DNA of 64,000 nucleotides from Raillietiella orientalis. Taxonomy: Eukaryota. The translations under genes were made by a program, and so were the position numbers. The stretch covers positions 1,488,001-1,552,000 of the forward strand of contig JAYWIR010000044.1 of assembly GCA_036172245.1 (NCBI GenBank). The letters run 5' to 3'. Positions 1 through 64,000 of this stretch are shown here, piece by piece. Numbering within the stretch: position 1 is the first letter of the stretch; the number at the start of each line of letters is the position of its first letter. The notes under the pieces are model-generated. The model saw only the letters and a program-made list of their open reading frames with translations. It was not told the DNA's origin and did no database searches.

Positions 1-3000
1 AAAAAGAATATCACGATAAATGGATTCACGGGGATATCGTTCATCGCCAATACTGTCCGCAGTCTTCTTCATGTTGGTAGCTAAGCGAATTGCTTCATCA
101 AAATCTCTCCACTGAATGCATTCAATGATACTGACTAGATGACTACGGAAAAAAACATGCATGCAGAAGGCAAAACAAGAGCTCACATGCGACAGTCCAG
201 CTGCTGATCAGCAAGCAAGGCATCAACTAAAGGAGAAGTTGGATAACGCGTTTGCCAAAGAACATGCAATGGCTCCTTTTCATTATGCAACAATCGATTG
301 TCCCAACAAGTACGTACTACTGCAGAACCAATATCTAGATTTTGCTGTTTATGCACCAAAGATGGAAGATGTGACCAGACACCGATTCGCGAAAAAATCC
401 AAACCAGATTCCAATAAAGAATAGGATGGCACTCCACAAACATGACATCTAGTAAGACTGAGTGTCCTTCTGACTGGAGCACATTCTCCAATTCTCGGCG
501 CAATACTAATGGACTTAAATATGGAACACAACAGGGTTGCACATCAGTGAAAGTTTTCTGCTTTGACTGATTGGCTCCACCGCTATGTACCCAAGCAGTC
601 AGGTGCGGTACGGTGGAAACACCACAGACACGACAACGGGTATTCAAATTGGAATCATCAGCAGACCATGCTGCCATTACTTCTTCATCATACAATATCA
701 CGCTACAATGACTGCAACAACAAGTGGATGTCATTTCCAGTTCTAGAATGGGTTTTGAATCAGGTGTCGATAGTCCATATTTGTCCAAAGGCAGGGGTAG
801 GATAAACTGTGAGCTGTGGCCTATGTGTCATAATTACATGGATGTACTGAGGTACACTAACTTACACAACATATCTTCAAGACCATCATTCAGGATGGAG
901 TAATCTTCTTCACATGACAACTTGTCAGATGAACCCATTAAAGACCAAGATTCATTCAAAGAACGGTTAGGAGTGCTGATGCTTCCCTTGAGCTCATCAA
1001 GTCGCTTATACATACTGCTGGCTGCCTGCCGAACTCTCTCTTGAAGAGCCTCTTTGCGTGGTGTCAGATTGTAAGGGCTAATAGAGGAGAAATTCCATGA
1101 ATTAGGACAAAAAAGGGAGCATATTCACCTGAGAGCTAAATTACGGAAACTTTCCGACAGTGACTCCAGTCCAGCTTTGACTGAGCAGCATAAAGCACTC
1201 CCAAGATCAGGAGCGGAACCTTTGCGAGCTGAAGTGGATTTGGAAGGCAGTTTTTCATTTTCTTCAAAATCACAAAACAGTTTAGGCTCCAAAGAAGCAT
1301 CACATTCAGAAATATGCTTAGAGCTAATTGGATTGTCATGTTTCACGCTACTTTGTGATCTGGAGAAAGCACCCAGTGGATCATCAGCCACAACCAAGGT
1401 AAAGGATGGAGTTGAGGGAGGGTTAGATTTATGGTGGCTACGAAAAGTTAGTGAGCTGCGCAGCTTGTGAAACCTCTGGAATCGAGAAGGAGACTTAGGT
1501 AATGGAGAATCTGCTTGATCGTCTTTTTCTTTACATCCATTGCTGCCAGCTTGTAACATGGTGGATTCTTCAGGCAGGGTAGAACTATTTGGCATCTCAT
1601 GCCTCAAGCGAATCAAATTGCTTGGCAATTCCACAATGAGCACTCTACACATGCTGGAGCTCACCTATGACGTTCTCGTTGAACATAATTATTGAAACTC
1701 ATGCTACGACTCTGAGGAAAGTGACGTCCAGCATCAACTTTGCCATGGCTGGTGATAAGGACACTGCCTGGAGCTATCTGGCTTCCAGAAATTCCTAAAT
1801 TCCCAAATTCTTACCAGCTACTTGCAAACTGCAAATATTAGTCACACTGCACACTTTGGCTAAGTTTCCAGTACGCAGTTTGGAAGCATCAGATTCACTT
1901 TTTTCAGAATCTAACTTTAAGGTTTGATGTTTGGCTGCAAAGCAATGTTACCCACTGTACATAAGGGGACAACCTACTTATCTCTGGGGACAATTGCATT
2001 CTTATCTCCGTATTTTGATCTAGGAAACAAAGAAGAAGAGCCAAAAACAATAACATGCTCCTAAAGACATTCATTACCTGCTGCACTTTGGGGAGACTCC
2101 ATTGACACCTCAGCACGATTTCTATTTGCATTAGTCGTAGATCGAAAGCAAGTGACAGCTCGAATTACATTCCGTAAGCGTGTCCACGAAGGACTGCGAG
2201 GCCATTTTGCTTCCAGGACAACACGATTGTAATGACCGTATGTAATAGCACTGGGGATTACTCCCCGCCGACGCATTTCAAACAACAAACGAACTGCCAA
2301 TACAGGCTGCGAATACACCTGACACAATTGCATGCAAACTCGGTAACAGTATTCTTCCGGAGCATCTTGAAAATTTTCCAAATGTAGGAGAACATCCATG
2401 GCAAGCTGTAAAACTGATGCTGCATGAGATACTCCCATACTCTCCACAAATGCTGGTAAGATACTAAACCAGATGCTGAAGCAAGTAGATAACAGAAAAT
2501 GGGCCCAATGTGGAGCACTCTGTGCACACTGATGAGCCATCTTTTGAGCCATGCGTAACTCATGCTTAGAACGCTGCACAAATGGTGAGCTAACTAACTT
2601 CACAGCAGCCTTATTTGATAACTGGGTGTTGCATTTGAATAACTGTGCATTGATACTGGATACTCCTTGAGGATAACTATATAGTGCATCTGTGGGCAGT
2701 CCTCCTAAGTCCGGTAGCAGGACAAGCACTGTCCTTTCACTGGAAGGCTGCTCAATAGGTTTGGTATTTGGCAACTGCCCTGCACACTCATCAAAAAAAG
2801 TCAGAGAGACTTGCTTAGCACCAGCAAAGGATCTTTCTTCCAAAAATCGTATAAACAACTGCGTCCGAAGAAGCATTTTGTAAAACGATTGAGCATGTTT
2901 TTCACGAGATTTCAAAAATGCAGCATTATCAAAAAGCGCACTTCGGTCAAGATTAGAAACTCTTGTCATGGGTTTTAGATAAGACCGATACCCCTCCAAA

Positions 3001-5007
3001 ATGGCAGCCATGAAGTGCAAGAATGCTCGCTGAATATCTAATTCCAAAGCCTGTTCTCGGTGGCGAAGGCGCAGTTCCAAGTCCATATCATCCACCTGAG
3101 TAGATCGAGGAGGTATCTGACACATCATTCGCTCATATAAACGTTCAAGGTTTACACGTAAATTCTTGGCAGCTTTCTTGGGAAGGAGTTTATTGCTCAA
3201 TCCTTTACGTTCCAAACAACTAAGAATAACATATTAGTATTAGGTATGTTGGATTACACTACTAACAGAAATATGGTTTGTGTATCAAGATCTATAAAAT
3301 TGACATCCTCTGGAGGTTCATACATATCAAAATACCGGGAATCAACTCCTACCAGGAAAGGTACTGGAGCAGTTAGAATCTCACAAAGTGCTAATGGACA
3401 TAGGGGGATGTAAGGACACTGCCAGCGGAATGGAAATATCATCTAAAAGGACTAATGATTGCAGTGTATACACAAGCTACTTACCATTGTCATTGCTTCA
3501 GCAACAGCCGTTAGGACTGAAGGACGCAAGGAATGCAATAAGACTTTCTGTTCTGTAAGAACAAGGAACAGTGCTAACAAACAGAGATCAGGTCCCAGAT
3601 TTTGCAGCAGTGTGCGGAATGATGATGCACTACAAAACCAGGGCTTCTTTGTTAGAATCCTAATTTCCTACCTGAAAGGAAATGGAGTGTCTTCGGGTCG
3701 AATAAGAGTGAGATGTATATCAGTGTCAAGTTGAACAAGGACGTGTGGGCGTTGAACAGATGGGAAGGGAACTTCAACCATAAAATGCTCCACCAAATAT
3801 TCCAGAGGAATTGTATGTGGACCTGTATGCAACTGTTTGTGTAAATATAAAAGGAAGCGCTCAAAAGTATCAAAAAATGGCCAATGTGAAAGAAAACAAA
3901 GAGCTCTGCTAGTATGCAGAGAAACTTGGTCATTTCTCTCAGATGACAAATTTAAATCAAGCCTTTGTTGAGCTAATAACTGTTCCCAATCAAACGGTTC
4001 ATAGAACATAATGCTAGCACCATACACTTTCTCCACTTTTTCAATTTCGTCCGTAACAGTAAGTGCAAACGTAGAAAACAAGGGTGGAGGATTGCAGGCA
4101 CTTGATGGCCATACCTCAATAGTAGCTCCCATTGGCAGGCAAAAGAGGGATACCGATTCTGGGAGCGGAAAATCTGAATGCTGCAATTGGGGATGATACA
4201 TCAAAATTCCTGAAAAATATAACAATGAAAGCAACAGTACATTATATCAAAATAGACAAACATACCTGGCTTATAGGAGAGGGTTTGTGGCCGAAACACA
4301 GATTTCTTGTAGCAGATGTATACATCAGATCCAAGAACTCCTTTATTGAGATTCTTGCCTATCATGCAATATGAATGAGGAGGTTCTTCTCCTGCACTGG
4401 TAATGATTACACAGATGTCACTGACTATAAGCTCATGACATGGATGATTTTGAGTTGCTCTTCTATATGTCAAGAAAACTCCAGATCCGGAATTGCTCAC
4501 ATTTGCAGGTCTCCCATAAGGAGTTGAATGCAGCAATTCTGCATCAGCCATCACCTTTTCTTTATCTTCATACAAAACGCTACATGAAGAAACAATCAAG
4601 GATAAATTTCGACCAAACAGAGGCACTGCTCACCCAATATCTTGAAGAGGAGGTTTCTTGCCTCCCCTTCTATAGCATAAGAACGCATCCGGAGTTCTTG
4701 GACTGCCATGATTCAAATTTGCTGACCAGCCTAAAATTACATTCTATAGCATCACATGCACCAGTTGCAGGAAAAGTGAATTTCATGCATAGACAAGATA
4801 TACACCTGCAGGAGTGGTATCAATGCAAGTGAATCCCTCAGGTGGCAGTTCTCCCAAAGATTTGAAAATAACAGCAATATCAGTGATCGGATTCAGTTGT
4901 GGTGTGCTTTTTGGAGTCAAAGGATCTTTGCAGAGATTTGGAAGCGACTCCAATTTGGGAGGAAGCCCACATATCACAAAATAATCAGCAATCCTTTGTG
5001 GCTGCAT
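1..5007 (-). CDS. DENND4: DENN domain-containing protein 4 (DENND4/Crag-like Rab GEF), multi-exon, 3' end outside the window
   Basis: Spliced minus-strand ORFs give the family architecture: [11 protein letters not shown]-terminus, MABP region ([32 protein letters not shown]), uDENN ([16 protein letters not shown]), DENN ([21 protein letters not shown]), dDENN ([12 protein letters not shown]), PPR motif ([27 protein letters not shown]) and C-terminal [20 protein letters not shown]...[12 protein letters not shown]. Introns are ~50-75 bp GT-AG; not every exon boundary was resolved. Confidence 0.93.
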
Positions 5008-8000
5008 TCCATGGATTAACTATAAAATCAATAGATAAGAGCACATACACGTAAATGTCATGAGAAAATACAAATGTCAAACACTCTATTATAAGTATGA
5101 GAATGATTTTATAGAAATAAACTGAAAAGAGGAAAGCTGGCACTACGGATATAAGAAATGTTATTAGAAATCACAGATAGTTTAAAGCAGTGGGCCAAAT
5201 GAAAAAAATCAAACAATGACACATGGAAGAACATGATAAATCAATAACATAAAATCAAATGAATTCAGGAGAGAAAAGGAGAAGTTCTGTGTGGTATACA
5301 GAGAACTTTAGCGAATTTAAAAAATTCAACTGAGTTCCAGGAATTGACAATTATGGTTCCGGAAAATGAAAGTACCACACTCGGAGAAATTCTTTTAAAC
5401 CATGCAATGAGAAACATGAGATTTGAGACCTTGCAGTTAAATATATCCATAAATACGAAATATATTGCTTTACATTTAATGCAACATTTAACAGAAAACC
5501 ACTAGGCTACATGTGGCTGCCATTTAAAGTTTGAAGGCAAAAAAAATGAAACTGAAAGAAGAGACAAAGGACTCATGAGGCAAACAAATCAATAATCAAG
5601 AAAATGTTGGATACATTACTACATGTCTGCAAATGAAATTTTTTTAAATGCTAGACTTGCTAACAATAAGAATCATGACAATCCCTGTAACTCCTCACTT
5701 CCAGAGAGCCTTCCAGAGAGCTTCCCAGTCAGCCATTCTTCAATAAGTAAAAGAGAACTTTCGAAATTCTAACATCTAAACTTCAAACTGCCCAAAAATT
5801 ACAATATAATATCGTAACATTGGTAAATATACACGGTATCACGAAAGTTTTCTCAAAAACTTTGACTATAGGGTGAGCAGCAAAAACATTAAAAAATTTA
5901 ATAACTTTTACAATGCACTGAACCTCTCAAAATCTACCAAAATTAACCTAGCAACATTTTCAAACACAAAAGAATGAACTATCACTGTCAACTCAATAGG
6001 ATCTTCAACAGGTTTCACACGAAAAATTGTCATCCGAAATTCCGGAGCTGATCTGCTGATGTGGAAAATCAGTAAAAGAAGAGAAAAAATTTTTTTTTAA
6101 AGGCTGCACTGCTGCCACCTAATGTAATATTCCTATAATATTAAAAATAGGTAAGCAGTCATTACATCGATAAAAGCAGTACCTAGAATAATCAACATTT
6201 GGGTTAAACATTATGCATGTATGAAGCCAGCAAAGTGTGCAACAAAGTTTTCAAATTACGAAAATCAGCTTTCCCCAGAAGAAATGTTTCTCACTTCTCT
6301 CATACACTTCCAACTCCCTTTTTACTGCTCATCTATAAAATTATCACTTCTCTCATGCAAGCAGCATCAGGAGATGTGCATTTGGTTCCAAGAATTAACA
6401 AAAGCACTCAATAATAAGCACTGAACAGTTTCTCATCCCTTAGACAAAAAAAACTGAAAATCGAATGATGACTTTATAAGATATGAATGAAATGAAACAT
6501 GCTTGATCATAACTTCACAAAGCTTTCTTTAAAAAAATATTAACTTCAGAAAATTGCTGATAATGCAAATCCATACTTTCCTGGCCTGTGCTGTTTTCAC
6601 AAACTGTCATTGCAAAGAAACAAATTGGAGAGAGAAAGAAAGAAACACAGAAGACTTCATGCAACTATCTAGCTGTCTGACTTGAATAAGACCCCCACCT
6701 TCGAGTAATACTATTAATGGAGCTTTTAATGAATACTGAAAAAAGGCAAATCAATCGACAACCCACAATAAACTTAAGTATTTTATTTTAATCCAGAACA
6801 CTGAAAAATATTTTCTGCTTTGCAGCACAAGATACAAATAATTTGTACTTAAAATAAAATAATGCACTACAAACACAAAAGGAAATTCAAAATCATAAAA
6901 GAACAGATGCCATGACGAAAGGGCAAATAACGAATTCAATAACTGGTTCAATAAGTAAAACAGAAAAAATATAGCAAAATCCATCATTTATAACGAAAAA
7001 TAATTTTCACACAATCGATTCCCATTAAAAAAAAAAGAAAAAAATTCCTATGTATTAGACATGTATGTATGAGTCACAAATGGACTGCCTGGGATTCACA
7101 GTCTTAAGATCGTAATTAAACAGTTGTATGCTGTCACAGAACTATCCCCTAGTGCTGGAAGCAATGACAAGTACATTACAAATAACATCAATATTAACCA
7201 GTTAGCTGTTAATGCAATTTATACAAACAAGGAAGATATATATACATAGCAAGAGAAAACACCTGAAAATTTTTTTATTTTGTAAAATGGATTCATTCAA
7301 AGTACAAGTAAAGTGCCATTAAGACACTAATCCACGTGCTCAATCTGACACTCAAAATAATTAATATTTCCTTACCATGTAACACAATATTTCCAAAACA
7401 ATTCTCCCATCTCACTTTCTTGATGATTTATTTAGGCACTCATATCTACCACACACACAAAAAATAACATTAACATCAAAATTAATTCAAAACTTGTATT
7501 TCATAATTACAAGAATATCAGTAAATTCAAACATCAAATACATGCTAACCAAGCATCTGCAAGCTCATACAGAATTTTTTTTGGTCAACAGATGAATATC
7601 TTATAAGCTATTACAACAAAGACTATGCACAAATAGTTAATTGAATATGGATAGCAACATAACAAGCCCATAAAAGCTGTAGTACCCACACTTGCAATCC
7701 CATACAAAATTTCTCTATAAAATAAAATGTCTGAACAAAAGCACAATAAAAAAATATGCAAACTAAATTTGAATTCGAGAAAATAAAGGAAATGACTAAA
7801 ATACCTAAGCCTTCTTTTAAATACAAAGCCACTTCTGATAAGATGCAACTGCATCAGTGGAGAAAAAAAAAAAAACACGTAGATTTCAACTGAGCTTTTA
7901 ACATTCTGATCCAAGTTTTTGAAACACCATATACAATATATAGAGTTTTAACAGTATCAACATTCCGAAACACAGATTATTTGAAATCCACCATGAACTT

Positions 8001-11000
8001 CTGTCAGTGCAAAATAACCTCAGTACAATTACTCTAGGAAATAATACTGGATCAAGCAAAACACCTGAAAAACAAGACTTTTTAATAGACTAAAAAAACA
8101 AATGATTATAACTGATTAACATAATTGCTACTGTAGTCTGAATACAGACTTCCACTACTTCTGATAGATGCCCTATTTCAGTTCAAATTGAAACATCTGC
8201 CTGAAACAACTTCCAATTTTTCATAAAGCAATTGAAAATCACAGACAAAATAAAAGGCAATTGAAAACTACTTTGCATACATCACTAGTTATCAGATCAA
8301 ACTGAGGCATAATAAAAAATGTGAAAAGTCAAGTTCAACAAATGCAACTCCTTATACAAGTTAAATATTCTCTAAACAAAATTTAAAATTTTCACCATCG
8401 ACACAGTTTACATGTTGAGTTGCAGCATGGTGGAAGTACTTAGCATTTAGGCAAACATTGCCCTCATGACAAAAAAATGAAGCCAATTATCAACTCTTTT
8501 AGTAATTTTTTTCCCATAATGAACTCTATTCTTTGCAAACTAGAATCTTTTTCCTATTTCGGTGCTTGACAATGTCTTTAATTCATTGTAAGCTAATCAA
8601 AGTTATCTGTTATCCATCTAATATGCACCCTTGAATTCAAAATCATAAATCTTAAAAAAATACTTTTGTCAACTTTCTATATTATCAAAAATTTTCAGTC
8701 ATAAGCTTATGAAATTCTAACAACAGGTTACATATGAAATGTTGGTTTCAGACTAGGAAAATCTACTTTGCAACCATGAGTTAATAATCAGAAGAATCTG
8801 TTCCCAGGATGCAAGTTTTCCCTATTCTTTATAACATCATGTACATACTCTGTAGTCATTCATTACACTGTTCATCCCAAATACCAGATATCCTGAAAGA
8901 TATTAAAAATCTGTTGCGAACCAAACAATGAACGGGGAATAAAACGCTTTGTTTGTTTGAAGTTTGAAATGATCTAAATGAAGCTGATGCAAATTTAGGT
9001 CATAACTTAAAACAGAAGTGTCTACTAAACAGTTTATACTCAGACAGAGATCATGAACATAGAGAGTAGATTCAAATGCACAACAGCATCTGCTCATAAT
9101 TTAAGTTCCAAATTACGAGTGAGATATGGGAAGGAAATTGTAAAAATTGGAAGCAGAAATCATTAGCAATGTAATGGAAACAAAAACTCATACCAGAAAA
9201 CATTTTGTGAGAAAAAATGCAATCACGGAGAAATCTAATTTATGCTGTCTCTTATAAAGCAATCTGATATTACTTGAATATGAAAACACAAGTTTTAGCA
9301 AATACAGAATAATAGAAGATACCCATTACACTTATACCTAACACAACACAATCATACTATTCAACAAAACAAAAATGTGACACTACATCAATTCTTCAAT
9401 GAGAAGCTTGAGCTTTAATAGAAGCCTAAATTTTTTAGTAAGCCAAAAATGAAAATGCGAAATTTGAGAAATACAATGTTTAAGTTTTCAACTGAAGTAC
9501 CAATACGTACTTTAGTCCTTAAAAGAAGTTCCAGTTCTACTTTACCAAATGATCAAAAACTTCAAAAAGCTCCATTCCACAATAAATGTACTACAAGCAC
9601 ACTTTTCACTTAAATCAACTGCCAAAAAAAACATTAGATGGAAATCCTTCACATGCCATGGGGGGGGGGGGAAGAAGTGTAACTCCCCATGAACAAAATA
9701 ACTCCACAAAAAAGGTTGAGTCTACAGAATTTACAGCCTTATTGATACCTAAAGTTCTTAAAAAATACCTAAGAAATTCACTTTGGGATCATCAAATGTT
9801 CTTAATATATTTTCTGTTATTCCAAAGTTTATAATATACATGATACCCACTAGAAAAAGGGAAAACATGCAAAACAGTAGAACCATGAGAACTCATTTAG
9901 GAATGCAATGCATTTTACAACTTGCTGCAATAAATTGCTGGTTGTTAAATGGAAAAATAGACAAGCATTAAACTCCTTACAAAAATCAAAAGTCAATACA
10001 ATTCCATTAGTTCGAGGATACCCATCTATAAAGACAAATTAAGACCCACGAAAAGATGAACTGCTAGAGATTACGGGGAAGAATTGATGTTAACTTGCAC
10101 CCCTGAAACTATTGGCATGGATATGCACACAAGCAACACCAAATGGAAATATGATGGACACCACTTTTACTCAGCTTATAAAACAAAAGTGATCGCCATA
10201 AACAATCGCTGTTTGACAAAAACACAAAAATAATAAAACAATTCGATGCACGATTCCAAATATTAAAAAGTTAATGGGCACAAAGTGATGCTAGATTTGT
10301 TTATGGATATGGATATGCTATTGCATATATGTTTTGAAATCATTACATCAGGGGCAGCATTCTAACTCTTTAACTTTTCCAGTCTTGCTCTAACTACTTC
10401 CAATGCTCCATAAAAGGTTATGCGATGTGAAATGTGAAGACGAAAATATGTCCAAGACACTCCAAAATGCAGCATTTCATTGAAAACAACCACCAATCAA
10501 AAATTCCCATTTGATACCAATTGACTGAAAAATTTCATATCGAGGTGACAACTAAACAAAATACAACTGGTCATATAATCAAAGTTATTTTATCCTTCCT
10601 CACACAGCAAGTTGGTAACGTTGAATGTCACAGTTTTTCAATATATTACATTTAATAGCTGAAACACATACGGAATGGCCCCTAACTGACTTAAAACTGA
10701 ATTTAGATTCTTAAACATATTGAACTTGTCTGTGAAGTTGCAGCTTATGGTGACCAAAAGCACTATGAAACTTCCTACTTCAACTACACAAACACTGGGG
10801 TTGAGAAACGTGTATAAGAAAAAAAATGAATTGCAAAAACAAATTCGTGGACACATATTATGTTTGATGCTTAAACTGTGCCTACAAATCAATTTTTCCA
10901 GTTTAAAAAAAATTGTTCTCATTTTAATCGTTTTAGGCGTTTAGGCTGTTCCTTGGAGAGAGCGGGGGAGAGAGAAAGAGAGAACTTGTCACTATAGCAT

Positions 11001-11893
11001 CTTTTAAATTTAAATTACAAAAAATTACTTCGGCTCAAACAAAAGAATTCGTGCTCGTCCACGAATCCAATTTTTTCCCAGATCTCCAATCCTAACTAAC
11101 ACAACCTGACAAGCAACCTGGCAAGACCACATACCTGACCAGCGAATTCGCAAAAACTCAAGAATTGATGCAGAAGTGAGGTGAAACTTTGCAATCTGCC
11201 CGATCAGAAAACCCTCGAGCACTATGTATTGCACTATAAGTGCCGTCACTTTATCGTTTCCGAGATAAGATTACATTACGGCCATGCTGCAGACGAAAGG
11301 AACGTACTTGAACCCTAGGTTTTTTTTTTTTTTTTTTTTCCTTTCCCTTCCAGGTGTTCTGTGTGTCACACGTGGAACAGCCATGCAACTCATACCGTGC
11401 AGCTTGCTGAAGACCCGAATCCCTCTCTGGCTAACCCGACGCAGTGACGGTGTCCGTCGAAACACCCAAATCCCACAGAACACCGACTGCTTGCTGGTGA
11501 TCTTCAAGGGACGTGACCTTGAAGTGGCACCCCTCCAGCTGGTGAACCATCAAAACACGTACGAAAGAGCCCTCAGAGTGATCACGACACATCAGCGGTC
11601 GAAAACCATCCTGCTGGTGGATGCATTCCTTTTTTTTCCTTTCCAACTCACCAGCACTCGCAGTTAGCAAGCTGAAGAACTCACCACACAACACAAAGCA
11701 ACATACTCTGGGAGACAGAAACCTTTTCTTCCAATGCCATTAGCTTCAAACCACCGAACGATATCCTCAGAGAATGTACATAGGTTAATGTAATGAAGAC
11801 TTTGAAGATTCCAATGCCAGGACAGAAAAAAACTCAAGAACGTGTAACAGATCAATGAGAGAAATACGATCGAGACAACCAACCTAATAGTAA

Positions 11894-12552
11894 AGTACGT
11901 GCATAAAGCACTCCCGTGCAAAGCACACTCCTATGTATCACTGGACACGTGGTAGTGTGGATGCCCTTTGTGACCAGTGCGGGGACAAAGAGACTTTCCC
12001 GCACCTTCTCGTGGACCGCATTGCCCTTCGATTCCTTTGGAATCGTCTTGCGACGATCCTGAAGATTGACGGAGGTGGCCCCAGGCCCAAGCGCCTCTTC
12101 TCGCGTGCCGCCCTGCCTCTGGCCGCGTATGTAGCAGTGCTGTGCTTCATTCGTGGAATCCTGGCGGCATAGAACGCGTCCAGAAGAGGACAGAATGCAA
12201 GAGATGCCATCCACTGGACGCGCATCTTTGTGCGGAACATATCCAGGTGGCCCCACCTGGACGCAAACAGGACGCAGGGATCTTGAACAGGATCTAGGAA
12301 ACCGATCCGCGCGCAATGTGATCCCTACCCCGCCCTCCCCACCGCTAGACAGTTCTCCCTTCCCTACGTTACAGTTTTTGTTTCTTTTTGTTTGTTTTAT
12401 CCCTACCCCCCGCGCAGTGGGTGGACCTCGCCGGTCTTTGCACCGGCAACCAGCAAGTTGCTGTGACATGGTGAACCCTTAGGTTCACCAGGAGAAACTT
12501 TAATTGCCTGTTTATTTTATAAATAAATGTCCCGGCATATCCGGCTGATAGC
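11894..12552 (+). mobile_element. Solo 5'-truncated L1/Tx1-type retrotransposon (ORF2 C-terminus + 3' UTR) with 12-bp TSD
   Basis: HWTRGSVDALCDQCGDKETFPHLL matches the ORF2 C-terminus of the array copies. It ends AATAAATGTCCCGGCATATCCGGCTGATAGC. Direct repeat ACCTAATAGTAA at 11882-11893 and 12553-12564. Confidence 0.9.
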
Positions 12553-12909
12553 ACCTAATAGTAAGAGAAGATACCATATCGGTAGACCGTCGTACTCAAC
12601 GAAAAAAGAAAAACTCAAGAAATGCATTCTCAAAAATCACTGCCGAAAACGCGCACTTTCCGTAGCACATATGAGATATCTCCCCTCCGGGAAATTACAC
12701 TCGAAACCGTCTTAGTCATCTTCCTACAGAAACGAACTTAGATACCGCTACGAATCAGAGAATTCCAGGATCACTGAATCATTCATCAAAACAATAGAAA
12801 TGTAACAAACTTCACAAGCATCATAGCAAAAAGCTGCCACGACTTCCTCTAACAACTAAAACTTGAGAACCAGCATTCAGTTTAAATGTAAAAAAAAAAA
12901 AAAATTGAT

Positions 12910-14950
12910 CTTGCAGGAGATTCCGAATGACACGATGCGTGCCATAGCAACCAAATGACACAAGCAGCAAGCACGGTCCATTTCGTGCATAGCGGAACTG
13001 CTCCGCCGAAGCAACGAAATGGAGTTTTCTGCAGAGCTGCAAGTTCATCGCGAGCAACGTAATGGTCCTCTGAATAGGAAATGAGCCCACTGACAAGCTG
13101 GACCCGGAGGGCTCCCACCTGAACAGTGATCACCGCGGCACCGACAAGAGGAAGAGAAGGCTGCTTTTCCTGCTTGCTGGTCCTTCATTCACCCGCCGTT
13201 CGCATCCCTTAGCCTCAAGCGTGTGGTTCAGGACGGCAGCTCTTACCCAAAATGCTTTCCAGATGCGGATTCGTCCATCCACCTTCCTCCCGCCACTCCT
13301 CGACTGCTGTCTTTCGCCTCCTACGACAGAGCTGCGGCTACAGTGAAGTCTTCTGCATGTTGAGGTGCAATGCGAGAGCAGCGCCTTCTCGTGTGCCATC
13401 GTCGCAACGACTTCAAGCAACACGATGTGAGAAACCTTCCGACATCACGACACGACATTGCAGGAACCTTCCCAACATCTCCAGAAGATTGGAGACCGGA
13501 ACGGACTTCTCGGAAACGAGAGAGCTAAGACCTTCGGGAAGCTACGCAATGGAGAACTACCAGTGCACGAAACTTTTTGAGAAAGGAATGAACGTGCTTT
13601 GAACGTGATGGCAGGAGAACCCAGGAAACCGTCCGCTACGGCCAACACGGAGGACTGAGCTTCGCGTGAGGACGAGAGCCGTTTGCTCCCCCTGAAACTA
13701 AGCGCGCCACCACGCAACTTCACTTTCCTCCCAATCCCCGCTGGCCGCCCGGGAAGCCAGGTCGCGCGCTTCATCTTCCATATCCTTGGATGACCATCTT
13801 CCAGCTCTTCGCACGGGTATCGCATCGCGTAGCTCACGTGTCGGCTCTGCGAGCCGCGCTCGCCGCCTGCGAGGGACTCCTGGCTCGCACAAGGCTACCC
13901 TCGTATGCTGCCGCCGCCGTCGATACCTCCGTGCCCGCCTTTCCAACGTCTTCGCTCCCGTCCGTTTTTGAACCTCCCCCTCCGTCCCGCGCGAAATCCG
14001 TCATCCACGGATGAGAAAACTCATCTGAGGACTTGAGCTCGCAACTCCCTGCGCCCTCGAGGGCTGCGACGTGTAAGCGGACACTCCGGCCTTCCCGAGG
14101 GCCGCTTTCGTCTTTCGGGCTACGCGTGACATTCCTTGTTCGGACATGCGGTTTCAGCGACTAGCGAGAATGCGCTAGGTGGTTGGCGGCCTGCTTCAGT
14201 TCCCACAAGTCGGTCGGTCGGCGAAGATCGAGGCCAAAAACACTTTTCGGCAGGCGGCAACACCAAAGCTGCGACCTTTTCCGTGGTCGCTTCGCTGCCA
14301 GCGGCCACACTCTGCGCAAACACACTGCTCGCTACCACGGGTCTGTCAGGCGGCTCTGTTACCCTCGCTCTGCCGCTGTGAGCATTCCACAGAGTTCTCC
14401 TTATCATCCATCCACGCAATGCTAAAAGCACGAGGAGAAAACAAAGAGTGAGAAGCGGCAAGGAAGACGTGACAGACTGCCGAGTCTATCGATTGCCTCC
14501 TCACGAACTTTGAGATCGGAATCCGAGGAAGGGCAGCCGTCGTTCCTCCTTATCGGAGTAGGAAGACGGATAGTGGGCAAGGGAATGCTCGCAGGGAGGG
14601 CTACGGAAGGAAAACTGCAACAGACGATGAATGCGCACGCTGAAGACCCTGCTAACTGCAACGCTAGCAGTCGTGGGATAAGACTTTTAAAGAACAGGCA
14701 AGCACTACCCAGCTATAGCCAGTTCGCCTTTTAACGTGAAAGAGCGGCATCGGCATTCCGGGAAGCAGCTGAATGGCACTTTCGAGTATGTGCGTCTCCA
14801 CCTTCACACCATTCCACAGGTGATACTTGTTTGCAAGGAAGGCTTCCAAAACGCTTAATATCGCCAACACCATGTTTCGACAAAGGTTGCAGCTTCTTCG
14901 CGGAAACGCAGGACGTTTTGATCCACAGCAATTGAGGCGACAAAGAAGCC
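12910..14950. other. GC-rich decayed sequence, probably old retroelement remnants
   Basis: Abrupt GC rise over the AT-rich background, short broken ORFs, a gag/ORF1-like PSYAAAA motif near 13900 and a KSGIGIP (GGLG-like) motif near 14740. No diagnostic domain. Confidence 0.3.
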
Positions 14951-15593
14951 AGTCCCCTAACAATTTTCAAGTAACCTACTTTGAACACATCCTCATAGAT
15001 GTAAATTCTTGAAGACTAAGGTCTATATTAAAATACTTCCATCAGGCAAACAAAGTAGGCAACGCCTGCTGCTTCCTTCCATTTTTCGGGTTCCAAAGTT
15101 TTTTTACCTTTTGTGACACTTCCCAATTATGTGGCATCTGAAAAATTACCCATTCCATACTTTCATCACAAGTATATTTCTGGCAAATGAAGGTATTGGA
15201 AATGTCAAGCATGTGTTCCGGGCTTTGTTTCCCATTTGGTGAACATATTACAAACACCCTCCTTCCTCCTTATGCCATTGTGCTGGAGTCCACCAGTAAA
15301 TGACAAACAAGTATGCAGCAGCAGTGTCACAGTGCAGCACTGCTGAACAAGGGAATAATGCTCTGCCAAGTAGTTCACATGTAACATTTACAAGTAGCTT
15401 GTATTTGTACAAAACAGAATCACAAGTCAACTCCCCACTTTTGTGAAAACTTTGGAGGGAAAGTTTTCTGGGTGCAACCTCAAAATATGGGTCCAACTCT
15501 CTGGACTGCCAGGAGTATCACACCATATGGGGGGGCATTAATCCAGAAAAGTGAAACTAGTGGCATAGGATCCAAATGAAAAGGCTGCTTGCT

Positions 15594-16177
15594 TCATCTA
15601 CGCCGTCGTCTGTGAGTGTGTTTTGGTGCTTTCACAAATGCCCAGTCCACACTGATAGGTTGACCCAACACTTCAGTTCCTGCTGATCCTAACAGGGCAT
15701 TTGAGGCTTCTTTGAATGTCTCAAATTCAACAAGAGCATAACCCTTGAGGAATCCTGTGCGACGGTCCATATTCAGATGCAAATTCTTGATCTCCCCATA
15801 TTCAGAAAATTTCTCCTGGATATCATCCTCCTGTGCCTCTTCATGGACTCCAGTCACAAACAGGATCCACCCTTCCACAGCTACAAACAAGACCACTGCA
15901 CTCCTCAATCCTAAACACCTTTTCCTTACAGCGCTGTGGGCCAGGAAGATCATCACCATCCACATCCACTGACTCATAAAGATTCACATCCGTTTTTGTG
16001 GAGCTGTCCAGCCCAAATCCCCGACCTTTTCGGTGTTTCACTTTCTCCTTGAGTTTTTGAACCCCTTCTGCAAACCACAGCAATGAACAGGAAACTTTTA
16101 CAAAAAACCACAAACTTACGATCTCCTTCCTCTTCCACTTCAAACTCTTCTGCATGGATGTCCAATACATCTGCCAT
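15594..16177 (-). CDS. RBM8A: RNA-binding protein 8A / Y14 (exon junction complex); exons 16177-16120, 16067-15930, 15880-15594
   Basis: Spliced product [19 protein letters not shown]...KGRGFG...[58 protein letters not shown]...[12 protein letters not shown] introns of 52 and 49 bp. Confidence 0.97.
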
Positions 16178-18659
16178 TCCTATGGAAAACAAGTCTCATT
16201 AAGATTACTCAAACACACATAAACGTGATATCAACTAAAAGCGTGCACTGCAGAGCTGAACACATGAATTGCATGTCTTGTCTACTGGAAAATCCTCCTC
16301 TCCCACCAATCCTAAGTACAATTTCCCCTAAACATTACTCATTTCACAAAAGTGGTATCACACACAAAGGTCTCAGTATCCTCTTATTACTACTGTTAGG
16401 CTGCAACAAATCTGCTCCCACGGATGCCTAGTACCTCCCATGCACTTTCACTACGGCTGGCAACCACCACTGCCTCGTGTTGTCAGGGTGGGAAACTGAC
16501 ATCGCAGCACAGCAATCTTGCTGCGCCTCCAAATAAAACTCTTCACTAACAATATGGGAAAACATCGTATGGATTCGCAATATCGTTTGAATTATCGATT
16601 CCTCCACCTTCTTTGAGGCTTTTAAGAAACTAATCCTGTTTGCAAAACAAAGTATGTGCTCAAGCTCGGATTGGAGCGCCATGGGCGTACCAAACCACAG
16701 AAAGCATTTCGATCCCCGACTGCAGTCAAAAGTTACGCACGTTAATCGTGAGAATTTTTTCATACGATCTGATATAGTTGACTACCCTCGAAAGTTTTGT
16801 TTTTTTTCTCGATAGTGTTTTCTTTTGTTGTTGCTTATTGGAGATGCACGGGTGAAAACTTTCAAAAACTCCAATGAGCAATAAATTCATTTTTACTGTA
16901 TATCATATCGTATCTAAGGAATCCTTTTCAGAATGGGTGACAAGCACAACGAAGCGATTACATCAGATGACTAAAGCAACTTACCTTCAAAATGTTCTGA
17001 GTACACAACAGTTGGCTATGGAATCAGAATAATATAATCGATGGTACACTCCAGACTCGCTACTAATGGTTTCCAGCAATCCCAATCATGCGGACCCGAT
17101 TCGCAGATTTCTATGGAGCGAAAGAAGCAGGGATGCCACGGTATCCTTTCTTTCGAAAAAAGCCCATAATTAGGGAATCTGTAGTTGTGTTGTGAATGGA
17201 ATATGACTCAGAGAAACTGCTATCTTCAGTCCAAAAATTTGAAGCTTCGTATTCGAAAGTGCTACAGGAATTTCGATCCTGCAGCACATGTCCCAGAACT
17301 CAAGAATCTTCTTTAGGTATTTAGCATTGACACAAGCTATGAAAAACAATTTCTAACGAAGGAATTTATTTTCATCTTCAAATGAAAAAGGAGTCCATCT
17401 TATGCCCTCTACACGACACAGAAAAGAAAGATATTTAATCTCCTATACAAGCTTCTTCCTTAATAACTCTCCAAAGCTCTGGGTTCCGAAATAATAAATT
17501 TCATTTCCAAGAAATCTGTGTACTCAAAAATAAATGAACTGCTTATTTTAGGATTACTAGTAACACTTATGAAAATCCATTACAATCTACAGTTCTACTT
17601 AGATACTAAAAATTCTTGTGGTGCGTGATGACCAGAGCCAGCTTTGATGAACTCGGAATGCATACCTAAGAAACTGACTTTGGCACCTGTGCACGAGAAT
17701 TGTAGCTTTCGCCGGCCGCAATGATAGTCTCTTTCACGAGCCCGCAGCTGCTCTTACAAGCTGCTGTTCGCCACCGCCCCGAGCAGCTTGGAAACCCCGG
17801 GGAATAGTGGATTTTAAGCGTCAGACACACTCACGAGAACAGCCACGTCTCCATGCCTGCGCAAGAGACAGAAGCGAACGTCCCAAGATCTAATTGTCGG
17901 TGCGGCGTTGACGACTACACAGACAGTTCGCAGCGCGGGACATGGGTCCTTTCTTTGCATCTTCTCCGTCCTGGTAGCAGCCAGTTCACCATTTGTGCGT
18001 TCCCAAATTCAATCTTCGCCACCTCATCCTCACGTATGCCAGTAGATCAGACTGCATCGTGTGACAAGGCGTGGTCTTCTCATCCCAGCATGCCGCACTC
18101 ATAACTTCCTATGGGAGAGATCGCTGTGGAAAGTGAGAGAATTCATAGAAAGAGGGAGGAGGGATGTCGATACTGCAGCTACCTGCTTAAGAACTTAAAA
18201 CCCCAGCTCACACCACCAGTAGTATGGGTACTCTGGGATTCCATATGGCTTCCAGAGACGCACTTTGAAATTTGCATGGAGAATGAGTTTCCTGAGTAAA
18301 GAAATCAGAAAGTTTCCCTCTTTCTCGTTTTTTGAAGAAATTTTTGTGTCTAAATATGGAAATCGGATGCTTGCCTTGCTCTTCGAAATTCGATCCCACT
18401 TAGCAGCCATCCGTTCTTGAGGAAAAGATCGACATCGTTCTGGAGACAACAACAGTGTTGCACTCAAGAAAAGTAAGGAGCGAAAGCACAGTTCATTACA
18501 GAATCCCATGTGCACCCATGCCGGAGCATGCCAGAAAGGAAAGGCGTTTCCGAGAGTACGTGTTTCGGTCGGTGGCTGATCTGAGCATGCACCTTTTCAC
18601 TCCGCAGGTATAAACGGTACCTGAAGCAGAAGAATGCGGTTCGACGTATTCGAGCCCAC

Positions 18660-19090
18660 TTGTTTTGCATCGACAAGTTTTCCACGAGACAGCCGTCTAG
18701 ATGCACGTTCGCAGAGCGAAAGCCGCAGGAAGTGCTCTCTTCTTTGATGGCCAGGATCAATTTCGGATTCCCTTTCGTCCCGATCCACGTGGCGTTCGAG
18801 CTCAGTGTGGCGCTGCTGCACGCACTGCACGACGGATCTCTCGATGTACTCAAGATCGACTAGACCGTTCCCAAAAGAATCTTGCATCACATCAGAGTCC
18901 CAGGATCTCCTTGGATGTTTGCTGCTACCACTAAGATGCGCGTCGACGGCGGCTCCGGGCAAGCTCGCTCCCTTCTACGCGCACTGTCGCAACCCTGCTT
19001 CTCGCCAAAAGCTGAGAAACCTGCCATCTTCTGGAGCAAGTCCGGAAGGCACGGGTTTGGAAGTTCTGGGAAGGCTCCGTTCCGGAGGCT
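18660..19090 (+). mobile_element. Possible decayed non-LTR RT thumb-region remnant
   Basis: Broken frame ARINFGFPFVP...KID*TVPKRILH...RVDGGSG resembles the xxDGGLG region after RT domain 7. Weak similarity only. Confidence 0.3.
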
Positions 19091-19094
19091 GGGA

Positions 19095-19293
19095 GCCACC
19101 CATTTCCAGGGCCGATTGCTACGGAAGGTAAGTCGTTCGTTACACATCCCTTAAAGGATTCCGACTTCCATGGCCACTGTCCTATTGTCTATAGCAACCA
19201 ACACATTTCGTGGGATCTGGTGGGCGCCGCATCAGGCGCCGTAACCCATTCATTTCACAGCTCCAGTTGTGTTCTCCAAAATGGGCTCACTGG
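19095..19293 (-). pseudogene. Degenerate 28S (LSU) rRNA fragment
   Basis: The + strand reads CCACCCATTTCCAGGGC...GTTACACA...GGATTCCGACTTCCATGGCCACTGTCCTATTGTCTATAGCAACCAACAC, the reverse complement of a conserved eukaryotic LSU core segment, with many substitutions and indels. No other rDNA nearby. Confidence 0.85.
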
Positions 19294-19871
19294 ATGCTTA
19301 TGGATCCAACAGTCCGATCTTCAGCTGAACAATGAAGAGTTATAATTTGTCATTGTAATCCTAATAACAGCAAAGTTACTGCTATCAAATCAGCATCCCT
19401 CCAAGAACACATTCAGCAACGACGGTTCCATACTGTCCAGTGTCAACTTCATAATGGCTTTGATGATTCTCAAGGAAAAATCAGTAGAAGAACATGGCAT
19501 TCAGGGCGAGCCGCTTGTGTCAGAAGAGAGTAGAAAACAGAGACAATAAGAGAAAATACTTCCAACGAATGCTTCGAAAATTTCCCAGATCTGTTCCATC
19601 CTCGAGGATCCCAGAATATAAAAGAATACTGAGGATGAACTAGAATAGACTTCCGTTAAATACAGATAAGTGCGCAAGAACGCAAAATGCTCTCAATCGA
19701 GGACGCGTAGGAAGTTCATTCCGAAAACATCATTCGAGGATGTAAGGAGCAATTTTAGGTCAATCTGCAGTTGCGAAATGATTTCGTAAGAGCAAATTGC
19801 GCTCTATAGATCCGGCGTAGAAATGCACATCCTGAAGCGCACGAATGGAAGCTAAGGCTCGGGAAGAAGTC

Positions 19872-21505
19872 TTTCACCCGGTCACGCCAAGTAGTTATTC
19901 TATAAAAAATAAACAAGTGAAGAAGGAAGTTTCTAGGCGACGACACCAAGAAACAAGGAGAAGGGTCTACTGGCACGCAGGCAGGGACAACAAATAGTCT
20001 GGAGTCGAGGAGGGAAAAGAGGACAACAAAAACAGAGTAGGAAGGGGCATGGATCTTTGAAGTCGCTCCTTTCGCGCCGCTATAAAAAAGAAAAACACCA
20101 GGAAAGCTGCTGATCAACCGGAGATGGGGAATAAGAGAAAAAAACAAAAGAATGAAGGAAGAGTGGGAGAAAGTGTCACCGTGTCCTCTGTTCCTAACCG
20201 CCCATCCACCTGCGGTGGATGACGGTGATCTCCTTGGCTTCATTTTCCAGATGGGCTACCTTACAGTCTCTCTGTTGTGCGTGGCTGCTATCCTTGTGAT
20301 CTCCTTTTGCTGGGCGGTGTTTTCCAGCACCTGTCGGGCTGCCACAATGGCACGATGCAACTCACGTTCTCAATTGCAGCTCCCGTCGAATTGCCTCTTG
20401 GCGCGAAAAACCGCCGCAGCACGGCTAGGGCAGTTTTCTCCTGGTGCAGGAATGCTGTTGCCAGTGTCCGCCACTGTTCATGGAAAACACCGCATTCCGA
20501 AAGCATGCTCAAAATCCACTCCTTCCTGCACACGGCGCAGGTCCGTGATGCAACCCCTCCCGGAACTCCAGGCTGTCGCTTGCTAAACTGGAACCTTCAG
20601 TGGATGAAGAGCAGTATGGCCTCTTTCCAAACGAGGAGGAACAACGAACCGCTTTTATATTGGGGACATACCACATTTTCTTCAGGAGCAACATACTCAA
20701 AAGTTCATACCAACGAAAAAGTCTCATCGCCACAGAACGCGCAGTAGCAGGATCCACCAGCTCGAGCGTCCTCCAGTCTCCAAGAAGTCTGTTTTTTCCC
20801 GCGGTGATGCACGAAATCTTCCGCTTCGTCAGCTGTTCACTGTCGTCTCTTGAGCTTAAGACAGACATTGCTGCGGAAATGGGCGTGGAAACCAGGCGAG
20901 TGCAATCGTCCTGGTACTGCAGAACATCCTCCAATAGTACTAAGAAAGCTGCACACAACGAAATCTGATAAGCAGCATTTGCTGATCCGTTTCACTGGAC
21001 CATGACGTCTCATGCTGCCACGCGTTTAAGTTGGTTAGGCAGCTGGAGATTTGGGAATACTATTTCAAGAGCGAGTTCCACTGCATGAGCAGAAAGCGGA
21101 ATCCTCTCGTGGTGCTCTGGGAATGCGGCGGCAACAAAAGCAGTTCTTCGCTGCCGGTGCAGCGCCAAAGTCGCAGGCGCGCGAAGCACACCACGGAGTC
21201 ATCCATAGCCTGGTAGAAAGCGCCAAGGAACTGCAATTGCAGCCCGATCCTGTCTAACGTCAAGGTGCCCAAGCTGGCATCCCAACGCGGAGAATTTAAG
21301 TCCTTGAGGCGTATCATTGAGTTCGCAGGTCCCCACATTGCGTTCCTCAACAGAAACAGCAAGCTGACATTGGCCGAGCTGAAAGGCAGAAAAAAAAAAA
21401 GAGAATGGCTGAGGAGGGAGACTGCAAAGGTGTTCCACTCGGAGGCCCCCTCCGGCAAGACGAGCTTCTCACCTTGGAAGGAGACGAGAGTGCTCTCTGC
21501 CTTAT
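19872..21505 (-). mobile_element. Decayed 3' part of L1/Tx1-type element (RT thumb to 3' end); left edge of the array
   Basis: LLRNAMWGPANSMIRLKDLNSPRWDASLGTLTLDRIGLQLQF and KISCITAGKNRLLGDWRTLEL match ORF2 of the copy at 56900-62805. A degenerate 3'-terminal motif lies at 19872-19899. Confidence 0.8.
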
Positions 21506-21508
21506 GTA

Positions 21509-21830
21509 GAGTCGGACGTGTATTTCGTTTGCTCCGCGAAAGCGAAAGGGCTTTTGTCTTCGAGCCGGGTAACCGGACATACTGAGCTTTGAAGGGTCGT
21601 TGACTCCCAAGTGCGTTTCCCCTTTCAGGTGCCTTAATCGGGTTATCTCCACTGGTATGTTTGCGTAGTAGCTAGGGTGACTTTCCCACATGGGTAAGAA
21701 GCCAAGAAAGGCAGAGGGCCTGCCTGTCACAGTAACGGAACGCGCCTCAGAGTGTCTTCCTCAGAAGTCCGTCGGCTTGTTTTCTTGCCTTGTTGGGAGA
21801 AGAACAAACGAAAAAAGGCTGTCAGAGGAG
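21509..21830 (+). mobile_element. 5' stub of a family member
   Basis: GAGTCGGACGTGTATTTCGTTTGCTCC matches the shared 5'-end motif (GGACGTG at 21514). Right boundary uncertain. Confidence 0.5.
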
Positions 21831-21849
21831 GGGAGATATTGAAGAATTC

Positions 21850-22515
21850 TTGATTGATCAAGGCCCAATCCAGCAAGTAGCACTTGCCTTTGATTTTCTA
21901 AGGCATTCGGACATGCTTCAGCAGTACAAAAGTCACCCGCTGGTACGCCAAGGTACTTAAAGTATCAGCCCGTGGGAAACCTCAAGCAGATCCAGTCCAC
22001 TTGCTATTCCAAGGACGCTCCAACCGGCACGACCGTGGACTTCGTCCTGCTGACGTCCAAGCCTGCTTTCCGGAGTATGAGCTCAAAGAATTCATCGATC
22101 TCCACCACCGGGGTGCATCTGGGCAATAGGAGAAGCAGGTCATCTGCGTAGACCGTCCCGCCGTCGTACATGGGCAGGACGTCAGGAAGTCTTAGAAGTA
22201 ATGACAGGCACAACAACTTGGTTCAGTCTGCCTTGAAACACATGCCACTGCCGGCCTGCAGGCCGGTGAGGCCCTCTTTGTAGTCGATGGTGAAGAGAAA
22301 ACCACAAACAAAAAAACCACAAAATATACAAAAACAACAGGCGAGGAAAATGTTTTTCGGGGACGGGAAATAAGGAAAGGGATCTCTGTTCTCTCCGAGT
22401 AGTCCTCTGCATCCCGTCAAGGATGCGGACGAGTGCTGGTCGTAAAGACCCTAGCCAGCGCCATCGAGAGGCCTTCTCCATGGAGATGGCCGACCAGTGA
22501 ATGGCATTCCGGCCG
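21850..22515 (-). mobile_element. Two decayed fragments: RT core (YADDLLLLLP) and an ORF2 C-terminus with 3' UTR
   Basis: ORF 22004-22216 VYADDLLLLLP...EFFELI. ORF near 22400-22515 RNAIHWSAISMEKASRW followed by a pyrimidine-rich UTR. Confidence 0.75.
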
Positions 22516-23120
22516 TTTCCCACCCGGGTGCGCTGGGGCGTTTATTTCTAAACCATACGGGAACAGGGTTCGTCACGGACAAAGGACACAAGAAAAAGAA
22601 TTGAGGGATTCTTGACACGCAGGTCGGTAAACCGAAAGTCTAAAACGGGAGAGAGGGGACCACAAACACACATGCAAAATACATAAATAAAGATATGGGA
22701 AGGGTAGGGGACAGGGGTCTTTGGTTCCGGCCGTTCCTTTCCTTCAGAACCGGCGGTGGATGCCCGAGATCTCGCTCCTCACGTCTTTCCGAAGATGGGC
22801 CCAATCGGCAGCCGACATCATGTTCTCGTCGGCTATTCCGGTGGCCTGACGTCCAATGGCCTGCTTCTTCAGCTCTGGGTGGAATTTGTTAATGGCGCGC
22901 CTCCTACAGACCGTTGCAATAAAAGCACCTGAGAACAGGCCTGCTAATGTGAAGAAGCGCCTCATCAAGTCCCTTGCGATACCCCCTGAAAGCAGGAGAG
23001 CTGATGCCAGGCTCCGCCACACTCCTTGAAGGACAATGCAGTCCAAGAGCAGGTGTGGGAGCGTCTCCACTTCCCCGTACCGTTTACAGTTCGGAGACAC
23101 AACTCCCCGCGTCCTTCTAG
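22516..23120 (-). mobile_element. 3' end of an element (zf-RVT-like region + 3' UTR), same subfamily as 30370-33955
   Basis: PNCKRYGEVETLPHLLLDC; 3' UTR visibly similar to 30370-30600; terminal motif AATAAACGCCCCAGCGCACCCGGGTG. Confidence 0.88.
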
Positions 23121-25046
23121 GGAGCGGACGTGGTTTGGCATCGCTCCGCGTACTGGTTGGTGGGAAACTTTTTGTTGGTTTTGTCTGGTGTGTGGGAGCT
23201 CCGGTGTCCAATGGCAGAAATGTCTGAGGACACCGCGATGGAAATTGGGGGGAGAGAGACGACTTGCTCTTCTCCACCCATGGAAGTGGGGGCACCCGCC
23301 CCCACAGAATCCGAAGCACTTACCACATCGAAATCTGGGACAACCGCCCCTTCGCGACCCTCTTCGCCAGTGGCGAAGAGTTGGAGTGCTGTCGTTGCTG
23401 CACCATCCCCGGCTGCAGTTGCGGAGCAGAATGCCTACAAAAACAGCGGCTACAAACCGTCGCTGATCTATAAGGTAGGCAGTGTATTTGACGAAAAGAT
23501 TGCACACTCCTTCGAAATAGAGCTGCAACGGCTGAATGTGAGGGAGGAAAACGTTGAGGGCCTCTCCGTCCTCAGTGCGGGACAGCGAGTCGAGCTGACC
23601 TGCAGAGATGCAAGTCTGGCGCAACGCCCGCTGAACACCCCTATTACGGTGACGGCCGCAGGATCTTCTCTGTGACGGAGGACCGCTCCGTCGTGGTCCA
23701 CCTCACAGGCGTGACACTACGGAAGGGCAAAACCGGTGTCCATGAGGAGTTGGCGAAACATGGTAATGTGCACGCGTATTGGGCCAAACCCAAAGTCTTC
23801 CGAGCGTACGGAAGGCTATTCAGTGGGATGGCCGCAGCCCGCGTCACCCTACCAGAGAATGGTGGGCTTCCCCACAAACTGAATATCGGCGAAGAAAAAG
23901 TCGATGTTTGGTACCTGGGTAAGCCCAAGTATTGTAGCCATTGCGATGCTACAGGGCATCTAAAAAAGCGGTGCCGTAACATCCAGTGCCACTTAGGTGG
24001 AAATAAGGACCACATCCGTAAGGTGTGCCCAAGAAGAGAAATCCCGCCCCCATCCGCTGCAAAAAAGGCAAAGGGGAAACGCACGGGAGAGACGCATAAA
24101 CAGAAACGGGCTGTAAACACCCAGATGCCAGTCCCTAAGCCCTCACAGCAAACATCGGTTGAGAACACTCCCGACGACGCTGGTGACGGCGAAGGCTGGC
24201 AGACGGTACAGCCACGAAGAAAACCCGGGAGTCCCGAACGAAACGCGGTGAAAACAAAAACGCAGCGCGAAAAACCGTGCCGCGAAAAGCTCCGCGCATG
24301 TTCGGTAAAATTAGAACGTGTGGAGGCACCCGATGCCGCCACCGGGGGAGCAATCCCCCCCTCGCGTCCGCCGAAGTTGCGACGGTCGATGGTGAACCCT
24401 CTGGCGAAACAGAGGGGCAAACGCGCGCCGCGCTCGACGCGATCGAGGAGGCCGCCTCCAGGCAGCCGGTGATAGAACTCACGGCTGAATTGCAAGGCCG
24501 TGAAAAGAACTCGCGAAAAGCCTTGCGAAGGCCGGCCGCGAGGAAGGCTCCGGAGGCAGGTGAGGCCGATCAGGACGTCGAAAGTGTGTCCTCTTCAGCG
24601 GAGGAGCCACCAAAGAAGACGGGACGGAAGTCTCAGAATCCCAGGAGGCGCATCCGGATCAATGAGGAGGCGGATGAATCGGCCCCCGAGGGGGAAGCCG
24701 GCAGCGTGGGAGGCGACGGTGGGAATCTCTCATTCCCCGACACCGTGCCGCTGGCGACCCCCATGTAGGAAGAAGTGCAGGTGAATGAACCCCCCCTTCC
24801 TCTGCACGGCACTGCCGACGATTTGGCCCTCATGGAGGAGGAAGAAGCGGTGCGCGACGCACCCCCTCCGCCTAGCGTTCAGCTCGACCAGGTGGTGGGA
24901 GCCCCATTGACAGTTTCCCAGGGTTAGCACCTGGGTTCGCCTGTCGCCGTCGGATCCGCGTAGCCTGCTGGAACGTCAACGTGCTGCGCGACGACGGCAA
25001 CAGGCGGGATTCGGCCGACACCCTGCGTGACTTCGAATTGGTGCTC
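23121..25046 (+). mobile_element. 5' part of an element: 5' UTR, frameshifted ORF1 (~23211-24927) and start of the endonuclease
   Basis: GGACGTG at 23126; YKPSLIYKVG motif; CSHCDATGHLKKRC knuckle; then ACWNVN. Truncated near 25046. Confidence 0.9.
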
Positions 25047-25730
25047 CCAGTTTGTGGGGAATCCCAATGTCCTTGGCTACCGTGATGCGCGCCGCGGCGA
25101 GTCCGCTTAGAAGTCCGTGGTAGGTACGGAATCTGTTGGGCTTCACCCACATTGCATGCACGGTGCCGAATTTATTCAGTTTAGCCCTGACGGCGCTCGG
25201 CGGCATCCTCAGGGTGATTCCGCTAAGGCGGACAACTATCCAGTTGTCCACTGGAACGGGGAAGAGCTAGCGGCCCTCGATCCTGACGGGGTTCGCAGCA
25301 GTGTTTGCGCCAACCCTGCTTCTTTGCAGGTCAGCTCGACATGCTGCCCCCGCTGCGGATGGATAGTCCCAACAGATCCACCTTGTTCACATTCATTCAA
25401 TGGAGATCCTGCTCGAAGGAGCGCGCCACACGGTCATCAAACAAATGGCCTACCTTGTACAGCATGCTGGGGTTGTAATTGTAGGCCTGGGCCTCGGCCA
25501 TGGAGCGACGACCACGGCGCTGTAGTCCCTCGCTAGCGCGGGGGACGATGCTTCGGGGTTGATACCACCAACTCCATGGGGACGAGGGACGTTCGACCGT
25601 CGACTCCTCCACATTTTCTAGTGGCGGGATCAGGTATTTCTGCCTTCCTTCGACCACTAAAACACCGCACTACACCAAGAAAAACGAGCGAGTCAGGAGC
25701 GCGCAAAAAAACCGTCCGACCATCGGCTCT
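25047..25730 (-). mobile_element. 5' stub of an element (5' UTR + ORF1 N-half)
   Basis: The minus strand begins GGTCGGACGGTTTTTTTGCGCGCTCC and encodes YNPSMLYKVG and KFGTVHAMWVKP...GIPHKL. Confidence 0.85.
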
Positions 25731-25731
25731 T

Positions 25732-27857
25732 TTATAACACCCGGGTGCTCCTGGGCGTTTATTTTTATAATAAAAAATAAACAAGCGTGTGCAGGGCTAT
25801 TGTCCCTACAGCGTCCGATCTTGGTTCTTATAAAAATGCTGAACTTGTCGAGTAGCCAGCACGCAAGCCGGCGAGTTCGACTAGACAGCGGAGGGAGAAA
25901 GGACAAATAAAAACAAAAAAAAGAAAACACTATTTACAAAAGTAGGGAGGGTTTGGGGAAGGAATCACGTTCCGCTGGGGTCGTCCTCTACATTCTTTTC
26001 AGGATGCCGGCAATTTCAGTCTGCATATGTTCCAGATGGGACCATCCGGCTGCCGTCCTCAGCAGGCGTAGGGAGGAGCAGATGATGTCCCTATCGTGCG
26101 CTCCACCAGTGGGGGTGCTCCAGGCCGCAACAATCCCTCGTTGGCAGCAGAGGGCAGCAAGGGCTGCGGCAGGCTAAAGGGCGTCGCGCACGAAGAGGCG
26201 CTTTAACACGTCTCTGGGATTGTTCTTGGCTGCTCCTAGGGCCGTTGCGAAAAAAAAACCACAGGGACCGGAGGGCAACACAGTCAAGAAGCAGGTGCAG
26301 GAGGGTTTCTCGTTCCCCGCACCTGGTACAATTTGAGTCCACAGGCCCCCTCGTCCAGTAAGAACGGCGGGCGTTGTTGGGGAGTCCCCAGTGCAACACC
26401 AAGAACGCCTACTCCTGCCACTTCAGGGGGAGGGCCAGGGTATTCTTCAGCAACGGGGGCCACTCGAGTACATCCAGCGGGATGCTCAGCAGATCGCCCC
26501 AGCGCAATAGTCTCTTCGGTGGGGCACTTGGAGTCCCAGCGTCAGTCAACTGGCCCGTGGTCCAACCACCATGTTTCTTCTCTCTTCTAGAGATGCTACA
26601 ACGAACCTTCCACTTGGCCGATTGGCTACTGCACAGGTGCTCCTCGAGGTGGGACAGAGCCTTGGAAAAAGAGGTCTTCTCAGCTCACGCACTCAAGGCG
26701 GGCAGCACGATGATGTCCTGCAGGGAGCGGCTCTTGTAAAAGGAGTGCAGAAGTCGCTGCCGCAACTCCGGGCTCGCATCCGCAATCTGGGACCACGTGC
26801 AAAGGCTCTCCTGCAACCAGGAAGTGCCGTTCGCGGGCCGGCAGGAGATCCAGGTGTTAGTCTTGGTCAGCGTGACCACTCGCCGAAGTGCCAGTCCGCA
26901 GTGGAAAAGGTACTGGCGTTTGCCGCGTGCTAGGAAGGTAGACAGTCCCGCGCAGCCGCTGGATCTCTGAACCAGGTATCGTGCAGGCTCGCACCAGCTG
27001 GTGCTCCATAACTTCGCCACTAGGGCTAACGTCATGAACTGCAGCTGCAGTTCCAGCCGCTCCAGCGTGTGGCGACCGAGGCGTCGATCGCGATGAGGAG
27101 CACACAAGTCTTTCAACGGGACTCGGGGCTTCCCTCTGCCCCAAATGGCAATCCTCAGAAGGTCCTTTGTCCATTTCTTCACACCGCAGAGTAAGGGGCA
27201 AAAAAAAGCAAGTGGCGAAAAAGGAGGGCCACGAACGTGTTACACACCATGTCCCGTTCCGGCAAGAAAAACTTGCCATCCAGGAACGGGTCGATCCCCT
27301 TCTAGGACTTTTGGAGGCAGCAAGACTACGCTTTCGCAAAGGAATACTTCGTTAACGGCACACCGAGGTACGTGAAGTACCGCACCGTGAGGATTCCCAA
27401 GGGGGATCAGTCTTGCTGCCCTGTACACGATGAAGCAACTGCAACCACGCACGATTTCGATCCGTTCACCTCCAGTCCTGTCCCTCGACTCAGCAGTTCG
27501 AAAAAGTTTTCGACCGCCGATGCTGGGGTAGAAATGGAAACAGCAGCAGAAGATCGCCCGCATACGACACCACGGACGGTGTACCTGGGCACATGCGCGA
27601 CAGGCGACCAAGAGTCTCCCTGTACGCCCTGAGCACTACTCGAAGTTGGTGCTGAAGAGCAAGGGGCTTAAGCTATCACCCTGCCGTATCCTGCGGCTCA
27701 CCGGCACACCAAACACGTTTCTTCCTCTGAAAGAGACATTGGTCTGCGCGTCGCGCCAGCAAGAGCGCAGAAAGGCCATCAAAGAGGACGGGAAGCCCAT
27801 GCGTTCCAGAAGATCCAGCAGGAGCTCCTGGTCGACGCAGTCAAATGCTTTTCGAGC
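25732..27857 (-). mobile_element. 3' part of an element (RT from KAFD to 3' end), degenerate
   Basis: KAFDCVDQELLL, IRQGDSLSPLLF and CTRCGERETLLHLLLDC; terminal motif at 25732-25763. Confidence 0.9.
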
Positions 27858-27859
27858 GC

Positions 27860-28395
27860 AGGGCGGACGTGTTTTCTCGGTGCTCCTCGGCGGCAATAAC
27901 GCTCTCTAGGAGCAAGCGTTCTGTGGTTCAGTGGTTGATCAGGCAGCGAGGCCTGACACGACCACCAGTGAGTGCCAGAAGGCGGCGGCAACGTCGAGCC
28001 CAGAGGCGATGGAGGTGGGGGTATCCGCCCCCACAGAATCGGTCCCCGCTGCAGAGCGGGCGTGGAGCGCCGTCGTGGCGACACCATCGCCTGCAGCTGC
28101 AGCGGAATTATCTACCTGTGTGGAGGATAGGTATAACCCCTCACTACTCTACAAGGTAGGAGATTTGTACTCTTCTGAGAGCGCGCGCGAATTCTCGAAA
28201 GGGATGCGCGCTCTCAATGATAAAGTGAAGGAGCACAGCGCGATGACCATTCGCAGCGGGGGTAGTACGTGGAGGTGATCTGCCGACAGGCAGATCTGGC
28301 CCAGCGTCTGCTCAAAACCCCCGTGGTGATGGAGACACGCAGGCTCCTTCCCATTACGGTGGACCGCAGTATGGTGTTCCATACTGCGGTCCACC
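27860..28395 (+). mobile_element. 5' stub of an element (5' UTR + ORF1 N-terminus)
   Basis: GGACGTG at 27865; AWSAVVATP and YNPSLLYKVG motifs; fused to the next copy. Confidence 0.8.
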
Positions 28396-30369
28396 GTAAT
28401 GCCGGTGTAGTGTGGGTCCTCGGTGTCCGATGGCAGCGTTGCCAAAGGACACCGCGATGGAGGTAGTCGTGAAGGAGGCGAGTCCTCCCACACCACCTAC
28501 AGATGTGGGGGCAACAGCCCCAGGACCGTCTTTGCAGCCTGCAAAGAGTTGGAACTCCAAGGTCGCCGTCCCCAGTGCGAAGGCTTTGGCCGAGGAACCT
28601 GCCTATTGGGCCAGTGGATACAAGCCATCGCTTGTGTACAAGGTAGGCCCTTTGTTTGAAGGCAATACGGCGCGCTCTTTCAGCAGAGCGCTGCAAAATA
28701 CAAATGTGCGTAAGGAAGATTCGGAAGGTCTGTCCGTGTTCAGCGGGGTGCTGCGCGTTGAGCTGGTGTGTAAGAGCATCAGCCTGGCCGATCGCCTTAT
28801 TAATACCTCGCTGATTATGGACGGCCGTAAGATCTTCCCGGTATCAATGGACCACTCGGTAGTGCTCCACTTGACAGGAATATCTAAGCGCATGACGCGC
28901 ACTTTCGTCAAAGAAGAACTAAGTAAATACGGGGACGTACACGCGCTGTGGCCGAAGCCCACAATTTTTGAGGGCTACGGGCGCAACTTCTGGGGCTTTG
29001 CCGCGGCACGTGTAACTCCAAAAGACGATGGGAAGCTTCCCCACAAACTTGAGGTCGCGGGAGAACCGGTAGACCTCTGGTATGCGCGCAAGCCACGGTA
29101 TTGCGGCTACTGCGATGCGGTCGGACACATCCGAAAAAGGTGCCCAAACATCGTATGCTACTTGTGCGGCGAGAAGAGAAACGTCCGTCGTGTGTGCCCC
29201 AAACGCCCCACCGCGATTCCCCCGTCCGCCAAAAAGGCGCAAGGGAAACGGGCGGGGAAAGAAAAACCGGAACACCGGGTAATTGGCCGAGAACAGCTGC
29301 CAGGAACCCAATCTCCAAGCGCGGCGTCGGAGCAAAAGCTCCCCGAAACCGCAGAAGGAGAAGAGGGCTGGCAGCTAGTCAAAACCAAAAAAGTGAAAAA
29401 GGACAAAGATGTCCCAAAGAAAGGAGAGAAGACCGCGTCCGGAACAAAACCGAAATCCGTGCCGCGCGTAAAAACTCTTTGCGAGTGCACGGTTACGCAG
29501 GAGCGCGTTGACGCTCCCGCCGACACCACCCGAGGCGATATGCCTTCAGTCTATGTTCCCGCTGCAACGGATGCGCGCGAAAACCCATCCCCTGCTTGCG
29601 CAGAGGATTAGCCGGGCGACAAACTCGCCGAAAGCGAGGACGCAGCCTTCGAGAAGGCCACGGAGGAGCTCGCGGCAACGCTTGCGGAACGCGAAAACGC
29701 TTCGCAGAAGGGGCTGCGTAGGCCGGCAGCGGCTAAAATGGTCCCCGCAGGTGAGTCGGACCGGGAAGGCGGAAGTGCATCCATCTCTGTGGAAGCACCA
29801 CCAAAGAAAGCGGGGCGAAAATCCCAGAAACCCCGAAGGTGCATTACACCTCCGAGAGAGGGGGATGCAATGGACGAAGATCCAGTGGACGGCAGCGTGG
29901 GAGCCCAAGTCAGGCATCACCCACGTTCGGAAGCCGACGAGGAGACGACTCCAATAAAGGAGGGTGCACAGGGGAGAGCAATGCCCCCTGAAACCGCCGA
30001 ACCTGAACAACCCGCACCAATGGATGTGGGCGAACAGGTAGGAGAAACACCCACTTCGCACGAAGAGCCGGAGACGTCGGCATCTAAGAAGGATGAGGAG
30101 TTGGTGGGCGAGACGCAAACCCCGTAGGGCGACCCGCCCCAAAAGGTGGCGGGAGTCCCACCGCCAGGTTCCCAGGAATAACACCTGGAATCGCCTGTCG
30201 CCGTCGGATCCGCGTGGCCTGTTGGAACGTCAACGGGCTGCGCGACGACGGAAACAGTCGGGACACAGCCGCCACCTTGCGAAAATTCGACCTGGCGCTT
30301 CTGCAGAAGATCCATGTGATCACCGCCAAAGACGTCCAGGAGATCAAGACGATCGCGGGGATCGGTTGT
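28396..30369 (+). mobile_element. 5' part of an element: ORF1 (28430-30181, with internal disruptions) and start of the endonuclease
   Basis: CGYCDAVGHIRKRC and CYLCGEKRNVRRVC knuckles; ACWNVNGL...LALLQKIH. Closely similar to 45646-48378. Confidence 0.92.
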
Positions 30370-33300
30370 TTATCATCCGGGTGCGCCGGGGCGTTTATTA
30401 TAAAACTCGCCGGAAACAGAGTTCCCGGACAAAGGACACACAAGAGACGAAGGGGGTGGGATCCCTGACACGCAGGTCGGTATACCGAAAGTCCGGAACG
30501 GAAGGGAGGGGACCACAAATACACTAATACAAAAAATAAAAATAAAAATATGGAGGGCAGGGGACAGGGGTCTTTGGTACGGCCGTTCCATCCTTTCAGA
30601 ACCGGCGATAAATGCCGGCGATCTCTCTCCTCACGCCTTCTGGTAAATGGGCCAACTCGGCAGCCGACGACATGCTCGCTCTGGCAAATCCGGTGGGCTG
30701 ACGAAGGATGGCCAGCTTCTCCAATTCTCGGTGGGCCTTATCGATGGTGCAGGTGCAGCACACGGTTGCAACGACAGCACCTAAAGACAGGCCGCCTGGC
30801 GTGAAAAAGCGGCGCATCAAGTCTCTCGCGGTGTCCCCCTGGTGCAGGAGAGCTGAGGTCAGCCTCCGCCACAGTTCTAGGAGGGCACCGCAGTCCAGGA
30901 GCAGGTGCGGGAGCGTTTCCACTTCCTCGCACCGCTTACAGTTTGGACAGACAACTCCCCCGGAAACACGGTTCGTGCGCTGGTTGGAGTGAAAACCCCA
31001 ATGCACCAGCATGATCACGTCCTGTTTCCAGTTTAGAGGGAACACAGAAGTGTTCAGACACGAGGGAGGGACCACAAGTTCTTCGGGGGGCACACTCAAG
31101 TGTTCACTTTCACTCCACCGAAGGAGTCCCTTCGAGATGTGGCGAGGCATGGCGGCGTCTGCCAGCTCGCAAGTCCTCCAGCCGCCAATAGGTCGTGTTG
31201 TTCCTGTGATGGTGCAGGCGACCTCCCATCTCGCCGGTTCTCACTGTCATCTCTTGCCCTGAGGGCTGACAGCGCGTCGGCGAGGGGCGTGACGGCCAGG
31301 AGAGTCCACTTCTCCTGGCTGTTGCACACCTCATCCACCGTGCAGTACGGGGAGAGGTAAACGCAACGGAGTTCCAGTTCGCGGGGCGTACGAAGGTCGA
31401 TCCCGCGTTGTTTTTCAGAAGTTTGGCCGCCCTCCGAAGCTGAATTTCGCAGTGGCAGATCGGCCTTCGGAGTGCAAAGTAGGACGAGAGTCCCGCGTTG
31501 CCGGTTGCCAGCTCGACGAGGAGACGTGAAGGGACGCTCCTAGGGGTGCACCAGTTCTTTGCCATAAAGGCAATAATCTGGAACTGGAGCTGAAGCTCAA
31601 GCCGCTCCAGCGTCAGGAGGCCCAGACCACCATCTCGACGCAGAGCGCACAAATTCGCAAGACGGACTCGGGGCCTCCCTCTTCCCCAAAGGGCAATCCT
31701 CAGGAGGCCCTTCGTCCTCTTCTTTAACTCCGCTGAGGGGGGGCAAACAAAAAGCAAGGGGCGAAGGAAAGGGGCCGCAAACGCGTTCCACACCGCGGCT
31801 TGTTCCTGCAGGAAAAACCTAACGTCCTGGAACGAAACGATCGCCGCCTGAGCCTTCTGAAGGCAGACGGACCACGCTTCCGCAGGGGAATAATCCTCCA
31901 ACGGCACACCAAGGAACTTGAAGTACCTCACCGGAAGGATCCTCAAACGGACCCAGTCCTGCTGCCCTACCCACGCCGCTGCGACTGGCATCACGGACGA
32001 CTTCGCCGTGTTCACCGTTAGTCCTGTTCCCCGACTCAGAAGGTCGAAAAAATATTCGACTGCCCTTGCAGAGGCGGACATTGGGAGCAGGAGCAATAGT
32101 TCGTCGGCATATGCGGACACGGCAGGCATGCCGGGGCACGAGCTTGACAAGGCAGTCAGAGTCATCCTGTATCTCTCAGCACCAACTCGAAGTAGGTGCT
32201 AAAGAGCAGGGGACAGGCTATCGCCCTGCCGACTCCCGCGGCACAATGGCACGCCGTACACGTTCTGTTCTCTAAAACAAATGTTTGTTAGCGCGGCGCG
32301 CCAGCAGGAGCACAGGTACGCCGTTAAGGTAAAAAGGAAGCCCATGCAGTGCAAAAGCTCCAGGAGAAGCTCCTGGTTCTCGCAGTCGAACGCTTTCTGA
32401 AGATCGACTGCGATCGCTAGGGCACCCTTGGCCGCTGGGCTGTCCCCACCCTGACCAGTGGTCACCCTTAAATTGCGGCTGCCCAGAGATGCCTTGCGTT
32501 CTTTTACTTCTTCTTGCGCATGGAACCATGTGCTGGCGAAGAACAGGTTAGCCTCCATACTTCGCCCGGGAACAGTGTAAGTCTGCTCCAAGCTAATTAC
32601 GGATTCGGCTACCTGTCCGAGCCGCGCAGCCCATAGTTTCGCGACCAACTTGACGTCCGTATTCACGACAGTGATCGTACGCAAGTTGGTTAGCTTACGG
32701 AGGTCTCCTTCCTTAGGAATGAGCCTCATCCTTGCTGACCGGAACGAGGCGGGAACATCGCCTTCTTCCCAGATCAGCTGTGTCATTCTGTGCATCAAAG
32801 GGGTCAACTCTGCTGCGAAGCTTTGATAAAACTCCTCGGACAGGCCGCCCTTTCCTGGAGCCCTGAGCCTCTTTAGCATACCGATGGCCGAGACGATCTC
32901 GTCCATTGTGATAGGCTCGTCGAGGGTCGTTCTCTCCTCCTACGCGATCGCTAAAGCGCCTTCCAAAAGCAGGAGTCGTGAGACGTTCCTCTCCGGAGGT
33001 GCGCTGGCATACAAAGAGGAGTAGTAACTCCGCAGCAGACCGCGGATTTGGGCGGGTGCCGAGTGCTCCTGACCCTGATCGTCCAGCAAGCTAGCCGATC
33101 TGGACTGCCAGGCTTGCCTCTCGGCTCCCGCTTTGTATTCCGCCAGCCTGCGGATGTCGGGGGTCCTGGCGTAACGACAAACCTGCAGGGAGGCTCGTTC
33201 GTTACGGACCCCGGTCCCAAAACCCGTAGGTAGGCGGTGCAGAGGGAACTGGTCGCAGAACTCCTCGACCGACCGCTTAAAGCGGGCCCAATCCTGGAGT

Positions 33301-33955
33301 GTCCGCAGCCTGAAGCTCCGTATGAACGTGCGTAGATGTTCCGCCGCGTCCGGGAGCTTCAGCCAGTCTCCTGGGAGACGCCACGCTGACGAGGGGGGCC
33401 CCTGTCGCGCGGATGTATCTCGAGGACTAGCGGGCGATGGTCGGACAGCTCGCACGGTAAATTGCCGCGCCTGCCCACGCGAGGGCACAGGTGCTCGTCA
33501 AGAAACACGTGGTCAATGCTATCTTATATCCCCGGTGCACTAACCAACAAATTACAGGTGTGCACCGCCATGCACACCTCGTTGACCGGCTCACGCTCGG
33601 GATTCTGCCCATCTGGTTTCAGGCGAACGTTGAAATCGCCTGCAACCAGATGGGCATTCCGCACGCCTGCATCGGTCAGCCAGTCTCGCCGGAGGGCAAG
33701 GAAAAACTCTTTCCTCGCCCGCCTGGTCATCAGGTCCCCGCCGCTCGGTGCGTACACGTTCGTGACGATCAGATCGATCGAGTCGGACTACCTGAGAGTC
33801 AGCTGGCCGACACGACCGTGATCGTCAAACCGCCCGCCCCGAGCCGCGGCCTCGACGGCTGGCCGAAGCAGATAGGCGACACCGCAACTTTTCGGTCTTC
33901 CACACCTGTACCACAGCCGCCCTCCGGAGATCCGTCCGATCTCCTGCGCTCGTAC
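30370..33955 (-). mobile_element. 3' part of an element: nearly whole degenerate ORF2 + 3' UTR
   Basis: AGDFNV, DHVFLD, RLIPKEGDLR, DLQKAFD, RQGDSLSP, YADE, RDGGLG, CKRCEEVETLPHLLLDC. Ends AATAAACGCCCCGGCGCACCCGGATGATAA. Confidence 0.93.
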
Positions 33956-35312
33956 AGTGCAGACGTGTTTCCGCGTCTATCCACGCCAACGATCGGGCAG
34001 CTTTGTGCCTGCGTTTTCGCTCGCACTTGTGTGTTCCTGTGCAATCTGCCAAGTAGCATAGTGCAACATGGCCAGTACACAGGATAGTGTGGAGGAGCAA
34101 GCCACTGGATGCACTTCAGCTGCACTTGAAGCGGCCGCATCCTCCGTAATGGTTTCCTCGCCCCCGGTGAGGAGTTACGCCGCCGTTACCTCCCAAAGAG
34201 CAGGACCCTGCGATGCGGAGTTTCAGGCATATGTGTCATCAGCATACATGCCTGCATTCCGTTATAAGGTCAGTGGGCCTCTTAACGGGAGGATCGGTCG
34301 TGAGCTCAATGATGAGCTCGTCCGGATCGGCGTTCGCGAGGAGGAACTCCTTGCCATGATGCCTGCTGGCAGGATGGAATATACGAAGATTCGGTGCAAG
34401 AACTCAGTATCTGTGCAGCGCCTTCTCCGTACGCCGTTGACCATCAATGGCAAGGAAGTCCTACCTACCGCGATGGACGACTCTTTTGTCGTTCAATTGT
34501 GCGACATCGAACCGGAAATCTCCTACCGCGATTTTGTAAGTGTGCTGGCGAAGTTCGCCACCGTGCACGCCCTGTGGAGGAGGCCGAACCCTTTGAAGGA
34601 TTTCTCCTCTGTCCACATCGGACAAGCCTCCGCGGGGATCACCGTCGCGAACAGGCGTGTTGTGCCTGAGCAGCTGCAGGTGAACGGCACGGTCGTTCAC
34701 CTGTGGTTCATAGGCCAGACTCGCGCGTGCGAGCAGTGCGGCAAGGATGGGCACCGAATTAAAGAGTGCCCCTCTCCAAGATGCCGCTATTGCAAAGATT
34801 CCGGGCACGAAATCAAAAAGTGCCCGGTACTTGCAAGAAAAAGAGCCGCAGAGGAAATTCGTCGGGTTCAAGAGACCACTGCACGAAAAGCCGCAGCGGC
34901 AGATAAAAAACGTCGTTTGCAAAAACTCGGAAAAAACAACGAGCGATCCGCGGATGAAAAGAAAGCATCCCCGCCCGCAACGCCCCGAAAGGGGAAAGTC
35001 ACGGCGGGGAAGCCAATTAAAAAGGGGCGCAAGGGTTTGACGCGTGCCGTGCCTTCCCTCTCTGCCGAACTCGCAGGCACCTCTCCCAGCCAGGAACCAG
35101 AAAATCTCCGTAACACCCTGGAGGGAAAGGTAGGAAAACAGGAAGATCGCAACAGTGCGAAGACTTCCTGCCCCGTTCCGTTGTCCCTTCCGAGTTCCGG
35201 AGAGCCCCACTGCAGCGCAGGCCCCTCTGCAAAGGCTACGAAAGCCGTAAAAAGCAGCGTCGTGAGGAGCAAAAGCACGCTGCATGCAGTCTACCCATCG
35301 CCGACTCGGCAG

Positions 35313-38300
35313 TTTTCCCCAAGTCCCACAAGGGGTGAGGTAAATTTATTTTTCTAAAATTTTTCTATAAAAACATTCACACTACAATCTCATCCATACC
35401 ATTAGCACTTTTTTTTTACCACTATGAAGTCCTTGGGTTCTCACAAGTTCTGCACTCATGGTGGGTTTCCTGCTGTTTGGTCCTGGGCGTCGTCTTCTAT
35501 CCTCTTCAGGATGAATCGGTACGTCCAGGCTTGGATTTTCCCACAGTTTCTAATGCCGATTTCCCTCTTCAGGAGCCCTTGTAGGGTCTCCATCGGTGGT
35601 GCGGCTCTTCTGGCTTTCCTCATTTTCCACCACCACACAAGTATGGCGGTGATGAAGAGGGCGATGGTCGTACTCACCATGGGATTGTAACAGGGAAGAT
35701 TACCATCTCCCTCAAACATCCCGGCGAGGATCTCCATTACGGACCTGATGGAGAGTCCGATGATCCTTTTCAGGATCAGCCAGTCATGCAGCAATGTGGG
35801 ACACGTCAAGACGTGAAGTCTCGTGTCGATGTCTCCACATGCTGTGCAGTCTCGAACTTCCCTTCTTCCGGTGTAGTGCTGCAATCGGGACCCACTCTAG
35901 ATTCCTCCATGATAAAACATCAGGAGGTCATCCTGGGTGCCCGGCGGAAGGTCACTCCTCCAGAGCGTCGTGCCAATCGCTAACAGGTTGATCCGGTCAC
36001 TACCGTAGCGAACGGCGGCTTCCTGGAGGGCACTAATATCACTGTGTTCTTCTTGAATTAGTCTTCGGAGGTTTGTTTTGGTTAACCTGGACCAGGCAAA
36101 GTCGTTGTGGTTGAACCACACTTCGCGAGTCATGTCTGTAAACCTTCCTAACATCATCTCTGTATACCTAAGTATTCGAGTGTGATGTAGGTACCCTCCT
36201 CGTTTCCACTCCTGGATTCGTTGAAAGGTAACTCTGGACCGCTGGTGGATCCAGCTTCTCGTGTCCGGCGGGACAGGAAGCATCCAAGGGATCACCAGGA
36301 TGGACTCGTCCTGCCAGAGTTCCCTACTTTCCGTTCCCTTTCGCACCAGGCGTTGCTTCCTCGTCCAGGTTAGGTCGATTTTATTGCATTCGCCTGCTCG
36401 GCCTAGCAGCGCAGTCATCAGGCCTTTCGAGTTGTTCAACGACAACGCGTAGGCCCTGTGCGCCGCATATGGCCAGTCATCCCAGTGAGTGGCAATGTCC
36501 AGGATGTGTCGCGTATCCATGATTTCTATGGAGAGTGCAAGCGACTTCATCCCGGAACCGCCTTCTTCCCAGGGACGACACAGGGGTTTTAGTCGGACTC
36601 TTGTGCGATAGTGGCCCCACACTGTGTTTCTCTGCAGCTTCTCGAACTCCCTCGTGGTGTCCTTGTTCATCCTCGCGAAGGCCGCTCCAAAGCGCACTCT
36701 TGGAAGGAGTACTCCGTTCCATATGTTGGCCTTTCGCTTCATTCCAAGGTCTGTTCGAGTGTACTTGGCTGCTTCCTTGGCCGTTTACCCTAGGATCTCG
36801 GTCCACAATAGCTTCGACGCGGAGACGTCGCCAATGTAGACACCCAGGTACTTAGCCTTGTCCACCGTTCGGAATCCTCTCCCCGCTAGAGCGGAGAGAT
36901 CAAGGATTCCAACGGGCAAGAGCTGGCTTTTCAGGGCGTTGATCTTTAGACCCAGGCCTTGATCCATCAAGTCTACCACATGCAGAAACGCTCGTTGATT
37001 CCTCTCTCCCTAGATAAAGAAGAGTAGATCTTCAGCGTATGCCAGATGGGTAAGACGCTGGCCATCGATTATTATGCCTCGCAGTCGTCCGCTCTTCTCG
37101 CTAAAGGACGACAACCCCTCCATGTTGATGACGAACAGCATCGGACTTAGCGAATCGCCCTGCCGGACTCGCCGTCACATCCGGATTGCTGCCGTTTCCT
37201 GGCCGTTGATTTTGATTTGGCAGTACTGGTTCTGGAGTACCACCCTCACGAAGTTGCTGAAGTGTTCCGGAAGGCCCAGCTTCTCCAGAACCTTCAGCAG
37301 CATCCCATGGTCGATGGAGTCGAAAGCCTTCTCCATGTCAGTGAACACCAGCGCTAGGTTCTCGCCGACGTATCGGCTGAGTCCGATGGTTTCCTGGGAA
37401 CACTTGACATTGTCCGACATGTGACGTACAGGGACTGCACACGTTTGGACCGGAGAGATGAGCCTCGACATGACCTTGCCTAAGCGGTTGGACCAGATCT
37501 TCGCCAACAACTTGGCATCGGAGTTCAGGATCGAGATTGGCCTCCTTGGAGCGACCTCCGTGAGGTCGCCTCCTTTTGGCAACAATCTCATCCGACTCTC
37601 GTAGAAGCACTGTGGAAGTCTTCCTTCATCGCGGATGCAGAGGGTCAACTGGTGGAACAAACGCAGGAAGGCATGCAGGTACCGCTGATAGTGAGTGATG
37701 GGTACGCTGTCAGGGCCCGCTGCCACGTCCTTGCGTAGTTGACTAAACGCAGTGTTCACCTCGTCTCCGGAGAATTCCACCTCCAGTCTGTTCCGCTGGA
37801 GATCGTCGGTCCTCTTCTCGAGGTAGCTCAGAAAGGCCTGTTGACTAGAGCGACAGAGATGTTGTCGCCTAAAGTGTTTCGTGTAATGCCTGTGAAAGGC
37901 ATCCACGATGTCCTCAGACGACTGTCGCTTTTGACCGTCGTACTGGATGCAGAAGATATCTGTTGCGAGATTTCTCTTCTCCAGCACGCCGAATTCCCGT
38001 TTGATGTTCTTGAAGACGTACCGACTCTCGTACTGATCGAAGTACTTTAAGAGTGAACGATCTTGGATGTTCAGCTCCCGGTACGCCTCCGGCTTCAAGC
38101 GCCTATCCCCGAACTGGATGTTTGCAAACAGGTGTATCCTGTGTTTCGGGCAGTCCCAGTCGACGACTCTTCGGATTCTTGTTGCCTTCAGATTCGTCTC
38201 CAGGACAGCCTGATGTCCAGGATGGGTTTCTAACCAGGCGGGCATGCTGATGAGCGCCGCCCTGATGCCTTGGCTCCGCCGAGGATTCTTCGTTCTTAGG

Positions 38301-40926
38301 GAAACCCGCACCAGGGGGTGATCGGACACCGTGGTAATAATGTCTCGAAAACCCTGGATGCGATTCCCAAGTTCGGTGCTGTGCAGGACGTGATCGAACG
38401 GCTTGTGACTTGCAGTTCGCCACACCAGTACGAACTCTTCGGATAACCGCCGATACGCCGTCCTTTCTCTGGCGTCTTCGGAGTGAGTGATCTCATCCAA
38501 TATGTTGAGATCGCCAGCAACAATCACGACGTCCTTGAAAGCAACCTTTTCACGAAGTGCTGCATGCAGCGCCTCCGCACAACGATGTTTTAGCCTGTGC
38601 GGCCCGTACACGTTCACCAGGATGAGGTGAACAGTAGCGGACCAGGCCAGTCGCACACCGATGATTCGTCCGGGTTAAGGACAGAACACTTCTAGAATAG
38701 TGAGGGTCAAGTTGTTTTTGATTAGGACTGCCACACCCTGCGTGTTCCGTTCTTCCTCGCTGACGAACATCTGCCCGTTGAATCGCCGTTCCATTTGCTG
38801 ACTAATCTCGAGACCCATCTTGTGGGTCTCCTGCAGGCACACTATGTCTTGTTGTGCGATGGTCCGCAGAATCCTTTTTCTTTTTCCCTGGTCGACCAAA
38901 CCGTTTACATTCCAGGAGGCGATGTTCAGCCTCCTGGCGATCAATAGGGAAGAGGCCATAAAAGGGGAAGTCCTATTTCTTGGCCTTCCTGAGCTTCTTC
39001 TGTCTGAGAGAGCGTGCTCTTCCACACAATGAAGAAGCAGCGGGCTTCTCGCTGCCGGCGTCACTCTCTGTTCCGGTGAGGTCGGTTACTTCCGCCTCCT
39101 CCGTCGAGTGTTCGCCCGGCGCGAACAGTTTTCGAGATAGCGTCTCTATCTCGACCTAGGCGCAGAAGTTCGCCTTTACGTCGAGAAGCTGTTCCTCTAG
39201 GTTTTCGCGCTCGGTGACCTCCACAACCTGGTTGACCTCCTGTGGATTGCAGATCTTCTGCAACATTTTCTCTTGCTGGGGACCGCTCTGCACCTCTAGG
39301 ACTTCATTAGCCAGTGATGCCAGCTCCTCCGTAGATTGCAGGGCCTCCTGCGACACCGGAGTGGCTTCGGCTATTTCTTCTTCCGCGCCTTTCTCCGCTT
39401 CCTCCATCTTCTCGCCTTCTTGCTCTTCACCTTCCAGGATAAGAAGAGCTTCTTGCTCCTAGACGAGCATCCTCCTCTTTCCTTTCTTCCCTACCTGTAT
39501 GAAGCCGTCTTCCGATACAGGGACGGCTTCTTTCACCTTCTTCGGCCTTCCTGCCTTCTGAGGCTGTTCCGCCTCCTTAGTGTTTCTCTCTCTCACGGGA
39601 GAGAGGCCTCGAATCCATCTGCAGTTTGCAAACTCCAGACAGCTCCATTTGGCATGTCCGTGTTTCTTGCAGAAGGAGAACACCTCCACCTGCGGGCAGT
39701 TTCGGACTTCATGTCCTACTTTGCCGCAGCGGAAACAACGACAAGTTGGGCAAGCGCCGGCCCTGTGGCCGAACTGCTTGCACCCGGTGCAGAATATCGG
39801 CTGTTGCCGGCAACGCACGTTTACTCCCTGGGATTGTTTGTCAAGAACGGCTAATCCAGGGATCACAGCTCCCTCTTTCAACTTTATTTTGGCGATCATG
39901 TCGCCAGAAAATATGTTTCCAGAGAAGTTCTGGAAATCAAGGTTTAGAACTTCCCCATACTGCTCCAAAAAGTTCCACACCGTTAGTTGCGGTGTGAGGA
40001 TGGAGATGCCGTTCAGAAAGACGGTTGTGTATGGCATTTCGCCAATACCACAAACCATCCGACCTTGTATATTGATCCCCTTCTGGATCAATCGCTCTCT
40101 TAATATTTCACAGTCTGTGAAGACTGTGAACCCATTATTTGCCGGTATGATCGCCTGTATGCGATCAAAATTGATATCCGTTTTATCAAGGGACAGATAC
40201 ATTTCCCTGATATTATTAAATTTGATCAGCCGAGTCTTGAAAATAATGGGCTTCACATTCGGCCCTAATTCCACGATTGGCCGATCCACCTTTTGGACTT
40301 TGCCGCATAGCGGCTTCCCGAATTTTCTTGGTGGGTGGACACTCGCTTCTCCAGCCGCCACCGACGCATAGGAAAAGGGCTGCGCCGCCGCAGCCGAACA
40401 AGATGGCGTCTCTCCCTGAACCGCGTGGATGCCCGCGGGTCCTGCCTGTTACGCCGCCGCCGCGAACGCAACCCTCGACGTCGCCACCGTTGCCGCCGCG
40501 GGCGGCACCCTCGGCATCGCCGCCGCAGGTGCGGCCTTCCCCGCCGCGGGCACGATCCTCGGCGTCGTTGCCGCGGGCACGACCTCCGCAGTCGTCGCCG
40601 CGGGCACGACCCTTGGCATCGCCGCCGCCGGCGCAGCAAAGCCCGCCGCGGGCGCGATCCTCGGCATGCCTGCCACCGCCTCGCCGTTGCCGCACGTTAC
40701 CTCCATGGCTTCCATGGGGGACGACGATGTCTCCACTCCTCCTCCAGGTGCCTGCATCCTGGCAGCTGGTCTTGCTGCACGGGACGACTGCAGGTCTTCT
40801 GCCGTGATCTCCTCGGCGCTTCCTTTGTAGTTTCGTCTGGAAACTTTCCCTCTCTGGGCACACACGAGCACAATCAACTGATTAGTTCGTCGTGCGCACA
40901 ATACTTTCAGCCGCGAAGCAAGTTCA
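35313..40926 (-). mobile_element. Full-length L1/Tx1-type element of a different lineage, nested with a 12-bp TSD
   Basis: TSD CCGACTCGGCAG at 35301-35312 and 40927-40938. ORF1 (~40757-38950) has CTGCKQFGHRAGAC and CFRCGKVGHEVRNC. ORF2 (38959-35456) has IASWNVNGL, VCLQETH, AGDLN, SDH, DMEKAFD, YAED, CTACGDIDTRLHVLTC. Several stops and frameshifts. Confidence 0.95.
40480..40672 (-). repeat. Degenerate GC-rich coding repeat (PRxxPAA units) in ORF1 of the nested element
   Basis: Recurrent GCCGCGGGC(A/G)CGA units encode MPRIAPAA / MPRVVPAA / AEVVPAA / TPRIVPAA / MPRVPPAA. Confidence 0.8.
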
Positions 40927-41594
40927 CCGACTCGGCAGGAGAGAAGCGATCTCCCGACTGTCAAGGTGACTCCGTTGCCGCCTTTTAGAGGCGTGGCGAA
41001 AGCAACGCCCCCAGAGAACGCAGCGAAAATCCCGGAGGTTTCCGCAACTACTGTCGCGGAAGCCTCCAAAAATCGCGAAGGCGATTGGAAGGTTGTGGAG
41101 AGGAGGAAAGAAAAATCTCCAAAAAAAGCTCCGCAACATCCATTCCTGAGCTCTTCCAAAGGAAAAAGCAGTCGCGGGAATACGAAAACACGCGCGGCTT
41201 GTGCCTCTTCCAAGGAAAAAGCCAGCGTCTTCAACACGTGCAAGTCCGCTTCTGTGACCGCCGAGAAGACCATTCCGGTGCAAACGGACGGATGCAAGCG
41301 CACGTAGATCGTGCGAGCATCACACTCGGCAAAGGAGTCCGATAGCGACGCTGAACGACGCGTTACTCGCGCGGAAGCGAGCGCCCGCAGGGCTGAATCC
41401 CTGAGGCGTGACACACTCGCCGCGGAACAACGAGTGCTCACCCCGGAACCCACAGGTTCTGCACCCGGGGAGAAGCACCCGATTACGTGCAGCACAGTTG
41501 AGGCCGGTGGCGACCGCGCCCTCCAGTCCGTCGTGCTGCTTACCGCTTGCTCCCCGGAGGAGGCGAGCACCACGGCCTCGGTTTCCCAGCCGTG

Positions 41595-44500
41595 ATGAGG
41601 GCAATCGCGTGTTCTCGTCGTGTTGCCGTAACGTCTTGGAACGTCAACGGGCTCCAACACGAGAAGAAGAGGCGACTAGTGGCCTACGCTCTGCTCTCCT
41701 TCGACTTGACGCTCCTGCAGAAAATTCACAACATCTCCGAAGAGCAGGCTGCCGAAATCGAACGGCGCGCGGACGGAACGTTACTTTATAGGTGCGGCGT
41801 TGCACGTACGTGCGGCGTCGCTTTCCTCGTGCTAGGAACTTTGGTGGGAGCGGTGCGCAGCGTTCGCTTCGACACGGAAGGCCGAGTGGGACAGCTTGCA
41901 CTCAAGTGGTCCGACTCGATCGACCTTGTCGTAACCCACGTGTACGCGCCGAGTTGTGCTGGACGATGGGCCGAAAGGATTGAGTTCTTCGGTACCCTTC
42001 AAAGCCAGTGGCTCACTCGATCTCACCCTACTGTGGCCCATCTCATTGCGGGGGACTTGAACGTCCACCTTCTTTCCGAGAATAGATCTTACAAAAGGGA
42101 AACGTTGCTAGCGGAAGAGATATGCGCGTCCGTGCACGCGTGCAGCTTGTTCGCTAGCGACCCTGTTATGGCAGCAACGCCGGACCACGTATACCTTGAT
42201 GAACACTTGCTCTCTTGAGTGGGTCGGAGATATCCCGTGCCGTCCGTGCTTTCAGACCACAACAGGCTCGAGTTCGAGTTGCTCCCGCCAGACAAGGGGA
42301 CTGGCATACCATCACTCCCGTCTTTTCTCTAGGATTCTCGACGTTTGCCTCCTGGCGGAGTATAAAGCTGGGGCTGAGCGACAGACCTGGCAATCTGGGT
42401 CGGCCAGCTTGCTGGACGCCCAAGGCCAGGAATGCTCAGTTCCGGCGAAAATAAACAGCATCCTGCGGGACTATTACTCCTCCTTGTACGCGCGTAGAAC
42501 AACAGAGAACGCCGTGGCGCAGCGCTTGCTGCCGCAAGGCGCCCCCGCGCTGCAGGAGGAGCAGGCACATGAACTCGCGGAGCCTTTCTCGATGGCAGAG
42601 ATCGTCTCCGCCATCGGAAAGCTCCGAAAGAGAAAAGCACCAGGGGAAGACGGTCTGCCCGCGGAGTTCTACCAAGGCTTCGTGGCGGATCTGGCCCCCC
42701 TGGTGCATCGGCTATGCATGCTGATCCGAGAACAAGGGGACCTCCCCAAATCGTTCCGGTCAGCTAGAGTACGTCTCCTGCCGAAAGGAGGAGACAATCG
42801 CAACGTAGGCAACTGGCGTCCCATCACAGTAGTGAATGCGGATGCGAAGTTGCTTGCCACGCTTTGGGCTGAGCGACTGGGACGGGTGGCGGAATCCGTG
42901 GTGAGTCCGGAGCAGACATACGCTGTTCCCGGACGAAGCATGGAGGCCAACCTGTTCCTCGCCAGTACATGGTGGCAGTTGCAACGAAGCGAAGACCAGG
43001 GAGGTCAAGAAAATCCTGAATTCTTCTGTGACCAGGAAGGGGACGCCCTTCATGGAAGAGCCGCGCCCGGTGCCCTTGCGGTCGCAGTCGATCTGCGTAA
43101 AGCGTTCGATTGCGTCGACCAGGAACTGCTTCTGGAGCTCCTGGAACGCTTGGGATTCCCGGCCATCTTCCGGGCTTACCTGCGCTCCTGCTGGCGCTTC
43201 GCTCAAATAAACATCTCTTTTAGCGGCCGGCACGTGTACGGCGTGCCGGTTCGGCGTGGCATAAGGCAGGGTGACAGTCTGAGCCCCATGCTCTTCAGCA
43301 TCTACTTCGAGCTGGTGCTGAGGGCATACAGGGAGACTCTGGCAACCCTGCCAAGCTCGTGTCCCGGCACGCCTGCCGTGTCGACCTACGCCGACGACCT
43401 TCTGCTCCTGCTCCCCGGGTCCACCCCGGCGTCGGCGCTCGAAGATTTCTTTGAGTTGCTGCGCCGCGAGACGGGCCTCGAGGTGAACAGAGAGAAATCC
43501 ACAATCGTTCCTACATCACCAATACTTTCAAACAATACGGCGTGGGCCGGACGGCCGGACTGGATCCGCCTGGGGATCCCAACGGGCAGGTGCTTCAAGT
43601 ACCTTGGCGTTCCGTTGGGGGACTTCTGCGTTGCAGAAGCCTGGTCCGACCGTCTCCAAAAGGTGGAGTTGGCGATTGGCCCGTTGCGGAACGGCAAGTT
43701 TTACTTGCAGGAGCGGGCCGCTGTGTGGAACGCGTTCGCGGCCCCCCTCCTTCGCCCCTTACTTTTTGTTTGCTTCGCCCCTCCCATCATACAGAGACGG
43801 ACCAAAGCCCTCTTGAGGACTGCCCTTTGGGGCACAGCGAGGTCGCGAGTCCGATTGAAAGACTTGTGCGCTCCACGCAGGGATGGTGGCTTGGGCCTCC
43901 TTACGTTGGAGCGCATCCAACTTCAAACAACAATTCGAAAGTTAGCCCTTGCGGCTAGCTTATGGATGACGCCATTGTGCGATCCGGCACGGCTCCTCGC
44001 CAGAAGAGCGACCGGCTGCGAAGGATTGTCCTCGATCCTCGTGTCCTACCAGCGCAGCCTCTCCAAATGTGGTTCCGATTTGCGCCAGATGGTCGCCCTG
44101 ATGAGGGAGAATACCTGGATCTCCTGCATCCCCGCGAACTGCACTGCCTGGCTTCAGGAGTCAGCTTCCGCGTGGGCTAAGATCAACGGAACGAGCGAGG
44201 CGGAATACAACTGCCTACGACGAGGACCGTACGCTCGACAACCGCGGCAGGATATTATCAACAGGCCCCGGAAGTTTCTGTGGGCTTCTTTCAGCCCCCT
44301 TGCTCCCGTTCTGTCCTCCCTGAAAAACAGTAGAAGCAGCAACGAGCTGGCATCGTGGGAAGTGTCCTGCCTCATCCGAGGCAGGAAAAAACCTTTAAAG
44401 GCGTGGACGACTCGGGAGCTCACGGACGCTGCCACCCCGAGCGTCCCGCCTCACGGACTTGCGCGCGGGGGAGAGCTGCTCGCAATACCTCCGGAGGAGG

Positions 44501-44961
44501 TGAAGTGGCCCCCAGCGTGTTGGGATTGCGGCACACTTCCGTTGAAGTGGCAGGAGTCGGCGTTGCTATTTCTGCACTGGGGACTGTTAAGCAGAGCACG
44601 CCTGTCTCACTGGACACTGGGAAATGTGGATGCCCGCTGTGTCGAGTGCGGAGAAAGAGAAACCTTCCCGCATCTCACCCTCGAGTGTGTCGCCCTGGAT
44701 GGACTCTGGAGTCGAATCGCCCCAATCCTCCATCTTCCAGTAGGCGACCCGAAGGAAATTTACCGTCGCCTCTTTCTGCGTGACGGCCTGCGCCCCGCTG
44801 CGTCTCTAGCAGTCCTCTGCTGCGTGCGCGGCATTGTGCAAAGGTGGCACGCCAGAAGAAGAGGCCCAAGATGCAGGGACGCCATCCACTGGACGACGAT
44901 CTCTTTAGAGACGGCGACAAGGTGGCGTCTACCTTTCAGAGTTAAAACAGAACTTGACTGA
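41595..44961 (+). pseudogene. ORF2 (APE endonuclease-RT-CCHC), disrupted near 42216-42300
   Basis: SWNVNGL, AGDLN, KAPGEDGLPAEFY, NWRPITVVN, DLRKAFD, GIRQGDSLSP, YADD, FKYLGV, CVECGERETFPHLTLEC. Stop at 42216, plus a deletion near 42300 relative to sibling copies. Confidence 0.93.
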
Positions 44962-45214
44962 ATCCTGAACAGGATGCGGAGGACCGACCCAGGCGCTCAG
45001 TGATCCCTTCCCTGCCCCCCCCCTCTCCCCATACAACTGTTTCCCTCCCCGTTATCTCTCTTTTTGTTTGTTTTTGTTTTAGTTTTCCCTTCCCATGCGC
45101 CTCGGGAATGGACCTAACCGGTGAATGCACCGGCAACCGATACGTCAACCAAGGTGGGAAAACCAAGTGTTTCCCACAATTAACTTTTGAAAGACTTTAT
45201 TATCTAATTTTTTT

Positions 45215-45216
<2 letters not shown>

Positions 45217-45260
<44 letters not shown>

Positions 45261-45287
45261 AGAGAGAGAGAGATAGTAAAAATGCCC

Positions 45288-45360
<73 letters not shown>

Positions 45361-45400
45361 ATGTGTCCGGGTGTGACGGCGCGCTCTCTCTCTCTCTCTC
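45217..45400. repeat. Compound low-complexity tract: (AG)n, (CA)n, ~60-nt A run, (CT)n
   Basis: Directly visible in the sequence. Confidence 0.95.
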
Positions 45401-45407
45401 GGCGCGC

Positions 45408-45645
45408 TCTGTTGTTCTACGCGCGCACAAGGAGGAGTAATAGTCCCGCAGGATGCGGTTTATTTTCGCCGGAACTGAGCATTCCTGGCCTTGGGCGTCC
45501 AGCAAGCTGGCCGACCCAGATTGCAAGGTCTGTCGCTCAGCCCCAGCTTTATACTCCGCCAGCAGGCAAACGTCGAGAATCCTAGAGAAAAGACGGGAGT
45601 GATGGTATGCCAAGTCCTTCCTCAGCTCTTCGCCGAAAGCCGGTG
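45408..45645 (-). mobile_element. Inverted fragment of the 33956-45200 subfamily (EN-RT linker)
   Basis: Near-identical reverse complement of ~42300-42507, but it keeps TGFGEELRKD, which is deleted in that copy. Confidence 0.88.
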
Positions 45646-48378
45646 TGGGTGGACGTGTTTTTTGGTCGCTCCGCCAGCGCTTGTCTGGGAAGCAGCCGGA
45701 GTTTTCAGTGTAGTCAGGTGTAAAGTGTGGGTCGTCGGTGTCCGATCGCAGCCGTGCCAGAGGACACCGCGATAAATGTAGTTGTAAGGGAGGCAAGTCC
45801 TACCACAAGACCTACAGCTATGGGGGCAATAGTCCCTGGAACGTCTTCGCAGCCGGCGAAAACTTGGAGTGAAATGGTCGCCGCCCCCAGTGCGGAGGCC
45901 ATGGCCTAGGAAGCCGCCTATCGGGCCTCTGAATACGAGCCATCGCTTGTATACAAGGTAAGCCCTTTGTTTGAAGGAAACACGGCGCGCTCTTTTAGCA
46001 GAGCGCTTCAAAATGCTAATGTCCGTGAGGAAGATCTGGAATGTCTGTGCATGCTCAGCGGGGCGCAGCGGGTTGAGCTGGTGTGCAAGAGCATCAGCCC
46101 AGCCGATCGCCTTATAAATACCCCGCTCATCATGGACGGCCGTAAGATCTTCCCGGTGTCAATGGACCACTCGGTAGTGGTCAACTTGACAGGAATATCT
46201 AAGCGCATGACGCGCACTGCCGTAAAACAAGAATTAAGTAAGTACGGGGACGTACACGCGCTGTGGCCGAAGCCCACAATTTTTGAGGGCTACGGGCGCA
46301 ACTTCTGGGGCTTTGCCGCGGCACGTGTAACTCCAAAAGACGATGGGAAGCTTCCCCACAAACTTGAGGTCGCGGGAGAACCGGTAGACCTATGGTATGC
46401 GCGCAAGCCACGGTATTGCGGCTACTGCGATGCGGTCGGACACATCCGAAAGAGGTGCTTAAACATCGTATGCTACTAGTGCGGGGAGAAGGGACACGTC
46501 CGTCGCGGGTGCACTAATCGCCCCACACCAATTTCCTCCGCCGCCAAAAAAGCGCAAGGGAAACGCGCGGGGAAAGAAAAATTGGAAAACCGTGAAACTG
46601 GCCGAGAAAAGCTTCCAATAACCCAAACTCCAAGCGCGGCATCGGAGAAAAATCTTCCCGAAATTGCAGAAGGAGAACAGGGCTGGCAGCTAGTCAAAGC
46701 CAAAAAAGAGAAAAAGGACAAGCATGTCCCGAAGAAAGGAGAGAAGGCGGCGGCGGGAACAAAAGCTCAATCCGTGTCGCGCGTAAAAACTCTCCGAGAA
46801 TGCACGGTTACGCTGGAGCGCACTGACGTTCCCGCCGACACCACCGCAGGCGATACGGCTTCGATCGATTTTCCCGCCGCGACGAATGCGCGCTAAAACC
46901 CACCCTCTGCTTGCGAAGAGCGTCAGCCAGACGACAAAATCGCCGAAACCAAGGACGCAGCCTTCGAGAAGGCCGCCGAGGAGCTTGCGGCAACGCTTGC
47001 CGAACGCGAGAACCCTTCGAGAAAGGGGTTGCGTAGGCCAGCAGCGTCTAAAGTGGCCCCCGCAGGTGAGTCGGACCGGGAAACAGGAAGTGCATTCTCC
47101 TCTGCAGAAGCACCACCAAGGAAAGCGGGGCGAAAATCCCAGAAACCCCGAAGGTGCATTCCGCCTCCGCGCGAGGGGGATGCAATGGTGGAGGAACCAG
47201 TGGATGGCAGCGTGGGAGCCCAAGTCGGGCATCACCCACGTGCGGAAGCCGACGAGGAGGCGACTCCAATGGAGGAGGGTAACCAGGGGTCAGCAATGCC
47301 CTCTGAAACCGCCGAACCTGAACCACCCGCACCAATGGATGTGGGCCAACACGTACGAACAACACCTTTTTCGCACGGGCAGCCGGAGAAGTCGGCACGT
47401 AAGAAGGATGGGGAGTTGGTGGGCAAGACGCCAACCCCGTTTAGCGACCCGCCCCAAAAGGTGGTGGGAGCCCCACCGCCAGGTTCCCAGGAATAACACC
47501 TGGGCTCGCCTGTCGCCGTCGGATCCGCGCGTCCAGTTGGAATGTTAACGGGCTGCGCGACGACGGAAACAGACGAGATACAGCCGCCACCTTGCGAGAT
47601 TTCGACCTAGTGCTTTTGCTGGAGATCCACGTGATCACCGCAAAAGACGCCCAGGAGATCGAAACGATCGCGGGAGGGCGGTTGTACTGGCGATGCGGCG
47701 CCCGCAACACTTGTGGGGTCGCGTTCTTCCTAAAGCCAGCCATTAACGCGGCCGTGAAGGGCGTGCGCTTTGGGGACGACGGACGGATCGGCCAACTGAT
47801 TCTCAGATGGTCCGATTCGATCGACCTCATCGTCACCAATGTGTACGCTCCTAGCGGTAAACAGGGATACCAGCAGCGCAACGCGTTACTGGAAACCTTG
47901 AAGCGCGAATGGCTGGTGGACGCAGACGTGCGAAAGGCGCATCTGATAGTAGGGGATTTCAACTTCCGTCTGCTCTGAGATCAGCCCGGAGCACAGGGGA
48001 ACGCGATCAACGAGTTGTGCGCCGCCATGCGCGCGCGCAACTTGTTGACAGAAATAAGCGGGATGGTCAGCAGCGTGGACCACGTTTTCCTCGACGAAGA
48101 CCTGTGCACACGGGTCGGAAAACGAGGGACACTTGGATCGACGCTGTCGGACCATTCCCAGTTAGTATTCGAGATGCACCCGCGCGAAAAGGGACCTCCA
48201 TCCAGGGATTGGCGTATGCCAGGGGACTGGACGCGCCTGTCAGGAGCGAAAGAACATCTTTGCGAATTCCTGCGAGGCGTCAGCCTCCAGAGTTTCGCGG
48301 ATTGGGACCTATTTAAGGACTCGGTCCGGGAGTTCTGAGAACAGTTCCCTGTGCAACGTCTGCCCCGGGGATTCGGCG
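45646..48378 (+). mobile_element. 5' part of an element: 5' UTR, disrupted ORF1 (to 47496) and endonuclease
   Basis: GGACGTG at 45651; paralog of 28396-30369; SWNVNGL, VGDFN, DHVFLD, LSDH. Confidence 0.92.
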
Positions 48379-51300
48379 TTATGACCCGGGTACGCCCGGG
48401 TCGTTTATTAATAAACTTTACATGCGTGGTACAAGGTCCCAACACGGCCGTAAACACAGGACCTGTCGGGACACCGAGACACAGCCTGGCGTGGCACTCC
48501 CCGACAGCGAAAGGGGATGAGGGGAAAAACAAAAAGAAAAATAAAGAAATAAAAAAACCAAAAGAGTTTGGAGGGCAGAGTAGGGATCACTGGTCGCTGT
48601 GAGGAGGGCCCATCCTTCGAAGAAAGCCCTCGAGGTCTCTCCGCATATCTCCCAGTTGGGGCCATCCGGCAGCTCTTCGCAAGAAGCGTTAAGCATACGG
48701 GATGACATCCGTCGCCTGTGGACCCACTCCTTCGTTATTGGCGTCGCTCCATGCCGCCACGATGCCACGGACGCAGCACAAGGCTGCGATGGCTGCGGCT
48801 GGCTGCAGTGCGTCCTTCACGAAGAGGGTCCGAAGAACGTCTCTGGGAGTGCTGCCCGTAGGGAGCCCGAGGGTCGTCCCGAACCGTTCCCAAAAACGTC
48901 GGAAGGCAGCACAATCCACAATAAGGTGGGGAAGCGACTCCCGCTCCCCGCACCTGGCACACGCAGGATCCACAGCTCCCCTCGTCCAGTGGAAGCGGCG
49001 CGCGTTGCAGGGTATACCCCAGTGCAACAGGAGCAACGGCGACTCTTGCCACTTGAGGGGCAGGATCCTGGATTCATTCATCCCTGGGGGCTACTTCAGC
49101 TCATCCCTGGGGATGGCGAGCAGCTCGCCCCATCTTAATAACCCTCGCGGCTGGACGGACGGGGTCGTGGCGTAGGCCAGATCTCCTATTGTCCAGCCGC
49201 TAATCAACTTCTCGCGTCCCTTGATGCAGCAGGAGACTTGCCACCTTGGCGTCCGGGTGCTGTGAAGTGCCCTCCTTAGGAAGAGCAGCGCCGTAGCTAG
49301 GCAGGTCGTCTCTGCCAACGTGAATCTTCTGGACTCTCCAGAAGATTCTGCAGCGTGCAGTGGGCGTAGGGGCTGCATCGGAGACGATTCCACGACTCGT
49401 GGCTTCTCTGGTTAACTACTGCCCACGTTTCAATATTCTCCTCCAGCCAGGGGGTGAGTTGGCGGGGAAGCAAACCATCCAGCTGTTCTTTTTGGCCAAT
49501 GTTGCCATGCGCCCGAGGAGTAGGCCGCATCCTCGCATCTTCCGGCCACGGCTCAGAAGAAAAGACGCGAGTTCATCGCACCGGCACACACGGCTGGCCA
49601 GGAGGCGGAGCGGAGTGCACCAAAGGGTGCTCCACATCTTCGCTGCGATGGCGAGGGTTCGCCACCGCAGCTGCTTCTATACGCGCTCCAGCGTCAGGAG
49701 GCCAAGACCGCCGTCCCGACGCGGAGCGCACAAGTCCTTCAGTGGGACTCGGGGCCTCCCCTTGCCCCAAAGGGCGATACGGAGGAAGTCCTTCGTCCTT
49801 TTCTTGGATTTCACGGTGGGAGGGCAAACAAAAAGCAAGGGGCGGAGGATGGGGGCCGCAAAGGCGTTCCAAACCGCGGCCCGTTCCGGCAAGTTAAACT
49901 TGCCTTCCAGGAACGGGCCGATCGCCGTCTCGACTTTTTGGAGGCAGCTAGACCACGCTTCCGCAGGGGAGTAGTCCCCCAACGGCACACCAAGGTACTT
50001 GAAGCACCTCGCCGTGGGGATCCCCAGACGGACCCAGTCCTGCTGCCCTGCCCACGCCGCAACTATTGGCACAACCGACGACTTCGACCTGTTAACCTGC
50101 AGTCCGGTCCCGCGGCTGAGCAGATAGCAGAATTCTCCGACCGCCTTTGCCGGGGTGGACATTGGCAACAAAAGCAGAAGATCGTTGGCGTACGCTGCTA
50201 CGGCGAGCGTGCCGGGGCACGAGCTCGGCAAGGGGGCCAAAGTCACCCTCTACGCTCTCAGCACCAACATGAAGTAGGTGCTGAAGAGCAGGGGGCTGAG
50301 GCTATCTCCCTGCCTTATGCCCCGCCACACCGGCACGCCATACACTATTTGACTGCTGAAAGAGACGGTAATCATCGCATTCCGCCAGCAAGAGCGCAGG
50401 TAGGAAATCAGGGAGGGTGGGAAGTCCAAGCGACCCAGGAGCTCCAAGAGGAGTTCCTGGTCTACACAGTCGAACGCCTTGTGGAGATCGACTGCGAGCG
50501 CTAGGGCCCCCTTCCCCGCCCGGGGGTCCCTTCCCAGCCCGGCTGGCGGCCCATATGTGGGGTTGCCGACTTTCCCTATCTTTTTCTTTTCTCTTCTCTG
50601 CAGGTACACCCATGTGCTTGCGAAGAAGAGGTTGGCATCCATACTTCGCCCGGGAACAGCATAAGTCTGCTCCGGGCTAATTACGGATTCTGCCACCTGC
50701 CCCAGACGCGAAGCCCATAGCCCTGCTATCAACATGGCGTCCGTATTCACGATCGTGATAGGACGCCAGTTCTTTAAATCCCTGAGGTCTCCCCCTTTCG
50801 GAAGGAGCCTCACTCTGGCTGACCGAAACGAGGCGGGAACATCGCCTTCGTCTCGGATCAGCCTGATCAACTTAAGCAGCAGGGTGCCAGCTCTTCCGCG
50901 AAGCTCTGAAAGAACTCCGCGGGCAAGCCGTCTTCCCCTGGAGCTTTACGCCTCTTGAGCCTTTTGATACCGGCGAGAATTTAGCCGGTGGTAAAATGCT
51001 CGTCGAGGCTTTCCATCTTCTCCTCCCCTATTGCCAGGGCGCCATCCGGAAGCAAGGGCCGAGAGGCGTTCCGATCCGGGGGCTCCCTGACGTAAAGGGA
51101 GGAATAATAACTCCGCACGAGATGCCGTACCGACGCCGGGGACGAACATTCCCGGCCCTGGTCGTCCAGCAAGCTGGCCGAACCGGATTGCCAGGCTTGG
51201 CGCTCGGTCCGGGCTCGATATTCGGCCAGGCGACGGATATTGGGGGTTCTCTCTTACCGGCGGGCCTGTAAATAGGCCGGATGGTTGCAAGCACCCTCGC

Positions 51301-54300
51301 CGAATCCGGGGGGCAGGCGATCCAGAGGGAACTGCTCACAGAACTCGCGGACCGATTCCTCAAAAAGGTCCCAGTCCTGGAGATTCCGGAGCGTGACGCT
51401 TCTCAGGTATTCGCGAAGGCGTTCCTTCGCACTTGAGAGTCGCGTCCAGTCCTGCGGCAGACGCCAATCCCTGGATGGCGGTCCTTTGTCTCGAGGCCGC
51501 ATCTCGAAAATTAACCGGGAATGGTCCGACAACGTCGACGCAACCCTCCCCCGTTTGCCGACCCGTGAACACAGGTCAGCGTCGAGGAAGACGTGGTCGA
51601 TGCTGCGGACCATTCCCCTCTCACCCGCGAACAAGTTGCACGCACGCATGGCGGCGCACAACTCGTTCATCGCGTTCTCTTGTGTTTCTGGGTCACCAGT
51701 TAGCAGACGGAGATTGAAATTTATTACCCGGTCACGCCGGGGCGTTTATTAATAATAATAAAGTGGTCAGGGACAATGTTCTTAACCAACATAACAACAG
51801 AGAACATAGAAAAATTACCGGCACGCAGGCCTGGTAAACAAACCGCTCGCAGCGTGGGAGGAATGAGGGGAAACAAACCAAAATCAAAAACTGGAGGGAA
51901 GGGTAACGGGTTTTTTGTTAGGCTCCGTACTCACGGGGATTTAAACGATGAGCACCTAATATGTTCCGGAGCCTATGGGAACGCGGGTGTAAAAAGAGAA
52001 TATAAAATTAGTTTATGGAGGGTAGGGCGATGATCACCGTGTTGGCCGCTGCTGAGCGTGTGTAAACCGGCGGTGTATTGCGGCGAGATTCCTCTTTGTC
52101 TCCTCTGTCAAATGAGGCCATCTAGCGGATGCTCCCATGTAGAAGGATGCTTTGCTGATTACCTCTTGGTGCTGTCCGTTGATTACCAACGCCTGGAGGA
52201 CGGAAACTATCGCGCGTATGCAACCGATGGATGCGATCCTTGCGCTTAGTGAGAGCCCGCTCGGCGTGAAGAATCGTCGCAGCAAGTCTCTTGCGGTGTT
52301 CACGGGATGCATTAGTGCTTTTGCCAGCCTACGCCACAGTCCTTGTAGGACACCGCAGTCCAGAAGTAGGTGCGGAATCGACTCCGTCGTTCCGCACCGA
52401 ACGCAGTTCGCAGACGCAAGTCCCCCGGAGTCACGATGTCAACGCTCGCTGCACTGAAAACCCCAGTGAACGAAAAGCAGCACGGCTTGCTTCCAAGCAA
52501 GGGAGAGCAGCGAACTGTCGATACACTGTGGAGGGACTACAAGTTCTTCGGGGGTGACTGCAAGTTCTTCTGCCCACCGGAGGAGTCCCTTTGCAGTAAC
52601 ACGAGGAGTGGCGGCGTCCGCCAACTCACTTGTCTTCCAGGTGCCAAGGAGTTTGGTTTTTCCCGCTATCGTGCAGGAAACCTCCCACCTCGCCGGTTGG
52701 TAACTGTCGTTTCTTGCCCTGAGGGCATACAGCGCTGCGGCAAGAGGCGTGGCAGCCAGGGTAGAAAACTTCACCTCGTCCTGCGGTACTTCTTCCAAGG
52801 ATCGTGGAAAAAATTGGCGCAGGGGGCGAAGATCTTCAGGGCGTATTCCTTGGAACGCCGCCCAACTCGGTTGAAATCTCCCGCTATCAGGTGAGCCTAC
52901 CGCACGTTCGTGTCCGCCAGCCAGTCGCGCTTCAGGGATTCCAGCAGCCTGGTACGGTCGCTGTATCCCTGTTTACCGCTAGGGGCGTACACATTCGTGA
53001 CGATCAGTTCGATCAAGTCGGACCAGCTGAGAATCAGCTGACCGACCCGACCGTCGTCCTCGAAGCGCACGCCCTCCACGGCAGCGTCGATGGCGGGCTT
53101 CACGAAGAACGCGACCCCGCAGGTGTTGCGGAGGCCGCACCGCCAATACAACCGACCCCCCGCGATCGTTTCGATCTCCTGAGCGTCTGCCGCGGTGATC
53201 ACGTGGATCTCCTGCAGCAGGGCCAGGTCGAGCTCACGCTGGGTGTCGGCCGTATCTCGCATGTTACCGTTGTCGCGCACCCCGTTGACGTTCCAACAGG
53301 CGGCGCGAATCCGACGGCGACTGGCGAGCCCAGGTGTTACTCCTGGGAAGATGGCGATGCGGCGTCCGCCACCTGTTGGGGCGGGACGCTAGGTGGAGGA
53401 GGAGGGTCAGGCGCTGCGTGCACCTGGTCCCCCTCCTCCATGGGTAACGGCGCGTCGAGCGCGTCACCCTCAGGTGGGGTCGCGCCTACCTGTTGGCCTC
53501 CTCCATGGGGGCGGGCTGTTCAGGCTCGGCGACTGCAGGGAGGACTTCGCCCCCCTGCTCACCCTCCTCCATGGGGGTGGCCGGCTCGACGGCTTCCGAG
53601 CGTGGGAGTTCCCCCTCCGGGATTCCCACGCTACCGCTAGCTTCCTGCTTCTCCTCCTCGCTGGACGAGGGGAGGCGCCTCCTGGGTTTTTGGGACTTGC
53701 GTCCCGACTTCCTGGGGGGTGCCTCCGAGGAAAAGGATGCACTTCCAGCCCCCAGGTCCGACTCACCTGTGGGGGCCTTTTACGCGGGAGCCGGCCTTCG
53801 CACGGCCTTGCGTGAGGGGTTCTCACGCTCCGCCAGCGTGGCCGCGAGCTCCTCCGCCGCCTTTGCGAACGCGGCGTCCTCGGTGTCGACCATCGCGTCG
53901 CGCGGCTCACCCTCTGTTTGCACAGAGGGTTCGCCGTCGCGAACTTCGGGAGCGACGGAAACGGCGAGGGGAGGCTCTTCGCCCCGGGTGGCCTCTTCCG
54001 GAACGACGATACGTTCCAGTGCCACCGTGCACTCGCGCACGGTTTTCGAACGCGGCCCGGGTTTTTTTGCCTTACCGGCCGGCTTCTCTTTCTTCTCCTA
54101 TAAAGGAGCTTTTCTCTCTTTTCTGGCTGCTACAAGTTGCCAGCCCTCTTCACCTTCCGCCTCTTGGGAAGGTTTATCCTCCGTCTTTTCTTTTGGAGGT
54201 TGAGGATCTTGCAGCTTAAGCCGACCAGCGTCCGCCTTAGGTCTTGTGACCTTTAGTGCGCGTTTCCCCTGCGCCTTTTTCGCGGCAGGAGGAACCGGAG

Positions 54301-54582
54301 TGGGGCGTTTTGGGCACACACGTCGAACGTGGCCCTTCTCCCCGCACATGTGGCATTGGATGTTAGGACACCTCTTGCGAAGGTGTCCTACGGTATCGCA
54401 GTAGCCGCAATACCGGGGCTTTCCCACGTACCAGAGGTCCATGCTCTCTTGCGCGACCTCCAGCTTGTGGGGAAGCCCACAGTCCTTACTTACGGTTACT
54501 CGCGCTGCATCCTGGCCTCCGAAATGGCTATTGAAGCCTTCAAAGATTGTTGGCTTAGGTCACAGCGCGTGCACCTCGCCGA
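48379..54582 (-). mobile_element. Element lacking its 5' ~600 nt, with nested insert 51721-52868
   Basis: Terminal motif at 48379-48409; RT motifs DLHKAFD, GIRQGDSLSP, YAND; endonuclease split at GDFN; ORF1 C-half with CGYCDTVGHLRKRC. Confidence 0.93.
51721..52868 (-). mobile_element. Internally deleted copy of the 56900-62805 element at the homologous site
   Basis: Reverse complement of ~61663-62805 preceded by the 5' bases GAGT; flanked by GATTGAAAT (51712-51720) and GGTTGAAAT (52869-52877). Confidence 0.9.
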
Positions 54583-54589
54583 CTCGCTT

Positions 54590-57500
54590 GGCGAGTGGAC
54601 GTGTGTTTCCTTCGCTCCCGAGTGAGTCGACAGGAAGCGGTTTTTTATTGTGTTGTTTGGTGTGGAACATCGTTGGTGTCCGATGGCAGCGATGCCTGAG
54701 GACACCACGATGGAGGTAGGTGTGGGGGAGGCTTGACCACCCCCACAGCCTACAGAATCAGGGGCGTCCGCCCCGGAATCGCCCTCGCCGCCCAAGGCGA
54801 GGAGCTGGAGCGCCATGGTGGCCGCGCCGAGCGCGGAAACCGTGGCCGAGATGGCGGCCTACCGGTCAGCTGGGTACAAGCCCAGCTTGGTGTACCAGGT
54901 AGGCCCCTTATTTGACGGAAAAACGGCACGCGCGTTTTCGAAAGCGCTGCAAAACGCCGGAGAAAGAGAACAAGATCTTGACGGTTTGTCCGTTCTCAGC
55001 GAAGGTCAGCGAGTCGAGGTGGTGTGCAAGGAGATCACCTTGGCTCAGACTCTGATCACCAACCCGTTGAACGTCGACGGCCGCAAGATCTTGCCGGTGA
55101 CGATGGACCGCTCCGTGGTGGTCCATCTCACTGGAATAACGAGCCGTATGACTCGCTCTGCAGTAGCACAAGAACTACAAAAGTTCGGCGACGTGCACGC
55201 GCTGTGGCCTAAGCCAACAATCTTTGAAGGCTTCAATAGCCATTTCGGGGGCCAGGCTGCAGCGCGGGTAACCGTAAGTAAGGACTGTGGGCTTCCCCAC
55301 AAGCTGGAGGTCGCGCAAGAGAGCGTGGACCTCTGGTACGTGGGAAAGCCCCGGTATTGCGGCTACTGCGATACCGTAGGACACCTTCGCAAGAGGTGTC
55401 CTAACATCCAATGCCACATGTGCGGGGAGAAGGGCCACGTTCGACGTGTGTGCCCAAAACACCCCACTCCGGTTCCTCCTGCCGCGAAAAAGGCGCAGAT
55501 GAAACGCGCACTAAAGGTCACAAGACCTAAGGCGGACGCTGGCCGGCTGAAGCTGCCAGATCCTCAACCTTCAAAAGAAAAGACGGAGGATAAACCTTCC
55601 CAAGAGGCGGAAGGTGAAGAGCGCTGGCAACTTGTAGCAGCCAGAAAAGAGAGAAAAGCTCCTTAGAAGGAGAAGAAGGAGAAGCCGGCCGGTAAGGAAA
55701 AAAAACCCGGGCCGCGTTCGAAAACCGTACGCGAGTGCACGGTGGCACTGGAACGTATCGTCGTTCCGGAAGAGGCCACCCGGGGCGACGAGCCTCCCCT
55801 CGCCGTTTCCGTCGCGCCCGAAGTTCGCGACGGCGAACCCTCTGTGCAAACAGAGGATGAGCCGCGCGATGCGCCGGTCAACACCGAGGACGCCGCGTTC
55901 GCAAAGGCGGCAGAGGAGCTCGCGGCCACGCTGGAGGAGCGTGAGAACCCCTCACGCAAGGCCGTGCCAAGGCCGGCTCCCGCGAAAAAGGCCCCCACAG
56001 GTGAGTCGGACCTTTGGGCCGGAAGTGCATCCTCCTCCTCGAAGGTACCCCCCAGGAAGTCGGGACGCAAGTCCCAAAAACCCAGGAGGCGCCTCCCCTC
56101 GTCCAGCGAGGAGGAGAAGCAGGAAGCTAGCGGTAGCGTGGGAATCCCGGAGGGGGAACTCCCACGCTCGGAAGCCGTCGAGCCGGCCACCCCCATGGAG
56201 GAGGGTGAGCAGAGGGGCGTAGTCCTCCCTGCAGTCGCCGAGCCTGAACAGCCCGCCCCCATGGAGGAGGGCCAACAGGTAGGCGCGACCCCACCTGAGG
56301 GTGACGCGCTCGACGCGCCGTTACCCATGGAGGAGGGGGACCAGGTGCACGCAGCGCCTGACCCTCCTCCTCCACCTAGCGTCCCGCCCCAACAGGTGGC
56401 GGACGCCGCATCGCCATCTTCCCAGGAGTAACACCTGGGCTCGGCAGTCGCCGTCGGATTCGCGCCGCCTGTTGGAACGTCAACGGGCTGCGCGACGACG
56501 GTAACAGGCGAGATACGGCCGACACCCTGCGTGAGCTCGACCTGGCCCTGCTGCAGGAGATCCACGTGATCACCGCGGCAGACGCCCAGGAGATCGAGAC
56601 GATCGCGGGGGGTCGGTTGTATTGGCGGTGCGGCCTCCGCAACACCTGCGGGGTCGGGTTCTTCGTGAAGCCCGCCATCGACGCTGCCGTGAAGGCCGTG
56701 CGCTTCGATGACGACGGTCGGGTCGGTCAGCTGATTCTCAGCTGGTCCGACTCGATCGAACTGATCGTCACGAATGTGTACGCCCCCAGCGGTAAACAGG
56801 GATACAGCGACCGTACCAGGATGCTGGAATCCCCGAAGCGCGACTGGCTGGCGGACACGAACGTGGGGAAGGCTCAGCTGATAGCGGGAGATTTCAATCG
56901 AGTGCGGACGTGTTTTTCTTTGCTCTCGTCTCCGTGCTTTCATCCGCTTCATCTTGGCGTCGTACATTTTGACGACGATGTCGACCCAACTTGAAGCAAC
57001 TGAAGTTGGAGGAACAGCATCCGGATCTGCAATCGCGGAACCGACGGCCGCCTCCACTTCGTCTTTATCGCCAATGGAGAGGAGTTCTGCTGACGTTGCT
57101 GCCACAGCAGCCGTCAAAGGGAAGCCACTCGACGAGTCGGAGTTTCGGGCATACGTAGCCGAAGGCTATAGACCTGCTCTCCGATATAAGGTGAGTGGTT
57201 TTCTTTCTGCGCGCGACGGGAATCAGTTCAACGATGAACTGACCCGTGTTGGCGTGCGGGAGGAGGACCTTCTCGCCATTATGCCCGTAAAAGACATGGG
57301 CTATTTCAACGTGCGTTGCAAAGACGCTACACTTGTGCAACGCTTGCTGCGCACCCCGCTGTCGATCCGTGGCCAGAAGGTCTTCCCGGCTGCCATGGAC
57401 GACTCATTTGTGGCAAAGATTTTCCACATCGAGTCGGAAATCTCCGATACTGATATTCGGAACGCGTTGGCGAAATTCGCCACGGTCCATGCGCTGTGGA

Positions 57501-60500
57501 GGGTGCGTAGCAACCTCAAGGACTTCCCGTCCATACACAGCGGAGTCGCTGGAGTCCGGCTTACAATGCCGGACCGCCGTCTGCTTCCCACCAAACTACA
57601 AGTGAAAGACACGGTCGTTCACCTGTGGTTCGTGGGCAAAGTAAGAACGTGCGAGCAATGCGGGAAGTAGGGGCATTGTTTGGATAAATGCCCCTCTGGA
57701 AAATGCCGTTATTGCAAACTATCAGGGCACCAATTGAAAAATTGCCCGGATCTTTTGCGAAAAAAGGCAGCCGCGGAGCTCCATCTTAGAAAACAAAGCG
57801 CAAATAAAAAGAAAAAATCTGCGAAACACATGGAGACCTCACGGCAGAAATTCGGTAAAAACGCGAGGCGGAATGTCGCCCCAAAGCAGCAGGGAACCTC
57901 GCACGCGAAGCCCTGCGCGCCCCCTCTCGCGGCAGGGGAGCCGCAAAAGAAAGGGTGCGGGGAATCCGGGGCAATAATAAGTCCCCCTAGTCTCAATAGC
58001 TGTCCTTCCCAAGCACGCCCGGCTCTCTCGGAGTTCGAGCAACCGGCGGGGACGCCAATGGACAACGGCGGTAACGACACTTCCAGTACCGTCAGATCCA
58101 TTCCTTTACCTCCTGCAGTGGCTGAGAAGCCCAAATCGGGTAAGAAGGGTTGTGCCGTGTCGACTTCGAAAGTCGGCAAAAAAAAATCCGCGTCGCGATC
58201 CAACACCGCGAAAGCGGAGAAAAATCTCACGCCGTCGCAGTCGGAGAGCAAGCTCTCGACTGGCGCGGATGCCATGACAACGAAGGGATTAAAAGCCCTC
58301 CCGAAGGCAGCGTCCATGACGATCGTGTCGGAGCCATCGAAAGTGCTTTCGTCCAAAGACGCGGATGGCTTCAAAGATGGCAATGGAGCACAATCTCCAT
58401 TTACGGCGCCACGCGAAGTGAGGAACCGTAATGAAGTAAAGAAGACTTCCGCAAAGGTCCCTCGTGCAACTGCGCGTGAGCACGCTGAAAACGCGCGCGC
58501 CGGGAAAGCAGCCGTCACCAAAAGCAATGCTCTGGTGACGGAAAACGACAACAGGACAGCTGTCGATCCAGCAGAAACTGTCACTGCTTCGCGGAAGGCC
58601 GAAACCCGATCAACCATGCGCCGGTCGGACTCCGAAATGGATGCCGTTCCGATCACCGAGACGAGGACAACTCGTTGAAAAGCGTGTGCGCGCCGATCAA
58701 AAGTAGGCAGCCAGGCAACGCTCGCCGCGAAGCAACGCGGAGTCTCCACGAAACCCGACGGGGTTAAGCCTGACGTGGAGGCATTACATGCATGCAGCAC
58801 GACGGAGGACGGTGGCGACCGTCCCCTCCAGCCAGTCGTGCTGCTCGCAGTCTGCTCGCCGGATAAAGCAAGCAAAAAGCTGCCACCTTCCCGGCAGTAA
58901 TGCGGGAAATCGCATCTTTTCGTCGTCTGTCCGTAACGTGTTGGAACGTGAACGGACTGCAGAACGACGAGAAGAGGCGATTAGTAGCCAACGCCCTGCG
59001 CCCCTTCGACCTCGCGCTCCTGCAGGAGATTTACGTAATCTCCGACGAACAGGCAGCCGAAATCGCGGAGCGCGCAAGCGGAACGCTACATCGGCGGTGC
59101 GGCGGCGCACACACGTGCGGCGTCGCGTTCCTCGTAAGAGGAAAAATGGCGGAAGCGGTGCGTAGTGTTCGTTCCGATGACGACGGACGGATAGGCCAGC
59201 TTGTCATCAAGTGGTCCGAGTCCATCGATCTCGTCGTTACGAACGTCTACGCGCCGAGTGGCTCTCGCAACCTCGAAGAAAGAGTAGCTTTCTTTGGTGA
59301 GGTGCAGAGCAACTGGCTTAACAACTCCGGCTTCCAAGTGGCGCACCTCGTCGCTGGGGACTTCAACGTCCGCCTGCTCTCCGACGATTGGAGCCGCCCG
59401 AGGGAGCGCGCGCTGCCCACCGAGATGTGCGCGTCCGTGCACGCCGCCAACTTGATGGTCAGCGAACCTGGAATGGAAAGATCGCTCGATCACGTTTTCC
59501 TCGATAAAAACCTGCATTCGCGTGTGGGTAGGAGAGGAAGATTGTTGACTGAGCTTTCTGACCACCACAGGTTGGAGTTTGAGATCCTTCCGCCAGGCAG
59601 GGGGTCTCCGTTGCAATGCTGGAGGATGCAGGCGGATTGGCTTAGCCAACCGGAAGCTGCGGAGCATCTACGTGGATACCTCCGAGGCTTTGCCATTCAA
59701 GAACTTGCGGACTGGGATGATCTCAAAAGATCTGTCCGCGAGTTCTGTTGCCAATCCCCCTTGCACCGGCTTCCATGCGGTTTCGGAGAGGGCGTGGCCA
59801 ACAGTAGAGACTTTCTGCAGGCCCGCACGTTTTCAAAACGCGCGGATGTTGGGTGTCTCGCAGAGTACAAGGCGAGGGCCGAGCGCCAGGTCTGGCAGTC
59901 CGGAGCAGCATGCCTGTTAAACGACAAGGGCCAGGAATGTTCGGCCCCAGCCGAGGTACGCCGCATTGTGAGACGCTACTACTCCTCGCTCTACGCGAAA
60001 TCCTTGACGGAGGATATTCTTTCTGAGATACTCCTGTCTCAGGATGCTCGTGTTGTCGGCGAGGAGGAACGCGAACGTCTCGACGAGCCCTTCACGGCGG
60101 ATGAATTTTCGTCCGCCTTCGCTGGGCTGAAGAGACGAAAGGCGCCAGGCGAGGATGGGCTCCCTGCAGAGTTTTATCAGTGCTTTGCAGTGGAGCGCAT
60201 TCCCTTGATGCTGAAACTCGCGACGCTGATGAGTGAATCCGGGAATGTCCCAGATTCCTTCCGCTCAGCGAAGGTGCGTCTCCTGCCGAAAGGCGGAGAC
60301 TTGCGCCAACTTAACAACTGGCGTCCGATCACCTTGGTGAACTCGGACGTCAAGTTGTTTTCCAAGCTGTAAGTCGCGCGGTTAGGAAGTATCGCGGAAT
60401 CTGTAATGAGCCCGGAACAAACCTGCGCGGTTCCGGGACGATCCATGGAGGCGAACATCCTTTTCGCTCGTCCATGGATGCAGCTGCAGGAAGTTGTGGC

Positions 60501-63148
60501 GCAGCAAAGCCAGGCTGCTGCGAAAGTCACTGCCGCAGGCAAAAAGAACAGGCGCCGACGGCAGGAGGGAACGCCAGGTGCCTTGGCGGTCGCGGTCGAT
60601 CTCCACAAGGCGTTCGACTGCGTAAACCAGAAGCTGCTTTTGGAGCTTATGGAACGCCTTGGGTTCCCGGCGCAACTCCTGCTGTATTTGCGCGCGTGCT
60701 GGCGCAACGCGCTAACCTGCATCACTTTTAGCGGCTGCCGCGTGTATGGTATCCCTGTTCGTAGGGGCATCCGACAGGGCGACAGCTTAAGCCCGTTGCT
60801 CTTCAGCATCTTCTTTGAGTTGGTGCTAAGAGCATACAGGCTGACGCTGTCTCACATGCCAAGCTCCTTCCCGGGAACGCCTGCCGTGGCCGCCTACACT
60901 GATGACCTGCTTCTTCTGCTCCCCATGTCCACCCCGGCGTCCAGTGTCGAGGATTTCTTCGACCTGATTCGTCGGGGAGCGGGCGTGAGCGTGAACAGAG
61001 AGAAGAGCCTGGTCGTTCCTGTGGGTACGTCGTGGGAGAAGCAGTCCGACTGGATCCGCCTGGGGATCCCCACGGGCGTGTACTTTAAGTACCTTGGCGT
61101 TCCGTTGGGCGCTTTCGGCGCACCCGAAGCGTGGGCGGTCTGTCTTCAGAAAGCAGAGTTGGCCATCAGCCCGTTCTTTAACGGCAAGTTTACCTTGCAG
61201 GAACGGGCGACTATTTGGAACACCTTTGTGGCCCCCCTCCTCCGTCCCCTGTTTTTTGTTTTGGACCCCCCCTATGCGGCGAAACAGCGGGCTAAGCGCC
61301 TGCTCAGGAACGCTCTCTGGGGTCCGGCGAGATCCAGGATCCGCCTTAAAGAATTGTCAGCTCCGCGTCGGGATGCTGGTTTGGGTATCCTGACAATGGA
61401 GCGAATCGGACTGCAGGTGCAGTTCCGACTGCTTGCACTGTGTGCCCAGCTATGGACATCCCCCCTGTGTGTGCCAGCTCGCATTCTCCAGCGGAGATGC
61501 GCCGGCAGCGGAGGATTTCTCTCGCTTTTGCCGGGCACTCAATACAGGAAGCGGGGTTTCGTGTTTCCATTGCGGCAGTTGACCGCACTTCTGGAAGCAC
61601 ACTCTTGGATCTCCTGTCGCCCAATGAACTTTGAAGCTTGGCGGCAGGAGTCTGTTGAATCCTGGGCGGCGTTCCAAGGAATACGTCCTGAAGATCTTCG
61701 CCCCCTGCGCCAATTTTTTCACGATCCTTGGAAGAAGTACTGCAGGACGAGGTGAAGTTTTCTACTCTGGCTGCCACGCCTCTTGCCGCAGCGCTGTCTG
61801 CCCTCAGGGCAAGAAACGACAGTTACCAACCGGCGAGGTAAGAGGTTTTCTGCACGATAGCGGGAAAAACCAAACTCCTTGGCACCTCTAAGACAAGTGA
61901 GTTGGCGGACGCCGCCACTCCTCGTGTTACTGCAAAGGGACTCCTCCGGTGGGCAGAAGAACTTGCTGTCACCCCCGAAGAACTTGTAGTCCCTCTACAG
62001 TGTATGGACAGTTCGCTGCTCCCCCTTGCTTGGAAACCAGCCGTGCTGCTTTTCGTTCACTGGGGTTTTCAGTGCAACGAGCGTTGGCATCGTGACTCCG
62101 GGGGACTTGCGTCTGCGAACTGCGTTCTGTGCGGATCGACGGAGTCGATTCCGCACCTACTTCTGGACTGCGGTGTCCTACAAGGACTGTGGCGTAGGCT
62201 GGCAACAGCACTATTGCATCCCGTGGACACCGCAAGAGACTTGCTGCGACGATTCTTCACGCGGAGCGGGCTTTCACTAAGCGCAAGGATTGCAACCATC
62301 GGTTGCATACGCGCGATAGTTTCCGTCCGCCAGGCGTTGGTAATCAACGGACAGCACCAAGAGGTAATCAGCAAAGCATCCTTCTACATGGGAGCATCCG
62401 CTAGATGGCCTCATTTGACAGAGGAGACAAAGAGGAATCTCGCCGCAATACACCGCCGGTTTACACACGCTCAGCAGCGGCCAACCCGGTGATCATTGAC
62501 CTACCCTCCATAAACTATTTTTGTATTTTCTTTTTACATCCGCGTCCCCATAGGCTCCGGAACATTCTAGGTGCTCATCGTCTAAATCCCCGTGAGTACG
62601 GAGCCTAACCAAAAACCCGTTACCCTTCCCTCCAGTTTTTGATTTTTGTTTGTTTCCCCTCATTCCTCCCACACTGCGAGCGGTTTGTTTACCAAGCCTG
62701 CGTGCCGGTAATTTTTCTATGTTCTCTGTCGTTCTGTTGTTGAAGGACATTGTCCCTGAGCAGTTTATTATTATTAATAAACGCCCCGGCGTGACCGGGT
62801 GATAAATTTCAATCTCCGTCTGCTAACAGGTGAGCCACAAACACAAGAGAACGCGATGAACGAGTTGTGCGCCGCCATGCGTGCGCGCAACTTGTTCGCG
62901 GGTGAGAGGGGAATGGTCCGCAGCATCGACCACGTCTTCCTCGACGCTAACCTGTGTTCACGGGTCGGCAAACGGGGGAGGGTTGCGTCGACGTTGTCGG
63001 ACCATTCCCGGTTAATTTTCGAGATGTGGCCTCGAGACAAAGGACCACCGTCCAGGGATTGGCGTATGCCGGTGGACTGGACGCGACTCTCAGGTGCGAA
63101 GGAACGCCTTCGCGAATACCTGAGAAGCGTCACGCTCCGGAATCTCCA
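54590..63148 (+). mobile_element. 5' part of an element (ORF1 ~54683-56431, endonuclease), host of the 56900-62805 insertion
   Basis: GGACGTG at 54597; two CCHC knuckles; ACWNVNGL, LLQEIH; AGDFN resumes as FNLRLL at 62806. Confidence 0.93.
56900..62805 (+). mobile_element. Full-length (5.9 kb) element with a 9-bp TSD; ORF1 56978-58900, ORF2 58900-62492, a few stops/frameshifts
   Basis: TSD ATTTCAATC at 56891-56899 and 62806-62814. Begins GAGTGCGGACGTGTTTTT and ends AATAAACGCCCCGGCGTGACCGGGTGATAA. EN, RT (YTDD) and CVLCGSTESIPHLLLDC motifs. Confidence 0.96.
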
Positions 63149-64000
63149 TTGAAACCCGGGTGCGCCGGGACGTTTATTCTCTCGAATAAACCTATACAAT
63201 CTGTTACTGGACCAGTAGTCCAGCCACGCCCTGGAAAGATATAGCTTGCCGGGCTACCGGTGCGCAGACCGGCGCGGTCGACCTCGGCAGCAGAGGGGAG
63301 GGGGAACGAAACAAAAAGAAAACAAAAAATAAACAAAAATCAGGGAGGGAGCGGGAAGGGATCACAGTCTGCTGGGAGGCTCCGTCATCCTCTGGAGGAT
63401 GCCGGCAAGCTGTTTCTGCGTGTGTGGTTCCAGATGGGGCCATCGCGTCGCCATCCTGAGGAAACGGGCAGCATACACGTTGGCATCCCTGTCGCTGGAT
63501 CCTCCCGTCGATTTGCTCCATGCCACGACGATCCCGCGTAGGCAGCACAGGGCTGCAAGCAAGGCCGCTGGAGGCAGGGCGTCACGGACGAAGAGGGGGC
63601 GCAAAGCGTCACTGGGGTTGCCTCCGGGGATCCCCACGGCTGCGGCAAAGCGTTCCCACAAGGGACGGAGGGCAACACAATCCACTAACAGGTGGGGGAG
63701 GTATTCCCTCTCCCCGCACCTGACACAATTAGGGTTGACAACCCCCGCGTCCAGTGGTTTTGGCGGGCGTTGCAAGGAAACCCCCAATGCAACACCATCA
63801 GTGCCGACTGTTGCCACTTTATGGGGAGGGTGCGCGAGTCCATAAGCACCATGGGACACTCGAGATGTTCCTCTGGAACATCCAGTAGCTCTCCCCAGCG
63901 CAACAGTCCATTTGGGGTGGTCCTCGGGGTCGCAGCGTTGGTGAGCTGACCCGTTCTCCAATCCCCGTTCTTCTTTGCCCTGCTGGCGATCTTGAAAGTA
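63149..64000 (-). mobile_element. 3' end of a further element, continuing beyond the window
   Basis: CVRCGEREYLPHLLVDC; terminal motif AATAAACGTCCCGGCGCACCCGGGTTTCAA. Confidence 0.92.

Follow-up and report, generated by a model that had tools for sequence, protein, structure and literature searches.

Positions 19872 to 64000 of the window, the 64,000 nucleotides of Raillietiella orientalis contig JAYWIR010000044.1 analysed here, hold L1/Tx1-like non-LTR elements as their sole content, and we lean towards reading this stack as a nest of successive endonuclease-primed insertions into earlier copies, viewed from its left edge. The original prediction had placed three options side by side: an antisense-biased nest, paired insertion, and growth as at a telomere. 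The first fits best, the second is weakened, and the third is disfavoured. The nest draws on termini like those of target-primed reverse transcription (TPRT), on TSDs, and on a TCGG motif; it had to be corrected for the interval 33956-45600, which is composite, for a remnant (K), for repair joints, and for the junction at 54590. A self-insertion stack of this sort belongs to a well-known class of transposon nests, here with a few unusual details.

On this reading, repeated TPRT would have built the left flank of the cluster from a GC-rich L1/Tx1-like LINE family whose several lineages insert into copies of their own kin. A - strand element would be primed at a nick in the sense strand of a + host, its intact 3' end then meeting the cut host, and a + element would enter a - host, its full-length 5' end meeting the cut host. 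Since both kinds of terminus meet cut hosts, reading from the left edge would descend into the nest, encountering left termini on the way, and the matching right halves would be expected to the right of base 64000.

Composition and lineages of the stack

The claim that these 44 kb are made only of related elements holds. For 39479 of the 44129 bases between 19872 and 64000 (89.5%), a homologous copy exists elsewhere in the window, and the six uncovered stretches of at least 80 nt all lie within elements (UTRs, the single J copy, and an ORF1 tail); in-window homology coverage and inspection of these stretches revealed no non-element DNA in the stack. Pfam matches are Exo_endo_phos, RVT_1, zf-RVT, and zf-CCHC, and the coding parts comprise an AP-endonuclease, a reverse transcriptase, a zf-RVT domain, and an ORF1 with CCHC. 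The best solved-structure relative of the stack ORF2 is human L1 ORF2p (E 1e-40). The 5' end is conserved among the elements, and their 3' end is a stem-loop that lacks poly(A). The 5' motif, (G)AGNGCGGACGTGT...GCTCC, opens the + pieces at 21509, 23121, 27860, 33956, 45646, 54590, and 56900, and the 3' end, AATAAACG-CCCCGG-CGCA-CCCGGG-TGATAA, forms the - strand terminus at 30370, 48379, and 63149, and also at 19872, 22516, 25732, and 51721. Table 1 presents the individual pieces.

Table 1. Pieces of the stack and one related copy outside it; nt, element coordinates of copy T.
Piece	Position	Strand	Description
Solo copy	11894..12552	+	5'-truncated, outside the stack in AT-rich DNA; 12-bp TSD ACCTAATAGTAA
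A1	19872..21508	-	3' end at 19872 meets non-element DNA; reaches about nt 4245
S	21509..21740	+	5'-end fragment of about 230 nt, identified by 5' motif only
A2	21741..22515	-	internal, about nt 4427 down to 3650, without terminus; different copy from A1
B	22516..23120	-	3' end at 22516; reaches nt 5192; H lineage
C	23121..25047	+	true 5' end; reaches nt 2122; right end meets internal point of D
D	25048..25731	-	nt 698 down to true 5' end near 25722; right-hand terminus
E	25732..27859	-	3' end at 25732; reaches nt 3706
F	27860..28378	+	true 5' end; reaches about nt 530
Inverted repeat at F/G joint	28352..28401		perfect 23 nt, 4-nt loop
G	28402..30369	+	nt 72-2208; 87% identical to L; cut by 3' end of H
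H	30370..33955	-	3' end at 30370; reaches nt 2151
I, left half	33956..35312	+	true 5' end; reaches nt 1333; T lineage
J	35313..40926	-	complete insert; distant sister family, 26% aa identity to T; 12-bp TSD CCGACTCGGCAG
I, right half	40927..42297	+	nt 1333-2708; non-canonical end joint with 4-nt microhomology
Y2	42298..45399	+	about nt 2900-5906; lineage of M, E, and Q; 3' end at 45399
K	45400..45645	-	nt 3098-2877 of a - copy; 96.8% identical to start of Y2
L	45646..48378	+	true 5' end; reaches nt 2889; cut by 3' end of M after GATTCGGCG
M	48379..51720	-	3' end at 48379; reaches nt 2461; one element with O
N	51721..52868	-	T copy minus nt 5-4763; site and TSD same as T
O	52869..54589	-	nt 2468 down to about 590, then 8-nt filler
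P	54590..56899	+	true 5' end; reaches nt 2469
T	56900..62805	+	complete 5906-nt element, sense inside P; TSD ATTTCAATC
P'	62806..63148	+	P continued, nt 2461-2793; cut by 3' end of Q
Q	63149..64000	-	3' end at 63149; continues past window edge

At least three lineages, which by codon position diverged under selection (differences of 0.49-0.62 at third and 0.26-0.39 at second positions), are mixed in the stack, and adjoining pieces belong to different lineages. Having diverged in this way, they would represent distinct active lineages that supplied the copies. The interval 33956-45600 had been taken for one + copy, J aside; the trees and the AU test instead divide it into two elements of different lineages joined at 42298. 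The EN tree places I'a with T (support 100/100), and the RT tree places Y2 with M, E, and Q (99/100). A grouping of Y2 with T was rejected by the AU test (p 2e-73). Y2 has a 949-aa open frame, with (AG)28 and A60 in its 3' UTR. Contrary to the nest, a steady outer-to-inner fall in stop-codon counts was not seen, M, which lies inside the host of Y2, having 6 in 975 codons and Y2 0 in 829.

Junctions, polarity, and nick sites

All six predicted head-to-head junctions were found: the left neighbours of the first six + strand 5' ends are - pieces, each cut internally. So were the three - strand 3' ends said to cut into + copies, the + pieces to the left of 30370, 48379, and 63149 ending at about nt 2208, 2889, and 2793 of the element. 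Same-strand junctions are present as described at 22516, 25732, about 28396, and 56900, both host halves flank J and T together with a TSD in each case, and N proved to be the same insert as T with an internal deletion. Canonical termini lie at 15 left-hand junctions. True termini are found on the left only in 11 pieces, on the right only in 2, and on both sides in 3; Q, which runs off the window edge, would make a twelfth left-only piece. The original prediction does not mention the two termini on the right-hand side, the 5' end of a - strand piece at about 25731 and the 3' end of a + strand piece at 45399. Four inserts are complete, with TSDs of 9, 12, and 12 bp (N and T count as one event, and the solo copy is included).

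Judged from the sequence, every terminus-bearing junction looks like an ordinary TPRT product, and the solo copy suggests that the family also inserts normally in unique DNA. K, which forms with the start of Y2 a 218-bp inverted repeat (42298-42514 with 45400-45617; 96.8%), is the right-hand remnant of Y2's host, cut again by L, and such a remnant would be as predicted by a nest. At least four junctions (about 21740, 25047, 28396, and 42298) are deletions or repair joints, which may reflect later reshaping. The first three join internal points to each other, and the hairpin at 28396 is the signature of a fold-back repair event.

Nested elements lie antisense to their host in 11 cases and sense in 2 (two-sided p 0.022). 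Part of this excess may be survivorship: sense-nested direct repeats would be deleted by recombination, and antisense nests would persist. Insertion sites cluster at nt 2151-3098, marginally so (scan p 0.05). Within 12 nt upstream of the nick, TCGG is found at 4 of 8 3' junctions (the seven - strand 3' ends and T's own) against a background of 3.8% (p 1.3e-4, for a motif picked post hoc), and 2 of 6 5' junctions have it on the host's sense strand at TSD distance (background 6.3%, p 0.05). Its presence at both suggests that junctions of either type arose as separate, endonuclease-primed events. The enzyme apparently prefers to nick 2-5 nt past TCGG, and we read the motif at 3' junctions as marking first-strand nicking. 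TCGG is 2.5 times commoner in the stack than in the AT-rich flank (4.3 versus 1.7 per kb); within elements it shows no strand asymmetry (162 sense, 179 antisense) and thus does not explain the antisense bias.

The number of left-only pieces exceeds that of simulated uniform-insertion nests of 15 to 1000 elements: runs whose leftmost 44 kb held at least nine open left-only elements numbered 0/300, 0/300, 4/300, 3/300, and 1/60. With at most 1.7% of runs matching, a nest requires that insertion favour the youngest copy or that some further process acted. This excess of open pieces also favours one-sided growth at the right, at a chromosome end or persistent break or by a reverse transcriptase that switches templates serially, landing each time on the 3' end of an RNA or a first-strand cDNA; what remained of each previous template would be lost. 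Each template would be entered at its 3' end, leaving a left terminus on each piece, and the D/E junction, where the full 5' end of D lies 9 nt from the 3' end of E, resembles an end-to-end jump. Such growth is nevertheless very improbable: TCGG suggests that an endonuclease cut duplex DNA, K and D survive as right-hand remnants, 44 kb far exceeds a single polymerisation event, ordinary genes adjoin the left edge of the stack, and no telomere-type repeat was found within the window. Moreover, in TPRT a free 3' OH cannot take a + element 5'-end-first.

That some junctions are false joins made by the assembler in a highly repetitive region is scarcely credible. The one run with related sequence, X1, represents a relative or other copies and is mostly 90-95% alike; among its listed pieces (8 of 317), no contig crosses a head-to-head junction. 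Contigs of X1 do, however, span both junctions of J. False joins arise in shared sequence and keep element coordinates, but here exact termini meet unrelated internal points. The copies differ by 4-35%, which makes them effectively unique, and the window contains no undetermined bases (N).

Head-to-head pairs and the inverted duplication

The same asymmetry recurs at 6 of 6 head-to-head junctions, with the - piece truncated and the + element full length, as if each pair had entered as one dimeric event. Either both strands of a staggered break would prime cDNA, like twin priming on two RNAs, or a full-length first-strand cDNA would snap back and prime its own second strand. The outcome would be a nest of + elements, less deep and sense-oriented, each preceded on its 5' side by an inverted partner. 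O and P are arranged exactly as a snap-back would leave them: the left arm stops at nt 590, a spacer of 590 nt runs on into the right arm, and the arms are 96% alike. The - members are uninterrupted, the N insert excepted, and all seven full-length + elements (S, C, F, I, L, P, and T) share one absolute orientation; on the same count, D, with its true 5' end, and the complete J lie on the - strand. We regard dimer insertion as unlikely all the same. H and I represent different lineages over their 550-nt overlap, K and L do not match in sequence over their overlap of about 13 nt, B belongs to the H lineage but C to the L/P lineage, and TCGG at half of the 3' junctions is not expected of a secondary nick. 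Even for O and P, the arms and the T/N inserts that they carry show the same divergence (3.5% versus 4.2%), and a composite RNA or gene conversion would still be required.

The junction at 54590 is not a simple independent insertion, because the flanking O and P are about 96% alike (O is an inverted copy of P at 96.5%) and hold the same nested T/N insert. The whole of 51378-54589 repeats 55178-63148 in inverted orientation, with 56904-61662 left out and at about 96% identity. For P to have inserted independently, a composite 11.8-kb retro-copy, gene conversion of the arms, or a DNA fold-back would be needed. Within the nest that we favour, O-N-M and P-T-P' would derive from an inverted duplication or from retro-copying of the composite, and N would have been made by internal deletion in one copy of T. 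A DNA-level palindrome, in which a fold-back inverted duplication centred on 54590-55178 copied the right arm, would go further, mirroring the left stack beyond the window and making the apparent polarity partly a mirror image. The arms are alike over at least 3.2 kb, nested insert included, they differ almost only by substitutions (1 gap column each), the left arm is uninterrupted where Q cuts the right one, and the hairpin at 28352-28401 would be a second fold-back signature. This palindrome is distinctly unlikely, since the break must fall at most 8 nt from the 5' end of P, no other high-identity mirror exists among neighbour pairs in the window, and older junctions are left unexplained.

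Comparison with known systems

The head-to-head pairs resemble those of human LINE-1 twin priming, inversions reportedly described by Ostertag and Kazazian in 2001. In twin priming, too, two parts end up head to head with the 5' one inverted; both come from one RNA and have complementary coordinates. By contrast, H/I and K/L fail this one-RNA test, and O/P overlap by 2.2 kb with a nested insert in both.

The L1-type LINEs Zepp and ZeppL of green algae (Coccomyxa, Chlamydomonas) integrate into their own copies, forming LINE-only, GC-rich clusters of tens of kb (PMC3446292, PMC8226300). The stack shares all of these features as far as these accounts describe them. Its host is an animal, however, and its elements end in a 3' stem-loop without a poly(A) tail. 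Furthermore, Zepp arrays are described as tandem, mostly 5'-truncated 3' ends (PMC8226300), whereas most pieces of the stack start at true termini, including full-length 5' ends, and alternate in orientation.

Tx1-clade LINEs of animals, within the L1 superfamily, are described as preferring other transposons as targets, namely the Tx1D transposon and, for crocodilian Tx1, Mariner-N4 and LTR elements (PMC4494074). The stack likewise consists of animal L1-superfamily LINEs in transposons, J sitting at one site of an I-type element. Unlike the targeting described there, its targets are kin elements hit at many positions rather than at one site, and one copy of the family lies in unique AT-rich DNA.

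Finally, opposite-orientation nests, together with inversion junctions and double insertions at one site, are described in Drosophila heterochromatin (McGurk and Barbash 2018, PMC5932611), and the stack shows the same opposite-orientation nesting. The Drosophila nests, in that account, combine many unrelated families, whereas the stack holds a single superfamily over 44 kb with consistent polarity.

Composition of the stack and its element family

Over window bases 1–19.8 kb the G+C content is 31–53%; from 19872 to the window end it is about 52–62%, mostly near 58%, and the content is retrotransposon sequence only. The stack described in the original prediction is real and had been described accurately: it is made of related elements only, 89.5% of it being homologous to another copy in the window, with all uncovered stretches falling inside elements. 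To its left lie a host gene of the DENND4/Crag type, whose 390-aa exon is about equally close (~38–44% identity) to insect, mollusc, and vertebrate orthologues, and an RRM-domain exon. By these identities, the host is an animal with no well-sampled group as a near relative. The flank suggests a compact animal genome with a host G+C content (31–43%) far under the ~58% of the elements. About 600 nt before the left edge of the stack, Rfam RF02543 (eukaryotic large-subunit rRNA) matches 180 nt at 83.5 bits over model positions 1176–1350, a fragment with no surrounding rDNA. The AT-rich DNA of the flank also harbors a solo copy from the same superfamily, truncated at its 5' end and bordered by a 12-bp target site duplication (TSD), ACCTAATAGTAA; the superfamily thus inserts outside the cluster too.

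All element positions (nt) refer to T, a complete copy of 5906 nt with the 9-bp duplication ATTTCAATC on both flanks. Its ORF2 carries an AP-type endonuclease at the N-terminus (Pfam Exo_endo_phos, E 6.6e-14, within 58867–60372) and a reverse transcriptase (Pfam RVT_1, E 2.2e-24), and its best relative in the PDB is human L1 ORF2p (E 1e-40), R2 proteins scoring 1e-16 or weaker. A C-terminal, cysteine-rich zf-RVT in a sister copy is a weak match (E 8.2e-5, 23.6 bits versus a Pfam cut-off of 27.5), and the zf-CCHC match of ORF1 (E 7.7e-4) is slightly under the cut-off, the translation having two CX2CX4HX4C knuckles. All lineages share the same 5' end, (G)AGNGCGGACGTGT...GCTCC, and the same 3' end, AATAAACG-CCCCGG-CGCA-CCCGGG-TGATAA. 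A poly(A) or A-rich 3' tail is typical of L1 proper. Poly(A) is absent from nine of nine aligned 3' ends, each of which closes with a conserved stem-loop followed by TGATAA-like bases; the 5-bp stem is conserved (5 pairs) and, with zero compensatory changes, shows no covariation. Y2, a + strand piece, is the only copy whose 3' UTR has an (AG)28 stretch and an uninterrupted A60 stretch, both shortly before the terminal stem-loop.

Among 5.8 billion proteins, the closest is one metagenome fragment at 65% identity, all others being at 30% or less; the nearest named relatives are from fish and frog (28–29%). A metagenome scan with ORF2 returned seven loci, six at 23–28% identity and one 30-residue match at 60%, and no close relative. 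This previously unsampled family belongs to an L1/Tx1-like superfamily; the family's nick motif is GC-rich, and a stem-loop at the 3' end takes the place of poly(A). Among public sequencing runs, a single one contains related sequence, covering 7% of the sampled words and mostly 90–95% alike; no RNA run was among those listed. Two contigs of this run cross both junctions of J, a complete insert of a distant sister family, with its host piece I (35006–35608 and 40636–41147, ~93–95% identity), and the highest summed contig depth belongs to J-family sequence; no head-to-head junction is crossed among the contigs listed (8 of 317). This may mean that J targets that site in I-type elements, or that a relative has the locus too.

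Order of the pieces and their joints

The pieces were mapped by tblastn and nhmmer (see table). The original prediction had placed all six 5' ends on the + strand and all three 3' ends on the − strand exactly to the base, and its positions for the same-strand junctions and for the three complete inserts were also exact (TSDs of 9 bp for T and 12 bp, CCGACTCGGCAG, for J). By termini, 11 pieces are left-only (12 if Q, cut off by the window edge, is counted), two are right-only, and 3 are closed. The original prediction had included neither the two right-hand termini, at ~25731 (D, 5' end) and 45399 (Y2, 3' end), nor three internal-to-internal junctions (~21740, ~25047, and ~28396), nor two inverted repeats, one large inverted duplication and one of 218 bp.

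Features of the window and pieces of the stack
Feature	Window position	Strand	Element position (nt)	Remark
DENND4/Crag-type host gene	183–4629	−		uDENN, DENN, dDENN exons, long and intron-poor
Solo copy	11894–12552	+		TSD at 11882–11893 and 12553–12564
RRM-domain host exon	15594–15983	−		left of stack
rRNA fragment	19067–19248	−		
A1		−	5904→4245	
S		+	1→230	
A2		−	4427→about 3650	
B		−	5906→5192	
C		+	1→2122	
D		−	698→1	
E		−	5906→3706	
D/E boundary	25715–25745			
F		+	1→530	
Hairpin on F/G joint	28352–28401			
G		+	72→2208	
H		−	5906→2151	
I		+	1→1333, 1333→2708	interrupted by J
J	35313–40926			complete insert
Y2	42298–45399	+	about 2900→5906	
(AG)28 and A60 runs	45217–45358			in Y2
K	45400–45645	−	3098→2877	
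L		+	1→2889	
M		−	5906→2461	then N
O		−	2468→590	follows N
P		+	1→2469	then T
T	56900–62805			complete copy
P'		+	2461→2793	follows T
Q		−	5906→	continues past window edge
First arm pair	52865–54582 vs 56903–55185			96.5% identity, inverted
Second arm pair	51378–52864 vs 63148–61663			95.8% identity, inverted

Exactly on the joint between F and G, both on the + strand, two perfectly matched 23-nt arms enclose a 4-nt loop, and to judge from its sequence this hairpin resembles fold-back synthesis in break repair. D and E form a head-to-tail pair on the − strand, with 9 nt between the true 5' end of the former and the 3' end of the latter; insertion beside the boundary of an element would fit this, and so would a template jump from end to end. 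G and H were rejected as products of one RNA, there being no similarity across their 57-nt coordinate overlap. A1 and A2 were likewise rejected as a single copy bearing a long TSD, since their 182-nt overlap is of unrelated sequence.

Trees built separately from the endonuclease and reverse transcriptase regions divide the stack into at least three lineages. The first comprises T, I, A1, and A2, the second H and B, and the third the 5' halves C, G, L, and P/O together with the 3' halves M, E, Q, and Y2. Between lineages, codons differ far more at third positions (0.49–0.62) than at second positions (0.26–0.39), so the lineages diverged as functional elements and not through decay in place. The original prediction had read 33956 to 45600 as a single + strand copy, which the trees contradict: in the endonuclease tree the I piece clusters with T (100/100), whereas in the reverse transcriptase tree Y2 clusters with M, E, and Q (99/100), and the AU test rejects the grouping of Y2 with T (p 2e-73). 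The interval therefore consists of two elements of different lineages, joined at 42298. At this joint the element coordinate jumps by 182–195 nt (the start of Y2 differs by ~12 nt between alignments), the reading frame switches, and 4 nt, AAGG, are common to both sides.

K, which abuts Y2, matches the initial 218 nt of that piece in inverted orientation, at 96.8% identity. In the simplest history, a − strand copy (the host of K) would have inserted into I, a sibling of that host, Y2, would then have entered it antisense at nt 3098, and L would have entered the same host at nt 2877; one deletion between the + strand copies I and Y2 would have removed the intervening DNA, leaving K as a true right-hand host remnant. 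A flip of 42515–45399 between the 218-bp inverted repeats is possible, costs one event more than the single deletion, and is not preferred. L and Y2 were rejected as halves of one element, and K and L as a twin-primed element: in both cases the coordinates meet within ~15 nt and the overlap sequence differs.

The large inverted duplication relates O, N, and M on the left to P, T, and P' on the right. Its left arm contains N (T minus nt 5–4763) and stops at P coordinate ~590, separated by 8 bases of filler from the true 5' end of P; the duplication coincides here with the 5' end of an element. The arms differ at 60/1719 and 63/1487 positions, with transitions about as frequent as transversions and one gap column per arm pair, which is real divergence and not read error. 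Since Q interrupts the right arm only, it is younger than the duplication. For the O/P head-to-head junction a plain independent insertion is ruled out. One of four events is required: a composite O+T+M RNA retro-copied into its own parent, gene conversion between inverted siblings, snap-back of first-strand cDNA, or DNA fold-back at a break at the 5' end of P. A large palindrome as the origin of the stack is quite improbable.

Probable successive insertion and its alternatives

The best-supported explanation of the stack is a nest of independent insertions by target-primed reverse transcription (TPRT), which would have entered earlier copies one after another in a larger cluster that is viewed here from its left edge, and which deletions and one inverted duplication would later have altered. 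This was the first of three readings in the original prediction and is the most likely one, once corrected for the two elements in 33956 to 45600, the deletions, and the O/P duplication. The canonical termini and TSDs, the presence of the nick motif at junctions of both types, the mixture of lineages, and the K remnant are all explained by it. Alone, it does not explain the frequent hits on the newest copy or the O/P pair.

The nick motif, TCGG, occurs in the last 12 nt of the primer strand at four of the eight junctions with a known nick (E, H, J, and M) and is missing at the others (A1, B, Q, and T); the background at such 3' junctions is 3.8% (p 1.3e-4, for a motif picked after viewing the data). 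At 5' junctions, TCGGCG is found on the host sense strand within the last 18 nt before L and P (2/6 versus a background of 6.3%, p 0.05), a position that fits TSDs of ~8–15 nt. TCGG occurs 2.5 times as often in the stack as in the flank. The insertion of the solo copy, in AT-rich DNA, has no TCGG, so the preference is not strict. Growth by end-addition or serial template jumping is disfavoured and very improbable: the nick motif speaks against it, as do the right-hand remnants, no telomere-type repeats were found in the 64-kb window, and adding the 5' end first clashes with TPRT chemistry.

Among the 13 host-insert relations observed directly, 11 are antisense and two sense (T in P and B in A2; p 0.022), or 10 versus 2 without P/O (p 0.039). 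Strand asymmetry of TCGG was rejected as the source of this bias, the elements carrying 162 versus 179 sites on the two strands. Insertion targets are spread across many element positions, with 7 of the 13 coordinates within nt 2151–3098 (scan-statistic p 0.05). The antisense excess may partly reflect survivorship, as recombination would delete sense-nested kin, which form direct repeats; the 42298 joint, a deletion between two + strand copies, offers an example. Openness was compared with a simulation in which a cluster grows by insertion of full-length elements at uniformly chosen positions, truncation and deletion being ignored. The simulated leftmost 44 kb held on average 3.8–5.5 open (left-only) and ~5.5 closed elements, and at least nine open ones appeared in 0/300, 0/300, 4/300, 3/300, and 1/60 runs at 15, 30, 100, 300, and 1000 elements, respectively. 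The observed excess of open pieces is an indication, not proof. Stop-codon density gave no steady fall and no clear trend in age from outer to inner copies.

A coupled growth that always extends the newest copy has a small chance of being right. This would produce an animal LINE array that is directional, alternates in orientation, and possibly marks a centromere-like locus. The route would be either two-ended priming or cDNA snap-back, which would give inverted dimers, or a nick or stall in a just-integrated element that primes the next RNA. That the stack consists of paired or snap-back dimers is likewise improbable, snap-back being among the candidate origins of O/P. In twin priming, both segments derive from one RNA and their coordinates are complementary. 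A twin-priming inversion was rejected: H and I belong to different lineages, the K/L overlap sequence differs, and O and P, of one lineage, overlap by 2.2 kb. Misassembly is unlikely as well, since exact termini joined to unrelated internal points are hardly expected of false joins. The successive-insertion nest remains the leading explanation.

Comparison with known nested elements

Drosophila heterochromatin is rich in nested and inverted junctions between transposons (PMC5932611), and Tx1-clade LINEs of animals often target other transposons (PMC4494074). A literature search found no orientation-alternating, self-nested LINE stack in an animal, which is not proof of absence. A genome-wide antisense bias, together with a genome-wide surplus of open copies, would point to strand- or age-specific targeting by a LINE endonuclease, which is not established for the superfamily. 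The locus is also a compact natural record of TPRT junctions, with 15 left-hand termini, TSDs of 9–12 bp, and fold-back and microhomology joints.

The best-documented LINE clusters of the self-nesting kind are those of green algae, in which they mark putative centromeres. The papers on Zepp and ZeppL describe self-nesting clusters of L1-type elements (PMC3446292, PMC8226300), and the stack resembles them in that elements enter existing copies and form LINE-only clusters. As described there, Zepp arrays contain mostly 5'-truncated 3' ends with poly(A), whereas in the stack seven 5' ends are full-length, the orientation alternates, and poly(A) is absent. An animal LINE-only cluster, built by a previously unsampled L1/Tx1-like family, thus extends the green-algal pattern.

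Follow-up and report, generated by a model that had tools for sequence, protein, structure and literature searches.

In SART1, an R1-clade retrotransposon of Bombyx mori, ORF2 is reported to require a UAAUG overlap together with RNA structure 3′ of the ORF1 stop (PMC10275272, PMC5972666, PMC3708506). In human L1, also a bicistronic LINE, ORF2 initiation is described as AUG-independent (PMC5009743, PMC5972666), and sequences within ORF2 have been suggested to help place the ribosome. Overlapping stops and starts are also found in influenza B M1/BM2, the UAAUG of CHV1 and calicivirus TURBS systems; viral termination-reinitiation is reported to yield the downstream ORF at low efficiency, with non-AUG restart tolerated at a reduced level.

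Seven junction copies (A–G) and a divergent eighth element (H), giving eight ORF1/ORF2 junctions in total, were found in a 64,000-nucleotide stretch of Raillietiella orientalis DNA, the whole of which is referred to here as the window (Table 1). The SART1 overlap is present in identical form in copy G and as UGAUG in copy C, ORF2 lies in the −1 frame as in SART1, and RNA structure downstream of the ORF1 stop was predicted in all six independent copies. The elements differ from SART1 in belonging to another clade, L1/Tx1-like by nearest named matches, in that coupling is here a proposal from sequence, and in that one lineage is entirely without AUG (UAACA/UAGCA). Dispensability of the ORF2 AUG would be shared with human L1, although L1 naturally carries the AUG, which was shown by mutagenesis to be dispensable, whereas here it is naturally absent; furthermore, L1 has a 63-nt spacer between ORF1 and ORF2, while here the spacer is lacking and the junction is followed by a defined hairpin. 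The viral systems share the overlap of stop and start but depend on upstream sequence (TURBS motif 1 or coding region), whereas the conserved structure here is downstream. TURBS motif 1 is UGGGA, which pairs with 18S rRNA and lies no more than about 90 nt 5′ of the stop. As read from our alignment, TGGGA occurs 5′ of the stop in copies A and D only, with CGGGA in B and the motif absent in F, C and G.

Table 1. Junctions, downstream stem-loops and one complete insertion, with positions counted from the first nucleotide of the window.
Feature	Coordinates	Strand	Details
Copy A junction	24917..24935	+	hairpin CCCAGG/CCTGGG; stop TAG 24925-24927; register codon GCA 24927-24929
Copy A stem-loop	24935..25009	+	-43.4 kcal/mol, z -3.97; top 75-nt window of copy
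Copy B junction	30171..30188	+	stop TAA 30179-30181; register codon ACA 30181-30183
Copy B stem-loop	30189..30263	+	-42.6 kcal/mol, z -4.34; top 75-nt window of copy
Element H junction	38885..38975	-	ORF1 stop UAG 38975-38973; ORF2 AUG 38959-38957; stem-loop 38950-38885
Copy C stop-start TGATG	41593..41597	+	no clear small hairpin
Copy C stem-loop	41603..41677	+	-31.7 kcal/mol, z -3.26; weakest of six
Copy D junction	47486..47504	+	small hairpin; stop TAA 47494-47496; register codon ACA 47496-47498
Copy D stem-loop	47504..47578	+	-38.1 kcal/mol, z -3.41
Copy E junction and downstream stem-loop	53255..53347	-	stop TAA 53339-53337; register codon ACA 53337-53335
Copy F junction	56421..56439	+	small hairpin; stop TAA 56429-56431; register codon ACA 56431-56433
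Copy F stem-loop	56439..56513	+	-46.5 kcal/mol, z -4.80
Element G, full-length AUG-type insertion within F	56899..62805	+	in-frame stops and one frameshift
Copy G junction	58888..58908	+	TTCCCG/CGGGAA hairpin encloses TAATG (58898-58902)
Copy G stem-loop	58908..58982	+	-39.6 kcal/mol, z -6.07

The window consists of L1/Tx1-like non-LTR retrotransposons of the APE type, nested in one another. An N-terminal apurinic-endonuclease-like domain (Exo_endo_phos, E 6.6e-14) was detected in the ORF2 of copy G and a reverse transcriptase domain (RVT_1) in copies C (E 2.2e-24) and G (E 7e-15), in the order endonuclease then reverse transcriptase, together with a weak zf-RVT hit (23.6 bits, under the 27.5 cut-off). 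The nearest protein match was unnamed, at 65% identity, and the next were at 30% or less; named matches included fish, frog and grass reverse transcriptases, and the L1/Tx1-like label comes from the nearest of these only. Every copy in the window is broken. Those without AUG are truncated inside ORF2 by nested insertions or rearrangements, while C and G are approximately full length yet carry frame breaks or stops. Element G splits the ORF2 of F and is bracketed by an 8-bp target-site duplication, ATTTCAAT (56891-56898 and 62806-62813); at the 3′ end of this one copy no A-tail was found, the sequence ...GTGACCGGGTGATAA abutting the duplication.

The preliminary description of this DNA had reported five CCCAGG-N7-CCTGG sites whose 7-nt loop holds the ORF1 stop, at 24917, 30171, 47486, 53329/53330 (minus strand) and 56421. 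All five were recovered, TAG lying in GTTAGCA and TAA in AATAACA or AGTAACA; the search gave nine strand-wise matches against 0.08 expected, a number reached by none of 100 shuffles. The register codon (GCA or ACA) shares the last base of the ORF1 stop and stands 14 codons ahead of the W of WNVN, ORF2 being in the −1 frame relative to ORF1. The overlapping pentamer is TGATG in C and TAATG in G, TAGCA in A and TAACA in B, D, E and F, and the ATG of C and G occupies the same register as ACA/GCA, with 7/7 copies aligned. Immediately before the stop, all seven retain TTCCC(A/G)G (invariant alignment columns T99 T100 C101 C102 C103 G105), which is the sole invariant block 5′ of the stop, the ORF1 tails being otherwise unalignable across lineages. 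The two ATG-bearing copies, the common register and this block had all been noted previously and were confirmed. The ORF2 frame had also been described as closed by a stop 18 codons upstream, with no ATG between, in three copies; the arrangement is as described, although it applies to four (A, D, E and F), while B is open for 28 codons. None of the AUG-less copies has an in-frame methionine in the 17–28 open codons that precede the register codon, or an in-frame AUG 5′ of the ORF2 catalytic N-terminus, and copy D has no methionine among its first 160 ORF2 residues.

Five AUG-less sites do not amount to five independent copies. E and F derive from a single inverted duplication, whose arms (52865-54582 and 55185-56903) are 96.5% identical, hence the AUG-less sample comprises four independent copies (A, B, D and F), all from one window; no relatives carrying a junction were found outside it. 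For the downstream stem-loop, six independent copies (A, B, C, D, F and G) are counted, E being a duplicate of F.

The small hairpin around the stop had been described as part of a coupling cassette, and in copy G the predicted fold does place TAATG within the TTCCCG/CGGGAA stem. As a key element, however, the 6-bp hairpin has no statistical support. Its stem is invariant across the AUG-less group and hence without covariation, it is reduced to 5 bp in copy B where the outermost pair is broken, and a comparable hairpin is absent in C. Folds of 90 nt around it did not outperform shuffles (z -0.05 to -1.98), and a triplet falls in such a loop at 7.4% of positions drawn at random from these elements. 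Moreover, the hairpin would already be melted by a ribosome with the stop in its A site.

A much larger stem-loop of approximately 75 nt, with the WNVNG endonuclease codons at its centre, was predicted in 6/6 independent copies, both AUG-less and AUG-bearing, with its first paired base 7–9 nt after the ORF1 stop in every predicted fold. This is the main feature that the preliminary description had missed. Its minimum free energy ranged from -31.7 to -46.5 kcal/mol (z -3.26 to -6.07), with 0–2 of 200 dinucleotide shuffles folding as well. Recodings of the same protein with the codon usage of the family were never equally stable (0/500), apart from one of 500 in copy C. Within each copy, the number of 75-nt windows more stable than the stem-loop was zero in A and B, one in D, 9/716 in F, 12/1944 in G and 145/1876 in C. 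In the consensus structure 85.4% of cells were paired, against 29–52% with the partners slid, and eight stem pairs had changed on both sides, a count reached in 13/500 shuffles and taken from six related sequences with a consensus structure derived from those same six. Comparison of strands was not decisive, the sense strand being more stable in four of seven copies, equal in one and less stable in two. In element H a stem-loop begins 6 nt past the AUG (-29.3 kcal/mol, z -3.63), and 5/500 recodings were as stable. The stem-loop may act in translation.

Sequence comparisons support the AUG-less junction as an old, inherited and functional state rather than the decay of individual copies, since four lineages sharing it (dS between them from about 0.5 to more than 1) have diverged with both ORF1 and ORF2 under purifying selection. 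Over 156 codons of ORF2, dN/dS between D and F was 0.245, compared with 1.27 and 1.63 in the wrong frames, and remained 0.256 over codons 30–156, outside the hairpin codons. For ORF1 the values were 0.267 (B–F) and 0.270 (D–F), against 0.93 and 1.09 in the wrong frames; the recent duplicates E and F gave 1.17. A selected ORF2 without an AUG needs an AUG-independent route, either reinitiation or a −1 shift. These values and the divergence of the four lineages also bear on the possibility that the RNA of the AUG-less lineage does not serve for translation of its ORF2, the lineage being either dead or mobilised in trans by elements of the AUG type, with the hairpin serving a non-translational role such as RNP assembly or ORF2p recognition. 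Such an account, which we consider improbable, fits the broken state of all AUG-less copies in the window, truncated as they are inside ORF2, the presence of the AUG-type elements C and G alongside them, G with its target duplication, and the presumptive nature of the hairpin's translational role. Against it stands the selection on ORF2 in lineages so diverged, and the cuts in ORF2 are secondary, as where G has inserted into F.

The invariant TTCCC(A/G)G looks like CAG^G (^ marking the splice boundary) preceded by a short run of pyrimidines, and ORF2 might instead be translated from an mRNA that is spliced or subgenomic. In that case the 3′ splice acceptor would be TTCCCAG^G (TTCCCGGCAG^T in G), with ORF1 removed as an intron and an upstream AUG or 5′ end placed beside ORF2. 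GT sites resembling fair donors (e.g. AAG^GTARGC) occur in the early part of ORF1 in B, D and F, although their conservation is uninformative because they are located in conserved coding sequence. The conserved candidate donors AAG^GTA and GAG^GTA are however phase 0, so that splicing to CAG^G would keep the ORF1 frame and lead directly into the stop, whereas the ORF2 frame would require a phase-1 donor. Splicing also offers no explanation for the conserved stop-start register or for the spacing of the hairpin, and we regard this origin of ORF2 as having only a slim chance of being correct.

Of the two routes put forward in the preliminary description, non-AUG reinitiation and a −1 shift, the need for one of them was upheld by the selection on ORF2 and by the register, but a search of the final 90 nt of ORF1 at all eight junctions gave no canonical X XXY YYZ slippery heptamer in the ORF1 frame. 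A −1 shift would then have to occur at a "shifty stop": while the ORF1 stop occupies the A site and the 75-nt hairpin 7–9 nt 3′ resists unwinding, the P-site tRNA on the last sense codon would slip back one base, and continued reading in the ORF2 frame would give an ORF1–ORF2 fusion with no initiation event. Retroviral gag-pol frameshifting likewise has its second ORF in the −1 frame and a stable structure 3′ of the shift site, which here lies 7–9 nt from the candidate site; gag-pol differs in having a slippery heptamer, while the only candidate site here has the stop in the A site. To our knowledge, programmed −1 slippage in the P site at a stop codon is not an established eukaryotic mechanism; the term "shifty stop", as used in a review, refers to +1 antizyme-type events. 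L1-like ORF1p and ORF2p are normally separate proteins, which counts against fusion, and sister copies with the same hairpin carry UAAUG/UGAUG, the classical signature of reinitiation. Under the pairing rules we assumed, the last sense codon of every AUG-less variant would permit −1 re-pairing (G-GAA to GGA, G-GAG to GGA, G-GGT to GGG), while the AUG-bearing copies would not (G-CCG to GCC, G-CAG to GCA). The hairpin spacing also suits a shift, 3′ frameshift stimulators being reported as typically 6–9 nt away (PMC5009743). Substitutions in the last 14 ORF1 codons fitted the ORF2 frame better (pN/pS 0.59, against 2.99 in the ORF1 frame), a contrast that involves only 15 variable columns and is not significant (chi-square p ~0.25). 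A fit to the ORF2 frame 5′ of the stop would hint at upstream translation in that frame, i.e. fusion, yet a slip at the last codon leaves constraint further upstream unexplained. Overall, we consider a −1 shift unlikely, though it is the leading alternative.

Non-AUG restart faces its own difficulty, and a shift, needing no start codon, could tolerate codons that are not near-cognate. ACA and GCA are not near-cognate starts, ACA being two positions off AUG, and this counts against reinitiation. Near-cognate restart codons used with TURBS are reported at no more than 45% (PMC10275272). In CHV1, start-codon changes comparable to those seen here are reported to cut reinitiation by 92–93%, the virus not being viable, and UAACG or UAAGC to restart at 7–8% (PMC2699510).

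Our tentative preference, held at somewhat less than even confidence, is for a SART1-like termination-reinitiation that has become AUG-independent in one lineage, and we infer that the event would be reinitiation rather than frameshift. The coupling module would consist of the ORF1 stop, the overlapping first codon of ORF2 and the ~75-nt stem-loop. A ribosome terminating ORF1, its A site on the stop, would have its entry channel against the base of the stem-loop, which may retain the ribosome or the 40S subunit there after termination and allow ORF2 to start at the adjacent codon. Copies C and G would restart at UGAUG and UAAUG, while in one old lineage (A, B, D and E/F) the AUG would have given way to ACA or GCA. 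As this lineage has retained both hairpin and register, and its ORF2 protein has stayed under selection, we propose that it reinitiates without an AUG. A lineage in which the AUG has been naturally lost, yet ORF2 is under selection, would point to unconventional translation of ORF2 in these retrotransposons.

Eight ORF1/ORF2 junctions were located by a tblastn search of the window with its own frames, seven of them (copies A–G) from one L1/Tx1-like non-LTR retrotransposon family and the eighth from a divergent element, H, with ~27% identity in ORF2. They belong to a nest of non-LTR retrotransposons, inserted in both orientations, that forms the G+C-rich part of the window (G+C 0.53–0.62 from ~12 kb to 64 kb), which is separated by a sharp step at ~12 kb from an A+T-rich first 12 kb (~0.31–0.43). 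Long frames of the nest matched the Pfam models Exo_endo_phos and RVT_1, with zf-RVT below the cut-off, and weak zinc-knuckle matches were detected in ORF1. At Rfam gathering thresholds no junction was matched; the sole match in the window was a fragment of eukaryotic LSU rRNA inside the nest (19067–19248, minus strand, RF02543, 83.5 bits, model positions 1176–1350 of 3401), which could be a captured or transduced piece or the leftover of an rDNA insertion site.

Features of the window. Junctions were located by tblastn; free energies and z scores of copies A–G refer to the 75-nt segment downstream of the ORF1 stop.
Feature	Position	Strand	Free energy (kcal/mol)	z	Details
DENN-domain gene exons	2064-4246	minus			dDENN 2064-3233; uDENN and DENN 3671-4246; in the A+T-rich first 12 kb
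Copy A junction	24.9 kb		-43.4	-3.97	AUG-less
Copy B junction	30.2 kb		-42.6	-4.34	AUG-less
Element H junction	38.9 kb (region 38885-38990)	minus	-29.3 (stem-loop)	-3.63 (stem-loop)	divergent; 131-nt fold, whole-stretch z -2.22
Copy C junction	41.6 kb		-31.7	-3.26	TGATG
Copy D junction	47.5 kb		-38.1	-3.41	AUG-less
Copy E junction	53.3 kb	minus			AUG-less
Copy F junction	56.4 kb		-46.5	-4.80	AUG-less
Copy G junction	58.9 kb		-39.6	-6.07	TAATG
Inverted duplication	52865-54582 and 55185-56903				arms are copies E and F; 96.5% identity, spacer ~600 bp
Element G	56899-62805				full-length 5.9-kb insertion inside ORF2 of F; target duplication on both sides

Every copy in the window is broken. In the AUG-less copies (A, B, D, E and F) ORF2 is truncated by secondary events such as the insertion of G into F, whose ORF2 picks up again at ~62805. 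An 8-bp target-site duplication, ATTTCAAT, flanks G (56891–56898 and 62806–62813), and its 3' end lacks an A-tail (...GGGTGATAA). G itself contains in-frame stops and one frameshift, and a frame break is present in C near 42.1–42.2 kb. The outer ends of the E/F inverted duplication coincide with the G insertion point in F, the minus-strand DNA adjoining E has only 3' pieces resembling G, and dN/dS between E and F is 1.17. A twin-priming 5' inversion was considered as the source of the truncated AUG-less copies and dropped, as the arrangement is tail-to-tail and F is merely split by G. Similarity between B, D and F starts only ~25 nt before the ORF1 ATG (28405–28430, 45720–45745, 54658–54683), suggesting that the family's 5' UTR is very short or non-conserved.

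All five AUG-less junctions reported in the preliminary description are real, but only four of them are independent because E and F are the arms of the inverted duplication. The motif CCCAGG-N7-CCTGG was recovered at each of the five sites claimed for it (0.08 expected), and three-frame translation and alignments placed the ORF1 stop inside the 7-nt loop and ORF2 in the −1 frame relative to ORF1. The ORF2-frame codon which overlaps the last base of the stop (hereafter the register codon) is GCA in A and ACA in B, D, E and F, and it is aligned exactly to the ATG of TGATG in C and TAATG in G. As had been proposed, it stands 14 codons before the W of the endonuclease motif WNVN in all of A–G, and TTCCC(A/G)G is unchanged in seven of the seven copies. 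The ORF2 frame had been described as shut 18 codons upstream in three copies, with no methionine codon in between; the lack of methionine held, however the copies number four (A, D, E and F). In B the frame is open for 28 codons upstream of the register codon, also without a methionine.

A nucleotide conservation profile identified the junction as the best-conserved part of the ORF1-to-ORF2 alignment (pairwise identity 0.77–0.91). A conservation peak specific to the junction was rejected, as the next ORF2 codons are about equally conserved in the D–F comparison. Upstream of the junction, the sequence GGTGGYGGGAGYCCCACCGCC (24877–24916, 30131–30170, 47446–47485) could give B and D a further GC-rich hairpin, and within this region A and D possess UGGGA, the complement of UCCCA in the invariant TTCCCAG. 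The region is not conserved in F, C and G.

Folding predicts a small hairpin around the stop in A, B (5 bp), D, E and F, one of different sequence in G, and none comparable in C or, within a short window, in H. The analysis lent this 6-bp hairpin no support as the key element of the cassette: its stem is invariant within the AUG-less group, hence there is no covariation, it has no counterpart in C, and 90-nt folds centred on it did not exceed shuffles in stability (z −0.05 to −1.98). At 7.4% of positions in these elements a triplet falls in a loop with a closing stem of 5 bp or more. When the stop occupies the A site, the ribosome would cover both arms, so the hairpin should not be able to exist at termination. 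It may be an accessory element at most, and is unproven even as that.

A feature newly recognised here, beyond the preliminary description, is a long irregular stem-loop predicted by RNAalifold directly 3' of the junction in six copies (A, B, C, D, F and G). Its first paired base is 7–9 nt past the ORF1 stop, and its loop is always over the W-N codons. Only 0–2 of 200 shuffles per copy folded as well as the native 75-nt segment. Among 500 recodings of the same 26 codons that followed the codon usage of the family, none matched the native stability in A, B, D, F or G and one did so in C, therefore the structure is not explained by the protein sequence. Other 75-nt windows beat the junction window rarely in most copies (none in A and B, one in D, 9/716 in F, 12/1944 in G) and more often in C (145/1876). 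In the alifold structure 85.4% of cells were paired versus 29–52% with partners slid, and eight pairs were changed on both sides (a number reached by 13 of 500 shuffles), counts which are flattered by the derivation of the structure from the same few related sequences. A strand test of the stem-loop was not decisive either way. In H, the ORF1 stop is 14 nt upstream of the ORF2 AUG; the stop is enclosed by the first helix of the 131-nt fold, in which the AUG is paired, and a large stem-loop follows, beginning 6 nt after the AUG and equalled in stability by 5 of 500 recodings.

The four AUG-less lineages are old: ORF1 amino-acid identity is 78% between B and D, ~61% between either of these and F and 45–49% between A and the rest. 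Their divergence took place under purifying selection in both ORF1 and ORF2. For ORF1, dN/dS was 0.267 (B–F) and 0.270 (D–F) at dS ~1.1, with 0.93 and 1.09 in the wrong frame of the same stretches; for ORF2, comparison of D and F gave 0.245 over the 156 codons from ACA (dS 0.51) and 0.256 over codons 30–156, where the wrong frames gave 1.27 and 1.63. As a non-AUG codon is common to all four lineages, and two-base changes are unlikely to have arisen in parallel, the AUG-less state dates to their common ancestor and was kept while ORF2 was a selected protein. The alternative that the lineage is untranslated and mobilised in trans is contradicted, being at odds with this selection on ORF2. No in-frame AUG was found between the upstream stop and the W in the AUG-less copies, and in D methionine is absent from the first 160 ORF2 residues. 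With ORF2 under selection, and the stretch up to WNVNG conserved as part of the endonuclease fold, these observations argue that ORF2 of the AUG-less lineage must be entered without an AUG.

At the junction the ORF1 stop overlaps the first ORF2 codon, ORF2 runs in the −1 frame and a stable predicted structure follows closely. This is the arrangement that reviews give for SART1, with a requirement for UAAUG and for structure downstream of the ORF1 stop, and with wider spacing leading to less ORF2 translation (PMC3708506, PMC10275272, PMC5972666). C and G match the SART1-type arrangement in full. The simplest reading of the AUG-less lineage would be the same termination-coupled event minus the AUG. 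The weak point of AUG-less reinitiation is that neither ACA nor GCA is a near-cognate start codon; in CHV1, UAACG and UAAGC are reported to retain only 7–8% activity (PMC2699510).

The main rival to termination-coupled reinitiation is a putative −1 slip, in which the P-site tRNA would move back by one base when the ORF1 stop is reached; the 7–9-nt spacing of the stem-loop is that described for frameshift stimulators (PMC5009743). As we read the pairing rules, the P-site tRNA could re-pair at −1 in all three AUG-less variants (G-GAA, G-GAG, G-GGT) and not in C or G, and the last 14 ORF1 codons lean to the ORF2 frame (pN/pS 0.59 versus 2.99), a difference that is not significant with 15 variable columns. 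However, none of the eight junctions has a slippery heptamer, and we know of no established eukaryotic mechanism for a −1 slip at a stop codon. A further rival is splicing, as the invariant TTCCCAG/G looks like a 3' splice site for an ORF2 mRNA, but joining it to the conserved GT sites near the start of ORF1 would, given their phase, leave translation in the frame of ORF1 and lead it to the stop. We regard as rather unlikely a more specific form of the slip, in which the lineage is permanently without an ORF2 start codon and makes its EN-RT by a hairpin-stimulated −1 P-site slip at a 'shifty stop', with the 75-nt stem-loop in place of a slippery heptamer, derived directly from a UAAUG reinitiation site.

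No relative with a junction was found in the collections searched beyond the window. The RT part of C had one close relative in a large protein collection (65% identical, RT only, no junction), other matches being at most 30% identical, and the named matches were fish, frog and grass reverse transcriptases. A protein search with the ORF2 N-terminus of D gave no match among 195 candidates, and the exact pattern of the AUG-less junction had no match in genome contigs or viral contigs. Alignment of ORF2 N-termini also returned 22 metagenome loci (21–34% identity), which were rejected as members of the family; most resembled either exonuclease III-type genes of bacteria, whose start and stop overlap in GTGA, or unrelated elements. 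Among the matches listed, the sequencing runs containing the region were one DNA run (X1, share 0.35) and no RNA run; 556 contig pieces of X1 and none of X2 or X3 were placed on 39500–53500 at 80% likeness, and the differences listed for them, which left out a further 1764, did not cover the junction bases. We infer the function of the junction and stem-loop from the sequence of a single window, whose independent copies, every one of them broken, comprise four AUG-less ones, two with AUG and an outgroup.

Overlapping-ORF LINEs of jockey-like or plant type exist in the older literature. No paper listed in a literature search, whose scope left out older subscription work on LINEs with overlapping ORFs, describes a LINE whose stop-start junction naturally lacks the AUG. 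Translation of the second ORF in bicistronic LINEs is treated as an open question in reviews (PMC3894237, PMC5381506, PMC5009743). Its experimental basis is SART1, with UAAUG plus a downstream structure, and human L1, for which dispensability of the AUG comes from mutagenesis only. The UAAUG and UGAUG copies would add new members, from a different clade, to SART1-type coupling, and in the AUG-less lineage the ORF2 start codon has been lost naturally and stably over evolution while the rest of the scaffold is unchanged. Sister lineages with and without the AUG, sharing the same hairpin and register, with the AUG-less ORF2 under selection, amount to a natural experiment, and the pair could allow start-codon independence of LINE reinitiation to be told from its replacement by frameshifting. 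Should a −1 slip have evolved from a UAAUG site, reinitiation and frameshifting could each turn into the other while the RNA scaffold stays the same. A large hairpin with the WNVNG codons at its centre is present in three divergent families and may be a general, overlooked feature of ORF2 5' ends.
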